64,000 nucleotides of DNA from a virus. Of the stretch, positions 1-64,000 are shown piece by piece. A program made the position numbers and the translations under genes. Below the pieces are notes generated by a model, which was given only the letters and a program-made list of their open reading frames with translations, ran no database searches and was not told the DNA's origin. The stretch lies in the IMG/VR virus record IMGVR_UViG_3300018080_000107; one strand, given 5' to 3'. The first letter of the stretch is position 1, and the number at the start of each line of letters is the position of its first letter.

Positions 1-2
1 AT

Positions 3-446
3 ATTCCTATCCAAGAGTGTATAGAACCTCTATCTATAGTTTGGATGGCAGAAAATGCAGATGCTGCAATTGTAAAAGTAATTAACGCTCCAAGTTTTAT
101 CCATCCAGCAAAAATAATGCGTGTTTTTTACAGCAAAGATATTCAAAATGGAACTCCGGTAGTTCGTGCTGGATGTTGTGCGCTTTTACCACCGTTATTG
201 ACATTTGGATATGTCGCAAGATTAAATGTTTATTGTGAACCACTGAATGATTTTTTTATGTGGCTTAGTATGGGCAACGGTGGTGGCGATTCCGGCTCTG
301 CGGTATTTCATTTAGAGTCTATGGAGATAATGGCCATATCAGCTATCGGCACTCAAGGCAATTCACATCTTGGTGGATGTGTTTCTATCGTGGATATACT
401 TGAAGAATTGGAAGATTCAGACTTAGCTTATATTTTGGAGGAATAA
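3..446 (+). CDS. Trypsin-like serine protease, C-terminal part (5' truncated by the window)
   Basis: The frame is open from base 3 (IPIQECIEPLSIVWMAENA...). DAAIVK fits the catalytic Asp context and GDSGSAVF the catalytic Ser motif. Confidence 0.6.
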   Translation: MPIQECIEPLSIVWMAENADAAIVKVINAPSFIHPAKIMRVFYSKDIQNGTPVVRAGCCALLPPLLTFGYVARLNVYCEPLNDFFMWLSMGNGGGDSGSAVFHLESMEIMAISAIGTQGNSHLGGCVSIVDILEELEDSDLAYILEE

Positions 447-448
447 AA

Positions 449-703
449 ATGGCAAAGGCTGCAGAAGTTATTAAGAAGTTGAGGAAGGACGTAAGGACGC
501 TCAAGGAAGAAGTTGCTTTTTTGAAGGAGCTTGTATTAAAGTCACTGCCTGAAGATAAGCAACCAGTAGACGAAATCATGGATGACGACACCTGGGATCC
601 TAGCCGGGGGCCACGACCAAAGAATGTTGGCAACCGTGGAGCGGCAGCAATTCAAATGCCTGGTGATGCTGGTGTGCGTGTTCAAAAGCGTAACAACAAG
701 TAA
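449..703 (+). CDS. Hypothetical protein, N-terminal coiled coil
   Basis: GGAGG RBS; packed between neighbouring genes. Confidence 0.7.
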   Translation: MAKAAEVIKKLRKDVRTLKEEVAFLKELVLKSLPEDKQPVDEIMDDDTWDPSRGPRPKNVGNRGAAAIQMPGDAGVRVQKRNNK

Positions 704-721
704 ACAATAGAAAGGTAAACA

Positions 722-1834
722 ATGAGCAAAAATCGTCCCAAAAAGAGAGAGATGCTTGCAGACCTAAAAAATGTTCAACTTACACTTCATGGTGAAGACA
801 GTGGCAAAGTTATTACTCGTGCCCAATATAGAAAATATGGACAATATTCTGAAAGATGCTTTAGGGAGGTATTTGGAAATTTCCAAGAATTTCGCCGACA
901 AGCTGGAGTCACAGAAAATAGAGATTTGGGCGCAGTTTCTCGCCATGTTGCAAAACATGCAAGTGTTGATCAATATCGAACGATTAATAAAGAACGAAAA
1001 GATTGGGGCGAAATGTATGTTCGTGACAATTCTTCTCGCTATCAACTATTAATCGGGGCTGCCGACTTTCATGATTCGGCCATAGATCCGTTTCTGCTTA
1101 GAGTTTTTCTTGATACTGTTCATAGGTCACAACCAGATAAGATTGTATTTGCCGGTGATGTATTTGACCTTCCTGAATTTAGCAAGTTTCATCAAGATCC
1201 TCGTGAGTGGGACGTTGTTGCACATCTTAAATTTGCTCATGATAAAATTTTTGGGCCGGTTCGTGAGCGTGCTCCAGATGCACAAATTGATCTTATTGAG
1301 GGCAATCACGAGAGACGGCTTCTAAAGCACATTACAGCTAATTCTCCTGTCACTAAGGTTATCTTATCTGATTGGTGTGGATTGACGATTAAGGACGTTC
1401 TTAGGCTGCATGAACACCAAATGAATTACATTGCAGAAGCAGACCTAACAGCTTGGACAAAAAGAGATGAGGAAAAGGAATTAGCCAAGAACTTTAGAAT
1501 TTATTATGATTGTCTTATGGCTCATCACTATTCCAATGTCGGTCGTTCATATGGGTATCCTGGATTCAGTGGCCATAACCATCGTCATGAGCTTTGGATT
1601 GGCCATAGTCCTATCTTTGGTCCTTATGAGTGGCATCAAATCGGATGTGGCCATCGTCGTGACGCCAATTATACAGACGGCTTGCATTGGCACAATGGAT
1701 TTATTCTTTGTCATGTAGACACTAAAGACAAGCTTGTGAATTTCGAGTATGTACCAGTTACTAATCATGCTGTTGTTGGTGGCAAAATGTATACTCGTAA
1801 GAAAAGCGAAATTGTTCTGCCTGGTCTTAAGTAA
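722..1834 (+). CDS. Calcineurin-like metallophosphoesterase with a small N-terminal helical domain
   Basis: ADFH, GDVFD, GNHE, HH and GHNH metal-binding motifs in the canonical order. Confidence 0.85.
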   Translation: MSKNRPKKREMLADLKNVQLTLHGEDSGKVITRAQYRKYGQYSERCFREVFGNFQEFRRQAGVTENRDLGAVSRHVAKHASVDQYRTINKERKDWGEMYVRDNSSRYQLLIGAADFHDSAIDPFLLRVFLDTVHRSQPDKIVFAGDVFDLPEFSKFHQDPREWDVVAHLKFAHDKIFGPVRERAPDAQIDLIEGNHERRLLKHITANSPVTKVILSDWCGLTIKDVLRLHEHQMNYIAEADLTAWTKRDEEKELAKNFRIYYDCLMAHHYSNVGRSYGYPGFSGHNHRHELWIGHSPIFGPYEWHQIGCGHRRDANYTDGLHWHNGFILCHVDTKDKLVNFEYVPVTNHAVVGGKMYTRKKSEIVLPGLK

Positions 1835-2076
1835 TGATTCCAGATCCAATAAAACGAAAAATAATAGTAGAGAAAATAAAAAAATATATAAGCCAACACA
1901 ATACAAAGTATCCTGGCAAGTTAATATTTATGCGAATTGATTGGTCAGAAAATAATATTTTGTTGTTTTACCAGAATTGTTGTGGTGGAATTGCCGAAAA
2001 TGAACATTATACGATAGCGGAAAAGAATTTGTACAATATTTACCCATGTGAAGTTATTTGGTACAGGAGGCAATAA
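1834..2076 (+). CDS. Hypothetical protein
   Basis: TAATG coupling at both ends. Confidence 0.6.
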   Translation: MIPDPIKRKIIVEKIKKYISQHNTKYPGKLIFMRIDWSENNILLFYQNCCGGIAENEHYTIAEKNLYNIYPCEVIWYRRQ

Positions 2077-2531
2077 TGAAGATTTATCTTGCTGGAGCTA
2101 TCGAAAAGAGTAAGGATGGAGGCGTATGGATTAGGCAAAGTGTGCATAATGCCCTCGATAATGTCGAGGGTGTAGAATTACTTGATCCATGTGATTTTGA
2201 GTTTAATAAGAAATATAAAAGTCTTAGTGAACTTATTGAAAAGCATAGGCAATGGCGTGCAATTACTCGTAAGGTCATGGAAAAAGACATTGATACGGTA
2301 CTTGGTGCTGACGCTATTATTACTATAGTTAATAAGTTGGCTGGTGGTGGCACTATTACTGAATCTGTAATGGCTTGGGACGCAGGCATACCTGTTATTG
2401 GATATTTCTCTAAAGACGTATTTAATAATAGAAAGGGATTACATCCTTGGTTGTTGGCAGCGTTGTCAGACGAGTGTGATAATCCCGACGACCTTGTTCG
2501 CATTGTGAAACGTTACAAGAAACGACTCTAG
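2076..2531 (+). CDS. Nucleoside 2-deoxyribosyltransferase / nucleotide N-glycosidase family protein
   Basis: MKIYLAG start, D..ADAII, GT..E and GIPVI motifs. AGGAGG RBS supports ATG 2076 rather than 2058. Confidence 0.75.
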   Translation: MKIYLAGAIEKSKDGGVWIRQSVHNALDNVEGVELLDPCDFEFNKKYKSLSELIEKHRQWRAITRKVMEKDIDTVLGADAIITIVNKLAGGGTITESVMAWDAGIPVIGYFSKDVFNNRKGLHPWLLAALSDECDNPDDLVRIVKRYKKRL

Positions 2532-2541
2532 GAGGAATGAA

Positions 2542-2769
2542 ATGCCTGACAGGACAATTTTCCGTAGCTGGGATTATAATGGCTACAATTATGACGCACC
2601 ATCGTCTGGTCTAATTGGACCGCATGTCGAGAGTGGGTTGGTCTGGAATAATGCAGAAATGGACGTTGCTAGTGAATTTGAGGGTATCGAAAAGACTGTT
2701 GTATACCCAGTTCAAGGCAATGTAATTACTGGTTCCGGTACTGCGACATACCACACTCACGACGCATAA
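2542..2769 (+). CDS. Small hypothetical protein, Ser-Gly/aromatic-rich (possible virion protein)
   Basis: AGGAGG RBS; three SG dipeptides in 75 aa. Confidence 0.6.
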   Translation: MPDRTIFRSWDYNGYNYDAPSSGLIGPHVESGLVWNNAEMDVASEFEGIEKTVVYPVQGNVITGSGTATYHTHDA

Positions 2770-2841
2770 TCTAACCAAAAACTAAATCTAACTGTAGGTT
2801 TTTAGCTATTGCGCTGAGGGTCTATCTATAAGGAGGACAAT

Positions 2842-3528
2842 TTGGCTAAGTCAAACAAAAGGACAGCTAAAGCGAAACCCAAATATGAATACGAGGCAAA
2901 GACAGAAAACCAAAGGCGATACTTAGAAGCAATAGAAAGCAACAAGATAATTTTCGGTGTAGGTGCTGCTGGTACTGGAAAAAGTTACTTAGCAATCGCC
3001 AAGGCACTAGACGGACTATTTACCAAAAATCATAAAGGTGGCTATAGACAAATCATTTTGACTCGCCCTGCCGTTGAGGCTGGAGAGCATCTTGGTAGTT
3101 TGCCGGGTGATATACAGGCAAAGATTCATCCTTTCGTATATCCACTATATGATAATATGTTAAAATTTGTAAGCAAAGCAGAACTTGATAAGCTTATTGA
3201 AACAGATAAGATTAAAATTCTTCCATTGGCTTATATGCGCGGTGTAACGTTCCGTAACGCCTTTGTTATAGTTGATGAGGCTCAGAACACTAAGCCGTCA
3301 CAAATGCTCTGCCTGCTTACTCGTATGGATTCTGATAGCAAGATTGTTATTACGGGCGATAGGAAACAAACTGATATACGTGGAGTCAATGGATTAGAAG
3401 ATGCAATGATGCGATTACTCGATATTGATGGCATTACAGCAGTCAACTTTGGCATTGACGACATTATGCGCGATCAAATTATCAAGGATATTATCGTAGC
3501 ATACGACAAAAAGCTAAAACTTGAGTAA
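2842..3528 (+). CDS. phoH: PhoH family ATPase
   Basis: GAAGTGKS Walker A, TRPAVEAGE.LG.LPG, LAYMRG, VDEAQN and ITGD..QTD motifs. TTG start after AAGGAGG. Confidence 0.95.
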   Translation: MAKSNKRTAKAKPKYEYEAKTENQRRYLEAIESNKIIFGVGAAGTGKSYLAIAKALDGLFTKNHKGGYRQIILTRPAVEAGEHLGSLPGDIQAKIHPFVYPLYDNMLKFVSKAELDKLIETDKIKILPLAYMRGVTFRNAFVIVDEAQNTKPSQMLCLLTRMDSDSKIVITGDRKQTDIRGVNGLEDAMMRLLDIDGITAVNFGIDDIMRDQIIKDIIVAYDKKLKLE

Positions 3529-3549
3529 GCATTGCGTTAGGGAGGACTT

Positions 3550-3969
3550 ATGATTAATTTTGAAAAGCCTGCTGATTCCCCCACTCCATATTGTGTAGTC
3601 GAACTGTCAAATGGGCAGGTCATATATGAAAGCAACGAATATACCTTTTGGAGAGAGTTGAAAAATTTTTGTAAAAAAAATGGTAATTTATCTGTTAAAA
3701 AGGTGTCTATAATAGTAGGTGATAAACCTAATCCAATCAAAAAGAATAATGCACGCCATTATTTCATAATCCGCAATGGCCGTATGAGCCTTCGTAGAGG
3801 CGTAAGTGAAATCAAAAAAGGCTATGGGGTAGTTTGTGTGCATCCAGGCGATATTAAAAAGACTTATATTTCATGGTACAATGATGATACCGGCAAATTC
3901 TTATACGATGAAGTTTTGAGGGGTGGGAGCGAACTTTATGAAAAGGAAATCGGCATTTCGGCAAATTAG
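3550..3969 (+). CDS. Hypothetical protein
   Basis: GGGAGG RBS; operon context. Confidence 0.7.
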   Translation: MINFEKPADSPTPYCVVELSNGQVIYESNEYTFWRELKNFCKKNGNLSVKKVSIIVGDKPNPIKKNNARHYFIIRNGRMSLRRGVSEIKKGYGVVCVHPGDIKKTYISWYNDDTGKFLYDEVLRGGSELYEKEIGISAN

Positions 3970-4420
3970 CGAAGCTTCACTTAAAAAACAATTTGGCACA
4001 CAAGATTCATGGAGATTCAGATCCATCACAACACCGGGTAAGTCCTTTACCCTTTCTCGTGCCTTAGCGGAGTTCGTTATATTACAACGATATGGGAAAG
4101 ATGTCCCTCCTTTGTTTTGGTACAAAAAAACAGGTTGTTATAAAATACGTGACGACTTTTTAAAAATTGAAAAACAAATTGCGGCAATGATTTATCGCAA
4201 TGAACATATCACAGCATTGCAACTACTTTCTATCGTGTGTGAAAAATTTCCACCGATTCCACAAGTAACAATGCAAGAATCTAAACCCAAGAAAAAAGAA
4301 AAGCTTGCATCAAAACCTTTAATTGAATTTAAAGATATAGAAACAAAGCAAGAAACTCGGAAAGCAGAAATACAAAGGATATCTCAATATGGCCAAAAAG
4401 AAAAAGACAGTACCAACTGA
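3938..4420 (+). CDS. Hypothetical protein
   Basis: Fills the gap before recA. Start uncertain (3923 GTG or 3938 ATG). Confidence 0.6.
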   Translation: MKRKSAFRQISEASLKKQFGTQDSWRFRSITTPGKSFTLSRALAEFVILQRYGKDVPPLFWYKKTGCYKIRDDFLKIEKQIAAMIYRNEHITALQLLSIVCEKFPPIPQVTMQESKPKKKEKLASKPLIEFKDIETKQETRKAEIQRISQYGQKEKDSTN

Positions 4421-5378
4421 TAAGGCAATCGATATGATTGGTGCCTCTCTTAAAAAGATTGGCATTGATATCAGACAAGATATTGCCTTTCTTGAACCAG
4501 AGTATTACGTTAGCACAGGAAGTCTAGCACTTGATAATATCCTGGGGGATAATAATGGTCTACCTCCAGGAATCATAGAAATTTTTGGTGCAGAAGGCGT
4601 AGGCAAAAGTACAATGGCATTAGAAATTGTAGCACAAGCCCAACAGTGTGGTTTGACTTGCTATTATTTTGATGTTGAAAAGAAAATGACAGCCAGTACG
4701 ATTAAAACTATTCAAGGTCTTGATCATTCAAAAATCAAGTTTCCCAATATCAATCATGGAAATGATGTTATTCATGCCTTGGATGTTATTTTGCCACAAG
4801 ATCCAAAATCAGTAATAGTAATTGACTCTGTTCCCGCCATGATATCTTCCGCACAGTTTAAGGAAGCGTCTGACAAAGACTTCTATGCATCTATTGCTCG
4901 TTTATTAAATGACTTCTTGCCAAAGGCTCGTACTTGGGTTAGGCAGAATCAAACTCTTCTTATTTTCTTGAATCAAATTAGAGATAATATTAACTCATAC
5001 GGAATGGGTCCAAAGACACGCACACCTGGCGGCAGGGCTCTCAAGTTTAATACTGATATCCGTATAGAACTTAAAAAGATTGGAAAGATTACGAAGGGCG
5101 ATGATGTTATCGGACAAAAGCTAAAAGCTATTACTCACAAAAATAATATGACTCGTCCAAACCAGACGGTAGAAATGTCGCTCATTTATGGACGTGGCAT
5201 TGATAAGACATATGAACTTCAAGAACTTGGCCTTCAACTTGGTATCATAGAAAAGAATGGTGCTTGGTTTACTTATGACGGACAGCGGGTGCAGGGAAGT
5301 GCCAAGCTTGTTGTTATGCTCGATGAGAACCCAGAAATGAAAGAAAAGCTTCGCAAAGAGGTATTGGAGTATCTATGA
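4389..5378 (+). CDS. recA: RecA recombinase
   Basis: STGSLALD, IEIFGAEGVGKST, VIDSV, IFLNQIR, TPGGRALKF and I.K.GAWF motifs. Confidence 0.95.
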   Translation: MAKKKKTVPTDKAIDMIGASLKKIGIDIRQDIAFLEPEYYVSTGSLALDNILGDNNGLPPGIIEIFGAEGVGKSTMALEIVAQAQQCGLTCYYFDVEKKMTASTIKTIQGLDHSKIKFPNINHGNDVIHALDVILPQDPKSVIVIDSVPAMISSAQFKEASDKDFYASIARLLNDFLPKARTWVRQNQTLLIFLNQIRDNINSYGMGPKTRTPGGRALKFNTDIRIELKKIGKITKGDDVIGQKLKAITHKNNMTRPNQTVEMSLIYGRGIDKTYELQELGLQLGIIEKNGAWFTYDGQRVQGSAKLVVMLDENPEMKEKLRKEVLEYL

Positions 5379-5779
5379 GATTTTTGGGTACTGATGGGTA
5401 TGAGATAATCGTCAATCTTGATCGGGCGAGTAAGATCAGACGAACTTCTACTTCAAAGTATCAAGAGAATGTTGGAGAGATACTTGAGGCTTTATTTCCA
5501 GGACTGGATATTTATACTGACTTTCCGATTGAGGGAATGTTTATAGACTTTTTCGTTCCATCAATAATGCTCGCTGTTGAAGTTGATGGCGAACAACATG
5601 AAAAATTCAACAAGTTCTTTCATAAGAGCGGTGGTGGTTTTGTTAGGCACATTAAGCGTGATGAACAAAAGAATGAATTTTGTAGACTTAATGATATAAC
5701 ACTTGTACGCATCCCACAAGGGGATGCTTTGAATGACGACTTAGTAATAGAGAGGTTGCGTAATGAGTTGGAATCCTAG
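5375..5779 (+). CDS. DUF559/Vsr-like endonuclease
   Basis: IDFF...LAVEVDGEQH...RD..K...LVRI pattern. Confidence 0.8.
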   Translation: MRFLGTDGYEIIVNLDRASKIRRTSTSKYQENVGEILEALFPGLDIYTDFPIEGMFIDFFVPSIMLAVEVDGEQHEKFNKFFHKSGGGFVRHIKRDEQKNEFCRLNDITLVRIPQGDALNDDLVIERLRNELES

Positions 5780-6251
5780 AGACTTTAAGCGTTGGACTGA
5801 ACAAACGATTGCGGAAGTGGACATTGGTGATTTGCATGCCATTGATAAGCTACTGAGTATGCCAGCACAGGCTGTACGTGCAAAATCTTTTGATGAAGTT
5901 CATGACATGATTACACTGTTGGCTCAGTATGGTGTTTTCCTTACAGATCAACTTAATAGACATCGTGCTTCAGCCAAGTATTATGAAAAAGAGTTTAAGG
6001 AGCGTTTGTCTGCTGTCATGGCAGCGGGTGGAGTTAATGGCAAGAGTCGTGAAGAACGAGAAATGTCAGCTATCCAGATTGATGATCAACTCCGTGAACT
6101 CAATGACAAAATGAAAGAACAAAAACTAAAGGCTGAACGTATTGAAGGTTTGCCGTATGTAATAGGAACGTACATTGGGATCGTTAATGAGATTTATCGT
6201 CTCAAGATTAACGAAAAGAAGTATGGTTCCAAGAAAACCAAGGAGGAGTAA
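5763..6251 (+). CDS. Helical protein, possibly a UvsY-like recombination mediator
   Basis: Coiled-coil character and position between recA and the helicase. Function is inferred only. Confidence 0.4.
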   Translation: MSWNPRDFKRWTEQTIAEVDIGDLHAIDKLLSMPAQAVRAKSFDEVHDMITLLAQYGVFLTDQLNRHRASAKYYEKEFKERLSAVMAAGGVNGKSREEREMSAIQIDDQLRELNDKMKEQKLKAERIEGLPYVIGTYIGIVNEIYRLKINEKKYGSKKTKEE

Positions 6252-7657
6252 TGGCAGACCTGCAAAACGTTGAAGCAGAAAAAGCAATCATTCACATCTT
6301 ATGTCATCATCCAAAAAGGATAGGCGAAGTGGATGGCAAAAACATTTCAGAAATGGATTTCACAAAGCGTGCTTTCCGTGAGGTGTTTTTGACTATTAAA
6401 CATCTGTATATGAATGGGTCAGATGTAAATCTTTCTTCTGTGTTGACTGTTGGCAAAGAGTTCAAATTTAGTTTTGTCAATAAAGAAAATAATGTCGCGG
6501 CACTCACAAAGCTATTTGAAGTTGAAATAGAAGATACAAATCTTTTAATGCATTGTGGCATTGTTCGCAACATTAGTATCAAAAAACAACTAACCAATCG
6601 ATTGTCTAAGTTGCATACAGAGGTTGGTAATGTTGACACAGCACATGAAGCATTGTCACTGGTAGAAAAGGCTGTCTACAATTTTGCTTCTGAAAGTAAT
6701 CAAGGTAGTGAAATTATTAGACTGGCTGATCGCGTTGACGAAGTAATGAAAGATATAGAGGCTAATCCAACCATCGGTCTTAGTAGTGGCTTCCCAACTT
6801 ATGACAAGGCCATAGGCGGCGGTCTAAGGCCCGGTACGATCAATATGATTGGAGCACGACCCAAGAAGGGTAAGTCTTTGATTTCGCTTTGGATGGCCAT
6901 ACACAACGCCAAGAACGGCATACCAACTCTATATCTTGATACTGAATTAGAGTATAAAGATCAAATTCCTCGTATGATTGGAATGCTCGCCGGAATATCG
7001 TTTGAAAATATTGAAACTGGGAAGTGGCAAAGGATTCGTAGTGATGTTGAAAAATACAAACAAGCACGCGAAGTATTAGAGAACATGCCGCTATACTGGA
7101 TTAAGATTGCTGGTATGCAAATCGAAGAAGTGATCGGATATATTCGACGCTTTATCTGTAGAATTGTTGGGACTCGTGAAGACGGTAGACCAAATCGCAG
7201 TCTAATTTGCTATGACTACTTAAAGCTAATGAATACAAAAGACCTTGGGAAAAGCATGCAGGAATATCAAGCCCTTGGTTATCGAATTTCAGAACTTCAT
7301 GATCTTGCTGGAGAAATGGGTGCAGCAATGCTTATGACCGTCCAGCTTAATCGTGATGGTATTGAACGAGAAGATGGAGCTTCAATCAGTGGTAGTGATA
7401 GAACATTGTGGCTTTGCGACAACTTTACTATCCTCAAGCCATTGTCAAGAGAAGAAATATCACTTGCCCCGCCTGGTGTGAATTATAAGTTGTTTGTTTC
7501 TGATACGCGCTATGGTGCAGGAAATACGGAGATAGATTTTATCGGTCTTAATGCTGATAAAACACGTGGGCAATTTAGTGATATGGGACTTATTAAGATT
7601 CTAAAGGAACACAAAGAGGACGATAATGGCGGACACTCTAAAACTGACGATGAATGA
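6251..7657 (+). CDS. dnaB: Replicative DNA helicase
   Basis: N-terminal EAEKAI, SGF..YD..IGGG, GARPKKGKS, DYL.LM and QLNR motifs. Confidence 0.93.
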   Translation: MADLQNVEAEKAIIHILCHHPKRIGEVDGKNISEMDFTKRAFREVFLTIKHLYMNGSDVNLSSVLTVGKEFKFSFVNKENNVAALTKLFEVEIEDTNLLMHCGIVRNISIKKQLTNRLSKLHTEVGNVDTAHEALSLVEKAVYNFASESNQGSEIIRLADRVDEVMKDIEANPTIGLSSGFPTYDKAIGGGLRPGTINMIGARPKKGKSLISLWMAIHNAKNGIPTLYLDTELEYKDQIPRMIGMLAGISFENIETGKWQRIRSDVEKYKQAREVLENMPLYWIKIAGMQIEEVIGYIRRFICRIVGTREDGRPNRSLICYDYLKLMNTKDLGKSMQEYQALGYRISELHDLAGEMGAAMLMTVQLNRDGIEREDGASISGSDRTLWLCDNFTILKPLSREEISLAPPGVNYKLFVSDTRYGAGNTEIDFIGLNADKTRGQFSDMGLIKILKEHKEDDNGGHSKTDDE

Positions 7658-8615
7658 GAAACGCTATAAAGGATTGGGTTATGTCTTTGATAGAGTCTTG
7701 GAATGGTATGGAATACATTCGTATGATTACACCATTCAGAATGGCGAATATCTAAGAATGGCCTGTCCTATTCATGGTGGTGACAACAACACTGCTTTTG
7801 TATGGCGATATCAATATCATTCTTGGTCATGCTATTCTCACAATTGCCACGAACTCTATGAAGGCAATAGTGCATTTCACTTTATCTTGGCAATGGAAGA
7901 AGGTAATGTAGAAAAGGCGTCTGAAATCACAAGAAATATTATGGCTGGTTGCAAAAATGAAATTAGTCAAAAGCGCATGGAGCGCAGGAAAGACGTTAAG
8001 CATATCGGTCATTATGATCAATTACCCATAAGTGAGCGTGATTTAGCAAGCTTTTCTTATACACCTTATGCCTATACAAGAGGCATTCCAAGGTCGCTAC
8101 AAAGAAAATATAAGATAGGGATTTATAAGAATCTCTTTCCTGATAAAATTGGATTTCCTGTTTTTGATAGGCGTGGATATATTGTTGGTATTACATTGCG
8201 CCAATTACATGACGGGATTGGCCCGAAGTGGATTCATAAACCAGATGGATATAAATCTGGTATTAACCTATATAATATCAATTATGCTACCCCCTATAAT
8301 GGCTCAATGATTATAACAGAGGGGCCTATGGATGTAATGAAGTTGGTAGCTTGTGGAATCAATAATTGTGTTGCGTCTTTCGGATGCAATCTTTCAAGAG
8401 AACAAATCGACTTATTAAAAGAAGTTGGTGTACATCGTGTGTTGCTTGCCTATGACAATGATGAGGCAGGCGACAAGGGTTGCTGCAAAGCATCAAAGAT
8501 TCTATTCGATCATGGCATGGAAGCTGTGCGGCTAAAAGTGTTGGGATATAATGATTTTGGGGAGATGCCAAAATGTCTAATCAGAAAACGAAGTTGGAAA
8601 GTGGAACAATTTTAA
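7626..8615 (+). CDS. dnaG: DNA primase (zinc finger plus TOPRIM)
   Basis: CPIH...C..HNC zinc finger; ITEGPMD and YDNDEAG motifs. Confidence 0.9.
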   Translation: MADTLKLTMNEKRYKGLGYVFDRVLEWYGIHSYDYTIQNGEYLRMACPIHGGDNNTAFVWRYQYHSWSCYSHNCHELYEGNSAFHFILAMEEGNVEKASEITRNIMAGCKNEISQKRMERRKDVKHIGHYDQLPISERDLASFSYTPYAYTRGIPRSLQRKYKIGIYKNLFPDKIGFPVFDRRGYIVGITLRQLHDGIGPKWIHKPDGYKSGINLYNINYATPYNGSMIITEGPMDVMKLVACGINNCVASFGCNLSREQIDLLKEVGVHRVLLAYDNDEAGDKGCCKASKILFDHGMEAVRLKVLGYNDFGEMPKCLIRKRSWKVEQF

Positions 8616-9223
8616 TTGCTCTTTGTGGAAAGAAGCAGGTTGGAAAGTCTACAAGTTTCAGATTTATCAAAGAACTTGCTGAAGGCAAAGAGGTAGAGCG
8701 GTTTTCATTTGCAGAAAAGCTAAAGACAATGACAGCCGATTTGTTTGGCGTAGATTATGATCTTTTCGTCGGAAGTGACGAGGATAAGGATAGTCCTACA
8801 TATCTCAATTGGGCAGATGTCGCACCTCACATCAAGAATGATTTTGGTGATGACCCAATTGGCAAGATTACTCATCGAGAACTTCTTCAGCTTGTTGGTA
8901 CAAATCTTTTCCGTGCTGTAAGACCTGGAATTTGGCCAGAATATTTACGTCGGGCTTTGTTCTCCAGCGATGCTGACATCCTTGTTGTTGACGATGCACG
9001 TTTTCCAAACGAAGTTGAAATGCTACGTGATATGGGTGGCTATCTTGTTAAGCTATATCGAAATGTTTATAGTCCAAATTCAGCTACTCATGCCAGTGAG
9101 ATTGCATTGGACCACCTAACAGACGATTATTATGATTTTGTTATTACAGATCATGGGAATAGAACGATGGACGAACTCAAGAAATCATGGAATAGTATTC
9201 TTGGGGCAATTTTGGAGAAGTAA
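8573..9223 (+). CDS. Deoxynucleoside monophosphate kinase
   Basis: GKKQVGKST, SFA..LK, RELLQ.VGT, DDARFPNE and HASE motifs. Confidence 0.9.
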   Translation: MSNQKTKLESGTILIALCGKKQVGKSTSFRFIKELAEGKEVERFSFAEKLKTMTADLFGVDYDLFVGSDEDKDSPTYLNWADVAPHIKNDFGDDPIGKITHRELLQLVGTNLFRAVRPGIWPEYLRRALFSSDADILVVDDARFPNEVEMLRDMGGYLVKLYRNVYSPNSATHASEIALDHLTDDYYDFVITDHGNRTMDELKKSWNSILGAILEK

Positions 9224-9226
9224 AAC

Positions 9227-9496
9227 ATGGAACAAAGAATCAAGGACAACTTAGCAGAGCTACAGAAACATAAGGACGCAGGATGTTTTTTCTTTACCTT
9301 TTCTAATGAACCTAATGGCATATGTCTACATGTCAAGGATGAACAGACTGGTATTGATGTTTTTATGCGCCATCTGACTATCACAGAAGCTAAGCAGATT
9401 ATTATTGCTGACAACGATAGTTTGCCAGGTGTAATTGTCGTCCGTCCTGGTTCGCAATTGCACACATTGTTCAAAAGGAAAACGGGAAGGAAATAG
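9227..9496 (+). CDS. Hypothetical protein
   Basis: GGAG RBS; operon context. Confidence 0.65.
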   Translation: MEQRIKDNLAELQKHKDAGCFFFTFSNEPNGICLHVKDEQTGIDVFMRHLTITEAKQIIIADNDSLPGVIVVRPGSQLHTLFKRKTGRK

Positions 9497-9497
9497 A

Positions 9498-10337
9498 ATG
9501 AGATTAAAACACTTATCCGCCAGTAGTATTAAATGCTGGGAAGATCATTGTCAATTTAAATGGTGTCTTGGATATCATATGCAGCCTCGTGTTGATTTGA
9601 AGCAAACCTATGCCGCAGACCTTGGTTCTCATATGCATGAAGTATTTGAGAAAATCGCTAAGGGCGAATTAACCCGTGACAACTGGGAAGAGTGGTCGAG
9701 GCCAGAACAGCCAAAGCTACATGATTTGGCCGCAGAAAAATTTCCAGAGTGTGAGAATATACCAGATCAAGTTATGCTCGATTGTCGTATGATCTTTGAT
9801 TGTCTTTATAAGCGTGATCCTATTTTTAATCCACTTGAAGACGGATGTAAGATAATCGGCATTGAACATAAATTTGAATACGATGTCGCTGGTGTTAGAA
9901 TCAAGGGCTTCATGGATCTTGTTCGTGAAATTGACGAAGAAACACTTGAAGTTTATGATTACAAAACTGGCAAAAGTGCAATGGGTTATGATAAGGCTCG
10001 AACAGACATCCAAGTATTGATGTATTACATGGCAGCCAGGGATCATTTCCCACAGTATAAATATGTCATTGTTACTTTAGACTATCTTCAGAAAAAACCA
10101 GTTACAATTCCGCTTGACGACAAGGTACGAACTAAAATAGAACGAAGGCTTCAAGCTGCCTGGAGACGTATTAAGAATTGTACCTCACCAGCACGAATCA
10201 AATCTGAAACGCATTGGGTTTGTCGATGTTTTTGTGATCGCCAAGAATGTGATAGGCTATGGACAATCTATCAAGATGTTTGCGGTGGTGACTTGGACGC
10301 ATTTGAAAAGTATCTAAATAGTGAAATAGAGGAGTAG
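9498..10337 (+). CDS. PD-(D/E)XK (RecB/Cas4-like) exonuclease
   Basis: HLSASS..W..C, G..MH...E, GFMDLV, VYDYKTG, Q...Y and a C-terminal C..FC....C. Start moved to ATG 9498. Confidence 0.85.
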   Translation: MRLKHLSASSIKCWEDHCQFKWCLGYHMQPRVDLKQTYAADLGSHMHEVFEKIAKGELTRDNWEEWSRPEQPKLHDLAAEKFPECENIPDQVMLDCRMIFDCLYKRDPIFNPLEDGCKIIGIEHKFEYDVAGVRIKGFMDLVREIDEETLEVYDYKTGKSAMGYDKARTDIQVLMYYMAARDHFPQYKYVIVTLDYLQKKPVTIPLDDKVRTKIERRLQAAWRRIKNCTSPARIKSETHWVCRCFCDRQECDRLWTIYQDVCGGDLDAFEKYLNSEIEE

Positions 10338-10338
10338 T

Positions 10339-13300
10339 ATGCGCTACGTTTCTTTGCATAATCACACATCATTCAGTTTCCTTGATTCTACTTGCAATAT
10401 TAAGCCTATGGTAGCACGCGCCAAAGAGATGGGTTATAAGGCTTTAGCCATTACAGATCATGGCAATCTATTTGGAGCAATGGAATTTTACCAAGAATGT
10501 GAAAAGAATGAAGTAAAACCTATTCTTGGAGTAGAAGCCTATATTGTAGAAGACATCGAAGAAAAATCCAGAAGTGCTTGCCATACAGTATTGCTCGCAA
10601 TGAATAATACTGGCTGGGAAAATATTGTGCGTTTAATGTCTTGGGCAAACCATCCATTTAATGAGGGTGGTGGTTTCTATTACAATCCTCGAATTGATCT
10701 TAAGCGACTCTTTGAACATCATGAGGGTATCATCGTCCTTACGGCATGCATACACGGCCTTGTAAACAAAGCCATAATCAAAGACGTAGAAGAGGGAACA
10801 AAGGATGCAGAGCGGCTTATAGGGCAGTTTCAAGAAGTGTTTGGCGATAGGTTCTATCTTGAAGTCCAGCAAGTCAATCGACCTGGGAAAACTTATCTGC
10901 CAGAACAAAATACGGTCCTTAGAGAAGCTAGGCGCTTAGGGAAGCAATTTGGAATCAAGTGTGTAGCTACTAATGATGTCCACTACATTCAAAAAGAAGA
11001 TAGATTAACACACGAAATTCTGAAAGCTGTTGCCAGCAAGCAAACTCTTAGTACGCCACCGAAAACTGATACAAATCCTCGTGGTCGAATAGTATTTAGT
11101 GGTTATGACTATTATATGCAAACAGATGTGGAAATGCTTGAGCGATTTACAGAAGAAGAGGTTCATATCTCAGAAGAGATTGCTGACCGATGTAATGTCA
11201 AGATTGAATTTAAACCCGCCTCGTTTATGCCTCGTTATTCAAGTGAATTATCAGACGACGAAGTGTATGAGCTTATGGTGGATACTTGCCGCAAAAATGT
11301 AATGAGGGACCGCTTATTCTCCAAGTATGATACAGCTTATGTAGATAGAATCAAAAAGGAATTTGCTGATATTAAAGATGCGGGGCTTCAACATTATTTT
11401 ATGATCGTTCACGATATCTGTAAACACGCAGATTCCCTTGGTATTGCTCGTGGGTATGGTCGTGGAAGTGCTGGCGGTAGTCTTGTATCTTATTGTCTTG
11501 GCATCACTAAGGTAGATCCAGTTCATTATGGCCTGTTTTGGGAACGGTTCTATAATCGTGGTCGTAAGGGGTCAATGCCTGATATTGATCTTGATTTTTG
11601 TGTAGAGCGTCGTGAAGAAATGATTGCCTATCTTCGTGAACAATTTGGCGACGATAGGATTTATCCTATGGCTACTATTTCTACACTGGCTGGTAAGGCA
11701 GCACTGAAAGATGTTGGAAGAACTCTCGGCATGGACTTCCACTATCTTAATAGGATTACCAAAAAATTTCCAGACAAGTTGCAGAATCCAGATAAGAATA
11801 AGGGCCAAATTATTCTGGACGCAATTGAACATGTCGAATATGTAAAGAATCTAAGTGAGGGCATTGATGAAGATGTCGAGAAATGGAATAAGGTGCTCGA
11901 AGAAGAACAGTTGACTCCAGCACAAAAAGAATTGCTTGAGCGTAAAATTGCCGAACGGAAAACACAACTTAAAATGTTATTCCTACACGCAATGAAACTT
12001 GAGGGATGCAAAAGACAACGCAGTGGTCATGCTTGCGCCATATTGATGTCCGATAGATCAATTGATGGTATTGTTCCTCTCAGTTATGATACAAGGAATA
12101 AAAAGTTATTAACTGGTTGGGATATGTATACATTAGAAGGATTGGGTTATCTTAAGCTGGACATACTTGGAGTCAAGTCAGTTACTGTTATTGATAAGAT
12201 CAGGAAAGAAATTAAACGGCTCAAGAAGCCACACTCCCCTTCTGAATCAGAAACATGGGACGATCCATCCGTTTACAGTGCGATTAGTGCTGGTAGAACA
12301 GTTGGCATCTTCCAGTTGGACGCTTATCTTGGGCAGTCATGGTGTCAAAAGGTAAAGCCTCGCAATATTGAGGAGTGGGCGGATGTCATCGCCCTTATTC
12401 GACCCGCTGTGCTTGAGGCCAAAATGGCTGATCAATACGTCAAGGCTAAGGATAGTGGATCTATCGAGTGTGTTCATGATGATCTGTATGATGTTTTTAA
12501 ACCCACACAAGGCGTTATGCTTTATCAGGAGCAAATGATTCGCATGGTACAGATTATGGCTAACTTCTCTCTTGAACGCTCTGACGTTCTAAGGGCTGCA
12601 GTTGGAAAAAAGAAGCTTGATAAAATGAAATCACTTAAGCCTGAATTTGTTGAGGGTTGCAAGGCTCATGGTTGCGACGAAACAATGGTAGAAAACTTGT
12701 GGGCCTTGATTGAAGTTGGTGCTGGATACGGGTTTAATAAAAGTCACTCTGTTGCTTATGCGTTTCTTGGATATGCAATGGCATACTACAAATTCCATTT
12801 TCCAGTTGAATACTATAAGGTTATGCTCGACATGGCGCAGAATGAGCAAAAGCCACATGAGGAAATCGCAAAGCTATACTATGATGCCATGATGCACGGA
12901 GTGGAGATTCTTCCACCCAATGTGGATCTATGCAATTTTGAATTTGAGATTCACGACGGCAAAATCTATTATGGCTTTAAGCATATTAAAAGTATTGGCC
13001 GTACAGCCATGAAGCACATCAAAAAGCTTAAGGGTGTCAAGTCGGAGGATGATTTAAGAAATAGGATTATATCTAATCGTATTACAAAGGGTGTATTGTT
13101 GCCATTGGTATATGCGGGAGTTTTTGATTCTATTATTGATCCAGCCACAAGTGATCGCCTGTTGATGATTCAAGACCTGGAAATATTCTTTTCTTTGACC
13201 GACAAAAGAAAGATGGCAGTGCTTGATATTATGGACGCTAAAAAGATTTGCTATCGACAAGCTTTATTTGGTTGGCTTAATGAGAATGACGGAAAAATTC

Positions 13301-13734
13301 GCAATGCCCAATTAGTTGATTCAATTCTTAATCAAGAAATGATGCCTCCTGCTGGAACAGAACATATCCCAGCAATGTCACAATATGAAAAAGAATATCT
13401 TGGGATTTATATGAATTATTGTGATGCAGACCGATATCCTATTGGTGAAGGGGATATCCAAAAACTTGGCGACATAATGCGGTTTAATCGTCGTAAACAT
13501 CAATATCGCACCATTGTATGTATTGATGAGCCTAAAGCTATTGTCAGCAAAAAGGGCAACAAGCTTGTTCTCGGCGAAATATTCGACACTACAGGCAAGG
13601 CGACCCTCATGTTGTTTGGAGATGAATATTGCACATTTAAGAAAACGGTGCTTGAAAATCGCGTGTTAATATTAACAGGAGAAGTTTCTGGCGGAACATT
13701 TATTGTCCGCAATTGCCAAGTTCCAAAACTCTAA
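10339..13734 (+). CDS. dnaE: DNA polymerase III alpha subunit (family C)
   Basis: PHP domain (LHNHT.FS.LD, AITDHG, TNDVHY), GRGSAGGSLV, MPDIDLDF, KLDILG, YQEQ, YGFNKSH and a C-terminal OB fold. Confidence 0.97.
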   Translation: MRYVSLHNHTSFSFLDSTCNIKPMVARAKEMGYKALAITDHGNLFGAMEFYQECEKNEVKPILGVEAYIVEDIEEKSRSACHTVLLAMNNTGWENIVRLMSWANHPFNEGGGFYYNPRIDLKRLFEHHEGIIVLTACIHGLVNKAIIKDVEEGTKDAERLIGQFQEVFGDRFYLEVQQVNRPGKTYLPEQNTVLREARRLGKQFGIKCVATNDVHYIQKEDRLTHEILKAVASKQTLSTPPKTDTNPRGRIVFSGYDYYMQTDVEMLERFTEEEVHISEEIADRCNVKIEFKPASFMPRYSSELSDDEVYELMVDTCRKNVMRDRLFSKYDTAYVDRIKKEFADIKDAGLQHYFMIVHDICKHADSLGIARGYGRGSAGGSLVSYCLGITKVDPVHYGLFWERFYNRGRKGSMPDIDLDFCVERREEMIAYLREQFGDDRIYPMATISTLAGKAALKDVGRTLGMDFHYLNRITKKFPDKLQNPDKNKGQIILDAIEHVEYVKNLSEGIDEDVEKWNKVLEEEQLTPAQKELLERKIAERKTQLKMLFLHAMKLEGCKRQRSGHACAILMSDRSIDGIVPLSYDTRNKKLLTGWDMYTLEGLGYLKLDILGVKSVTVIDKIRKEIKRLKKPHSPSESETWDDPSVYSAISAGRTVGIFQLDAYLGQSWCQKVKPRNIEEWADVIALIRPAVLEAKMADQYVKAKDSGSIECVHDDLYDVFKPTQGVMLYQEQMIRMVQIMANFSLERSDVLRAAVGKKKLDKMKSLKPEFVEGCKAHGCDETMVENLWALIEVGAGYGFNKSHSVAYAFLGYAMAYYKFHFPVEYYKVMLDMAQNEQKPHEEIAKLYYDAMMHGVEILPPNVDLCNFEFEIHDGKIYYGFKHIKSIGRTAMKHIKKLKGVKSEDDLRNRIISNRITKGVLLPLVYAGVFDSIIDPATSDRLLMIQDLEIFFSLTDKRKMAVLDIMDAKKICYRQALFGWLNENDGKIRNAQLVDSILNQEMMPPAGTEHIPAMSQYEKEYLGIYMNYCDADRYPIGEGDIQKLGDIMRFNRRKHQYRTIVCIDEPKAIVSKKGNKLVLGEIFDTTGKATLMLFGDEYCTFKKTVLENRVLILTGEVSGGTFIVRNCQVPKL

Positions 13735-13756
13735 GATGAAAAAATATTAAAAAAGT

Positions 13757-13787
13757 ATGTAAATTTTCCCGATTTCAACGTCTATTA
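13757..13787 (+). promoter_or_regulatory. ECF-sigma-like promoter ATGTAA-N16-CGTCTATTA upstream of the ssb-glycosyltransferase operon
   Basis: The same two boxes with the same 16-nt spacing recur at 20433-20463. Confidence 0.7.
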
Positions 13788-13827
13788 TAGTAGCAAGTAT
13801 ATACTTATGACAAGATGGAGGTTGAAT

Positions 13828-14154
13828 ATGGTTAATCACGTAACGCTTGTGGGTCGTATCTATCGTTCTGACTTGAGGACAACTCGTGGTGGTAACTCCG
13901 TTCTAAACGCCCGTATCGGCGTCAAAGACCGTGACGGTAGTGTTACTATGGTTGACCTTGTATTTTGGTCTACGCTGGCCCACAGGGCTTCAGAATTGCT
14001 TGATCCCGAAGATAGGACCAAGGTTGTTATTGAAGGCTCTCTTAAGCAAGACAAGTGGTTTAATGAAAATAATGAACCGAGAACTAAACTATCAGTTAAA
14101 GTAAACAAATTTTATGTACTTCAGGATATACGACCAATAGAAGACAGTGAGTAA
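13828..14154 (+). CDS. ssb: Single-stranded DNA-binding protein
   Basis: MVNHVTLVGR...LRTT.GG...V.IEGSL...W OB-fold pattern; GGAGG RBS before ATG 13828. Confidence 0.9.
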   Translation: MVNHVTLVGRIYRSDLRTTRGGNSVLNARIGVKDRDGSVTMVDLVFWSTLAHRASELLDPEDRTKVVIEGSLKQDKWFNENNEPRTKLSVKVNKFYVLQDIRPIEDSE

Positions 14155-14166
14155 TAGGGGAAAAAC

Positions 14167-17100
14167 ATGGATCAAAACAAAAGACCACCCAAACTACCTC
14201 GTGTTTGTCGAGGTGAGTTTAATGAGCAGTGGACAGTTGAAAAGCTTCAAGCAGAAATTGATAAGCTACCAGTTCGAGATAGAAAGTTGCGGATTCTATT
14301 TGTAGGTGAGGCAAGCTTTCTTAAGACTGGATTTTCTACATATTGGGACAAGGTTGTTAGCCGACTACATAAAACTGGCAAATACGATATCGCTGAACTT
14401 GGTAGTTATGCATCAACTAATGACCCAAGAGCCAAGAATGTTCCTTGGAAGTTTTATGGTGTAATGCCAGATCAAGGCGATCAACAAGGATTTGCTGCTT
14501 ATGGCAATCCACATGGCAACGCACAAGAGCGAGCCAGATACAACGAAAATCAATTCGGCAAGGGACGTTTTGATCCAATAGTCGCTGAATTTAAGCCAGA
14601 TATAGTTGTCGATTTGCGTGACCACTGGATGACTCACTGGCAAAAAGATAGTGTCTTTCGTGACAAGTTCCACTGGATGTGGATGGCATGTGTAGATTCT
14701 TATCCTCAGAAATGGGATTGGCTAAAGGACTACGCAAAAGCAGATACGCTGTTAGCATATTCGTTCTTTGGCAAGGATGTAATAGAAAAGCAGTCACGAT
14801 CTGAAATAGCAAAATTCTTTGGCGTTGAACCTATTGATGTTTCTATAGTGTGTCAGCCTGGAATTGATACGGATATCTACCATCCAATGGACAAGATTGA
14901 AGTTAAGTCCGAATTGCACATACCTCCACAGGTGCAGATTATTGGAACAGTAATGCGTAACCAAAAGCGAAAGCTATTTCCTCGCATTATTGAATCTTTC
15001 CGTATCTTCAAGGAAAAGAATGGTTGGAATGAAACAGATCCACGCAAGAAGCGTATTAAAAACATTGACAATATCAAGCTTCTGCTACACACTTGCGTAA
15101 GAGATGTCGGTTTCGATATCCCACAAGCCGTTGTTCGTGAAGGATTGCAGACAGAAGTTCTATATTCATATCTGTGTCCAGAATGCGGCGTGTATGGGAT
15201 TAGTACATTCATAGGACATCCGGCGAAGTGTCCAAAGTGTGGAAAGCAATCTTTCATTACACCCAATACTCAAATTGGCCTACCAGATGAACAATTCTCA
15301 AAGCTGTTCAATCTCATGGATGTATATGTTCAAATGAGTATTGCAGAAGGTGATGGGATGCCAGTGCAAAACGCTAAGGCATGTGGAGTTCCTGTAGTAA
15401 TGTCTGATTATGCAGCACTTGCAGAAAAGGCACGCAACGGTGGTGGTATTCCTGTTAAGGGTGATCTTGAAACAGAATCCGAAACTATGCAATGGCGACA
15501 TTGGTTTGACCGAAACGATTTTGTAGATAAGCTGACAAAGTTGTTTAAAAAGTCTGGATACCTTGGACAAAAGGGACGTGAGGCTCGTCGATGTATCGAA
15601 GAATATTATGATTGGGATCTCACAGCAAAGAAGTGGGAATATATCTTTGACACTACAGAAGTGAATTCCGACGATGAGCGTTGGGCTAAGAAGATTGAAG
15701 TTGTAGAAATGCCATCTGATAAATTACATAAGCGAGAAGGTTTGTCCAATGAAGAGTTTGTTGCATTATGCTACAAAGAACTTCTTGGTAGAGAACCCGA
15801 TGAAGATGGAATGAAAAACTGGGTGGCTGGACTACAGCAAGGACAAGAGCGCAAATCAGTAGAAAATTTCTTTAGGGGGCAAACTTCACGCAAAAATCAG
15901 GCTGCAACTTTGTTGGGTCAAGGAAATGGGGAAATAGCCCTCAATCCTATTGAACGTATAGCCAAGGATATGAACGAGACAGATCAATTCCGCATTCTCT
16001 ATTGTATGCCCGAAACTGCTGGCGATGTTCTTATTAGTACAGGCATTATCACAGCACTCAAGAAAAAGTATCCCCATGCTTCTTTGTATGTTGCAACACA
16101 GAAGAAGTATTTCGATATACTTGAGAACAACCCACATGTTGATGGTGTATTTGAATACAATCAGGCACTTGACAATTATCGTACTGCAGAGCCATTTGGG
16201 CCATCTGTAGGATTTGTGGATCTATGTTTCAATCCTTATATTGTTACTCAAAGGATTCCACACTGGATACATGGTGGATTGGGAGAGTCATTGGGAGTCA
16301 CATACGGACATCTTTGTAATCTGAACTTGACAGACAATGAGATTCAAGACGGCATGTTTATCGACTTTGAAGAAGTTGAAGGTCTGCCAGCACAATTTGT
16401 AACATTCCACGGCAAAACAACACAAGACCCCAAAGATTATAGCAACTGGAATGCTGTGTTCGCACGACTTTCTGGTCTGCCCATTGTTCAAATTGGTGGC
16501 AAAGATGAACCATTGCTTGAACATCCAGACGTTGTTGATATGCGTGGAAAAACAACTCCGCAACAGCTTGCCTACATCATCAGCAAGGCAAAGCTACACA
16601 TCGGACTGGATTCATTCCCAGCACACGTTGCAAACGCTGTTGGAACTAAGTCTGTATTAGTTTATGGCGGAACGTATGCAAGGCAGGGCGGAATCCTTAA
16701 TAGTGATGCAATTGAGCCAGTACACCGAAATGGTTGTCACACAAGCTGCCATCTCGTCGAATGTATCCAAAAGAAGAATGGCGGACGGAAGTGCATTGAT
16801 AATATTCTTCCTGATACTATTGTAGAGGCTATCAAAAAGCATCTGGACAGCCGACATATTTTACCAGAAAAGACAATAACACTTTCTGCTTATTGTATTA
16901 TTAAGGATGGAAATAGGTTTGGCTTCCCGTACAAGAAGTGTATTGAAGCCGCCCTAAAGATCGCAGATGAATTTGTTATGGTTGACGGTGGTTCGACTGA
17001 CGGAACTTATGAAGACCTTCTCGATCTTGCTAATAGTGAGCCAAGGCTTAAGGTGTCACAACACGTGTGGGACATGAACAATCCTATGCTTATGGGTAAT

Positions 17101-17775
17101 GAAAAAACTTATGCTCGTCAACAATGCACCAATGACTATTTGATTCAACTTGATGCTGACGAAATAATCGTGGAAAAGGAGCCTGGTCAAATTAAAAAGA
17201 TGATTAAGGCTAATCCACAGGTTCCAATTTTTGATTTGCCTGTTGTCAATTTTTATGGAAACGATCAAACTGTAAGAGTTGATGACTCCATTTGGAAGTG
17301 GCGTATTTCCAAGAATGAATCAGAAATCGTTCACGGAGTACATGGCGCAGCACGTGACTTTGATCCAGACACTATGCAAATGGTGTATGACAAGAAGGTG
17401 AGCGATAGTTGTGAATATATCCATAGAGACACCCTAGAGATAATGCAGCATGTTTCAATTCTGCCACCACAGGCACATCAATTACATGCACATATCATGA
17501 ACTTACGACATAACGACCAAGAGATTCCGACTGATCTTCTTGAGCAATATGCCGATATGGTAAAGCAAATAGTAGACAATATGCCTTTGGTATTTCATTA
17601 TAGTTGGTACAACTTGGGAGCCAAAAAAGGCAGGGGTGAATTTTGGGACAATACCTTCCACGGAAAGAAGGAAGAAACCCACAATACAACAAAGGATATT
17701 GCAACACGCATTGAAGATTCTAAAGAATTGACAGTATCTGTTGATATTCTTCATCCACTTAAAGATCAGGAGTAA
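14167..17775 (+). CDS. Multidomain glycosyltransferase: GT4-like (Zn-ribbon insert), DUF4214-like, GT9 heptosyltransferase-like, GT2-like
   Basis: GT4: RNQKRK and EGDGMPVQNAKACGVPVV. DUF4214-like: FV..CY..LLGREPD..G...W. GT9: GDVLIST..I.ALKKKYP and IGLDSFPAHVANAVG. GT2: VDGGSTDGT and LDADE. Confidence 0.85.
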   Translation: MDQNKRPPKLPRVCRGEFNEQWTVEKLQAEIDKLPVRDRKLRILFVGEASFLKTGFSTYWDKVVSRLHKTGKYDIAELGSYASTNDPRAKNVPWKFYGVMPDQGDQQGFAAYGNPHGNAQERARYNENQFGKGRFDPIVAEFKPDIVVDLRDHWMTHWQKDSVFRDKFHWMWMACVDSYPQKWDWLKDYAKADTLLAYSFFGKDVIEKQSRSEIAKFFGVEPIDVSIVCQPGIDTDIYHPMDKIEVKSELHIPPQVQIIGTVMRNQKRKLFPRIIESFRIFKEKNGWNETDPRKKRIKNIDNIKLLLHTCVRDVGFDIPQAVVREGLQTEVLYSYLCPECGVYGISTFIGHPAKCPKCGKQSFITPNTQIGLPDEQFSKLFNLMDVYVQMSIAEGDGMPVQNAKACGVPVVMSDYAALAEKARNGGGIPVKGDLETESETMQWRHWFDRNDFVDKLTKLFKKSGYLGQKGREARRCIEEYYDWDLTAKKWEYIFDTTEVNSDDERWAKKIEVVEMPSDKLHKREGLSNEEFVALCYKELLGREPDEDGMKNWVAGLQQGQERKSVENFFRGQTSRKNQAATLLGQGNGEIALNPIERIAKDMNETDQFRILYCMPETAGDVLISTGIITALKKKYPHASLYVATQKKYFDILENNPHVDGVFEYNQALDNYRTAEPFGPSVGFVDLCFNPYIVTQRIPHWIHGGLGESLGVTYGHLCNLNLTDNEIQDGMFIDFEEVEGLPAQFVTFHGKTTQDPKDYSNWNAVFARLSGLPIVQIGGKDEPLLEHPDVVDMRGKTTPQQLAYIISKAKLHIGLDSFPAHVANAVGTKSVLVYGGTYARQGGILNSDAIEPVHRNGCHTSCHLVECIQKKNGGRKCIDNILPDTIVEAIKKHLDSRHILPEKTITLSAYCIIKDGNRFGFPYKKCIEAALKIADEFVMVDGGSTDGTYEDLLDLANSEPRLKVSQHVWDMNNPMLMGNEKTYARQQCTNDYLIQLDADEIIVEKEPGQIKKMIKANPQVPIFDLPVVNFYGNDQTVRVDDSIWKWRISKNESEIVHGVHGAARDFDPDTMQMVYDKKVSDSCEYIHRDTLEIMQHVSILPPQAHQLHAHIMNLRHNDQEIPTDLLEQYADMVKQIVDNMPLVFHYSWYNLGAKKGRGEFWDNTFHGKKEETHNTTKDIATRIEDSKELTVSVDILHPLKDQE

Positions 17776-17784
17776 TTTATAGCT

Positions 17785-19476
17785 ATGGAGAAACTACCAT
17801 TAATAGGTCATATGGTTGTTTTCAATGAAGCTTCATTCATAGAGGCGTCGATACGGAGTGCCCTACCATACCTTGATCAACTGATTGTGATTGAGGGTGC
17901 GTGGGGCACCGCTGTAAAAAGCAATGGTGGTATTAGTCGCTCTAATGACGGCACATTGGAAATCTTGCAGAAGCTTGTTCTCGAATATGGTGAAGAGAAG
18001 CTAAGAATTGTGTGTGCAAATGAATCTGTTCAATTAATACAAAGGTCTTTGCACTTTCAACTATTTCCAAAAGCCCATTGGTTATTTATTTTGGATGGGG
18101 ATGAAATTTACGAACCTTCTGAAATGAAGAAAGTAGTAGAAGCAACCAAAAGAACAGATGCTGATTATTTTTGCACGACAAGTTTAACATTTGTCAATGA
18201 TGCATTTCATTATTGTCCTATTGATTGGCCGCGTTTATTTAGAATAGATGGACCTGGGTATAAATTTAGAAGTCCAAATCATTTGTTAAACGCCCAGGAA
18301 CAAGAGTTGCGATATTGTGATAAGCCAATAGCTAAGTTTCATCACTATTCATATGTTCATCCTTCTGATAGGATGTTGCAAAAGATTCGTGATCGAATAG
18401 AAACACATTCAGAATTTAAATGGGAACTACATGGTAACTGGATAAAGAGAAAAGGCACCAGCGCAAAGTTACTTGAATATAACCATGTTCCAGAAATATT
18501 AAAAGATCATCCGTTGACACAACATCGTGCTCCAGCAGAGGCTTTCGATTATAAAGAGCCAGAAAAATTTGGTCTATTAATTCATAGTGGCATGGGCAAT
18601 TTGATCTTAGCTACGCCCATGCTTAAGGCTTTGCGTGCATGGAAGCCAGAGGCAAGAATATCTATCCTAACTTGGGATAGGGGTGCCAATATCTTGCACG
18701 GATGGAATGTTGTCAATGAGATCATAACAAAAAATCATGCACATTTTATTCACTCTATTGGCGGGTTAGACTATTTGTTGATTTCTCCAACTGCGGCTAT
18801 CAAAGATCCATCAATTTTAGGACAAAGCAAACATATTGTTGAACTACCTTCTAAAAACGGAGTGTGGGCAAAACATGAAGCCGAATACAATATGGATTTG
18901 ATCAAAGCACTTGGTTACAATGGAGTAATGCCAAGCCCAGAATGTTACACACCATGTAAAGTAGAAACAGATGGTGATTACGTGGTTGTGTCTATGGCTC
19001 ATTTACGAACCGATCATTGGCATCTTAAAAACATTGAGGACTTTAGAGTATGGATTGATGTTTGTCGTCATATAGTTGAGGAAATGGGTAAAAGTATTAT
19101 CTTACTTGGATGCGAAGAAGATTCAGATGATGCAACAAGGTTGTGTGAAAGTGTAAGCACAAACTTTGTTAAAAACCTGTGTGGACAAACAGATATTAAA
19201 CAGGCTGCAGCAATCATCAGACAAGCCTCTGCCTATATCGGTATTGATGGTGGCTTGGCTCATATTGCAGCGTGCTTCCAAGTTCCAAGTGTTATCGTTT
19301 GGACATTTACAAACATGATAAAGAACAGGCCGCTTAATCCACAAGCACGTCTTGTTGCCAACAAATGTAATAAGCGTATGAGATGTCAACATGGAGATTG
19401 GCAATCATGTGAACATAAATCATGTAGAAATATTAAGCCTCAAGATATAATCAAGAAAATAAAGGATATTCTATGA
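17785..19476 (+). CDS. Two-domain glycosyltransferase: GT2-like plus GT9 heptosyltransferase-like
   Basis: GT2: FNEA.FI...I.S, SNDGT and LDGDE. GT9: GMGNLILATPMLKALR, NLCGQT and IGIDGGLAHIAA, plus a Cys-rich C-terminus. Confidence 0.85.
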   Translation: MEKLPLIGHMVVFNEASFIEASIRSALPYLDQLIVIEGAWGTAVKSNGGISRSNDGTLEILQKLVLEYGEEKLRIVCANESVQLIQRSLHFQLFPKAHWLFILDGDEIYEPSEMKKVVEATKRTDADYFCTTSLTFVNDAFHYCPIDWPRLFRIDGPGYKFRSPNHLLNAQEQELRYCDKPIAKFHHYSYVHPSDRMLQKIRDRIETHSEFKWELHGNWIKRKGTSAKLLEYNHVPEILKDHPLTQHRAPAEAFDYKEPEKFGLLIHSGMGNLILATPMLKALRAWKPEARISILTWDRGANILHGWNVVNEIITKNHAHFIHSIGGLDYLLISPTAAIKDPSILGQSKHIVELPSKNGVWAKHEAEYNMDLIKALGYNGVMPSPECYTPCKVETDGDYVVVSMAHLRTDHWHLKNIEDFRVWIDVCRHIVEEMGKSIILLGCEEDSDDATRLCESVSTNFVKNLCGQTDIKQAAAIIRQASAYIGIDGGLAHIAACFQVPSVIVWTFTNMIKNRPLNPQARLVANKCNKRMRCQHGDWQSCEHKSCRNIKPQDIIKKIKDIL

Positions 19477-20438
19477 GAATTTGTGTAATTGGAAAACCGT
19501 TTTCTAACGCTGGCCACGGGGCAGAATGTGGAATTGTGGACGCACTCGTTGAGCTTGGCCATCTTGTGTGGGTGGTAGATTATGCCGCCAATAAAATGTG
19601 TGGGCCGTATCAAGGACAGTTGTGGACCGATATTGATCTTAGTAGAATTGATGAGATTGATTTTGTTCTTGCGGTTGGTCCAGGCATCCCACCAGGCCAA
19701 ACAGAAATGCCTGAAGTTATTTCTTTCTTGACAAATCATTTTTCAGTATGTTGGAACTCAGAACCAATTAAGCTTGAACAATATAAATCAAGAATATTAT
19801 CTCAGGCTCATCTTTTTGACGTATGGGCAACATTTGATGAGGGTGAAGTGCCAGAATATTCGGACAATAGTTTGCAGTCTTTCTTTTTGCCTCAAGCATA
19901 TAATCCCAAATGGTATCATCCTTTTGAAAATGCACGACCTGAAAAGTTCGCTTGCTTTGTAGGGTCTGTTGGTGGCAAGTGGCAAAATAGGGTACACTTT
20001 CTGAACAGGGCAAGAAGAATCCTTGGTGATCATTTAACAGTTCAGCAAACCTTTAATGCAGAGGTCGTTAATTCTATTTATAATCAACATTGTGTTGTCC
20101 TTAATCTTGGGCTGCACTTTGAACAACTTGGTGCTCCAACCCGGCTTACGTCGTTTGCGTTTCAGCAACGGATCTTTGAGGCAATCGGTGCTGGTGCAGT
20201 TCCAATGACAAACATTCCTGCCGATCTTAAAAATACTCCTGTGCAATGGTCTATGTTTGATAATGGTTCTGATATTATCTATTACACAAATGACAATTTT
20301 GAAGCTGTAATCAAGTATTATGCATCACATCCTGAAAAGATTGCCAACATTCGACTTAATCTTCTTGGGATGCGCCATATGCACACCTATAAAGCGAGAA
20401 TGCAGACACTTATAGAAAATGTACAAAATTTAATGTAA
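19473..20438 (+). CDS. CgeB-like GT-B glycosyltransferase
   Basis: FLPQAYNP..Y.P, FVGS...R, RIFEAIGAG and HTY..R motifs. Confidence 0.8.
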   Translation: MRICVIGKPFSNAGHGAECGIVDALVELGHLVWVVDYAANKMCGPYQGQLWTDIDLSRIDEIDFVLAVGPGIPPGQTEMPEVISFLTNHFSVCWNSEPIKLEQYKSRILSQAHLFDVWATFDEGEVPEYSDNSLQSFFLPQAYNPKWYHPFENARPEKFACFVGSVGGKWQNRVHFLNRARRILGDHLTVQQTFNAEVVNSIYNQHCVVLNLGLHFEQLGAPTRLTSFAFQQRIFEAIGAGAVPMTNIPADLKNTPVQWSMFDNGSDIIYYTNDNFEAVIKYYASHPEKIANIRLNLLGMRHMHTYKARMQTLIENVQNLM

Positions 20439-20463
20439 GAATCGTGCATTTAATCGTCTATTA
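20433..20463 (+). promoter_or_regulatory. ECF-sigma-like promoter ATGTAA-N16-CGTCTATTA upstream of the def-hldD-uxs operon
   Basis: Second copy of the motif at 13757-13787. Confidence 0.7.
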
Positions 20464-20479
20464 AGGTAAGGAGGGTATT

Positions 20480-20917
20480 ATGTCTGATAATCCAATTGTC
20501 GTTACAGATTTAGAACTTTTGCATCAGGTATGTGAACCTGTCAACTCATATGAAGAAGGTAAGGCTATCGTAGATCAACTTGTTGAGGTAGCTCGTAAAT
20601 TTGGCAACAATATAGTTGGACTTTCTGCTCCACAGATAGGAATCCAAAAGCGAGTGTTCATTATTATTTCTGAACTTGGACATTCTCCATTTGTTAATCC
20701 TGTTCTTAAGAAGGTCGGCAAAAAAACTGCAAGTGATATTGAATCATGCTTTAGTGTACCTGGCAAAGAGTTCCGTGTACGTCGGCATAGAAAGATTACG
20801 ATTCGTGATGATGTTCATGGAGTGATGGTACTTCGGGATTATGCTGCACGAGTTTGGCAGCACGAATTTGATCATTTAGATGGTAAAACATTAGTCGATA
20901 CAGGAGATGAGATATGA
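20480..20917 (+). CDS. def: Peptide deformylase
   Basis: GLSAPQIG, ESCFS (EGCLS variant) and QHEFDHLDG motifs. Confidence 0.92.
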   Translation: MSDNPIVVTDLELLHQVCEPVNSYEEGKAIVDQLVEVARKFGNNIVGLSAPQIGIQKRVFIIISELGHSPFVNPVLKKVGKKTASDIESCFSVPGKEFRVRRHRKITIRDDVHGVMVLRDYAARVWQHEFDHLDGKTLVDTGDEI

Positions 20918-21372
20918 GTTACGGACTGCCGGATTTTGAGGAAAGAAAAAGTCTTGCTGAACAAAGAAGTCCTTCGACCAAAAAACGACTCTATACTTGG
21001 GAAGAAGTTGGCACAATGATCTATCAGCTTGGCAATATAATGGAGCCTCTTATTGTAATGGCTGATTATATTGTTGGTGTGAAGCGTGGTGGCCTTGTTC
21101 CAGCAGTTGCGTTAAGTAATAGGTTTAAGAAACCCCTTTTAGTAATTGATCCATTTAAATTTAAAGTTGATGATTTGCCACACGCCCCATTAATTATTGT
21201 GGATGACGTGTTGGATACTGGAAAAGTTTTCAATACAATAACTGAAAAGCTCTATATGAAACGAACTTATATGTTCGGAGCCTTATCCCGTAAGCCGTGG
21301 TTTGAAGAAGATAATAATACTTATACAGTACATGAAACTGACGCATGGATTTGTTTTCCGTGGGAGATATGA
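20914..21372 (+). CDS. Purine phosphoribosyltransferase (Gpt-like)
   Basis: RGGLVPA, IIVDDVLDTG PRPP loop and C-terminal WI.FPWE. Confidence 0.88.
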   Translation: MSYGLPDFEERKSLAEQRSPSTKKRLYTWEEVGTMIYQLGNIMEPLIVMADYIVGVKRGGLVPAVALSNRFKKPLLVIDPFKFKVDDLPHAPLIIVDDVLDTGKVFNTITEKLYMKRTYMFGALSRKPWFEEDNNTYTVHETDAWICFPWEI

Positions 21373-22334
21373 TGAGTAAAACAGCTTTAATCACTGGTTG
21401 CAATGGATTTATCGGTGCCAATATAGGCAATCGTCTTATGAATATGGGCTATGATATTCATGGTGTTGATAATGTGTTGCGGAACCACGATGCACTACCA
21501 GTCGAATATATTTCTCGAAGAGATTCTGAGTCATTCTATAAAGAGTTGAGTGAGGGTAAGGAAATATTGCCAAAACCAGATGTCATTATTCATATGGGTG
21601 CCTGTTCTTCGACAACTGAAGGCAGCATTACCACTATGATGAATAACAATTTGGTTGCCAGTATGTTGCTTGCTCAATATGCGGACGAACATAATATTCG
21701 ATTCATTTATGCGTCAAGTGCTGCGGTTTATGGAGAAGGCAAGAATTTTATGGAGTATGGCGCGGGATTACGACCGTTAAATCTCTATGGAAATTCTAAG
21801 CTTATGTTTGACAACTGGATGATTCGCAACGACATGGACGGTGTTGGGTTGCGGTTTTTCAACGTTTACGGCCCAGGAGAAGAACATAAAAACGGAATGG
21901 CGTCTATGATAACTCGTGGATATCAACAAATTCAAGAGTTTGGCGGCATTAGACTATTTATGCCTGGAATACCATTTATGGCTCGTGATTTTGTTTATGT
22001 ACAGGATGTTGTTAGTGTTGTAGTTCATTTTATTCAGAATCCATTTTTTGATGGAATCTTTAATGTCGGAACAGGTCATGCACGGACTTGGCCAGATATT
22101 GCATTAGCATGGGCAACCGTACTTAAACAACCAGTAACCATACATCCTATTGGATTCCCTCATAGTCTTGGTGGCAAATATCAATATTACACCTGTGCAA
22201 ATTTAGATCGCTTGCGCGACGTGGCAGACTATCGTAAACCATTCAGAACATTAGAAAATGGAATCCAGGATTATTACAAATGTTATATAGGAGATAAAGA
22301 TGGCGATCAAGCACAAAGTTGTGACAGTGAGTGA
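21369..22334 (+). CDS. hldD: ADP-L-glycero-D-manno-heptose 6-epimerase
   Basis: ITG.NGFIG.N, HMGACSSTTE, YASSAAVYG, PLNLYG.SK, GLRFFNVYGP.E.HK..MAS, RDFVYV.DV and GKYQ.YT.A. Start moved to the ATGA overlap. Confidence 0.9.
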   Translation: MMSKTALITGCNGFIGANIGNRLMNMGYDIHGVDNVLRNHDALPVEYISRRDSESFYKELSEGKEILPKPDVIIHMGACSSTTEGSITTMMNNNLVASMLLAQYADEHNIRFIYASSAAVYGEGKNFMEYGAGLRPLNLYGNSKLMFDNWMIRNDMDGVGLRFFNVYGPGEEHKNGMASMITRGYQQIQEFGGIRLFMPGIPFMARDFVYVQDVVSVVVHFIQNPFFDGIFNVGTGHARTWPDIALAWATVLKQPVTIHPIGFPHSLGGKYQYYTCANLDRLRDVADYRKPFRTLENGIQDYYKCYIGDKDGDQAQSCDSE

Positions 22335-22449
22335 CCCAGCGAAGATTAATCATACGATTCGCAAATGGGAGAGAATGGGTTGGAAGTTTGTAAGCACAGA
22401 CACTCCTCGTGATGGTGTTTTTGAAGTTTATTTCATTAAGGAAGAGTAA
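22300..22449 (+). CDS. Small 49-aa protein, DUF4177-like (not in the ORF track)
   Basis: MAIKHKVVTVSDPAKINHTIRKWERMGWKFVSTDTPRDGVFEVYFIKEE; AGGAG RBS; its stop abuts the next ATG. Confidence 0.65.
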   Translation: MAIKHKVVTVSDPAKINHTIRKWERMGWKFVSTDTPRDGVFEVYFIKEE

Positions 22450-23400
22450 ATGAAAAGAATATTGGTAACTGGCGGCAGAGGATTTATTGGGACTCAACTT
22501 TGCAACAGACTTTCAGCACAGCCTGATACAGAAGTAATAGCCGTAGACAATATGCGCTGTCCTTCATTCATGCCGCTCAATAAAAATGTACAAATCTTTG
22601 AAGCAGATGTTTCCGACCCAATGGTTTTTATCACATTGCTGCAAGCCTTCCATGAAGTACATGAAGTGTATCACTTAGCAAGCTTGGCAAGCCCAGTATG
22701 GTACAAAAGATTTCCATTGGAAACCATACGAACTAATGTAATGGGAACACATAATATGTGCGAATTGGCATTAGAATGGGGTGCCAAACTTGTATTAAGT
22801 AGTACGTCGGAAGTATATGGTGATCCTGAAACAACGCCACAAACAGAAAAATATAATGGAAATGTATCCACCAGAACAGATAGAGCGTGCTATGATGAAT
22901 CTAAGCGATGTGCAGAAACCATAGTTTATGAATTTGCCAAGAGAGGACTTAATTCAACAATAGTCCGCATCTTCAACACTTATGGACCTGGAATGCGTCA
23001 CGATGATGGTCGGGTGGTCAGTGAATTTATTATGCGTGCCCTCCAAGATGAAAATCTTATCGTCTGTAATGGTGGACAGCAGACCAGAAGCTTTTGTTAC
23101 ATAGACGATCTGCTTGATTATCTGGTTCTTGCAATGAAGACTGCACATCCTGGACCTATCAATATTGGCAATGATAAAGAAATTAGTATTTTGGATTTGG
23201 CTCAGTTGATAGGCAACATCCTTGGCGAGCAATTGCATATTGAATATAAGATAGTTGACGATGGTGATCCAAAGCGCCGCTGTCCAGATTTGACAACGGC
23301 ACGTGTTGTGCTTGGCTGTATGCCAGAAACAGAACTTACGACCGGACTTATTTATACTGTTGATTACTTTAGGAAATGGTTACAATATAAGGATGCTTAA
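22450..23400 (+). CDS. UDP-glucuronate decarboxylase (UDP-xylose synthase)-like SDR
   Basis: YHLAS.ASP..Y, STSEVYGDP, RACYDESKRCAET, RIFNTYGP.M..DDGRVVS.F, QTRSFCY and DP.RR.PD motifs. Confidence 0.88.
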   Translation: MKRILVTGGRGFIGTQLCNRLSAQPDTEVIAVDNMRCPSFMPLNKNVQIFEADVSDPMVFITLLQAFHEVHEVYHLASLASPVWYKRFPLETIRTNVMGTHNMCELALEWGAKLVLSSTSEVYGDPETTPQTEKYNGNVSTRTDRACYDESKRCAETIVYEFAKRGLNSTIVRIFNTYGPGMRHDDGRVVSEFIMRALQDENLIVCNGGQQTRSFCYIDDLLDYLVLAMKTAHPGPINIGNDKEISILDLAQLIGNILGEQLHIEYKIVDDGDPKRRCPDLTTARVVLGCMPETELTTGLIYTVDYFRKWLQYKDA

Positions 23401-24279
23401 ATGAGCGTATTTTCAGTTACTTGTGGGACACGTGCATGCAATGCTAATTGTCCTTTTTGTATTTCTAAACAAACTGAAGCTTGTGACGATACAGTAGATT
23501 TCAACTGGCGTCGATTTGACAAAGCCATGCGTTATGTATCAAACCAAGGTGTTCAAACAGCGTTAATCACCGGCAGAGGGGAGCCCACGCTACACACCAA
23601 ACACCTATTTGAGATTACCAAAAGACTTAATAAGTATTTTCCAAATGTTGAGTTGCAGACCAATGGAATTCGCTATGATGATATTGTAAATAGAGATAAC
23701 CCACACAAACATAGCTTGGTGCTAAATGGTCTAAATACTGTTTGTATTAGTGCTTGCAGCTTAGACCCAGAAATAAATCGTGCCTATATGGGAATAAAAG
23801 ACGAAGATTTTAATATTCGTGACCTTGTTTCCAAGGTAATAGATGACGGGTTTACTGTTAGGCTTAGTCTGCAAATGACAAATGCATTCTTTTTGTTTCC
23901 AGGCAAAAAAACAACTGACGAAATATTCAAAGATATTATTGCCGATGCAGCAAGTCTTGGCGTTCATCAGTTGACATTTAGAATGATAGGTCAACCGGAC
24001 AATCAAACAGAATCCGGCAAAAAGGCATCGGACTGGATTAAAAAACATTGTCCAAGCCAATTCGCTGTAGAATCTTCTCTCAGACGAACTCTGGTGGCCA
24101 CAGGAACGAAAATTGCTACCTACCATTGGGGAGGAGTCATTTATGATGTAGATGGCGTTAGCGTCTGTCTGGCGGATTGTCTGACAGAGAGTCCTGAAAA
24201 ATTTGAACCTCGTACTTGGATATTTGATGGAAAACATTTGCGGTATAGTTGGCAATATAAAGGTGCTATTATTTTCTAA
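23401..24279 (+). CDS. Radical SAM protein
   Basis: CNANCPFC, ITG.GEP and QTNG motifs. Confidence 0.85.
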   Translation: MSVFSVTCGTRACNANCPFCISKQTEACDDTVDFNWRRFDKAMRYVSNQGVQTALITGRGEPTLHTKHLFEITKRLNKYFPNVELQTNGIRYDDIVNRDNPHKHSLVLNGLNTVCISACSLDPEINRAYMGIKDEDFNIRDLVSKVIDDGFTVRLSLQMTNAFFLFPGKKTTDEIFKDIIADAASLGVHQLTFRMIGQPDNQTESGKKASDWIKKHCPSQFAVESSLRRTLVATGTKIATYHWGGVIYDVDGVSVCLADCLTESPEKFEPRTWIFDGKHLRYSWQYKGAIIF

Positions 24280-24695
24280 TGAGTAATATTTGGGACAATA
24301 TTGATACTGCTGCTAAAATTGCACGAGAAATAGATAACAATATGCGGTCTATTCATTGCGCAATTGTATGTAACAAGCGAAAGATTCTGGCAATAGGCAC
24401 AAATAGCCGTCAGACGCACCCCAAGGCCCCTGTGACCGCTCGTGGACAGTATCTCCATGCCGAGGTCGCATCCATCATAAATGCCGATAGAGAGGCTCTC
24501 AGAGGCTCTGTGTTGTACGTAGTTAGGGTAGGAAAAGCAGTTGGCCGACCCATGCGCATGTCTAAACCATGTGAGTATTGTCAAGCAGCTATCGTAAAGT
24601 CAGGAATAAAAAGGGTTTACTACTCGATTAATGAAGAAAAAGCCGGTTATTGGATTGTAGACCGGAATGAATGGGGAATTAACTGGAGGCCATAA
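24279..24695 (+). CDS. Zn-dependent cytidine/dCMP deaminase-fold protein
   Basis: HAE...SKPCEYC...GIKRVYYS. Confidence 0.85.
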   Translation: MSNIWDNIDTAAKIAREIDNNMRSIHCAIVCNKRKILAIGTNSRQTHPKAPVTARGQYLHAEVASIINADREALRGSVLYVVRVGKAVGRPMRMSKPCEYCQAAIVKSGIKRVYYSINEEKAGYWIVDRNEWGINWRP

Positions 24696-24823
24696 TGACA
24701 TTTCATTTATTACTACAGATTTTGATGGTGTGTGCTGCAATAGGGGCTATCGCTTCTACTGCTGTTGGTGTTTCGTATGCTTTTTTGAAGTTTGTTCAAT
24801 TTTTAAATAGGTTGCCAGAATGA
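24695..24823 (+). CDS. Small 42-aa membrane protein (not in the ORF track)
   Basis: MTFHLLLQILMVCAAIGAIASTAVGVSYAFLKFVQFLNRLPE; GGAGG RBS; TAATG and ATGA overlaps. Confidence 0.65.
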   Translation: MTFHLLLQILMVCAAIGAIASTAVGVSYAFLKFVQFLNRLPE

Positions 24824-25125
24824 AATTTTTATATGTAACTATGCCTGACAAAATGACTTGGGCGATTCCAGTTAGAATTATTGCCGAATCTCGTGCTTGG
24901 CATTACGCTGAAGTTGACGATATATCATTTGAAGAATCTCTTAATGAAGATACATTGCCACTTTTTGAACAAGATGAGTATGAGATTATCGATTGGGCTC
25001 AAAATAATATGAACTGGGAGGATGTAAAAGAATTTGCTACTTTAATTCATATTCCAAGAACAACAGAAGAAGACTACCAAGAAGGTTGGTGTAACGGACA
25101 TAAGGAGATTATAGATCATGACTGA
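24820..25125 (+). CDS. Hypothetical acidic protein
   Basis: Translationally coupled to its neighbours. Confidence 0.7.
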   Translation: MKFLYVTMPDKMTWAIPVRIIAESRAWHYAEVDDISFEESLNEDTLPLFEQDEYEIIDWAQNNMNWEDVKEFATLIHIPRTTEEDYQEGWCNGHKEIIDHD

Positions 25126-25333
25126 GATGATAGGAGGACTTATTATTGTTTTTATACTTTGTTGTGTTGTCGGCATGGCTGTTGGATATATTGTTGGATA
25201 TATGACTGGCAATTATGGCATGAATGGAATAAAACAAAATTATCTTAGATCAAAAAAATATTATGATGTCGCTAAAAAAGAATACAAAACAATGATCGCA
25301 AGCTACAAAAGAGACAATCCGTACCTTTCTTGA
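25118..25333 (+). CDS. Small membrane protein
   Basis: AAGGAG RBS; N-terminal hydrophobic helix and basic tail. Confidence 0.65.
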   Translation: MTEMIGGLIIVFILCCVVGMAVGYIVGYMTGNYGMNGIKQNYLRSKKYYDVAKKEYKTMIASYKRDNPYLS

Positions 25334-25358
25334 GTACAATCGTTCTAAAAAAGGGTAT

Positions 25359-25385
25359 AAAAAAAGCCCCGACTAAGCGGGGCTT
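25359..25385 (-). terminator. Intrinsic terminator at the convergence of the two arms
   Basis: AAGCCCCG-ACTAAG-CGGGGCTT hairpin followed by 7 T on the - strand. Confidence 0.85.
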
Positions 25386-25425
25386 CCCATTCCGAACACG
25401 GCATAAGCCGTTATACTTTCTTGTT

Positions 25426-26088
25426 TTATGCGAATTGGAATATAAAGACAAGATCCCAATCGTCTAAGAATCCCACAGCGTCTGCTCGTACACTTATGGC
25501 AGCACGCCAAATGTGTTCCGCTTGATCTGGGAAATATTTAGTGTTTGGACTATGATCTGCAAAATCAATTCCATTGTAGATACTTCCCATTGAAGACCAA
25601 TAAACAGGCGGGGTCCAATTTTCTATCGACCCAGCTATTCCAGATTCATTGATTTCAAATCCATTTACTGTTACATTAGATGGCGCATCACCTTGCGTTG
25701 CGGTGTTGTCATATGCAAACAGCTTAGCGTTGTAAGTGCTTATTCCACCAATATTTCCAGAAGCACGGAACCAAATTAATAAAGTTCCAGAAGCTATATG
25801 GTCTGCATCTTGATAATCTCCTATTGCGACACGAGGATGACCTGAACTTGAACATCCAGATGCATCAATGTATTTATTATTTACAAGAGCGTCCCACGCC
25901 GCTGGGTCGCGTGCTCCAGTCGAATCAACCACCCAAGTAGAATCATTCCAATTTTCTACGATGATTGCATCTCCTGGTCCGTTAATGCCAAAAAATCCCA
26001 TGTGATCATAAGTTCCCTCTCCAAGAGGGCTTATCATAACACCAGAATTATGACATGCATGAAAAGTTAATACTCCAGAAGTTGCCAT
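25426..26088 (-). CDS. Putative virion structural protein (beta-rich, SG-rich)
   Basis: Has its own late-type promoter and an AGGAGG RBS; 7 of 20 Ser are followed by Gly. Confidence 0.6.
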   Translation of the reverse strand: MATSGVLTFHACHNSGVMISPLGEGTYDHMGFFGINGPGDAIIVENWNDSTWVVDSTGARDPAAWDALVNNKYIDASGCSSSGHPRVAIGDYQDADHIASGTLLIWFRASGNIGGISTYNAKLFAYDNTATQGDAPSNVTVNGFEINESGIAGSIENWTPPVYWSSMGSIYNGIDFADHSPNTKYFPDQAEHIWRAAISVRADAVGFLDDWDLVFIFQFA

Positions 26089-26121
26089 TATATTCCTCCT
26101 GATTAACGAAAAGTCTATTCC

Positions 26122-26136
26122 CTATAGTATTATACG
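26122..26136 (-). promoter_or_regulatory. Late promoter-like motif CGTATAATACTATAG
   Basis: One of four CGTATWATR copies in - strand intergenic gaps. Confidence 0.65.
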
Positions 26137-26140
26137 TCTT

Positions 26141-27790
26141 CTAATCATCTAAAAATTCAACAGGATCATGAACCATATCATCCAAAAATCCAACATATGT
26201 AATAAGGGCTTTTGTATTCCCTTCTTCTTTGCCAGTGAATGTATTACAAGAAGCTCCATAGTCACGCATATTAGCCATGTCTTGTAATGCTATTGTTATG
26301 CTACTAATAGGATTGTGATATGTATCAAGGCCATTTGTGTTAGCCTCTTCAAATTTGTCATAAAGATTTTCTCCGGTTATTGGTCCTCCGTGAAATACAA
26401 CAGCGCCCGGTTCGTCTTGCCACGGACTTAATGCAGATATCCAGCCACCCACTCTTGCATACCTATATACTTCTTCTCTTCCAGAGGTTAATCGAACCAT
26501 TAGTCCTGCACCACCTTGAGTGAATGCCGCAACCTCATCTTCAGTTTTTAATTCAAATGTTTGAAATTTGTGGAAAGTAAAGAAATCATTCCTTTGTGGA
26601 TTTTGACATGCCGACCTTCCAAAAACTTGCGCTGGTGCAAATCCATATGGCAATGCAGGGCCGACCGCTCTGTCAATTTGTTCGCAGTCTGTAAACCATG
26701 TGCAGCTTGTCGCCCAACCTGGCTCTGGAACATCTAGAAACAATCCATCTCCGTCACATGCTCCATGCCCACAAAAATGCCATTTGCCAGATTCAAAATC
26801 AATCATTTTACTAACACGTGTACCAGACCAAAAGAAAGAACACGATTGTCTATGTAGCACCCAAGAAGATGTCCACCAATCTCCAGCAATATCTCCATGA
26901 ATCCTCGAAAAGTTTTCCATTTTCGGAACTTGATATCGCAACATTTGAATTACGAAAGAACAAAATGTATAGAATATTCTTTTGTGATCTCCAATAGTAT
27001 ATCGGTTGGCTTCACTTGACCAGTTGGCATTCTCTGCAGGTCGCTTGGCAAAATCGCTATGCTTAGAATAGATCGATAGTCCCAAAACAGTTAATAGTTC
27101 CTGTTTGGTAATGGGCCATTCGCCATCTTGCATCCTTGACAACAAAGGAATACCCTCTGTTAGTTTGTTTCGTGCCGTCTTAAAAGCATCAACATATATT
27201 CCGCGACTTGAATTACTTGAAGAAGGAAGTGTATATTGAAATTTATGAAATGCTCCGTGCATGGTTTCTCCAGAGATATTCTCAGGAAAAGAATAAAAGG
27301 GAGTTCCCGCGCTGTCAAGATTGGCAGCAATTCCTGGAAGTCTTGCCACGAGTGCTCTTGATACGAATGGAAAACCAGTATAGTGCGCTATGTTAAAACA
27401 TCTACCAAAATGAGACTTTAAATTATCCGGCTCGATCATTAATGTTTCGATTGCGTTCTTGATATCTTCTACGATGTTGGCAAATGCAACAATTGAAATT
27501 CTATTGTTTAACACTGAACGTCCGATAGAAGGAGTAAAGGTATCTTTGACATTTCCTTTTCCGTCATAAGTATTAAAAGTCAACGCTGGCAATCCGTAAA
27601 TTCGTTGTCGTGCCAAATTAACATTATACATGATTTCTTCGAGATAGCGACCATCGAATGGAATTGCTGTTACTTTACTTGTCACGCTTGTTTGAAACGG
27701 ACCCCAACCAGATGTTTTAGTTACTTCTCCTGGAAGTACAAATGGATGTGGTTGTGTGTATTCTAATATTTCATTAGTGAATGCTGACAT
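26141..27790 (-). CDS. Putative tail-tip/virion protein
   Basis: Structural-module context; AGGAG RBS; Cys/Trp-rich central segment. Confidence 0.55.
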   Translation of the reverse strand: MSAFTNEILEYTQPHPFVLPGEVTKTSGWGPFQTSVTSKVTAIPFDGRYLEEIMYNVNLARQRIYGLPALTFNTYDGKGNVKDTFTPSIGRSVLNNRISIVAFANIVEDIKNAIETLMIEPDNLKSHFGRCFNIAHYTGFPFVSRALVARLPGIAANLDSAGTPFYSFPENISGETMHGAFHKFQYTLPSSSNSSRGIYVDAFKTARNKLTEGIPLLSRMQDGEWPITKQELLTVLGLSIYSKHSDFAKRPAENANWSSEANRYTIGDHKRIFYTFCSFVIQMLRYQVPKMENFSRIHGDIAGDWWTSSWVLHRQSCSFFWSGTRVSKMIDFESGKWHFCGHGACDGDGLFLDVPEPGWATSCTWFTDCEQIDRAVGPALPYGFAPAQVFGRSACQNPQRNDFFTFHKFQTFELKTEDEVAAFTQGGAGLMVRLTSGREEVYRYARVGGWISALSPWQDEPGAVVFHGGPITGENLYDKFEEANTNGLDTYHNPISSITIALQDMANMRDYGASCNTFTGKEEGNTKALITYVGFLDDMVHDPVEFLDD

Positions 27791-27798
27791 GCTTACTC

Positions 27799-30700
27799 CT
27801 ACTCGAATGAATCGTATGGTGTAAACAATGGCTTAAGAATAGTGACGTACCAGTCGTCATCCATGCCACGTGTCATAACTCCATAGTCGCCTTCGTAAAT
27901 AAGATCAGGATCAGCACCAACAAAGTATATCGTGTCTTGTTGTTCTGTGCCTGCTCCATATTGAATGTCTGGACGACCTACAACCGCCACCGTTCCGCCA
28001 GAACCATCTGACCCTGGAGGGGTTATTACTGTTACTGTTAGCGCCCCTACAACTGGAGGATTAACTATATAAAGAGTTCCGAGTGGGCTTCCATCACTGC
28101 TTGAGTGTGTTGTGCCAGGGCGCAATGAGCCTGGATCTTTGTCGTCAAATTCTCCGCCTGCTTCTGTGGCATCAGATGAAGAGTTCGCAGAAACACTTTT
28201 TACCATCTTGTTGTGTGAAATCGGAACAACCGAACCATCGCCATAACCTTGAGAAATAGCTTCTCTTGCTGAAGCAAATGGCACCTTAAAAAATTGATAG
28301 GTGTCTGTGTCGGTGTCGCTTGGGTGTGGCAGCGTTTTAACATTAGCGTAAACGTTGTCGCCATCTTCAACAATGTCACCGACAATTTCTACCATTCTTG
28401 CATCTTCAAGTGGCAGGCCGCCTGTAAAGTAAGAGTATATTGTTCCGTTAATATCTTCCTGATGATACAACGCTACTTGTCCCTTGCGAAGATATCCATC
28501 ATTACAAGGCGCAAAGCCTGTTTTACGCGACTCACTTCTTGCTGTCCCTGGTGCGTCTGGATTACCAACAACTACTTCGATCCATTGCCCATCTTGATAT
28601 ATGACACGAGTTTCTGATTGTGCCTCGCCAGTTGATCCATTAGCATATGGATCTTGATTTGTTGCAGATTGAGACAATTGATCGTCTACGGTTGCCCAAT
28701 TTGGAGGCCAAACATTTCCCTCATCGTCTTCGCCTTGATAAAATTCTTGTGTTCCGGCAGTTGCTCCACCATTTGGGTCTGCCACAGTTGCGTATCTTTT
28801 CCCTGTGATCCTAACTGCCTTAACGAAACTTTTGGATTCAACTTCTTCCTCTTCGTCATATTCTTCTGGATTGGTAGATGTCGTTCCCCAAACCATTTTA
28901 GGAACATTTTGTCGTTCTTCTGCTGCTCTCCAATGACTTGTTAAAATTCGCTGTGGCTCTAAATTAACTTCCATATCTGTATTCATACGAGACAAATTTG
29001 CAAAGTGTTGTATGCGATCTAATCTTGATCGGAATCTACTCCATTCAATTTTATTTGCACGCAATAATTCATTCAGTTGTGTTTTTGAATTATATCTACT
29101 TGTCATTCCATTAGACCCAATTGTAATAGATATCGAAGTAAATGGATATACTGGAATATGATCATCATTTGAGAAATTGGCGAAAAAGTTTATTTCTGGT
29201 AGGCCAGTCACTTCTGCCTCAAAGAAATGATCGATATCATCGTTACCCACCAATGCAAGGGTTTTCTCAAGCATTTCTTCAGTTGGGTTTTGTGGGTTTT
29301 GACGTGTCCAAGGTGCAAACTTATCATCAATTTCACCGTTATAAAATCCATCAGTTGTGCCGCTTGTTGCGCTACCGTCATCACCATATCGAATATTGTA
29401 CTGAACAGGAATAAAGAAATTTGAAATACCAGACATTGGTACAATTGTCATCTTAGGGTCATTATAGTCTCTTTCTGTCAAATACAACTGAAATGTGTCT
29501 TGAATAACTCCGCTACCAGAATTGATTGCTCCAGTTTGTTCAAATGATTGAAGCGTAGGAAGGTTGACCAACAAGGGATGATCTTCCACATCGTAAACAA
29601 CAATCTCTGGAAGTGTAACATAAATTCGAGTATCAGTAATACCAGGAAATACCCGGTCTTTGTCTTCTGTTGGTGAATGGAGGCTAACTGAAATCGGCAA
29701 ATAAATCTTGTCTGCGCTTTCATTCCATTCGGTGTATGCAACAGGTGTTGAGGTTCCATCAAGACCAAAGCCACGAACATCGTCTTTGCTAAATTCCACA
29801 AAGGCACTAATCTTGCCATGTTGATAAAATGGCGAGTATACGTCTGGAATATCTCTATTGTCTACATTGTCGTCAACCCATGCAGAATCTATAATCATAC
29901 ACTTCCGTAAAAAGTCTTGCGAAGGCGAACAGTAATATAACTTTCCATAGTATGTTCTTGCATGTCGTGACACTGCATCGTACCATTGAACAAGCCAGTT
30001 ACAATCAAGAGAACGTCTATTTTTGATAACCTTGCGCACGTCTGTACGACCACCACCAAAAGATAGTGCCGCCTCTACCGCGCTGCCTTCAATACCATAT
30101 GGATAAGGATCAATGCGTGATTCCATCCAGCCGCGAGGAAAATCATCACCAGATTGTTCAAACTCATACCGTTTATAATACACCCAATGTTCAATGCCTT
30201 TGATGGCCATTTTGAGTTCGTCATCAGTTGGTTTGTATCGTCGCAAAACTCCATTGTTGTCATGATACATGATCTCGATGTCGTTCCAACAAGGAATAAG
30301 TTCATCGGTTCCAACACTGACTAAGTTTTGATACTCAACTACATTTGAAATGGTTCCAACTCCACCTTGCTTTTTGGCTCCAAGAATTGTGTAGGATGTT
30401 GGCCGATCTGATTGATCATATCCATCTCTTGTATTGATTTTGTATTTGTCATCAAGAAATGCTTGTGCAACTTCTACAGATTGACTTCTATCGATTAACC
30501 TAATCTCATCATTGTAGTAATAAACATCATAGCCACAATCGTCAAAAATTTGCAACAGTGCGTCAAACAGTGGCGTTAAGCTAAACGGCCATCTATAAGC
30601 TTCATGATTCCCCAAGCGATTAGCAATGACACTTGGACTTGGTAGTTTAACAATACCTCTATTAATAACCGCGTTATAAATTTCACTGTATGTTGCTCCA

Positions 30701-31182
30701 TAATTAGTCATTAACCAAAGTGGTGAATTTACAGAATACAATGTTCCACCAGTTTCAAGTTCTTTCGGGACTACAATTACATTTGATAGATTGCTATCTA
30801 ATAGTGGTTCAGTATGAATCAAATATTTGTTTAGGTCGATCTGTCTGCCATCTTGACAAGACACTCGTGTTACAAATCCAGCGGAACTTATGCTGCTATC
30901 AACATGTGTAACATACCCGTAAAATCTCATTGATCCAATTTTTAATGCACAGGTTTCACCAATTCTGTCTTGGGAGACTGGAATTTGATCTTTAGCCACA
31001 ATAGTTAGCTCAACTGAATGTGGTGTAGAGTTAAACCCAAAAGAAGCATTAATATCTTGAATCCAAACTTGACCAAACGAATCCTGCAGGCCAAGATTGA
31101 CATTGACAGCATCTGTATCATTGAACAATAGCTCGGATTCAGCTATTCCAGAAACATATATATAAGGACTATCTAGTGGCAT
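27799..31182 (-). CDS. Putative baseplate hub / central tail-tip protein
   Basis: The N-terminus resembles a hub (FYGYVT.V, V.CQDGR, I.D.CGYD.YY..D.I.LIDR); 1127 aa. Confidence 0.6.
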   Translation of the reverse strand: MPLDSPYIYVSGIAESELLFNDTDAVNVNLGLQDSFGQVWIQDINASFGFNSTPHSVELTIVAKDQIPVSQDRIGETCALKIGSMRFYGYVTHVDSSISSAGFVTRVSCQDGRQIDLNKYLIHTEPLLDSNLSNVIVVPKELETGGTLYSVNSPLWLMTNYGATYSEIYNAVINRGIVKLPSPSVIANRLGNHEAYRWPFSLTPLFDALLQIFDDCGYDVYYYNDEIRLIDRSQSVEVAQAFLDDKYKINTRDGYDQSDRPTSYTILGAKKQGGVGTISNVVEYQNLVSVGTDELIPCWNDIEIMYHDNNGVLRRYKPTDDELKMAIKGIEHWVYYKRYEFEQSGDDFPRGWMESRIDPYPYGIEGSAVEAALSFGGGRTDVRKVIKNRRSLDCNWLVQWYDAVSRHARTYYGKLYYCSPSQDFLRKCMIIDSAWVDDNVDNRDIPDVYSPFYQHGKISAFVEFSKDDVRGFGLDGTSTPVAYTEWNESADKIYLPISVSLHSPTEDKDRVFPGITDTRIYVTLPEIVVYDVEDHPLLVNLPTLQSFEQTGAINSGSGVIQDTFQLYLTERDYNDPKMTIVPMSGISNFFIPVQYNIRYGDDGSATSGTTDGFYNGEIDDKFAPWTRQNPQNPTEEMLEKTLALVGNDDIDHFFEAEVTGLPEINFFANFSNDDHIPVYPFTSISITIGSNGMTSRYNSKTQLNELLRANKIEWSRFRSRLDRIQHFANLSRMNTDMEVNLEPQRILTSHWRAAEERQNVPKMVWGTTSTNPEEYDEEEEVESKSFVKAVRITGKRYATVADPNGGATAGTQEFYQGEDDEGNVWPPNWATVDDQLSQSATNQDPYANGSTGEAQSETRVIYQDGQWIEVVVGNPDAPGTARSESRKTGFAPCNDGYLRKGQVALYHQEDINGTIYSYFTGGLPLEDARMVEIVGDIVEDGDNVYANVKTLPHPSDTDTDTYQFFKVPFASAREAISQGYGDGSVVPISHNKMVKSVSANSSSDATEAGGEFDDKDPGSLRPGTTHSSSDGSPLGTLYIVNPPVVGALTVTVITPPGSDGSGGTVAVVGRPDIQYGAGTEQQDTIYFVGADPDLIYEGDYGVMTRGMDDDWYVTILKPLFTPYDSFE

Positions 31183-31211
31183 GTTATTCTCCTTACCTTA
31201 CCTTTGCCTTA

Positions 31212-31223
31212 CTATATAATACG
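31212..31223 (-). promoter_or_regulatory. Late promoter-like motif CGTATTATATAG
   Basis: CGTATWATR copy in an intergenic gap. Confidence 0.65.
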
Positions 31224-31228
31224 TCATT

Positions 31229-34039
31229 TTATCTATTGTACCCTATTCTAAGTGTATCTACGACTGGGACTCCACGAGAGTCTACCAATCTTATGTATGG
31301 TATGTAATCACCGGCCATTACGTACTGCGCAGATGTCGCCAATGCGTTATTAAACTGTGTAAGGCCGTTGCCATAATCCCAATAAATAGTGTGACTTCCG
31401 ACTATTCCAGAAGTTTCTGCTATAAAATCAACATACAGCGAAGGTGGCAACAATCCTTCTCTTGGTGTTCCAGAAAGACTTATTGCTGGATAATCTCCAG
31501 AAGCCAATGCTGCAATTGTATCGTCAGATCCGGCTATTCCCAATTTGTCATAACCCATAACAATTGGGCGGTATACGCCACTAACTGTGTACGTATGTGA
31601 AGCTGAGAATATATATCCACTTGTAGCGACATTGGAAAGTCGTGTCGTTTCTCCATCCGTCCAAATAAATGTCGCTTTTTCAATTCCACTACCAAGAATA
31701 TTATTATTGATATCAAAAGCATGTCCAGATGCTGTAATATTAACTGTCCAGGGACCAGTCCCTGTAATATCAGTATCTATAATAGTCACACTTGGATTTC
31801 TTTTAATTTTTATTATTTCCATTAAAGCGTCAAAGCGATCATCATCAACTTTATCTATTGTCAATTTAGCATCAAATTGATCTTCGTTAATTGCATATAT
31901 AGATAATTGTGAGTTAGTTCCAAATTCTTGACGATAAACTTGAAAATCTACACCCTTGCTGAGAGCCCGTGTAAGCGCCTCTACAATCGAATTGCCCTCA
32001 ATGCTCCACGTACCTATGGTAAACCCTCCAACGTGCTCCTCTTCGCTTCCAGCGGCTGCAAACGCTACGCCACCCATCATGCCAGAAGCATCATGCTTTC
32101 TAAGCGCATCTACATACCCACCAATGCCAACAAAGTCATAGGCGGCATCACCTAACATATATCCGCCAATATCTCCAGTTACAGATGGGGCCTCAGCGAG
32201 TGTTGCGCCACCAATGTCTCCAGAAGACGATGGTGCATCGGAATACATGATTCCACCAACAGCATTATTTTGACCACCCTTGATACCTTCTACCCAACAT
32301 CCAATAAAACCAGATACTGGCATTGGGGCATATACATATCCACCGACGTTAATATTTTGACTGCCAAAAACACCTTCAGCCCAACCACCAATAGAGCCTG
32401 AAGTTTCTCCATGCACAGCTTCAGATATTCCGCCGATAGAACCAGATGTTTGAGCATGACTTAATATATATCCACCAATATTACTTGAATTTTCTACAGT
32501 TGCATATCCTTCAAGATAGTCAAGCTTAATCATATACTCGTTTGTAACAAAGTCTGGTGGACAAATGTTTCCACTTGCTTGACCAACAGCAGCAAAGAAT
32601 GGAAATGTCGAAAAACGAAATTGTTCAAAGTATGCCTTTGTGTAATAATCAGGAGAAATAGTATTCCCGCCGCAAAATCTGCACGTCCCAGGTTGATTTG
32701 TCGAATGGTACGCCAATGTGCTACTTATTGCATTTCCGGCCTTTTTGAAAACACCGTTGATGTAAGCTACTATTGTGCTCTCCCCGCCAAGTCCGTCCAT
32801 GTATGCTATTCTTACATGATTCCAGTTATTTGTTTTCCAGGTGGAGTCGATAGGGATTGTTACATCTTCTACCTCATTGCCTGGTCCATTCCAATAATAA
32901 AGCACTTGTAAATCTGGCGACACACCAGAAGAATATTGCACAACTAATTCATCACTTGATTCATCAAATTTTTTCGAGAAGAGTCTACCAGAAGGTTGAC
33001 TGCCCACATCGCGCACCCAAAAATCAATACACCAATTTCCACTTGGGATTGTCCAATTTTCACCAGTGGCTTCAATGTAAGAATATTGATCTGGATCATA
33101 GCTTGCGTCTACGCCATGAACATGAATCGCAGCATCCAGTTTGGCAAAGTATGGATATGTGCCACTACCATGAGCGTCTAAATCAACCCACCCTTTATCA
33201 AGTGAATTGTCTTCATTTTCTGATGTCGCCGCATTCCATGTATTATTTGCTTGTCCTGTTGTGCGCTCAGTCTTGTCATAAAAATCATACCAATTTCCAA
33301 CAGCAGGATCATCATTGAGTAGATATAAAAATCTATCATAAAATCCAGACGTTGCACCATTTGGATTGTAGCCAGATGCAGGTGTGTACGGAGCCTGTGG
33401 AAAATTGTAGTTGGTATATGTGCCACTTGGCGGATTTAAAGTTTCCCCACTTGGATTGCCGAAATAAATATAGTATCCCCAACCAATATTGCCAAGTTGT
33501 TTGCTTATGTCTATTCCAACAGGAATGTCATTTACAACCTGAAAGTATATTTTGTGTTGATTTTTTAGTTCAGTTATCTTATATGGAAGATTCCAATGTC
33601 GATAAGAAGCACCAACGCCACTTGTGAATATAATTCTAACATCTTCAAAGCTATCACCTTGAATATACCCAAGTGCTTTTAGGTTTTGTAGATCAACGGT
33701 AAAGCCGAGATAATTGATACCTGATGTGTATGGACCACAAATTGCGTTGTCTTTATTTTCGGTTTGGATATCATCGTGATCTGGCTTTCTATCTGGATAA
33801 CCAAGGGGTGTCGCAAGCATTTGTCTAAATGCCCAGCGAGTATCCCACCAATCTCCAGCCTCACCAGAATACTCAAGGTCCATAGTCACTGGCCAAATCA
33901 AAGACTCGCCAACGTTGTACGGACGAATATGCACTGTGATTGGAGAGTGAGAATCACCCACTTCATAACGGCCTAAAGCCGGAAAGATCAGCACACTTTC
34001 GAATGGTGCGCCTAATACTCCACTCTCACCTATTGGCAT
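31229..34039 (-). CDS. Virion protein: DUF2341-like, LamG-like, Gly-rich repeat and PKD-like domains; paralog of 35565-37859
   Basis: WW...W..R, D.RII, YYIYFGNP; IDFWV, W.HV, YING; HTY..SGVY, YWDYGNG; ends DTLRIGYNR; 25 SG dipeptides. Confidence 0.7.
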   Translation of the reverse strand: MPIGESGVLGAPFESVLIFPALGRYEVGDSHSPITVHIRPYNVGESLIWPVTMDLEYSGEAGDWWDTRWAFRQMLATPLGYPDRKPDHDDIQTENKDNAICGPYTSGINYLGFTVDLQNLKALGYIQGDSFEDVRIIFTSGVGASYRHWNLPYKITELKNQHKIYFQVVNDIPVGIDISKQLGNIGWGYYIYFGNPSGETLNPPSGTYTNYNFPQAPYTPASGYNPNGATSGFYDRFLYLLNDDPAVGNWYDFYDKTERTTGQANNTWNAATSENEDNSLDKGWVDLDAHGSGTYPYFAKLDAAIHVHGVDASYDPDQYSYIEATGENWTIPSGNWCIDFWVRDVGSQPSGRLFSKKFDESSDELVVQYSSGVSPDLQVLYYWNGPGNEVEDVTIPIDSTWKTNNWNHVRIAYMDGLGGESTIVAYINGVFKKAGNAISSTLAYHSTNQPGTCRFCGGNTISPDYYTKAYFEQFRFSTFPFFAAVGQASGNICPPDFVTNEYMIKLDYLEGYATVENSSNIGGYILSHAQTSGSIGGISEAVHGETSGSIGGWAEGVFGSQNINVGGYVYAPMPVSGFIGCWVEGIKGGQNNAVGGIMYSDAPSSSGDIGGATLAEAPSVTGDIGGYMLGDAAYDFVGIGGYVDALRKHDASGMMGGVAFAAAGSEEEHVGGFTIGTWSIEGNSIVEALTRALSKGVDFQVYRQEFGTNSQLSIYAINEDQFDAKLTIDKVDDDRFDALMEIIKIKRNPSVTIIDTDITGTGPWTVNITASGHAFDINNNILGSGIEKATFIWTDGETTRLSNVATSGYIFSASHTYTVSGVYRPIVMGYDKLGIAGSDDTIAALASGDYPAISLSGTPREGLLPPSLYVDFIAETSGIVGSHTIYWDYGNGLTQFNNALATSAQYVMAGDYIPYIRLVDSRGVPVVDTLRIGYNR

Positions 34040-34053
34040 ACCTTACCTCTACC

Positions 34054-35556
34054 TTATAGTTCGGTGTTATAACCATGCATTCTAAACATGACACCATTAT
34101 GTTCTCCTACGCCTAAATCAGTTGCCCAATCCCATACAAACTGATATCCACTTCCAGGAGGACTTGTTAAAACATCATCCATTCCAAGTGCTGTTGTGTT
34201 GTCTCCTTCTCCAGCTTTTCTGGTTGCTACATTCCATGTTGCTCCACCATCAGTAGAGTATTCTGGAACAACTGTTACGCCAGATCCAATTGCTTCTCTA
34301 TAAATCGCATAATCAAAAGTAATTTTTGTTCCGTCTATTGTGTATGTTCCACTGGATTCAACGTCTGGTGCATCTGGACTAAAATATTGATATCCTAATT
34401 GTCCATAGCCACCACCTCCACCAAGGCCGCTTAGTGCTGTGCCATATGGATTGGGTGCTCCAGCAAAAGTATATTCTGATCCAGTATCGGTAGTTTTATT
34501 GACAAAGAAAAGTCTATGCTCGCCATTCGGATCAACACATCCCTTAATGTGATGATAGGCAGAACTAATAGCAGATGGTAAATATTCTGTTACATTAGTC
34601 CAATCAACAGAATTTGTACTTTTCAACATTACAACGCCGCTTGCACTTGCTCCAACTCCACTTGCGTTTAGAAATGCATATAGCGAGCCTTCATGATTGC
34701 AAATATAACATCCATGACCAGCTACTTCTCCAGCATCTGCATTAACGGTAGATCCAAACCATCCATCATAAATATTTGGTACAGTATCTGTTAGGTCTGC
34801 AATTTCGGTTGCTTGTGCAGATTCTACATCCAAAAGTTTCCCGTCTGCTCCAAGACACAAAAGACCGTTCGTAGTGCCTTCGTTAAACTGGACAAAACTT
34901 CTGGCGCATCCTTGATCAACTTCTGGATTGCCAGCAGCACCAGTTTCTGGAATTACCCAAACTTGTGTTAAGACTCCTGTTGGTGGAACCATTTTAACAA
35001 TGAAATGTTCCGAACAAACATAAATTGCTCCTTTGTGAGCAACCGCATCACACAGAAACGCACAACACTGCATACTTGTACTATAGGTTCTATCGAATTC
35101 CAACGCCCATTGATTTGTTGCCCCAGTGTCAGTTAAAGTAGTGTCCTCTCCTGTAAAATATCCATAACGAACCGTATTGTAATTTGTAGCTCCCGTTACA
35201 TTTTCATTTTCCATATAAAAAACATAACAATTATTGCCATATGGTAAAAATAACGGCTGAGATGTTGGACGACTAGTAACTGCTTTAGTCATACTTCCTG
35301 TAAGAACAGTCCAAGTTTCTGATTCACTATTCCATCTACTAGCCTGCCACACTCTCCAACTTGTCATTGTCGTAGTCCATAGGCGTCCTTTAAACCAAGC
35401 ACAAGGCTTGTGATAGATACGAGCATCGTGTGCATAATATTGATCGGTGTAATATCCACCCGCATATGTTGTTTTTGGCAATTGTGCTCCTGGTGTTCCA
35501 CGATAAATTGGAACCGCATCACCGTGCTTGTACATTATAATATTCTGAACACTCAT
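34054..35556 (-). CDS. Virion protein, beta-propeller-like plus C-terminal beta-sandwich; paralog of 39714-41642 and 41646-43943
   Basis: HKGAIYV and HEGSLYAF blades; EYSTDGGATW...F.WD...FR C-terminus. Confidence 0.6.
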   Translation of the reverse strand: MSVQNIIMYKHGDAVPIYRGTPGAQLPKTTYAGGYYTDQYYAHDARIYHKPCAWFKGRLWTTTMTSWRVWQASRWNSESETWTVLTGSMTKAVTSRPTSQPLFLPYGNNCYVFYMENENVTGATNYNTVRYGYFTGEDTTLTDTGATNQWALEFDRTYSTSMQCCAFLCDAVAHKGAIYVCSEHFIVKMVPPTGVLTQVWVIPETGAAGNPEVDQGCARSFVQFNEGTTNGLLCLGADGKLLDVESAQATEIADLTDTVPNIYDGWFGSTVNADAGEVAGHGCYICNHEGSLYAFLNASGVGASASGVVMLKSTNSVDWTNVTEYLPSAISSAYHHIKGCVDPNGEHRLFFVNKTTDTGSEYTFAGAPNPYGTALSGLGGGGGYGQLGYQYFSPDAPDVESSGTYTIDGTKITFDYAIYREAIGSGVTVVPEYSTDGGATWNVATRKAGEGDNTTALGMDDVLTSPPGSGYQFVWDWATDLGVGEHNGVMFRMHGYNTEL

Positions 35557-35564
35557 TGTTACTC

Positions 35565-37859
35565 CTACCTATTGTATCCTATTTTCAAAGTATCACAAAC
35601 ATAGATACCTCTTGAATCCTCAAGTCTTATCCAAGGTGTATAATTGCCTGGCATTGCATAGTATGCGATTTGTGCAACAGCATTGTTGTATTGTGTAATT
35701 CCATTTCCATAGTCCCAATATAGTGTATGTGATCCAACAACACCAGATGTAGCAGCAGTCAAATCAACCGCTAACTGATTAGGAACATATCCAGTGCGTG
35801 GTAGCCCACTTAATGATACTCCAGGAATTTCATCAAGGGTTAATCCAGAAGCCAAATTCAAATCAGCATTTGCACTTCCTGCACGACCATAGCTATCCTT
35901 AACAATAACAATTGGTTTATAAACTCCACTATGAGAATAGGTATGTGTTGCGCTCCACACGTCTCCACTTGTAACAGGATTTGTGATATCAGTATAATCG
36001 TTATCTCCCCAAATTATTGTTACAGAATGAATGCCACTGCTATATGGTTGATTTTGATTACTATATGCTCTACCCGAAGCAGCTATTGTATAGGTAGCTG
36101 GCAAATTATAGCCGTCATAATCACTTGTCTCTTCGATAATCTCCACATATGGATTTAATTGAATCTTTGTTATGTTCATTCTTCCGTCGAAAAGCTCATG
36201 ATTTTCTGATTGAACAGTTACTGTTGCATCAAACTCGTCTGTAGCTTGTCCGTATAAGGTCAACAATGAATTTGCTCCAAATGCTTGATCTGGCACAATT
36301 TCATTATTTGCTTTTATCAATCCTCTATTTAGACTTTCAATTGAGTGTAAATCAATATCACCATAACTTCCAAGGCTAATACCACCAAATGTTCCGCTCG
36401 CTTCAGCTAAACAAAATGCAATACCACCCATAAATCCAGATTGAACGGGACTAAGAGCCCATACATGTCCACCAACAGAATTGTCTTGACCCATACGTCC
36501 AAGCACATAGGCTCCAACAAATCCAGACTGTTCTGAATACGGAGATTCAGACAAAACTGCGCCGCCAACTATTCCTGATTGTTGATTGTATAAAGTTGTT
36601 GTTCCAAGATATCCAATATATTGATTGTCTATCCAATCTGGTCTACACATATATAATTCATCTGCGCCCGTACCACTAATAGCAGGCAACACAAAGGTAC
36701 TATATCTAAATTGCTCCAGGTATCCCTTAAAGAATGTTCCAGCATTATTAAATGCTGTATTGTCGGCCAATCTTCCAAGCCAACAAGAAGTAGGATCGCC
36801 TGCAAAAAACGTCGTATCTTCTGCAACATTATTTGTGTTGTCACTAATAGAAAGCGCATTGACCAATTCGCCATCCATATAAATATGAATTTTGCTATGT
36901 AGATATCCTCCACCAGTTCGATATGACATTCTAAAATGACGCCATGTCTGCATTGGAATATAGCCAGTATTGACTTGTTGTCTTAATTCACGTTGTGACG
37001 TAAACAAACAGTTTGCTTCTGTTCTGTAGCTACCAACACCAGCAAGTGAGTGACCCCACCAAACGTAAACCATTTTTTCTTGTTCTGCGACTGGAGTAGC
37101 TTGTTTCAATTTACAAAATATATTATGTGTTGGATAAAAAACAGAACCATGAGGCATTGGGTAAACCCAAAAATCTACAGACCAATTGCCTGAAGGATGG
37201 CCCCAGTGATTATGTTCATTCTGTGGAATTTCAATAAAAGAACCACTAACCTCACTTGTATAAGTTGGATCAAAATATGTTGATTGGTCTAATATGCCAG
37301 AATGTCCTGGCTGGATGTTTTGATGATGACGACTTATACCACTGCCATGATTAGTGCAGTCCTCAAATATTCCATTGTGGCTTGCTGGTGAATCAGATAG
37401 CCTAAGAAAGTGTTTGTCAAGATAAGTTCCATACGCAGTTTCATGTCCGCTTGGGTGGCAGCTATATGGTGCCTTTGGAAAGTTAATATTCAAATAATCA
37501 TCTGATTGTTCGGAGGTATATGAAGCACCGTTGCCATAATACAAATAGTAAATACCGTTATCTGGATGAGAAATATTTTCATTCGCCCCAGCGTCATGTT
37601 GTATCGCAAAGAAAACTCTATTTGGAGTTGGTCCGTCAGCTACATAAAGCGGCACATTAATATTGTGCGTAGGTTTTTGACAGACAACCCTCAAATCTGC
37701 GTAATCTGATCTTAACAATTCTTGACTAATCAAAGTTGCTAAATCAGCATCCAATCTGACAAAGTGTACTCCGCTCTGGTGTGGAGAACCATTAAGCGGT
37801 GTATTTATTACACTTCTACCTTGCCAATCTGTATTCCACCAAGCATTTAAGTCAGCCAT
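35565..37859 (-). CDS. Virion protein: DUF2341-like, LamG-like, Gly-rich repeat and PKD-like domains
   Basis: AWWN.DW..R, DY.DLRVV, YYLYYGN; VDFWVYP, IYMDG; WGD, HTY.HSGVY; ends DTLKIGYNR; 18 SG dipeptides. Confidence 0.7.
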   Translation of the reverse strand: MADLNAWWNTDWQGRSVINTPLNGSPHQSGVHFVRLDADLATLISQELLRSDYADLRVVCQKPTHNINVPLYVADGPTPNRVFFAIQHDAGANENISHPDNGIYYLYYGNGASYTSEQSDDYLNINFPKAPYSCHPSGHETAYGTYLDKHFLRLSDSPASHNGIFEDCTNHGSGISRHHQNIQPGHSGILDQSTYFDPTYTSEVSGSFIEIPQNEHNHWGHPSGNWSVDFWVYPMPHGSVFYPTHNIFCKLKQATPVAEQEKMVYVWWGHSLAGVGSYRTEANCLFTSQRELRQQVNTGYIPMQTWRHFRMSYRTGGGYLHSKIHIYMDGELVNALSISDNTNNVAEDTTFFAGDPTSCWLGRLADNTAFNNAGTFFKGYLEQFRYSTFVLPAISGTGADELYMCRPDWIDNQYIGYLGTTTLYNQQSGIVGGAVLSESPYSEQSGFVGAYVLGRMGQDNSVGGHVWALSPVQSGFMGGIAFCLAEASGTFGGISLGSYGDIDLHSIESLNRGLIKANNEIVPDQAFGANSLLTLYGQATDEFDATVTVQSENHELFDGRMNITKIQLNPYVEIIEETSDYDGYNLPATYTIAASGRAYSNQNQPYSSGIHSVTIIWGDNDYTDITNPVTSGDVWSATHTYSHSGVYKPIVIVKDSYGRAGSANADLNLASGLTLDEIPGVSLSGLPRTGYVPNQLAVDLTAATSGVVGSHTLYWDYGNGITQYNNAVAQIAYYAMPGNYTPWIRLEDSRGIYVCDTLKIGYNR

Positions 37860-38296
37860 TTATGTTCGCCAGTAATAATATCTATAATCAATTTCGCAAC
37901 CCGTTTTCCATTTTCTATGTATCCTACACTAACGAAATTGTTGGCTCCCTGTGCAATTTTATGAGTAGTGACAAGATACTCAGGATGTCCATCTAGTCTC
38001 AAATGTTCGGTTATATATACCCGTGCCTTGTCTTTTAATCCCATTGGATTTCTTACTCTAAATCGATGTCTCGATTCTCCGAAAGCATATCCTATTGCTG
38101 CGTCCTCACCTTCCATATTGCCTATTGTTTCTATCATTCCAGTAGTCGCTGTGAAAAAAACAAGAGGCTCGGTGCCTTTTGGAAGTTTGACCTGGAATTT
38201 TTTTTCTTCATTCGTCAATGTAGCTATTAAGTTTGTAATATGCAAATAGTCTACACCTTCGATTCGCTCAACATGAGTAGAAAAAGTCTTGTTCAT
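37847..38296 (-). CDS. Hypothetical protein (basic, no SG; possibly an assembly chaperone)
   Basis: GGAGG RBS; composition unlike its neighbours. Confidence 0.6.
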   Translation of the reverse strand: MNKTFSTHVERIEGVDYLHITNLIATLTNEEKKFQVKLPKGTEPLVFFTATTGMIETIGNMEGEDAAIGYAFGESRHRFRVRNPMGLKDKARVYITEHLRLDGHPEYLVTTHKIAQGANNFVSVGYIENGKRVAKLIIDIITGEHKWLT

Positions 38297-38304
38297 ACGT
38301 CCTC

Positions 38305-39012
38305 CTAATAATCCGTATGTGTTCCAGAACCAGTTCCAATATGTATGTGTGAAAATTCACTGGCCCAATCATACGTGAAACGCCAATGCAAATCAGTAAG
38401 TCCTAATCCGCCATATCGTCCTACCGGATACGTCCCTTCCGGTAAAATAATAGAAGAATAAATAATTTGCGTTCTTTCAAATCCCACTCCGCTTAACCAC
38501 GGCACACCGTCAATTCTTGAAATATTAGGTGTATCTGGCAATCCAGAGGGTACTTCAAATGCTCCGTAAGCCCCACTTGGCAGGACAAGATTCCTCACCC
38601 ATTCACCACTGGGCAACATCTGTATATACGGATTTAAGCCACTGGCACGCAACCCACTAAACGCTGTAGTGTTGTCCATCCACAATTTCATGTTAAAAAG
38701 CGTAATATCCGTGGATACCTGTTGTCCATCGTCCCATTTCGGCATAAATATAAAAGCAGCCGTTCTTGATGTCCATTGTGACGTATGCACATTAACTCCA
38801 GAACCAAAATTAATAAATCCAGATGGCTCTATCGATATCGCAGGACAAGAGCCTGCAAGTTGTTCAACGTCTGAGTGGCCAGAAGGCAACACTATATTCC
38901 AAGATTGTGGACCTAAAACCGCATTTGGATCTATTTGCATACAAACTACTTTTGGACGCAAATTTCCAATAACTTGATCAATATAAATTCCAGATTGATT
39001 TACACCAGCCAT
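38305..39012 (-). CDS. Virion protein, paralog of 39022-39705 and 43953-44507
   Basis: MKLW, .P...N...DG and G.YGG...R.TY shared with the paralogs; 11 of 23 Ser are followed by Gly. Confidence 0.6.
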   Translation of the reverse strand: MAGVNQSGIYIDQVIGNLRPKVVCMQIDPNAVLGPQSWNIVLPSGHSDVEQLAGSCPAISIEPSGFINFGSGVNVHTSQWTSRTAAFIFMPKWDDGQQVSTDITLFNMKLWMDNTTAFSGLRASGLNPYIQMLPSGEWVRNLVLPSGAYGAFEVPSGLPDTPNISRIDGVPWLSGVGFERTQIIYSSIILPEGTYPVGRYGGLGLTDLHWRFTYDWASEFSHIHIGTGSGTHTDY

Positions 39013-39021
39013 TATATTCTC

Positions 39022-39705
39022 CTAGTCGAATAGCGAATAGATGTTGTCAAGTGAATAAGTAATGCGGATTCTGAATCCCCTCGTATACTTCCCACCATAT
39101 TCGCCAGGTAGCACCGTCCCACTTGCCGCCATTGCAAAATACATAAATTCTGACACATCAGCATCTCCAGACGCATGTATGGTCAATCCACCATCTTGAC
39201 GATATAAGTTCTGTAAAGATGGCACTGTTGTTCCCAAAGCCTCGTCAAAACAATCTTGCCATGAGAATGTTTCTGTTGGTCGCCAATCTTGATAGTGGCG
39301 ATATCCGACTTTAAAATCTTTGATTAGAAAATCGCTTGTGTCAGATAACCACACTCTCATATGAGTGATACGTGTTTGCCAGCATTCCTGTGACGCAACT
39401 CGCAGTGTCATACATCTTGTATCACTTATACCACTACCATAACTAATATTTACATCGTTGAAATCTAACGGCACAATAATTTGGTCGTTAAGTGTTCCCA
39501 TGCCACTTCCAACAACGCCCATAAATGATTCATGACTTTGGATATGTCGTGATCCAGTCGGGTCACTTTTTTCCAAATTCCAAATATATAATTCTGGTAC
39601 AATGTATACGTGAGGCATAGCAAATGATCTTGTCTCAAATGCAGGACCATGTTTATAATTCAATGCAGTCGGCATTGATTCTCGCCATAGACCATATCTA
39701 TTCAT
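39022..39705 (-). CDS. Virion protein, paralog of 38305-39012 and 43953-44507
   Basis: MRVWLS..DF, PS.QNL, DAD.S...Y and G.YGG...GFR.R.TY motifs. Confidence 0.6.
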   Translation of the reverse strand: MNRYGLWRESMPTALNYKHGPAFETRSFAMPHVYIVPELYIWNLEKSDPTGSRHIQSHESFMGVVGSGMGTLNDQIIVPLDFNDVNISYGSGISDTRCMTLRVASQECWQTRITHMRVWLSDTSDFLIKDFKVGYRHYQDWRPTETFSWQDCFDEALGTTVPSLQNLYRQDGGLTIHASGDADVSEFMYFAMAASGTVLPGEYGGKYTRGFRIRITYSLDNIYSLFD

Positions 39706-39713
39706 TGCGTCTC

Positions 39714-41642
39714 CTATATATTGCTAACGCTCGGAATAATCCGCAGCTTTGTGTATGGATATTCAACATTGTAACCAATGCTCTTTACAAAATCCCAATA
39801 AAATGTATGCCATTCTCCAGAAGGAGAAGCTGACAAGTTAGTTATTGGATCGCCCATATATTGTAGCGTTTCGTAATTCTTAAAACGATAACAATCTTGC
39901 CAATTAGAACCATCGTCTAATGAGAATTGTATTCTAACATCTAAATCTCTACTCAAGTGATCAAACAGTTGAAAATCTACTACTGCATAATCACGACATT
40001 TGTATACAGCAGGAGTAATATCAGTATCATCAGTAGTGGGAATACCACTTACAGGATAATTTACACCAGATGGCAATCCAACATATGGTCCTTCGTAATC
40101 AAATCCAACAAGTTCACTACCAGCGTGGTATGAAGGATATGGAAACCATCCAAATTTTGTCCACGTTCTTGCATGTGTATCATATCGATATTGATGTCCT
40201 ATTCCAGCAGACTTATCTCCAAAGGTCGTAAAACCTATAGCACCTTGATCTGACATGGTTTGGTATACTACGCGCAAAGTATTGTCTTGTGGATCAGATA
40301 TTGTGTATACATTGCCTGGTCGTTGTTTCATAAGTGTTGGCAAGTCATCAGTTCGATTTTCCCATGTTTCCAAACTGCCCGAAGAAGCAAAGTGGTATGT
40401 TCCAGAACTTGCTCCAAACATAACATGCAACTCGCCATTGTGCTCAAAGAAAGCATTTTTGGTCGAACGATCTATTCCCCATTCTCGCGCATGCAATCCG
40501 CCATAACGCATAGTCAATGGTGCTATATAAGATAGATCAGTAACTCCGCTAATTGTAACATCTGTTTTTGTTGCATTAGGAATAATCTCAGAAACAACAC
40601 CCTTAGCATTGTGCATGTATAGTTTGCCATTATATTTGCATAACCATTTTGGAGTCGGATCATATGCTGTATCAATAGTAGAATCAAGAATTTTCATGTC
40701 GCCATGTCCACTCCCACACTGTATCAAGTGAAAGGCAGAAGTGGCATATATTTTTCCTTGATGTTCTTCGATGTCTAAAATATTGGCATTATACCACGGA
40801 GCATCTGTCAATATACCTTGTCCAGTTGTCCAATAGTCTGTCCATGTTGGCATATTAAATTCACCATGACGACCATTTGTTGTTGGATACGTTCCACTTT
40901 GATAAATGTTGAATGTTGTAAGGCCGCTTCCATTATTAGCTCGTGGGTTATACAAGAATGTGTAATAAAATGGAATTTGACTATTTGACACACCAGGATT
41001 CCAAGTTTCCCGCCCAACAATTTTCATTGCTTCGCCGTTTGTTAAAACAGGATCTTCTTGAACGGAATCAATAAATCCTTCATAAGAAAATGAATGTCGT
41101 TTTACACACCCTATTCCAAAAATATTTCCATTATGTTCTATTAGGCCAATATCCATTCCAGCAACAATAAAACCAAACGGATAAGTCAACCAAGCCTGAT
41201 CTCGATAACTATATCCCCAAACTATTCTTCCGCCAGTACCACTTGGCCATGCATCATCACTAATCGCCTCGTCTGCTCCATCCCATTCTATCATCTTGTA
41301 ATTACCAGCCAATATTTCATCGTTAAATGGTGGAGATGAAATGTACTGCGAGTGACTATGGGTTGTGTATAGCCTTTTGCCAAGAAGTGCCATACCTCTT
41401 TCATTTAAAAATGCGCCTGGTGGTAATGAAAACCTGCCATTGGATGAATGATTGAACATATATTCTGGTGCCATACTGAACGGACTTCCGCCTTCACCAA
41501 TTTTGACAAGCCAATCTGGATTATATTGCTTATCTATAACATCTTGTGTTCGATTTTTCCTTGTCCATTGTGAGAGCATTTTAGGCACTGCCCCATCAAG
41601 AATAAGGATTTTATCGTTGCATCTTTGTGCTATCTTTATCAT
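39714..41642 (-). CDS. Virion protein, beta-propeller-like plus C-terminal beta-sandwich
   Basis: HNGNIF, HQGKIY, YNGKLY and HNGELH blades; QFSLDDGSNW...FYWD. Confidence 0.6.
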   Translation of the reverse strand: MIKIAQRCNDKILILDGAVPKMLSQWTRKNRTQDVIDKQYNPDWLVKIGEGGSPFSMAPEYMFNHSSNGRFSLPPGAFLNERGMALLGKRLYTTHSHSQYISSPPFNDEILAGNYKMIEWDGADEAISDDAWPSGTGGRIVWGYSYRDQAWLTYPFGFIVAGMDIGLIEHNGNIFGIGCVKRHSFSYEGFIDSVQEDPVLTNGEAMKIVGRETWNPGVSNSQIPFYYTFLYNPRANNGSGLTTFNIYQSGTYPTTNGRHGEFNMPTWTDYWTTGQGILTDAPWYNANILDIEEHQGKIYATSAFHLIQCGSGHGDMKILDSTIDTAYDPTPKWLCKYNGKLYMHNAKGVVSEIIPNATKTDVTISGVTDLSYIAPLTMRYGGLHAREWGIDRSTKNAFFEHNGELHVMFGASSGTYHFASSGSLETWENRTDDLPTLMKQRPGNVYTISDPQDNTLRVVYQTMSDQGAIGFTTFGDKSAGIGHQYRYDTHARTWTKFGWFPYPSYHAGSELVGFDYEGPYVGLPSGVNYPVSGIPTTDDTDITPAVYKCRDYAVVDFQLFDHLSRDLDVRIQFSLDDGSNWQDCYRFKNYETLQYMGDPITNLSASPSGEWHTFYWDFVKSIGYNVEYPYTKLRIIPSVSNI

Positions 41643-41645
41643 TGT

Positions 41646-43943
41646 TTATCCTATTGCTCTAAAACGGAATTGTACGTGATCTACGCGACCACCACCGACA
41701 TCAGAAGTATAATCCCATGCGAACATTTTTTCAACACCAATTATTCCAGAGGGATCTGTCGAAAGTGATCCTGTGTCAATATTACTCATTGAATCTGAAA
41801 GCGTTGTGTGAGGTGTTGCATTACTCCATGTAAGACCATAATCAGTAGTATATTGCACTTCTAAATCCACAGAATCAAAAAATGGCCAATCATATATTCG
41901 TACTGGCTGATATACGACTCTGTTTAATCTATCTTCATATGGGAATCGCTTTACCACACTGCCAGAAGGTAGCAATATTGAAGGTTCGTGCATATCCGTT
42001 GGTTCCAACCAAGAAATACGCTTACACCTAAATTGATTTTTGAATTCCCAATTTTCATTTGAATCAAGGGTATAATACAAAACTTGAGATGGAGGGTCTT
42101 GGCTCAACAAAGAAGCATCGCCTTCATCATTATAAAGTACATCTTCAGAAAAGAACAAATGAACCTTTTCTTCAATTTGATCCTTGTATCCAAAAACGTG
42201 GTAATTATGAACACCATTCCATCTCCAACCTTCAAATTTAGTTCCACTCGGTTGCAAACCACTCGGAATAAAAGCAATTGGCTCTTTTGTCTGTGTGGGA
42301 TACAAGAATTTTGTTTGTACATCATAATACATTGGAACATCCCATTGATCTGGAGATAGATCATAGTCGCAGTCATAAAATGTTCCTGACCCCTGCCAAA
42401 TAGGTTCTATTCCACTTGCTTGCAACCATCCAGATGGTTGACATGGTACTGCTGGTCCAGTTGTTCCAGATGGTTGTCCATTTAAAACAGTATCAAAATT
42501 ATTATAGCCAGAAAATTTATATGTCCCTATTTTACCCAAATATTCATTAGTTGTCATGCCTGATGGTGGAACAATCCCACTATTTGGCAATGAAGCAGAG
42601 TTATCTACAAATGAAGATAAATCTGATGATTTCAACCAGGCTATTCCAGCATTGCCGTCTGCCCTTCGATAATTCAAGAATAAATGTAGTGTATCATTAA
42701 GCTCAACACCATAGCACTTGTATCCATTAACACTATCTGGGTCGTCGGTGAATCTACCACCATAAATGCCAGAAGCTTGAGATGTTAGTGAAGTGTTTGC
42801 AACAACATCGTTTATAAGCACCACTTCTCCATCGACTATTTCATATAATTTACCATAATTGGTAAGTAGTAAAAGCCTTTGGTTATAATCAATAGGTGCT
42901 TTATATGCCGCGCCAGTTGTCCAATTACCAGCTATGGAAGGTTGATGATTTACATATTCTCCTGCTCTGACTTCAATATCAACAGAACCTTCTTTTAACA
43001 ATGGCACAAATCCATATCCACAAATTGTAGCTGGTGTCGTTACACCTATTAAAGTTTCTGCTACAATATAAATTCTACCATGCTTATAAACAGTTTGATG
43101 TTGAATACTATATCTCGCAGTATCTAAGCTACTTGTTGCATCAAGAGCAAATTGATGTGCTGTCCCACCAGTATATTCATTACTCGTACCACCTTGTTGT
43201 GAGGCATGAGTAAAGCCATGAAACAAACTCAAATAACCAGATGTGTAAACAGCAGATTGCCCATAAGGAGCCAATTCGTCTGCAGTCCAAAATTTTGTAT
43301 GTTGAACACCATATAGAAATCCACGAGTATATGCTGTAAATGTTTGTAATTGTGAAAATGAGTATGGTATATAATCAACGAAATGTCCCATGTCACATAT
43401 AGTAATAGTTGATCCACAACGAGTATAGTTGCCAAAATCTGAACGTCCTATTTTTTTATAGTATCCATCTTGAACCCAGCAAGGATATGGATTTCCCCAA
43501 TTCCCAGGATAAGTAGGACCAAGACTTCTATTACCAACTATGGCTGGATCGTTTGTAAGCGCATCACCGGCAAAAGCTGTTTCTAATCTGTCTAATCCTC
43601 CATATGGACAAAATGCTGTATAGTATATGTTGCCAAAATAACCAGTACCATATCTATGAACTTGTGTGAAAATTAATTCATTTCCACCCCAAGACAAACA
43701 ATTCACGCCAATATTTTGCCATCCTTGCCATGAATCAGGATAAACTTGTTGACTCGCGCCAGCACTGCCACCGTAATCTATAATGGTAGCACCTGGATAT
43801 GGAGCACGACATACATTTCCGCTTGGACCAATAAAAATCAAAAATGGATTCTTGGGACCAAAACCTCTATAGTCTGGATTTGCAGGGACAGTATCATAAC
43901 CACCTGCTCCCATAGCTGCTAATATTTTTCCACCGTAACCCAT
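41646..43943 (-). CDS. Virion protein, beta-propeller-like plus C-terminal beta-sandwich, with an SG-dense insert
   Basis: HGRIY, YNQRLL and LNDTLH blades; QYTTDYGLTW...FAWD...FRFRA. Confidence 0.6.
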   Translation of the reverse strand: MGYGGKILAAMGAGGYDTVPANPDYRGFGPKNPFLIFIGPSGNVCRAPYPGATIIDYGGSAGASQQVYPDSWQGWQNIGVNCLSWGGNELIFTQVHRYGTGYFGNIYYTAFCPYGGLDRLETAFAGDALTNDPAIVGNRSLGPTYPGNWGNPYPCWVQDGYYKKIGRSDFGNYTRCGSTITICDMGHFVDYIPYSFSQLQTFTAYTRGFLYGVQHTKFWTADELAPYGQSAVYTSGYLSLFHGFTHASQQGGTSNEYTGGTAHQFALDATSSLDTARYSIQHQTVYKHGRIYIVAETLIGVTTPATICGYGFVPLLKEGSVDIEVRAGEYVNHQPSIAGNWTTGAAYKAPIDYNQRLLLLTNYGKLYEIVDGEVVLINDVVANTSLTSQASGIYGGRFTDDPDSVNGYKCYGVELNDTLHLFLNYRRADGNAGIAWLKSSDLSSFVDNSASLPNSGIVPPSGMTTNEYLGKIGTYKFSGYNNFDTVLNGQPSGTTGPAVPCQPSGWLQASGIEPIWQGSGTFYDCDYDLSPDQWDVPMYYDVQTKFLYPTQTKEPIAFIPSGLQPSGTKFEGWRWNGVHNYHVFGYKDQIEEKVHLFFSEDVLYNDEGDASLLSQDPPSQVLYYTLDSNENWEFKNQFRCKRISWLEPTDMHEPSILLPSGSVVKRFPYEDRLNRVVYQPVRIYDWPFFDSVDLEVQYTTDYGLTWSNATPHTTLSDSMSNIDTGSLSTDPSGIIGVEKMFAWDYTSDVGGGRVDHVQFRFRAIG

Positions 43944-43952
43944 GCCTACACC

Positions 43953-44507
43953 TTATAGATATTTATATGTTACTCTATATCGAAAACCACCAACTCCAGC
44001 CCCACCGTAAACTCCAACTGGCGTATCTGGATCAACAGACACGCTCAAATAAATGTACTGAGAACAATCAGCATCATTTCCAGCACTTTCAATTGTAGTT
44101 AAACCACTTGAGCTAAGAAGATTTTGTGCGCTTGGTAGCGAAGTCGGTGTAAACACACCATCATCTTTGTCTATTTGCAACCCAGACTGCCAAGCTGTAT
44201 TCATTTGTTGATTGAACCATACGTTATAATCGGTTCCTCGTCCAACAAAGTCAGTAATAGAACTTAACCAGAACTTCATGTCGAAAATTTGTTCGGTAGC
44301 ATCTTCCATGCTGTCTATAACCCATACGGCACATTTTGTTGGTGTAGTGACTACAACGCCACTCCCATTATTCAAATCTCCGTAGTTTAATTCTCCGCTT
44401 GGACTTACATCCAGTATCTTATAGCCGCTTGCAGAAATATTCCTAAAACCGCTTGGGCTTGGTGCTTTAACCGAATACTGTATGAAATGTGTAATAGGTG
44501 CTCCCAT
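43953..44507 (-). CDS. Virion protein, paralog of 39022-39705 and 38305-39012
   Basis: MKFWLS..DF, PSAQNL, DADCSQYIY and GVYGG..GGFRYRVTY motifs. Confidence 0.6.
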   Translation of the reverse strand: MGAPITHFIQYSVKAPSPSGFRNISASGYKILDVSPSGELNYGDLNNGSGVVVTTPTKCAVWVIDSMEDATEQIFDMKFWLSSITDFVGRGTDYNVWFNQQMNTAWQSGLQIDKDDGVFTPTSLPSAQNLLSSSGLTTIESAGNDADCSQYIYLSVSVDPDTPVGVYGGAGVGGFRYRVTYKYL

Positions 44508-44516
44508 TATTCACTC

Positions 44517-45824
44517 CTATAGATACGTTAGATAGCTGCTGTAAGCCGGTGCGGTGAACGTCCACTCAATACTGAACTCAACAATATTCTCTGTCTCATC
44601 AATATTATACGACTTTTGGCTTACTCTGTAACTTGTTCCATAGCCTGTTGGGGCTACTTCTTCAATCCGTTCGTTTATATATGTTTTTAGGTCTGCCAGC
44701 GGATAATCAGGCTTTTTGACCGCTTTGCCTGCCACTGTGACAGTTCCTTCAGTCGATGTGCCAAGATCCTGAACCACTGGGCCGTCTATTTTATTGACAA
44801 TTGTATGAGAAGCAAACACTTCCACTGGCTCTGTTATATCTTTTGACATCTCAAATTCAGTAATACCAGATGGAAGAATATCAATATCATCTTCATAACC
44901 ATAGCTATAGTCTATAGTTCCGAGTTGTTGATTCTCAGCAACGCTATATGTATTTGGTAATGATGGTAGCTCCAGCAATCCTCCATAGCGAAGATATACA
45001 CCAGAAGCATGAGCCAACACATTGTTTTTTATCGCGTTCCAGCCATTTACCGCATTATCAAATTTTAATGTACTTCGACCAAGCCCCTCAATATTGCCAT
45101 CAATTGTAACGGTAATATTACCATCTTCATCTGAATCAAAACTACTGGAAACCGTATGCCGATATGCGCCAGATGACAATATAAAAGTTTCTGTTATTTC
45201 ATATGTTCCGTCAACTTCATTGGCGTTTTCAGAACGATATGTTTCATATGCAACCAGTGCTCCAGATCCTTCACAAAAAGCAGGCAAAAATGAAGGCACA
45301 CCATCGTAACCAACTTGATCTAAAACATAAATCTTTGCATTTTCTAAAGCATTCTGTCCGGCAGTATTAATACCTTGGGCATTAACTGTGTGCTCAACAG
45401 TAATAGTCTTTAGATCCTCATTTTCTGTAAAACTCCAGGATTCATCATAAGTCTCAATGCCACTTATTGAGCCAGCAGACTCTTTCTCATACATTTCGAT
45501 TGTATATGGAATCTTGTCAACCCAGACGCCCTCTTCAAAAGACACGCTATTAACTGTTGGATATCCAGACATCAATGGAACGTCGTTATACTCTACGACA
45601 AATTGCTGATTGCCGCTTGCGAGTGCAATTTCCATTTCTTGCCGTAGATCCATAAGGCTGCCAAAGTCGCCAGGCTTATAAATCAAGTATCCAGCAAGAG
45701 AATATGTAACGCCAGTGAATATTAAATTTTCTTGAGCGTCAAAATTATTCTCTATAGTTTTTGTGATGAGTGGCGCAGGCACAAACTCATAATTGCCATA
45801 GAACATTCGTGATGCTGTTGCCAT
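44517..45824 (-). CDS. Putative distal tail (Dit-like)/hub protein
   Basis: Directly follows the tape measure; acidic and beta-rich with internal repeats. Confidence 0.55.
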   Translation of the reverse strand: MATASRMFYGNYEFVPAPLITKTIENNFDAQENLIFTGVTYSLAGYLIYKPGDFGSLMDLRQEMEIALASGNQQFVVEYNDVPLMSGYPTVNSVSFEEGVWVDKIPYTIEMYEKESAGSISGIETYDESWSFTENEDLKTITVEHTVNAQGINTAGQNALENAKIYVLDQVGYDGVPSFLPAFCEGSGALVAYETYRSENANEVDGTYEITETFILSSGAYRHTVSSSFDSDEDGNITVTIDGNIEGLGRSTLKFDNAVNGWNAIKNNVLAHASGVYLRYGGLLELPSLPNTYSVAENQQLGTIDYSYGYEDDIDILPSGITEFEMSKDITEPVEVFASHTIVNKIDGPVVQDLGTSTEGTVTVAGKAVKKPDYPLADLKTYINERIEEVAPTGYGTSYRVSQKSYNIDETENIVEFSIEWTFTAPAYSSYLTYL

Positions 45825-45826
45825 CT

Positions 45827-48800
45827 TTATACTCCGTCAATTCCTGCTTCTTTTAACCTACGAATAATGTGGTTCAAGGTAGCCTGCAACGCAGCAGACT
45901 CAGCCTTAGAAGTAATCTTTGCCATATTGCGCTTGAATATTTGCTCAAGTGCTTGTCCCATTTCCGCAACACCCTTAACAGTCAACTCTCTCTTTCCACC
46001 GACATCGATCTTTATATTCTGCTCTTGCTTGAAAAGCTTCTTATCGCCTGCCAGATCCATTAGCTCTTTCTGTTGACCCATGAGTGCTTCTATCTTTTTC
46101 AAGAGCGCAGGGACGCTCTCAGCCCCCTCTAACCGCAAACTACCATTGCTTCCAGGTTGACTTGTTCTTTCAATCGACTTACGTGACGACCTAACTGTGG
46201 TATCAGGAATATTAACCTGTCCAAATACCTTGGCCGCCTGTTGTGGTGTCATGACCAATTCAGAACTATTAGCAAGAACTAATTCAGATCCCGCTGGCAT
46301 TTTTGCTTTCTCTCGTTTTGCAGCAGCAACCAAATTGCCCATTTCTGGCATTGTCAAACCAGTTGCCCGGTTACTTCCACCACTATATTTATTAGTTATG
46401 TTCTTTACGGTAACATTAATCTTAATATTTAATGCCGCCACTGCCCTTGCTACCGCATCAATACTCGCAACAACTCGACCAAGCGAAGAGCCTCCTGCTA
46501 GATTTTCAATAGCCCGTGTGGCCGCAGCAGTATTTTCCTGAACCTTTAGGTTTGTTTTCGCCATATTTTCGGCATGCACAAGATTCTTTGCAAGATTTTC
46601 TGATGTTGTTCTGGATGTTGTCTCAATGGATGCCAATTTGGCAGCACTTTCTGTTGTCTGTTGTGCAATAACCTCAGAATTTGTAGCAGACGTTTCATCA
46701 AGTGCGGCTGATTTTGCGGTGCTTTCAACAATCGCTTGCTGATTGGGCACAAGAGTTTCTTCCATTACCTGACGATTCGCCTCAATAACGGCGTCTCTCA
46801 TTTTTTCTTGACTAATAGCTTCGTCTGCACCTTCCTCTTCAGTTAGTGATCTTTGTTCCTCAAGTTGTTGAAGAACTCCATTGAGAACTTCTGTCATATT
46901 AACTTGAGTATTTGTAAGATTAATTTGTGCTTGCTGAAAAGCATCGATATTAGATCGTAACGCTGTAATTTCTGCAGCAAGTGGTGCAGTTGCGTTAGCA
47001 TTTTCAGAAAGCTTTTGAATTAGTAGTTCGTCGTCCAGTGCCACCTTGCTTATGTCGGCAATCGGACCCTCTGCAGACTGGATTCCCTTTTCTGTCAATC
47101 CACCGAGACTTTTTGCCAACTCACTCATTGTGCGTGTATTTTCACTAATCCCTTCAAGGATTCCCTTATTTGTTGCTATCTGTTCTGGAACTCCTTCAAC
47201 CAAGGCTCTCATGCCAGGATTAATACTATCAAGGATTGCAACATTGGAACGATATGTATTTTGCTCCTGCTCAAGTTGTCCCTGGAGGAACTTTTTGCGC
47301 TCTTGTGCATCCTTCAATTGTTGTTTTAATGTTTGACCACTTTCCTCTGTGGCATTTTTCATTTCTTCAATTTTTTGTGCAGCTTCTTCAGACTCTCTTA
47401 TCTCAAGTTCATTTTGACGGATTTGGCGTTCCATATTGCCAACCATACCGTCTATTCCCTCATTTGTCTTTTGCTGCTCCTCAACCATGCGAATTTGCTC
47501 ATTAGCAACCGCCTGTGCCGATGTTACAACTTGACTCTTTAATGTATCGAGTGCTGAAGTATCTATACCTGCACGTTCCAATCCTGCGCGTGCAACAAGC
47601 TCCTCGCCCTGCTCACCAAATCGCAACTTAAGAATCTGTGCTGCCGCATCTCTCAAATGTGCTGGCATTTGTGCCAAGGTATCAGACATGCTTGCAGTTG
47701 AATTTTGAAGAATAGCGTTTGCCTGTGCAAGCTTTCTAATTTGTGTGGGGCTTGCTGTAAACAGTGATTCTCCAAAGCCCTTTAGTTTATCATACTCACT
47801 CTTGAAAATATCAAGTGATGCCTGGGCGCTTTCTGTTCTAACACGAACGATTGAATCTTCAGAAGACATCAACATATTTGCAGCAGTCTCGCTGGCAATA
47901 GCAATCTGTCCAAATGCGTTAGTCAAGGTTTTGGTTAAGCCCAGTTCGCGTTTTATTCCAATGACGTATTGGTTGGCAGAATCGCGTGCATCTTGTAAAG
48001 CCTTCTTTTGTTCTCTAAGTTGATTGTTTACAGCCTGCACGGCACGGATATGCTCAATCTGTGCTCGTATCTGTTCGTTCTGTGCAACCAGAGAATCTCG
48101 TCGGCCTGCACGGTTTGCCAATTCCTCTGGCACAGCAACTGTTTTCATCTGTGCCTTTAGCTTTGTAATTTCCTTATCAAGATTTTGAATGTCTGCTCGC
48201 AAAGACACCATCTTATTTAATGAGTCTGTAGCGCCTTGTGCCGCCTCTTCCATTCTGCTGAAAGAATCAACAACACTACGTTCCATAGCTTGTGCTACTG
48301 CAATAGCCGTATCTTGCTTTTTCTTTTCTTCGGCCTGAATAATTTGTGATGCAAGCTGGGCTCTTTTAACTGTGTCTGTTGTTCTATTGCGAACAGCTTG
48401 AAGCATTTTGGTTTCGGCGTTAGAATTTGCGTTAATGCGTTGTAGTGTGTACGCAAGCTCAACCTTTGATGCATTATTAAGCTGATTTGTAATTTCTGTA
48501 CTAAGATTTGCCAACTGATCCTTAATAACACCAGTGTTTAGAACAGCGGCAATTTCTTGGTCACTAATACCAGCCTTCTCTGCAGACTGCAAAAATGCCT
48601 CTGTGATATTACGTCCAATTTCTCCTCGTGCAGCTTCGAGTTGCTTTAGTTGTTCTAATTCTGTTTTGACAACATCAAACCTAGACATTTCAAGTTGCTT
48701 AATCTCATCAGTTCGTTGAAGAATTAGCTTGCCAAGTTCATCAATCGCTGCTTTGGATTGTTCTGTCAATTGAGCATTCAATCTTAATTCAATTTGTCGA

Positions 48801-51800
48801 ATTATAGGCGATATTTCTTTTTCGCCAAGCCCCTGTGCTCTTGCCGCTTCGATATTTTGTTGTTTGAGTTGTTCTGCTGCTTGTGCAGCTTTCACCATTG
48901 CGTCACGAGTTTCTGTAACAACCTTCTTGGCGCTAATCATAGCCTTTTCGGACTGTGATATATTTTGACCTTGTAGCGCAGCAGACAACGCGATATCTTG
49001 CTGTAGCAACTGTAACTCAAGAGCAACTCGTGCCTCTTCCTGTTGTAGAGACAATGACTCTTCTAATGCCTTGTTGCGAAGCTTGATGGACTCAACTGCC
49101 TTGAATGCATTGATAACAAAATCGGCACCAGTTTTATTAGCTTCTTTTTGCGCCTCTTCATATCGTTTTGTAAATTTAGATATAGCTTCATTAACACCGG
49201 CAAGTTGCTTACCAGTCTTCAAAGCCTCTTCTAAATCTTGATTCCAATTTTGTGTAATCGCATTAATAACATCCATACGATCTTTTAGTGCATCTGCACC
49301 AGCAGCACCCTCAACAAGTTTTCTAACATGATCGGAAAGATTGTCTGGAATTTTATCCCCAGTTAGTTCTGCGATCTGCTTATAGCTTTCAGCCAATTTT
49401 TGCACGTCTGTATCAGTAAGACGTGACCCTTCTTGAATTTGTTTTTGACCTTCTAATATATTATCAATAGCATTGTAAATATTATCTACATCTCCAACTT
49501 CAAGCTTAATTCCATCTTTTCCAATATTTTGTGTACTTGTTTGAATGTCACTAAATTGTTGTGTAAGGTCACGTGCCTGTTTTTCCATTCTCACAAGCTC
49601 ATCTTCCATGAGTTTAAGTTGTGGAGTTGACACTTTGACATTTTTATTCCATTCACCCATCGCTTGTGATGCATCTATGACACCGCGATTAATCTTATCA
49701 GTAATTTCAGCAATTTCATTAAATGGCAATTGCATATCTTTTACATTTTCACCACCAAAGAATGAAATCTCAAATTGTTCACGATTAGCCTCTTGTATTC
49801 CATCAAGAAAAGTTTTAATCTCGGAATCCATTTTGCCAAGCGCATCTTCTGCACGGCTTATATCAATATCAACTTGAGTTTTGCCAATATCAGCAAGAGC
49901 CTTACGCAATGATTTGGCCAATGGTTCGGCATCTTCTAATTCTTGGAATGCTTCCTCCCATTCAACCTTAAGTAGATCAGCTTGTTTAACCAGTTCGTTA
50001 ATTTCTTGTTTGATTGCAGCAACGCCACCGGCTTTCAAAACTTCAACAGAAACCTGCAAAGGAAGTTTTGTTGTATCAAATACCAAACGTCTTTCTATCC
50101 CTTGTGGAGTAGCGAACTCTTGCCATTCCGCAAGGCCGCGACTAACAAGACCTTGAGCAATTGTAAAATCTCGCGCTGCAGCAGCCATTAATTCTTGTTG
50201 ATTTACAACTGCTTTGGCGGCTTTAATTTCTTCGTCTCTTAATCTATTCTGTGCTTCTACTCTTTGTTGCCATGCCTGTATGGTGAATTGCAATGCGCCT
50301 ATAGCGGCACCTGCTATTGCGGCCTTGCGACCAAAAAGTGCCATTGGTACTGTAGTTTTTAATATTGCATTTGTTGCATCTGCAGTAGCTTTAGTTGTGG
50401 TGTTGCCATTTTCTTCTGCAATTTCAGAAAGACGATTAAGTTGGGTGCTAACAGCATCGGTTGCTTGCAACAAAACAGCCCAAGATGCCATTTTAAATGC
50501 TGGACTTTGTGTAATATTATTTACCCTACCACCAAATGTAGCAATTCTTGACCCTATTCTTTTAACATTAGATCCAAAATTTTTCAAAGATGTCACAATA
50601 GAACGCTGTTGCTTTATTACTGCGTCATTTGGCGCTCTCCATTTTTGAAGGCCCTTCGTTACATCGTTGATAGCAATTTGGAAATTATCAGTTTGTGCTT
50701 TTCTCACTGCTGCCAATGCTTTAACTTGCTTGGATACTCCAGGACTTGATTGTGCTGATGAAGGTTGTCCAGCTAATCCTCCTGCAAGCATGCCTGGATC
50801 TACAGTTGCTTTACGCTGTTGTAATAGTTTATTTCCATCAGCAATAAGTTTGTTTTGTTGTGCATATTTGGCATTTGTTTGTGTGATATTGACTATCCGA
50901 CCACCTTCTGCTTCAATCAATTTTTTTATGCCAGCTTGGCTTGCTGTTAAAAATGCTGAAAATCCAGCAGCAGCCTTTTTGATATGAGGCAATAATACCT
51001 GTGCAAACAATACTAACACCAAATTCTTTATGGCACTAAATGAACTTAATGCACCACCAAGAAATGGACTCCAGCTTTCTATTCCTTTTGCAAAATCTTG
51101 TACAGCTTGGATTCCGCCTGTTATTGTTCCAATTACATTAGAAAGTAAGTTTACAGTTTCCTTGTAAAAAGAGGTTGCTCCAACATCTTGCAAAAGCTTA
51201 GCAAATTTAGCAATTGATACACCGAGTGCTCTATGTGCAGCTTCAAGTGTTTGTGCTTCAATTGTAGCTTTGCGCTGTACTTCTCCACTTCTTTCTTGAG
51301 CAGCATTAAGATTGTTTAAAAATTTCTCATTGTTGCTCATCAAAGCAGAAAGCTCAGTGAAGCGTCTTGCTCCTCCAACAAGCTGACCAATAGCGGTTCT
51401 TTGACTGTCGCCAAGTTTGTCCCATGCTCCTGCTACAAACTGAAGTGTTTTAGCTACACTGTTATTTTCTGCATTTAACTGTGTTAATGATTTTTCATTG
51501 CGTGTATATTCTGCAGTTAGTTCAATAATACGCTGTCTATTCTTAGCCGTATTGACAAGAATTGTTTTGAATGCTGTTCCAATTCTATTGGCTGCTAACT
51601 GGGTGGTTCCAGCAACGGTTGCCATCATAGCAGCAAGTTCCTCTGTGGATATGCCGAATGCATTAGCTGTCGCACCGGCCCTAATAAAGCCTTGTGCTAA
51701 ATCTTTTACGACTACTGCGTTTTGATCAGCAAGCTGTGAGAAAACTGCTACCTTATCACGTGCATCTTCCCAACTAACACCCATAGCATTTACAGTTGTT

Positions 51801-52561
51801 GTCAATAGTTTTTGGGCAGTAACAGAATCTACAGTGGAAACATTGAGCAAATCCATTGCTGCTCGTGTTGCTCGCATCGCATCTTCAGCATTAAGACCAG
51901 TTCTTACAAAACCAGTCATAGCGTCAGAAACTTCAGAAAAACTTCGTCGGCTATCAACTGCAAGGTCAAGAAGATCGTTTGTTATTGCGTCGATTGACTC
52001 TGCGGTTTCTCCTCCTAAAACCTTGGCTAAGCTTGCGGCAGTGCTATCAAGTTCTTTCATCGCGTCCGAAGTCGCACGCAGTGCTTCCATAAACTTAAAT
52101 AGTAATGTTGTCCACACAAAGAATCCTGAAAATCGTTTTCCAATTTCTGCAATGCGAACACCAAATAGTGCTGAACTCACACCAGCATTTTGAAAACTTT
52201 TTCCAAGCTCTCGCACCTTTTGGTCTGCTGCAGTCAATACTTGCACTTCTTTTGGATCTACTGAGCGACTTTTACTCATTCTAATGCGTGCGTCTGCCAA
52301 TCCTTTAGTGGCCTTAGCATCTTTATTGATCGCAGTGGTGTGTGAAGTTAGTGCTTTGGTTTCCTTATTTATCTTCGCAGCACCCTGTTGGCCACCGCCA
52401 ACGCTATCTATTTTAAGTTGCTCGAACTTCTTTTTCAGTTGTGCGAGATTAGTTTTGGCAATTGCTGCATTGATAGCTGCTTGAACCTGCTTTGTAATTG
52501 CAGATGTTTCAATGTCGCTATCAAGAAACTTAATCCCAAGTCGTATCTGTACGTCAGCCAT
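45827..52561 (-). CDS. Tail tape measure protein (2244 aa)
   Basis: TP901-like core (AG..A..FG.S.EELAA...A..IGTAFKTI), a hydrophobic segment and long Ala/Gln/Glu coiled coils; lies downstream of the tube and chaperones. Confidence 0.93.
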   Translation of the reverse strand: MADVQIRLGIKFLDSDIETSAITKQVQAAINAAIAKTNLAQLKKKFEQLKIDSVGGGQQGAAKINKETKALTSHTTAINKDAKATKGLADARIRMSKSRSVDPKEVQVLTAADQKVRELGKSFQNAGVSSALFGVRIAEIGKRFSGFFVWTTLLFKFMEALRATSDAMKELDSTAASLAKVLGGETAESIDAITNDLLDLAVDSRRSFSEVSDAMTGFVRTGLNAEDAMRATRAAMDLLNVSTVDSVTAQKLLTTTVNAMGVSWEDARDKVAVFSQLADQNAVVVKDLAQGFIRAGATANAFGISTEELAAMMATVAGTTQLAANRIGTAFKTILVNTAKNRQRIIELTAEYTRNEKSLTQLNAENNSVAKTLQFVAGAWDKLGDSQRTAIGQLVGGARRFTELSALMSNNEKFLNNLNAAQERSGEVQRKATIEAQTLEAAHRALGVSIAKFAKLLQDVGATSFYKETVNLLSNVIGTITGGIQAVQDFAKGIESWSPFLGGALSSFSAIKNLVLVLFAQVLLPHIKKAAAGFSAFLTASQAGIKKLIEAEGGRIVNITQTNAKYAQQNKLIADGNKLLQQRKATVDPGMLAGGLAGQPSSAQSSPGVSKQVKALAAVRKAQTDNFQIAINDVTKGLQKWRAPNDAVIKQQRSIVTSLKNFGSNVKRIGSRIATFGGRVNNITQSPAFKMASWAVLLQATDAVSTQLNRLSEIAEENGNTTTKATADATNAILKTTVPMALFGRKAAIAGAAIGALQFTIQAWQQRVEAQNRLRDEEIKAAKAVVNQQELMAAAARDFTIAQGLVSRGLAEWQEFATPQGIERRLVFDTTKLPLQVSVEVLKAGGVAAIKQEINELVKQADLLKVEWEEAFQELEDAEPLAKSLRKALADIGKTQVDIDISRAEDALGKMDSEIKTFLDGIQEANREQFEISFFGGENVKDMQLPFNEIAEITDKINRGVIDASQAMGEWNKNVKVSTPQLKLMEDELVRMEKQARDLTQQFSDIQTSTQNIGKDGIKLEVGDVDNIYNAIDNILEGQKQIQEGSRLTDTDVQKLAESYKQIAELTGDKIPDNLSDHVRKLVEGAAGADALKDRMDVINAITQNWNQDLEEALKTGKQLAGVNEAISKFTKRYEEAQKEANKTGADFVINAFKAVESIKLRNKALEESLSLQQEEARVALELQLLQQDIALSAALQGQNISQSEKAMISAKKVVTETRDAMVKAAQAAEQLKQQNIEAARAQGLGEKEISPIIRQIELRLNAQLTEQSKAAIDELGKLILQRTDEIKQLEMSRFDVVKTELEQLKQLEAARGEIGRNITEAFLQSAEKAGISDQEIAAVLNTGVIKDQLANLSTEITNQLNNASKVELAYTLQRINANSNAETKMLQAVRNRTTDTVKRAQLASQIIQAEEKKKQDTAIAVAQAMERSVVDSFSRMEEAAQGATDSLNKMVSLRADIQNLDKEITKLKAQMKTVAVPEELANRAGRRDSLVAQNEQIRAQIEHIRAVQAVNNQLREQKKALQDARDSANQYVIGIKRELGLTKTLTNAFGQIAIASETAANMLMSSEDSIVRVRTESAQASLDIFKSEYDKLKGFGESLFTASPTQIRKLAQANAILQNSTASMSDTLAQMPAHLRDAAAQILKLRFGEQGEELVARAGLERAGIDTSALDTLKSQVVTSAQAVANEQIRMVEEQQKTNEGIDGMVGNMERQIRQNELEIRESEEAAQKIEEMKNATEESGQTLKQQLKDAQERKKFLQGQLEQEQNTYRSNVAILDSINPGMRALVEGVPEQIATNKGILEGISENTRTMSELAKSLGGLTEKGIQSAEGPIADISKVALDDELLIQKLSENANATAPLAAEITALRSNIDAFQQAQINLTNTQVNMTEVLNGVLQQLEEQRSLTEEEGADEAISQEKMRDAVIEANRQVMEETLVPNQQAIVESTAKSAALDETSATNSEVIAQQTTESAAKLASIETTSRTTSENLAKNLVHAENMAKTNLKVQENTAAATRAIENLAGGSSLGRVVASIDAVARAVAALNIKINVTVKNITNKYSGGSNRATGLTMPEMGNLVAAAKREKAKMPAGSELVLANSSELVMTPQQAAKVFGQVNIPDTTVRSSRKSIERTSQPGSNGSLRLEGAESVPALLKKIEALMGQQKELMDLAGDKKLFKQEQNIKIDVGGKRELTVKGVAEMGQALEQIFKRNMAKITSKAESAALQATLNHIIRRLKEAGIDGV

Positions 52562-53322
52562 TATTCAACCTTCTTGTTAGTTCTCCGCTTTCGCGTTTGC
52601 TTCTTTACTGCTTTCTTTATCTTTTTCTTAGCTGGCGTCTCTTCCTTCTTCTCTTCCGGCTTTTTGACAACTTCATTCTCTGTAATGAGTTCATCATAAT
52701 ATTTCTGTGTAAATTGGCCCTCGTCTCCAAGATATCCATTTGCCTCAAGCCACTCACGCTCGTTTAACTTAAGCTCCATATCCTCTGCTGTCATTCCCAT
52801 GTTTGCCAAAAGCGCATGTGAAAAACACTTATCTGCCAATGCAGAATCAGCATCCTCACAAAATGACTTTTTGTTTGGGAATACAAGATTGCCAGCTTCA
52901 TTCATAACACATTGATAAGTAAAAGCTGCCATTTTGACAGTTTCCGCATAGCCTTCTGCTGTGCATGTGCTCATCATGCGTGATTTATAATTCACAAGGT
53001 CCATGAGTTTATTTCGCAATCCCATAATCTCGAATGCAATCTCACGACCCTTTTTATTATCTTTTGTTTTTTCAAGATCAAGCTCAAGAGCAACGATTTT
53101 CATTTGGAGTCCGGTAACTTCCTTTTCGTGCTCATCTGTCCAAGTCCCATTTTTCTCAAATGTACGTTTGGCCTCAAATTCAGTCATCATTCCCTCACGG
53201 ACTGCTTTGGAAAATGCCTTCCTGTATTCCATGTCCATATGAAGCAACTGCTCTTGTGTTGGAGCTACGATGTGATACTTGACGCTCTCATGTTCAAATT
53301 CTATAAGTGTTTTCTGTGCCAT
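52561..53322 (-). CDS. Putative tail assembly chaperone (short paralog)
   Basis: Directly precedes the tape measure; aligns by eye with 53616-54671. Confidence 0.6.
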   Translation of the reverse strand: MAQKTLIEFEHESVKYHIVAPTQEQLLHMDMEYRKAFSKAVREGMMTEFEAKRTFEKNGTWTDEHEKEVTGLQMKIVALELDLEKTKDNKKGREIAFEIMGLRNKLMDLVNYKSRMMSTCTAEGYAETVKMAAFTYQCVMNEAGNLVFPNKKSFCEDADSALADKCFSHALLANMGMTAEDMELKLNEREWLEANGYLGDEGQFTQKYYDELITENEVVKKPEEKKEETPAKKKIKKAVKKQTRKRRTNKKVE

Positions 53323-53325
53323 TTT

Positions 53326-53658
53326 TTACTCCTCGTCCTTACCTTTGTCCTTTTGTCCAAACTCAACGCCAACAGTTTCTGGTACATATTCTACATTAAC
53401 AGTATCTAATGCAGAGTGCATATCACGAATAGCATCATTGCCAATTCCTAATATTTCACTACGTAAACCTTCAAACTGTGGAAATCCGTTACCAAGACGT
53501 GTCTCTATTGCCCTTAACGCACCAACGAATACACCCTTAATGTCCTTATAAAGCCTATCCCTAAGCCATTCCTTTGACTTATGAGAATATCTATCTGTAG
53601 CAGGCTCTATCTCACTTATTCGTCGCGCTTTATGAACTTGCCTTTTCTCAGTTCCCAT
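53326..53658 (-). CDS. Hypothetical protein in the chaperone locus
   Basis: GAGGTG RBS; overlaps the upstream gene by 43 nt. Confidence 0.6.
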   Translation of the reverse strand: MGTEKRQVHKARRISEIEPATDRYSHKSKEWLRDRLYKDIKGVFVGALRAIETRLGNGFPQFEGLRSEILGIGNDAIRDMHSALDTVNVEYVPETVGVEFGQKDKGKDEE

Positions 53659-54671
53659 TCTCTCACCTCGCCTTTTTCCTCAAGTACCTTACGCTCTTGC
53701 CTTAAACCAGCCCTTGTAATAGGATCATTTAGGCCCTGTATTTTTTCAATAGACTCTTTATCTTCACGGTCTGTAAATACAAAAACCTCCTGAAGTCCAT
53801 TACCTCCATGTTTTTTACTAAAAGCCGTAGACTTTCTACTATTTAATACGTCTTTCTCTCTTTTCTTCGATTCTTTTTCAATCCATGCGTCCAGTGCCGC
53901 ATCATCGTCTACAATATGACTTGGCAATTCTGGCTGCATGAAAACATTATCATAATATAAACTCCAATATATTAAAGCATTTTGTGCCTCAGACCACTCT
54001 GCAGCGGCTTTTCCAAACAAATCAGCACCATTTTTAGCGCCATTCCATCTATATCTCCATTGAGGGGATCGTGCTATCGCTCTAATATCACACTCTTTTA
54101 ATATAAATGTTCGCAGATATGCCTCCACAACGTTATTCACAAAGATGAAATCAGTGAAATTATTAAACTCCTCCGCAGTCCAAAACGGCTGTTCATCTAT
54201 TGTTTCCAGGCAATAAAAAGCAATTTTCCTGAATTTTACTTCCTGGGCTCTATATTCCAGACAGTTTACAAATAATTTATGATGGGCAGTTTGAAGTTCG
54301 TTTAGTTCTTCCTGTGCGGTTTGTATACGCTTTTTTATTTGGCGCAGACGATTACGCCGGTACTGGAAGTCGGGTATCATATTATTAAGTCTCTTGATAC
54401 CAACGCTAAGGCTCTCCATTTTATCATCGTCTTCTTTGGTCCATGTACCTGATTTTAGATATAATTCTTTAAGTTCTTCTTGGGTGCATAGACCCTGGCG
54501 CTTTCCATCGGTTAATTCTTTTTCATGGATGTATGTTACTAATACATTTTCGCGGCCAGTTAATGACCTAATAAGGTAAGTTTCTTCTTGGCCTTCACTA
54601 TTGGTAATATCTGCAATAGCCTTGCCAAAAAGTATTTCTTTGATATGTCTTTCGACTTGCTCAGAATCCAT
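53616..54671 (-). CDS. Putative tail assembly chaperone (long paralog with C-terminal extension)
   Basis: Follows the tail tube gene; shares Y.I...T, G..T..E and GTWT.E with 52561-53322. Confidence 0.6.
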   Translation of the reverse strand: MDSEQVERHIKEILFGKAIADITNSEGQEETYLIRSLTGRENVLVTYIHEKELTDGKRQGLCTQEELKELYLKSGTWTKEDDDKMESLSVGIKRLNNMIPDFQYRRNRLRQIKKRIQTAQEELNELQTAHHKLFVNCLEYRAQEVKFRKIAFYCLETIDEQPFWTAEEFNNFTDFIFVNNVVEAYLRTFILKECDIRAIARSPQWRYRWNGAKNGADLFGKAAAEWSEAQNALIYWSLYYDNVFMQPELPSHIVDDDAALDAWIEKESKKREKDVLNSRKSTAFSKKHGGNGLQEVFVFTDREDKESIEKIQGLNDPITRAGLRQERKVLEEKGEVREWELRKGKFIKRDE

Positions 54672-54730
54672 GCCCTTAAAGAGCCTGTGTGGCTCCCTCC
54701 CTGCCTTTCCTTTACCTTTGAGTGTCTACA

Positions 54731-54741
54731 CTCATAATACG
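54731..54741 (-). promoter_or_regulatory. Late promoter-like motif CGTATTATGAG
   Basis: CGTATWATR copy just downstream of the tube-gene terminator. Confidence 0.6.
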
Positions 54742-54775
54742 ACTACAGCGTCTTGTGGTCGCTCTCAGCAGCTAT

Positions 54776-54804
54776 AAAAAAAGCCCCCGCCTTGTGGCAG
54801 GGGC
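54776..54804 (-). terminator. Intrinsic terminator after the major tail protein gene
   Basis: On the - strand: GCCCCTGCC-ACAA-GGCGGGGGC followed by 7 T. Confidence 0.85.
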
Positions 54805-54818
54805 ATAGTTAGCTTTAG

Positions 54819-56006
54819 TTACTCAGCGGTATGTGTAATAGTTAGTGAGTTAGAGTTCTGGAACTCCATTGTCACAGCACCATTTCCACCACCAGCGTCA
54901 AACCCACCGAATGTTACAGAACTTATCTTGTTCTTAGTTCCAAGATCAATGGTCAGCCCACCAAGTGTCTTGAGGATGATTGCTCGATCCGTCAAGTTAT
55001 CCACTGTGGATAAAGCTTCAACCTTATCTCCCTCAGAAGTAATAACTTCAAAAGTTGTAGTAACTGTCAATGGGAATGTTACAGCGCGGTAATAAGGACG
55101 TTTGCTACCAAGCTCATAAATCTCTTCACGGCCAACATCCGCAGAAACCGCAATCGACTGAATGTGGTCATCATTTGGAAGGTCAGCAGGTAGAGTTGAA
55201 CCAGCAACATCAAAATCCTCGGTACGCTGTACACCGGCACCAACAACTGTTGCATCATACTCATCAGCAGTATAGAAATACCCTGATGGAGTCTGATCAG
55301 TAGTAAGCGTCCATGTCTTATCATTACCAACCAGAGTAATACTCTCAGTAAAGTTACCGTCAACAGGCATGTTGTAAGAAACTGCACTCACATACATACC
55401 AGAGCAGTAAACTACCGAATCATGTGTTCCAACTGCAGAGTCCTGACTATCAGGATAGACATTGATTGCAACGTCAACTGTGAAGTCGGCTGTTCGGCCC
55501 TTAAGAGTGGTTTGATCTGGGTCAGTAACCATAGACCAAAGAGGCTTAGTACCATCAAGAACACGCTCAAGCGTTACTTCAATGTCTGGAATACCCTCAA
55601 TGTTCTCGTATGAGTCAAGCTGACCAATGTGGAACACGTCTTCCAAGTTGAAAGCTGTGCTAACACTGGCTGTCTGCATACCCATTGGGACTTCCCAACC
55701 ATTAAACTCAACGTTTTGACCATTCACTCCGGTAGCTGCAGTTGTACTGCCATCTCCACGCACACAGCCTGTCAAAGTTGTGGCTGTCTTGCCAGCGTAG
55801 TAAATATACTCACTGCCAATACGAACCTGACCAGAATCTGGCCATTCAACAGGAACCGCGAGCAATGTGATAGTAGCATCGCCTGTACCAATTGGACCGT
55901 CCAATGTTCCAGATGCCACAGCACCATCGATTACACGGGTAAAACGTCTTCGAGTGTCCTTGAGAGCAACCTGTGCCGTAGAATAAGTAATTCTATTATT
56001 AGCCAC
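54819..56006 (-). CDS. Major tail (tube) protein
   Basis: Own promoter, AAGGAGGT RBS with GTG start and a downstream terminator. Two similar halves (EDVFHIG / EEIYELG). Lies upstream of the chaperones and tape measure. Confidence 0.8.
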   Translation of the reverse strand: MANNRITYSTAQVALKDTRRRFTRVIDGAVASGTLDGPIGTGDATITLLAVPVEWPDSGQVRIGSEYIYYAGKTATTLTGCVRGDGSTTAATGVNGQNVEFNGWEVPMGMQTASVSTAFNLEDVFHIGQLDSYENIEGIPDIEVTLERVLDGTKPLWSMVTDPDQTTLKGRTADFTVDVAINVYPDSQDSAVGTHDSVVYCSGMYVSAVSYNMPVDGNFTESITLVGNDKTWTLTTDQTPSGYFYTADEYDATVVGAGVQRTEDFDVAGSTLPADLPNDDHIQSIAVSADVGREEIYELGSKRPYYRAVTFPLTVTTTFEVITSEGDKVEALSTVDNLTDRAIILKTLGGLTIDLGTKNKISSVTFGGFDAGGGNGAVTMEFQNSNSLTITHTAE

Positions 56007-56059
56007 AGCTTACCTCCTTACAATATTTTTTCCCCAGGCACGCAATTAGGGGTTGTTTC

Positions 56060-56076
56060 CTACAATATATTATACG
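56060..56076 (-). promoter_or_regulatory. Late promoter-like motif CGTATAATATATTGTAG
   Basis: CGTATWATR copy upstream of the tube gene. Confidence 0.65.
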
Positions 56077-56077
56077 G

Positions 56078-56941
56078 TTACGGATTTTGATACAGAGTTA
56101 TTAACCCTTCAACCCGTCCCTTATACAACTTTATTAATAATTCTCTGCTTCTAATTGACATTTTATCGAAATAAATCCTGCCCCAAGGATAATTTGCACC
56201 AAGATCGGTATAGCTTTCATAGGTGGCGGCCTTACTTCCATAGAAACTTAATATTTCAGGAACATCGTTATAATCTGCCCCTTCGGTTGTTTCTCTTGCT
56301 GCGTCAAAGATTATATCCATGATTGCGTCACGTTCCCAATCTCTTGCAGCATACACCCAGAAATTTACTCTTTCACTTAATATTTTTCCACCACCAATTT
56401 GTCGTGGCGCATGATCTCGCGTTTGAAGATCGACAACAACAAGTGGCAGCAACCGTGTTATACCAGATGGAAATATGTCTGTTGAGTCATAACTTGGATT
56501 GTGCAAATATTCTGACATCAAGAAATTATAATTATCGGAATCCACAAAATCTACAGAAACATCTTTATATGTAAAATTGGCCTGCACCAAATCTGAAGCA
56601 GCAGGAACAGTGCCCGTAAATATGATTCTCCCGCGCTTATAATCTACTTTTGGATAATATGGAGATGAATCCTCAGCATGAAAAGTGCCATTAACCCATA
56701 CGCCACTTACACTTATGGGTGCTGTGTATCCAGAAGGGACTGTCACATCCTCTTCGTAAACCCACTCATTGGCAACCGATTCAAAAAACTGACCATCTTT
56801 GCGTAATGTGGCATTGCTATCGCCAGCGTAGCTTACATCGCCAATTTCTGCATGTGCGTACATTCCATTGTCAAGAAGCTTAAGCTCCAGCCATTGTTTT
56901 AGATTGTACCGCAAATTAGAACTTTGTCCAATTCCTATCAT
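56078..56941 (-). CDS. Putative tail terminator/neck protein
   Basis: Precedes the tube gene; LP.VVVD...QIGGG...FWVYA....ERD pattern. Confidence 0.6.
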   Translation of the reverse strand: MIGIGQSSNLRYNLKQWLELKLLDNGMYAHAEIGDVSYAGDSNATLRKDGQFFESVANEWVYEEDVTVPSGYTAPISVSGVWVNGTFHAEDSSPYYPKVDYKRGRIIFTGTVPAASDLVQANFTYKDVSVDFVDSDNYNFLMSEYLHNPSYDSTDIFPSGITRLLPLVVVDLQTRDHAPRQIGGGKILSERVNFWVYAARDWERDAIMDIIFDAARETTEGADYNDVPEILSFYGSKAATYESYTDLGANYPWGRIYFDKMSIRSRELLIKLYKGRVEGLITLYQNP

Positions 56942-56950
56942 TTTTCCATC

Positions 56951-57625
56951 CTAATCTGTAAAAACTATAGACATAACTAATAAATCTTCCGGTGGAGTCT
57001 GCGCAAGTGTCTCATAAAATGTGTCTTCAAATACATGAGTGCCAGCAAACTCAAAATTAATACCTGTTGGCCCAGATTGCCCCATGAGGCCATATCCAGA
57101 ACGACCGGCATTTTTCCGCAAATACAAGTACCCAGGCGCTGCAAATCCATATTCCACCAAATCAACCCAGGATATCGTATGCTTTCCATCGTGATACTGG
57201 GCATCTGCGTCAAACTTCAAATTGGCGAAATCTATTTCTAAAAAGCCTTTTACGCCTTTAGAAGTCTCTTGTATTCTGAAATTTGCGAAATCTCCAAGTC
57301 TTATTTTACTTATGATCCCTGTCACTGTACTAATACGACTTTTAGGAATACCGATCATACCCCAAAGTGGATTACTCGTGGCGGCAGATTTAGATGTATA
57401 GCCTCCCATTGGTCCTGTTAATGATGGGATTTGAAGGTGTTGTATCGTACTACTTGCTCGCAGATTTTCTCGATATCTTTTAAGGAAGTTGTCAACAGCG
57501 GCTAAAAGCTTTCCTTTGTCCACCACAAATTTGCCAATGCGTTGACGCACCGCTGCCCCAATTTTCTTTTGCAGGACTGCAACAAATTGTAAGTCCCATT
57601 GTTGGGGGTACGTCGCTTTGGGCAT
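56951..57625 (-). CDS. Putative tail completion/neck protein
   Basis: Basic protein with W..LVEYG; neck-region synteny. Confidence 0.5.
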   Translation of the reverse strand: MPKATYPQQWDLQFVAVLQKKIGAAVRQRIGKFVVDKGKLLAAVDNFLKRYRENLRASSTIQHLQIPSLTGPMGGYTSKSAATSNPLWGMIGIPKSRISTVTGIISKIRLGDFANFRIQETSKGVKGFLEIDFANLKFDADAQYHDGKHTISWVDLVEYGFAAPGYLYLRKNAGRSGYGLMGQSGPTGINFEFAGTHVFEDTFYETLAQTPPEDLLVMSIVFTD

Positions 57626-58173
57626 TAATTAACTCTCTTCCAATAACATTCTACAAACTTCAAATCAGTAGGCTCATTTCCCATTCCACGCTTGTATGGT
57701 TCAGACAGTCGAATAAAATCTAAGCCATCAATTGTGGCACGAATACAATTATTAACATCTTCCCATGCTTCAGAAAGCATCTTGGTCAAGATAACATTTT
57801 GTGGCTCAACGCCATGCACATCGTATTCATAATCTTCTGGGCTCTTGACAATTGTTGCTCGCCAAACAGCAGTCTTTGTTGTCTTAATAATATGAGTCCC
57901 TTTACATACCGGACATTTTACGTTGTCAGGAAATGGTTGATTCAACGGCCCCGCCCCAAATGGATTTGAGGTGTTATATTCGTTCAACGCCCTATCGCCA
58001 ATTGAAAGGAACTTGCAGTTTGGACAGCCAGACTCCGCAGGCTGCATGTGTAAGGTCGTCTCGCGCCCCATGTCGGCAATTATTTGGCTAATTGCTTCAT
58101 AGTATTGGTTCTTGAGATTTGGCGTCAGATACTTTCCTGCTGCCGGTAGTAAGCTATCATCTTTTGAAGCCAT
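57625..58173 (-). CDS. Putative head closure protein with Zn finger
   Basis: CPNC...CPVC.G; neck-region synteny. Confidence 0.5.
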   Translation of the reverse strand: MASKDDSLLPAAGKYLTPNLKNQYYEAISQIIADMGRETTLHMQPAESGCPNCKFLSIGDRALNEYNTSNPFGAGPLNQPFPDNVKCPVCKGTHIIKTTKTAVWRATIVKSPEDYEYDVHGVEPQNVILTKMLSEAWEDVNNCIRATIDGLDFIRLSEPYKRGMGNEPTDLKFVECYWKRVN

Positions 58174-58886
58174 TACACTATTCCTCTATTTGTAATTTTA
58201 AATATCGGCTTATTATTAGCCACTTTTTCATATTGCAATCCAGCACCGCCGTTATACAATTGTGATGCTTCATTGTCTGTTAATACTCTATTCCACATGG
58301 CAAATTCATCTATGACACCATCGTACTTAAATGAAGTCCCAAATGCACTTCCTATATACATACTATCGTTTGCAAAATCAAAATTTAAATCAAAATTATC
58401 TAATACTTTAACTCCATTATGCCAAGCACTTCCTTTTTTTGTAACAGTGTCAAATGAAGCAACAATATGTTTCTGTGAATATTCACGAGGTTCCACAATT
58501 GACCAATTTGATGCAGAAATTAAGTTGCCACCATAATAAAAGAATCTTTTACCTAGTCCAGTGGAATAAATTGTACTCATCCAAACTCCACGACTATTCA
58601 GTTGGTTATAACATGCAAATATATACTGACTAGACAAATACAAATCATCACTATGTAGCCAAACTGAAATAGTAAAACTACCACTTGGATTACCAATAAA
58701 TCCAGTTGGTTCTTTTAACGCTGTTCCAGAAGCAAGTTGAAATAATGCCCCATCTCCAAATTTGCCAGGAGCACTTGGCAAAGGATTTCCATCTTCTACC
58801 AAAGAAAAACCTCCGTGTGAATCCTCTCTTGTTCCAGAAGGTTCACCCATTTTAAAATATGATTCTAATCCTTCATATAGCGCCAT
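58173..58886 (-). CDS. LamG/concanavalin A-like domain protein (type C2)
   Basis: FTISVW, HIV, NG, IG...DGVIDEFAMWNRVLT..E...LYN. Confidence 0.85.
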   Translation of the reverse strand: MALYEGLESYFKMGEPSGTREDSHGGFSLVEDGNPLPSAPGKFGDGALFQLASGTALKEPTGFIGNPSGSFTISVWLHSDDLYLSSQYIFACYNQLNSRGVWMSTIYSTGLGKRFFYYGGNLISASNWSIVEPREYSQKHIVASFDTVTKKGSAWHNGVKVLDNFDLNFDFANDSMYIGSAFGTSFKYDGVIDEFAMWNRVLTDNEASQLYNGGAGLQYEKVANNKPIFKITNRGIV

Positions 58887-58887
58887 C

Positions 58888-59619
58888 TTAATTCCTTATC
58901 TGTATTTTCATATACTCTGCGCGGAGCACTGATTGCTGCCCATATCCAAGAACCCCAGTATTATACGTCACGCCATCTCCATTATTGTATAAACTATCAA
59001 TGTCTGATTGGTCAAGTTCACGATTCCATATTGCAATTTGGTCTGCCCCCATTAATTGGCCAGCGTATTGCCCATTATTCATCGCACCTATTGCAAAATC
59101 ATATCCATTATCTTGAATTTGTGCAGCGCCTACGCCCTGTTCTTTATATAAAGATCCATTAAGATACCAACGCTTTCTATGATTCGCTTCGCTAAATGTA
59201 CATACAAAATGATGCCAAACATCAGTAGATGGCCATGCTGCTGCTGATATTATATCTGTTTGCCCCTTGGAAATAAAGCGAAATGTGCGCGAAGGCTCAA
59301 TATAAATATGTATATCACGATCATCAGATGGTGTGTGTGTTTGTTTGTACATTATAAGAGCATACTTACCGGCATATTGTTTTATCCAACCAGAAATCGA
59401 AAAACTTCCACCGGCAGCAAACAATGCGCCACCATGTGTTGCATATTCCATTAGCGGCCTATTTGATCCAGAATTGATTTCAAGACCATTTCCAACTTTA
59501 CCAGTAATTTCTGTCGGCGTACCAATCACCGTAAAATCATAATTGCCGACCATATCTTGTAAACCATCAGTAATATTATTAAATGTCCACCAAGATTGTA
59601 ATCCATTTGCTAATGACAT
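58888..59619 (-). CDS. LamG domain protein (type D2)
   Basis: FSISGWIK, WHHFVCT, YLNG and DQIAIWNREL motifs. Confidence 0.85.
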   Translation of the reverse strand: MSLANGLQSWWTFNNITDGLQDMVGNYDFTVIGTPTEITGKVGNGLEINSGSNRPLMEYATHGGALFAAGGSFSISGWIKQYAGKYALIMYKQTHTPSDDRDIHIYIEPSRTFRFISKGQTDIISAAAWPSTDVWHHFVCTFSEANHRKRWYLNGSLYKEQGVGAAQIQDNGYDFAIGAMNNGQYAGQLMGADQIAIWNRELDQSDIDSLYNNGDGVTYNTGVLGYGQQSVLRAEYMKIQIRN

Positions 59620-59621
59620 TT

Positions 59622-60347
59622 TTAATTCCTTATTTGAATACGCATATATTGCGTTTTAAAAGTTGACTGTTCTCCATAGCCAAGTGCCACCACGTTATAT
59701 GTTTTTCCTTGACCATTGTTGTATAAGGACAACACTTCTTCTGGTGTTAAGCCACGATTCCAAATAGCAAGTTCGTCATAATAAGATTGGTCTATGCTCG
59801 ATGTTCCATGACTCATTGTCCAAATAGTAGCGGCATTTGCCAAGTCGCCAACTTGATAGCTATGATGATTTACCAAAACTCCATCTATCCACACATCACG
59901 TCTTGCAGTTGTACCATCATGAATACCTACAAAGTGGTGCCATTCTCCGTCAACAGGAAGTGAAAATGTACGAGAGTGCGAATACCCAGAAGTTCTTTCG
60001 CGTGTCGCCCATGTACATCCTATTGTCGCTGGTCCACCACCGCCACCAAAAATAGAAAAATTAGGTGTCGGCGTTCCACCTTTTAACCAATATTGATTGT
60101 ATCCGAGATTTGGTTTTATCCACATGGATATCGTTATGTTGTCAAATGTCATAGGGACAGTTGTTGTTTCTCCTGTAACACCTGATTTATTCCATTTTGG
60201 AGCATTTCCAAATTTACCAGTTGTAGATTCAACGGCCGTACCTCCAGTTTGTTGCAAGGTTAAACCAGCGATTCTATCAATCCACGGACCACCCGGATAA
60301 GAATTTTCAAAATCCCAATAATAAACTAATCCATTGCTTAATGCCAT
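59622..60347 (-). CDS. LamG domain protein (type D1)
   Basis: TISMWIKP, DGEWHHFVG, WIDG and DELAIWNRGLT motifs. Confidence 0.85.
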   Translation of the reverse strand: MALSNGLVYYWDFENSYPGGPWIDRIAGLTLQQTGGTAVESTTGKFGNAPKWNKSGVTGETTTVPMTFDNITISMWIKPNLGYNQYWLKGGTPTPNFSIFGGGGGPATIGCTWATRERTSGYSHSRTFSLPVDGEWHHFVGIHDGTTARRDVWIDGVLVNHHSYQVGDLANAATIWTMSHGTSSIDQSYYDELAIWNRGLTPEEVLSLYNNGQGKTYNVVALGYGEQSTFKTQYMRIQIRN

Positions 60348-61042
60348 TACACTATTCCCCTGTTTGTAATTTTAAATATGGGTTGATTTTGTGATATTTT
60401 TTCATATTGGAGCCCAGCACCATCGTTGTACATTTGTAAAGCTTCTGCATCAGTTAATGTTCTGTTCCAAATTGCTAATTCGTCAATAACACCATCGAGT
60501 ATAGTGCTTGGACCTATATTATAACCACCTATTTGCAATGGAAGACCAGTAGGAGCATCAAATGTAAATGAAAAATCTTCTATAACTTTCACTCCATCAA
60601 ACCACAATTCAGCTTTTTGTGTAGATGCATTATAGGTCAACATTATATAAGAATCGTCCCATGTTCCAACTGGATGTTGCCACCATGTTACAGATGGTGA
60701 AGCCCCATATCCATTTAATATTAAGAAACCACTGCTAAGCTCTAAATTTATTCCCCTAGATGGAAGAGACTTCCAAGAAATTATAAGATATCCTGAATCA
60801 TTAACCTTTGACCAAAACCCTATAGTAAAATTCTTTGTGGGGTCAATAAAATCTTGATTTGGCACAACCATATTGCCGCTTGTAGCAGTAGAAAAATCTA
60901 CCCCATCTACAAAATGTCCACCAGAACTTGCAATTGGAAACGCGCCAGATTCCACCATAGTATAATTCCCATGAGAATCTTCCCTTGTTCCAGATGGCTC
61001 ATTCATTTTATAATAAGCAATCAAATTCTGATATAGTGACAT
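60347..61042 (-). CDS. LamG domain protein (type C1)
   Basis: FTIGFW, WFDG and DGVIDELAIWNRTLT motifs. Confidence 0.85.
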   Translation of the reverse strand: MSLYQNLIAYYKMNEPSGTREDSHGNYTMVESGAFPIASSGGHFVDGVDFSTATSGNMVVPNQDFIDPTKNFTIGFWSKVNDSGYLIISWKSLPSRGINLELSSGFLILNGYGASPSVTWWQHPVGTWDDSYIMLTYNASTQKAELWFDGVKVIEDFSFTFDAPTGLPLQIGGYNIGPSTILDGVIDELAIWNRTLTDAEALQMYNDGAGLQYEKISQNQPIFKITNRGIV

Positions 61043-61043
61043 T

Positions 61044-61781
61044 TTATCTCCTTATACGAACTTGACCATTGATAATTTTCATGGTTGCTTCGCCATCTAT
61101 TGTTCCAAGGTCTGCAGCGACTTCAGAATATGTACGTCCTGTACCACCATTATAAAGCCAATCAACCTCAGCAGGAGTTAAACACTTATTCCAAACTCCA
61201 ACTTCATCTAAAGACGCTCGTGCTGTATAGCTATCAAGATTGGTCAATAAATGAACGTCATTTCCACTATTATTAAGTGCATTACTATGACTAGCTGTTG
61301 CCTGACCGTCAACAACATTATTCAAATAGATTATTTTTTCTTTTGTAGTAGAATCATAAGTAAAAACATAATGATTAAAACCGCCTGGCATATTTGTATC
61401 CGCCACCAAGGTATGAGCACTAGGCCCAGAGCCATATGTTACAAAAAGCGGTCTATATGCTGGACTACCATTTTGTCTATAATACACGCCAACGTGATTG
61501 GCCCTCCAATAAAAACATGAGCGCCAATTGAAAATTCCATACGCCCACCAAGATTGCAAAGAAAAGCTACCAGTAAAATCTAATCCTGTCTGTGCGGCAT
61601 TTGCTATTTTTAAATAATCAACACCATCATGATTGGTTAAAGCACCATAGTTGATGTGTCCAGTAGTTTGCAATACATTGCCGATATTTGACATTGTATT
61701 TGAACCGTGCGAATCAACACGATCCTGACCATCAGCCTCTTCCATTTCCCAATATGATATAAGCCCAACGCCTGTTGCCAT
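61044..61781 (-). CDS. LamG domain protein (type B)
   Basis: FSLQSW, HYVFTYD, IYLN and DEVGVWNK.LT motifs. Confidence 0.85.
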   Translation of the reverse strand: MATGVGLISYWEMEEADGQDRVDSHGSNTMSNIGNVLQTTGHINYGALTNHDGVDYLKIANAAQTGLDFTGSFSLQSWWAYGIFNWRSCFYWRANHVGVYYRQNGSPAYRPLFVTYGSGPSAHTLVADTNMPGGFNHYVFTYDSTTKEKIIYLNNVVDGQATASHSNALNNSGNDVHLLTNLDSYTARASLDEVGVWNKCLTPAEVDWLYNGGTGRTYSEVAADLGTIDGEATMKIINGQVRIRR

Positions 61782-61782
61782 A

Positions 61783-62541
61783 TTATCCTCCAGCCCTCAA
61801 AGTGATATGTGCTTCACCTTCAATAAACTGATCTCCGGCTATTGTGTTATAATCTATTCCATCTCCATTATTCCAAAGTTGTTCAACCTCTGCTGGAGTA
61901 AGTACACGTTTCCATACCGCCATTTCATCCATGTATTCATCATGATTTAAGCTTTGGCCCTTGTATCCAACATAAAATTCAGAAGAAATATCGTTTCTTA
62001 AATCTACTGAATGTGAAGCAGTCCCATTGTATCCTTCAGAGTTATCAACATAAATAATTTTCTGTTTAGTTGTTGCATTAAATGTGATAACAATATGATG
62101 CCAATCACCATCTAATATCTTATGACCAGAATCTACTTTTCCACTATGCTGTGTACCATTTTCATCTTCTGTCATAAATATAAGCTGTCCAGCATCCCCG
62201 CCAGCAGCATTCGCAAACAAATTCCATGTTCTTCGTTCAGTTACATACTGATGCCATCTACCACCAATTATTATCCATTTTGCAGAATCCCATGATTGTC
62301 GCTGCAACCACAATGATACAGAAAAATCATAATTGTGAAATGTCAAATCTGTTGATGCGGCCATAGTCACACCATATCTGCTTGAATTAGCCCCAGTGTG
62401 ATAATGCGCATTGCCAATTTTACCTGTCACGCTTGTAATTGTTCCAGACTTGGTGAGATTGTTTGAACCATGTTGATCAACCTCAGTAGCGCCTGCAACG
62501 TCCATATTCCAGTAAGAAACTAAATCATCTACAAGAGCCAT
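61783..62541 (-). CDS. LamG domain protein (type A)
   Basis: FSVSLW, DGDWHHIVITF, IYVD and DEMAVWKRVLT motifs. Confidence 0.85.
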   Translation of the reverse strand: MALVDDLVSYWNMDVAGATEVDQHGSNNLTKSGTITSVTGKIGNAHYHTGANSSRYGVTMAASTDLTFHNYDFSVSLWLQRQSWDSAKWIIIGGRWHQYVTERRTWNLFANAAGGDAGQLIFMTEDENGTQHSGKVDSGHKILDGDWHHIVITFNATTKQKIIYVDNSEGYNGTASHSVDLRNDISSEFYVGYKGQSLNHDEYMDEMAVWKRVLTPAEVEQLWNNGDGIDYNTIAGDQFIEGEAHITLRAGG

Positions 62542-62543
62542 AC

Positions 62544-62762
62544 TTAATCCTCCTCGGTGTAACCATTAAGAAAAGATATGGATGTGCCCTTGTTGCATCT
62601 TATGGCCTCACTATTTATAAATACGGCTGCTCCCTCATGTATAATAAGTTTACATGGATGAACAATTGCATCACATGCGAATATTTTTCCAGAAGGAATT
62701 TCAATAATCTCTTCTGCATTGGCAATCGCGTTCATTAGTGCCACATTAGTTCTAATTTCCAT
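62544..62762 (-). CDS. Small hypothetical protein
   Basis: AGGAG RBS; packed between neighbouring genes. Confidence 0.6.
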   Translation of the reverse strand: MEIRTNVALMNAIANAEEIIEIPSGKIFACDAIVHPCKLIIHEGAAVFINSEAIRCNKGTSISFLNGYTEED

Positions 62763-62771
62763 GACTTACTC

Positions 62772-63998
62772 CTATATTATAAATCCAAGATTTTGAAGCG
62801 TCATTTGGGCACTCCAAACCTTAACTGGCTTATTGTTTGAAGAAGCTGCAAATCGCAAACTAATAAGTTCCAAACTTCCCAGTTCTATAATAATATTCGC
62901 TGACACATCGAGTACAGTAGCACTTCTGAAATATGATCTTGTTCCAGGTATTTCTACATCATCTTTAAACAATGCAACAGCATGTGTTGTAGCTGAGTCA
63001 CCTTCAACAGACACACTGTATGTCGCACGTGCTTGAGAAACAATCCCATGTGGGAAGAACGACTGGAAACCACTCGGCGAAATACTTACACCTGTTCCAC
63101 CTGATCCTCCACTTGCCTCATGAAAAACATAATATTCAAATTGTTCAGCAACTGGCAAATCAAAAGATTGACCGTTCCACGCATTATCTTCATATATAGT
63201 AGAATACCTCAAAAGTGGATTAGTAATTCTATCCCAAATATTATCGTGTCCATATCGTAAATAACCACTTGCAAAGTGATAATATTCATCACCAAAAACG
63301 GCTGTAGTTCCAGAAGCCACACCAGGCATATCACCAGTCCAACCACTTGCTACCGCACGCGCTGGCACAACAGGATTGTCTGCTATCGTTATTGAGTCAG
63401 AAGAAATATGTACTGTTCCGGTCCCGATTTGTACTCCGTTTACAAAGTATCCCGACTGTGCAGTAATTGTTCCCAGTTTGTCAATGGTACACTTTTCATC
63501 TGTTGTCCGTAAATCCCATCCAGTACCTGCGTTCTGAAGATAAATCATATCCCCTGCGCCAGCACCAGTTTTTACCAGATCAAGAACATGGCTATTTCCT
63601 TGATTGTTTATATTGATACAATTACCAACAGTTGTATTGCTCATGTAGAAACAATGGTCAGTTCCACCACTCTTCTGCATATAGATGCCATACCCACCGC
63701 CAGTATGAATGAACTCTAAAGATGTACCGTCACTTCCACTATTAATTTTTATTCCGCCACCTTCACCGGCAACGATATTAATAGCTTCTTTTGTTGCACT
63801 GGCATTTGAAATGTCAATACCATAACCTTCGCCAGTGTTATTTATATCAAGTGCAGATCCACTTCCAGCATTCTCAATTTGCATTGCATGCGAATCACCA
63901 ACCGTGGTTTTATCAATGTACAGCCCACGTTCTTCTCCAGCTTGAGTTATGCTTAACCCAATCTCATCATTGTTTTGAGTGATATCAAGTGAGCTATC
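62772..63998 (-). CDS. Fibre/spike-like virion protein with ~11-12-aa beta-solenoid repeats (5' truncated by the window)
   Basis: The frame stays open upstream of 63884 (...DSSLDITQNNDEIGLSITQAGEERGLYIDK...); repeating G-x-[LI]-x-I units; 10 SG in the last 370 aa. Confidence 0.65.
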   Translation of the reverse strand, partial: DSSLDITQNNDEIGLSITQAGEERGLYIDKTTVGDSHAMQIENAGSGSALDINNTGEGYGIDISNASATKEAINIVAGEGGGIKINSGSDGTSLEFIHTGGGYGIYMQKSGGTDHCFYMSNTTVGNCININNQGNSHVLDLVKTGAGAGDMIYLQNAGTGWDLRTTDEKCTIDKLGTITAQSGYFVNGVQIGTGTVHISSDSITIADNPVVPARAVASGWTGDMPGVASGTTAVFGDEYYHFASGYLRYGHDNIWDRITNPLLRYSTIYEDNAWNGQSFDLPVAEQFEYYVFHEASGGSGGTGVSISPSGFQSFFPHGIVSQARATYSVSVEGDSATTHAVALFKDDVEIPGTRSYFRSATVLDVSANIIIELGSLELISLRFAASSNNKPVKVWSAQMTLQNLGFII

Positions 63999-64000
63999 CC

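Follow-up and report, generated by a model that had tools for sequence, protein, structure and literature searches.

The outer tail proteins of an uncultured phage of ~166 kb carry a confirmed excess of the dipeptide Ser-Gly (SG), which is set in a short conserved motif, is specific to these residues in this order and is restricted to certain virion proteins of a phage that also encodes a cluster of sugar enzymes. The most likely reading, which we hold tentatively, is that these conserved turn serines on the outer tail proteins are acceptors for O-glycosylation. The analysis covered a 64,000-nt stretch of the genome (IMG/VR record IMGVR_UViG_3300018080_000107; hereafter the window), for which a sequence-only reading had been made; its features are collected in Table 1.

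No cultured relative was matched among 50,697 phage records. The SG-rich relatives that were found are uncultured phages of 150-176 kb with long tape measures. Those compared were L001, L002, G001-G004, G011 and G016, of which G016 is the nearest and G004 and G011 are complete genomes; a distant relative, G005, was also available. Phages T4, G007, G009 and G010 served as controls, G007 and G009 being complete.

Table 1. Features of the window (SG as observed vs expected count; z from shuffles)
Feature	Coordinates	Strand	Basis
1202-aa multidomain glycosyltransferase	14167-17775	+	Pfam, NCBIfam, alignment
563-aa GT2 + GT9 transferase	17785-19476	+	Pfam PF00535, PF01075
321-aa Glyco_trans_1_2 transferase	19473-20438	+	Pfam PF13524
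ADP-glyceromanno-heptose 6-epimerase (HldD)	21345-22334	+	TIGR02197, 282.6 bits (cut-off 274.6)
UDP-glucuronate decarboxylase (UDP-xylose synthase, UXS), 316-aa SDR	22450-23400	+	human UXS1 match
220-aa tail-end protein, SG-rich	25426-26088	-	SG 7 vs 2.1, z 3.8
Tail-module proteins of 549 and 1127 aa, SG not in excess	26141-31182	-	SG counts
936-aa LamG/PKD-type tail protein	31229-34039	-	SG 25 vs 9.0, z 5.8
764-aa paralogue of the 936-aa protein, C-terminal PKD	35565-37859	-	SG 18 vs 6.6, z 5.0
235-aa beta-sandwich protein	38305-39012	-	SG 11 vs 2.6, z 5.9
227-aa paralogue of the 235-aa and 184-aa proteins	39022-39705	-	SG 4 vs 1.7
642-aa SG-rich tail protein	39714-41642	-	SG 10 vs 4.6
765-aa SG-rich tail protein	41646-43943	-	SG 14 vs 6.5, z 3.2
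184-aa SG-rich protein	43953-44507	-	SG 6 vs 2.2, z 3.0
435-aa protein, Dit (distal tail protein) position	44517-45824	-	SG 7 vs 2.9
2244-aa tape measure protein, internal control	45827-52561	-	Pfam PF10145; SG 4 vs 8.3
231-aa member, tandem LamG-like array	60347-61042	-	SG 6 vs 2.2
370-aa SG-rich protein	62772-63884	-	SG 10 vs 4.8, z 2.7

Ser-Gly excess in the tail-tip proteins

In the tail-tip block (25426-45824; 13 proteins, 6733 aa), SG occurs 120 times where composition predicts 52.7, which corresponds to a z of 9.3; composition-preserving shuffles give values of up to 5.9 for single proteins. It ranks first among all 400 dipeptides, the runner-up being PS (z 3.9), and in the same 13 proteins GS (1.10x), TG (0.80x), NG (0.96x) and DG (0.95x) are near expectation. 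The sequence-only reading had given hand counts of SG per protein and had described a bias specific to residue and order; every count was reproduced, and both the specificity and the excess persisted once composition was kept. For example, the 936-aa protein has five TG and nine GS pairs, and 11 of the 23 serines of the 235-aa protein lie in SG. The excess is spread over at least six unrelated protein families, with paralogy connecting several of the SG-rich proteins. The 435-aa protein comes directly after the tape measure, and the frame of the 370-aa protein is open upstream as far as the window end (62772-63998, 408 aa).

The same reading was right that the bias is limited to a subset of virion proteins and spares the internal tape measure. 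Three proteins within the tail block have no SG excess (27799-31182, 26141-27790 and 37847-38296), and for the 549-aa and 1127-aa proteins this lack is repeated in L001 and L002. DnaE (4 vs 3.4 expected) and the 1202-aa transferase (2 vs 3.5 expected) are unenriched comparators. The plus-strand replication and sugar genes of the window stand at 0.61x, a depletion that is not seen in the non-virion proteins of G004, G011 and G016 (0.92-1.11x). The proposal that the phage coats its particle has to be narrowed, since the excess falls mainly on tail-tip/baseplate proteins, with a small number of others besides. Neither candidate major structural protein shows an excess; one of them (54819-56006) has the highest conservation among the structural proteins, at 76% identity to its G016 counterpart, and the other is its 351-aa neighbour (53616-54671).

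The motif reads [P/A]-S-G-[I/V/L/T], or in its broader form [P/A/T/Q/G]-S-G-[I/V/T/L], as which the context first noted, [A/P/T/S/G/Q]-S-G-[hydrophobic/T], holds. Proline and alanine dominate position -1, where proline is enriched 4.2x, and D/E/K/R make up 9% at +1 vs a background of 17%; the flanks are not acidic, as they would be in an animal-type xylosylation sequon. Some sites fall within S-G-x-phi-G-G repeats or the PKD motif 'HTYxxSGxY', and the 936-aa protein has phi-G-G-phi repeats at aa ~517-680. Because the serine codons TCT, AGT and AGC each contribute, the excess is not that of one DNA word, and the signal operates at the amino-acid rather than the DNA level.

Conservation in relatives and controls

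The SG excess was present in every relative found, at 25-60% identity and a GC content of 39-47%. The outer tail-tip proteins of the source phage and of all relatives have two to four times the expected SG. Which proteins are enriched and which are spared did not differ across the compared set, and the tape measure was spared everywhere. Serines are conserved in 67% of cases within SG vs 33% elsewhere, and the bias is under strong purifying selection; Thr in TG, Asn in NG and Ala in AG are conserved less than the same residues elsewhere. Single proteins give the same picture. SG positions of the 220-aa protein are matched 7/7 in L001 and 6/7 in L002, those of the 765-aa protein 11/14 in L002, and 10 of the 11 invariant serines of the 936-aa protein sit in SG. 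The alignment of the 435-aa protein has invariant S86-G87, S187-G188 and S218-G219, and all 36 of 36 representatives of the family of the 235-aa protein are SG-rich.

No such gain was seen in the controls. In G007, G009 and G010, serine conservation is 36-43% in SG vs 42-44% for other serines; the complete phages G007 and G009 have at most one marginally SG-enriched protein each, and T4 structural proteins stand at 1.17x with none above z 2. In the tail-tip proteins of the distant relative G005, whose GT4 module is 25% identical, the top dipeptide is Thr-Gly (45 vs 18.6) rather than Ser-Gly; what the two cases share is therefore a hydroxyl residue preceding glycine.

The excess is made up entirely of positionally conserved sites. 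Positions shared with orthologues account for 67% of SG pairs and 16-41% of other XG pairs, and lineage-private SG pairs are at about the chance level, which is the pattern that a structural motif would give.

Sugar-enzyme genes of the window

The expectation of about six glycosyltransferase domains, two of them GT9, agrees with Pfam, which finds six in three genes and no families beyond GT1/GT4-like, GT2 and GT9. The 1202-aa protein comprises, in this order, a GT4-like GT-B core (~31-577), DUF4214, and domains of the GT9 (~743-844) and GT2 (~924-1040) families; its core contains a CxxC-x14-CxxC knuckle in which C337, C340, C355 and C358 are invariant in the alignment. The GT9 model PF01075 (cut-off 22) scores 36.9 bits on this protein and 59.5 bits on the 563-aa protein, only the donor-binding half being matched. 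The 563-aa protein also matches PDB 1PSW (E 1e-8) and is nearest to LPS heptosyltransferase II, below cut-off: among the NCBIfam equivalogs for heptosyltransferases I, II and III, the best score was 67.7 bits vs a cut-off of 134.6 (type II). On the Aah/TibC model TIGR04414 (cut-off 200), it scores 22.1 bits, whereas at E<=0.001 no match to the 1202-aa protein was obtained.

The two sugar-supply assignments were borne out, HldD by a score above its cut-off and the UDP-xylose synthase by a full-length match to human UXS1 (2B69, 4GLL; 260 bits, E 4e-76; next class 125 bits), with no NCBIfam model reaching cut-off on the latter. A conserved radical SAM gene occupies 23401-24279; in G016 it is located elsewhere.

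A large glycosyltransferase cluster, with apparently soluble transferases, is present in every SG-rich genome, and to this extent the suggested co-occurrence of cluster and motif stands. GT9, HldD and UXS do not track the motif, and the tie of the excess to heptose and xylose fails with them. No GT9 domain occurs in either of the complete SG-rich relatives (G004 and G011). Among four relatives at least 91% complete (G016, G004, G011 and G012), none has an HldD orthologue and the cut-off was reached in 0/4. A UXS orthologue occurs only in G016 (52% identical), G004, G011 and G005 having only ~25% identical SDRs. Orthologues of the 563-aa transferase are confined to G001, G002 and G016, and those of the 321-aa transferase to close relatives.

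The GT4/Zn-ribbon/DUF4214 module of the 1202-aa protein is the sole transferase common to all SG-rich genomes (37-60% identity), and at least 556 IMG/VR contigs carry relatives of this enzyme. The GT4 core of G007 and G009 is as similar (36-37%) to that of the window as the core of G004 and G011 is, yet neither phage has an SG excess. Genomes with the long, DUF4214-bearing form also have the same tail module, and descent thus confounds the association of module and motif. Four relatives with a completeness of 91% or more all lack a ThyA-family hydroxymethylase, and the usual acceptor for DNA glycosylation is thus missing.

Possible roles of the motif

If the serines are glycosylation acceptors, the ancient [P/A]-Ser-Gly-[I/V/L/T] motif, which some ten outer tail-tip/baseplate proteins share with a small number of other virion proteins, would receive O-glycans on its serines in the host cytoplasm from the phage's own soluble transferases. 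The likeliest initiator would be the 1202-aa protein through its N-terminal GT4-like/Zn-knuckle/DUF4214 module, as the only part common to all SG-rich relatives. Lineage-specific domains may then extend the glycan, here the fused GT9 and GT2 domains, the 563-aa GT2 + GT9 protein and the 321-aa transferase, with the phage HldD and UDP-xylose synthase probably supplying the sugars. In its full form, the proposal is of a candidate sequon-directed cytoplasmic O-glycosylation system, widespread in uncultured phages, in which a virus-specific GT4/Zn-knuckle/DUF4214 enzyme starts glycans at dozens of [P/A]-Ser-Gly-hydrophobic turns of the outer tail-tip proteins and extension by lineage-specific transferases would here add heptose and/or xylose. 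This is possible, and we put it forward with considerable reserve.

In favour of glycosylation we counted the first rank of SG among dipeptides, its several codons and at least six families, the recurrence of the enriched and spared proteins in relatives with the tape measure always spared, the doubled serine conservation, the high share of SG positions common to orthologues, the negative controls, Thr-Gly in G005, the ubiquity of the transferase clusters, the absence of ThyA and the precedent of TibC/Aah. Counted against it were the variable sugar genes, the GT4 cores of G007 and G009 without excess, the confounding by descent, the confinement of the excess to conserved sites, the unenriched structural proteins and the undepleted non-virion proteins of relatives.

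A purely structural role is only a little less likely. The motif would be a preferred turn or strand-start element ([P/A]-S-G-phi) of tail-tip beta-sandwich and beta-solenoid domains, descended from old domain families and retained for its part in folding or assembly; its serines would be unmodified and the glycosyltransferases would act elsewhere, for example on the host envelope or another glycan. The positional conservation of the SG pairs with private pairs at chance, the sites in glycine-rich repeats or PKD motifs and the paralogy of several SG-rich proteins all fit such a role, as do the differing transferase content of SG-rich relatives and the GT4-core phages that lack the excess. In the sole usable AF2 model, that of the 235-aa protein (pLDDT 69), SG sites are located in loops and strand ends. 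However, the excess spans at least six unrelated families and folds, the usual hairpin-turn pairs NG and DG are not raised, the beta-rich tail proteins of T4, G007 and G009 show no similar signal, control phages lack the doubled conservation of serine before glycine, and Thr-Gly substitutes in G005.

It is rather unlikely that the motif is read by something other than a glycosyltransferase, whether for another O-linked modification (phosphate, acyl or an ester cross-link) or for docking of a tail-tip chaperone. The hydroxyl specificity (Ser here, Thr in G005), the strong conservation and the confinement to proteins that assemble into one structure would suit such recognition. Against this, no gene next to the SG-rich ones was recognised as a kinase, an acyltransferase or a dedicated chaperone, the radical SAM gene keeps a different location in G016, and we know of no precedent for recognition of such a motif.

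The earlier version of the glycosylation reading, in which the whole particle bears heptose/xylose glycans at very many SG serines through GT9, HldD and UXS, now appears improbable. Two GT9 domains, an HldD above cut-off and a clear UXS are all in the window, and serine heptosylation by TibC/Aah is a precedent (PMC4358343). The complete G004 and G011 nevertheless keep the excess without GT9, it survives without HldD and without UXS, the GT9 domains reach at most 22 bits on the Aah/TibC model, the SG flanks are non-acidic unlike the animal xylosylation site, and the major conserved structural proteins are unenriched. An artefact of composition, codon bias or chance, which the high Ser and Gly content of the SG-rich proteins might suggest, is extremely improbable and was already ruled out by the shuffles, the use of several codons and the recurrence in relatives.

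Implications

Should the serines prove to be glycosylated, phages would gain their first described example of sequon-type protein glycosylation; the sequence-only reading knew of no described sequon-driven system of this type in them. The sugars would decorate the end of the particle that recognises the host, and not the capsid, with a bearing on host range, protease resistance and losses to grazing or adsorption. It would also help to interpret the orphan glycosyltransferase clusters that are common in the genomes of environmental phages, and would offer a short portable acceptor tag with a soluble enzyme for glyco-engineering. Even if merely structural, the motif is a strong, conserved, clade-specific dipeptide signature not described in the literature searched, and a practical marker of outer virion proteins where structural genes match no known family.

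Comparison with known systems

In the O-xylosylation of animal proteoglycans, the acceptor is Ser-Gly with acidic flanks. The phage shares the dipeptide and has a UXS close to the human enzyme. Its flanks, however, are Pro/Ala and hydrophobic, its window transferases are only GT1/GT4-like, GT2 and GT9, and UXS is missing in G004 and G011.

Mycobacteriophages modify structural proteins in the cytoplasm with their own glycosyltransferases (Freeman et al. 2023, Cell Host Microbe, as described in PMC12619734), and in that account the glycans are located at the C-termini of capsid and tail-tube subunits (PMC12619734). Phage-encoded glycosyltransferases are the common feature, with six domains in three genes here. 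The candidate sites here, predicted from sequence, are instead SG pairs scattered by the dozen along tail-tip proteins, and the conserved structural proteins of this phage are unenriched.

There is also a likeness to the bacterial autotransporter heptosyltransferases Aah and TibC (BAHT), whose substrates are AIDA-I and TibA. These soluble GT-B enzymes work in the cytoplasm, where they add heptose to many serines of a folded beta-helix and use a four-Cys metal knuckle in the GT-B fold to recognise the substrate (PMC4358343). The phage likewise has an apparently soluble GT-B enzyme, along with GT9 and HldD, and its candidate acceptor sites are strand-loop-strand serines of beta-rich proteins. 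Its invariant CxxC-x14-CxxC insert lies in the GT4-like module and not in GT9, no sequence relation to TibC was found, and its GT9 domains remain far below the Aah/TibC cut-off. BAHT act on one autotransporter substrate, whereas about ten unrelated virion proteins are proposed here, and the SG-rich relatives manage without GT9 and HldD.

Giant viruses glycosylate autonomously, using soluble transferases of several domains (chlorovirus A064R is an example); those systems are N-linked, act on the major capsid protein and belong to eukaryotic viruses. The phage resembles them in fusing several transferase domains in one soluble chain and, if its tail serines are indeed glycosylated, would also resemble them in assembling the glycan on the virion protein itself, with no lipid carrier involved.

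Results

After correction for each protein's own composition, the Ser-Gly (SG) dipeptide remains strongly over-represented in the 13 proteins encoded at 25426-45824, with 120 pairs where 52.7 are expected (z 9.3, pooled); over the same pooled set, PS was the runner-up among all 400 dipeptides (z 3.9). The hand counts of the sequence-only reading were all reproduced, and the bias is specific to residue and order as it had claimed, since GS (1.10x), TG (0.80x), NG (0.96x) and DG (0.95x) are at ordinary levels. The usual context is [P/A]-S-G-[I/V/L/T]; Pro is 4.2-fold enriched at -1, and charged residues are halved at the +1 position after SG. The Ser codons TCT, AGT and AGC all contribute, which places the signal at the protein level and rules out a DNA-level cause. 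Replacement of NG and DG by SG, as an avoidance of deamidation or isomerisation, is likewise out, as the enriched proteins of the window (0.95-0.96x) and of relatives (0.76-1.26x) alike have these pairs near expectation. Avoidance of SG in non-virion proteins was considered as a sign of a sequon; it is seen in the window (0.61x), but it was not replicated in the relatives G004, G011 and G016 (0.92-1.11x).

Some of the enriched proteins are paralogous (31229 with 35565; 38305, 39022 and 43953; part of 34054 with 41646), yet the excess is still spread over at least six unrelated families. The tape measure shows no enrichment, nor do the 149-aa, 1127-aa and 549-aa proteins inside the block and two other conserved proteins (see table).

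Features of the window
Feature	Position (nt)	Strand	Remarks
PhoH, RecA, DnaB, primase, DnaE, SSB	up to ~25 kb	+	PhoH at 2842-3528
Promoter-like motif, copy 1	13758-13784	+	ahead of ssb-transferase operon
Three transferase genes	downstream of replication genes	+
1202-aa transferase	14167-17775
Promoter-like motif, copy 2	20434-20460	+	ahead of def-PRT-hldD-uxs operon
Peptide deformylase	20480-20917	+
Phosphoribosyltransferase, HldD, UDP-xylose synthase, radical SAM protein, dCMP deaminase	follow peptide deformylase	+	radical SAM protein (292 aa) at 23401-24279
Virion module	63884 down to 25426	-	single, tightly packed
Tape measure	inside virion module	-	2244 aa
549-aa and 1127-aa proteins	26141-31182	-	SG not enriched
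936-aa protein	31229-34039		SG-rich
764-aa protein	35565-37859		paralogue of 936-aa protein
149-aa protein	37847-38296		SG not enriched
235-aa protein	38305-39012		SG-rich
Conserved proteins	53616-54671; 54819-56006		SG not enriched
Tandem array	56951-62541	-	eight genes, ~180-250 aa
LamG-like paralogues	58173-62541	-	six of the array genes
SG-rich array member	60347-61042	-	only one among the LamG-like genes

The window comes from a large phage genome, its parent contig being recorded at 165,953 bp. Pfam and PHROGs gave almost no matches for the proteins after the tape measure, searches of 50,697 deposited phage records by megablast and tblastn found no relatives, whether of the tail block, of the 936-aa protein or of the 1202-aa transferase, and PDB sequence searches with the 1127-aa and 765-aa proteins had no match. 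The LamG-like array genes are mutually 24-42% identical, and none of the array genes has a BLAST match at E <=1e-5 in G016, the nearest syntenic relative. That phage also has no orthologue of the peptide deformylase. The radical SAM protein falls under every NCBIfam cut-off and shares 48% identity with a protein of G016, where it is located ~65 kb away from the sugar genes. The promoter-like motif, TGTAA-N16-CGTCTATTA, or TGTAA-N16-CGTCTA(TTA), occurs in exactly two copies (0.09 expected). No copy precedes the tail genes; being confined to the two sugar operons, the motif offers no link in timing with them.

The SG pattern is shared with relatives. The SG z-score is 4.5-6.5 in each of six homologues of the 936-aa protein (33-41% identity); nine alignment columns hold SG in 7/7 sequences, and 10 of the 11 invariant serines sit in SG. 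For the 235-aa family, every one of 36 representatives (the query, one 74%-identical fragment and 34 proteins at 29-45% identity) is SG-rich, with 307 pairs against 104 expected and TG, NG and DG nearly absent. In the syntenic tail modules of contigs from JGI and IMG/VR (L001, L002, G001-G004, G011 and G016), the same proteins are enriched and the same are spared. When window proteins were aligned with orthologues, Ser was conserved at 67% in SG and 33% elsewhere, against a background of 49%, while Thr in TG, Asn in NG and Ala in AG were conserved below the same residues elsewhere. Positional sharing with orthologues reaches 67% for SG pairs; other XG pairs reach 16-41%, and the SG pairs of the two non-enriched neighbours 29%. 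Private SG pairs are about as numerous as chance predicts; the excess is thus made of old, fixed sites. The SG excess is a clade trait under selection.

Control phages gave a different picture. SG stands at 1.17x in T4 head, tail and baseplate proteins, none of which is above z 2. The complete environmental phages G007 and G009 (200 and 238 kb) each have at most one marginal SG-rich protein, and a third control, G010, has four with moderate excess. In these three environmental phages, Ser before Gly is conserved at 36-43%, not higher than other Ser (42-44%). The pattern is therefore not general to beta-rich phage tail proteins.

The 235-aa protein was modelled as a beta-sandwich (pLDDT 69). 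Of the 11 SG sites, 9 are in loops or termini on this model and the other two at strand ends. The neighbours of the fold are generic pilin/Ig-like beta-sandwiches only, with no Foldseek match at E <=0.001 and VIA-align Z <=5.8. The AlphaFold2 model of the 936-aa protein was unusable (pLDDT 37). This protein (aa ~517-680) and its 764-aa paralogue (aa ~425-495) contain runs of ~13-30-aa repeats ending in phi-G-G-phi, often with S-G before, for example T-S-G-S-I-G-G-I. These repeats resemble a beta-solenoid or fibre segment common to both paralogues.

Four parts were recognised in the 1202-aa protein, namely a GT4-like GT-B core (which carries an invariant CxxC-x14-CxxC insert), DUF4214, and one domain each of GT9 and GT2. 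Of the other two transferases, that of 563 aa is GT2+GT9 and that of 321 aa is Glyco_trans_1_2. HldD (ADP-heptose epimerase) scores above its equivalog cut-off, and by sequence the 316-aa SDR is clearly a UDP-glucuronate decarboxylase (UDP-xylose synthase, UXS). The GT9 domains match their family model over the donor-binding half only and fall far under both the LPS heptosyltransferase and the Aah/TibC cut-offs.

A proposed tie between the SG excess and GT9, HldD and UXS did not hold among the relatives. GT9 was found in G001, G002 and G016, the window's sub-clade, and in the distant G005; it is missing in G012 and in the complete, SG-rich G004 and G011. The HldD cut-off was reached in none of G016, G004, G011 and G012, and a UXS orthologue is present in G016 only. 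The heptose/xylose enzymes are thus lineage-specific additions on which the SG signature does not depend.

Only one transferase unit is common to the SG-rich relatives: the N-terminal module of the 1202-aa protein, at 60% identity in G016, 37% in G004, 34% in G011 and 51% in G003, where the comparison covers the piece present at the end. Its relatives occur on at least 556 IMG/VR contigs and sit in virus-only clusters in the ESM Atlas. G007 and G009 show no SG excess, yet both have the GT4 core (36-37% identity), though not the DUF4214 part. The long GT4/DUF4214 form occurs in genomes that also share the window's Dit-like protein, whose gene comes immediately after that of the tape measure; common descent thus confounds enzyme form with tail module. 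On both counts, the apparent association of the GT4 module with the SG excess is ambiguous. In G002 the 1202-aa transferase has an orthologue of 1567 aa (L025, G002:C1:43700-48600, ORF 58-4761, minus strand); the match is split into query residues 6-89 and 79-1193 with ~1.1 kb between, which suggests an insertion of ~360 aa near residue 89, possibly an intein or homing-endonuclease element.

The GT4 module is most divergent in G005 (25% identity). There, TG ranks first among the dipeptides of the tail-tip proteins (45 vs 18.6, z 6.1), with SG only mildly raised. TG is most over-represented in four or five of these proteins (L014 / G005:C1:35314-39112 and 48543-49418), and the flanks of the TG sites differ. 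This single case is a hint of hydroxyl chemistry.

Discussion

For a Ser-specific, conserved motif, found in virion proteins only and in genomes rich in multidomain transferases that appear to be soluble, the simplest reading, though a tentative one, is that the SG pairs are O-glycosylation sites. Support for the original interpretation is partial: the SG excess is confirmed, and more strongly than the hand counts could show, but the heptose/xylose chemistry, the coat over the whole particle and the analogy to animal xylosylation are not supported. A purely structural role for the motif is nearly as likely as O-glycosylation. The transferases, for their part, may act on the host envelope. DNA is an unlikely target for them, because a ThyA-family hydroxymethylase was found in none of four relatives at least 91% complete, which thus lack the hydroxymethyl-pyrimidine route towards glycosylated DNA.

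A literature search found no publication describing such an SG signature. Among solved structures, the best relative of the GT2 domain of the 1202-aa protein (residues 910-1052) is GmaR (PDB 22ao, E 1.3e-5), in a weak match that may reflect the GT2 fold only. GmaR is the Listeria flagellin O-GlcNAc transferase.
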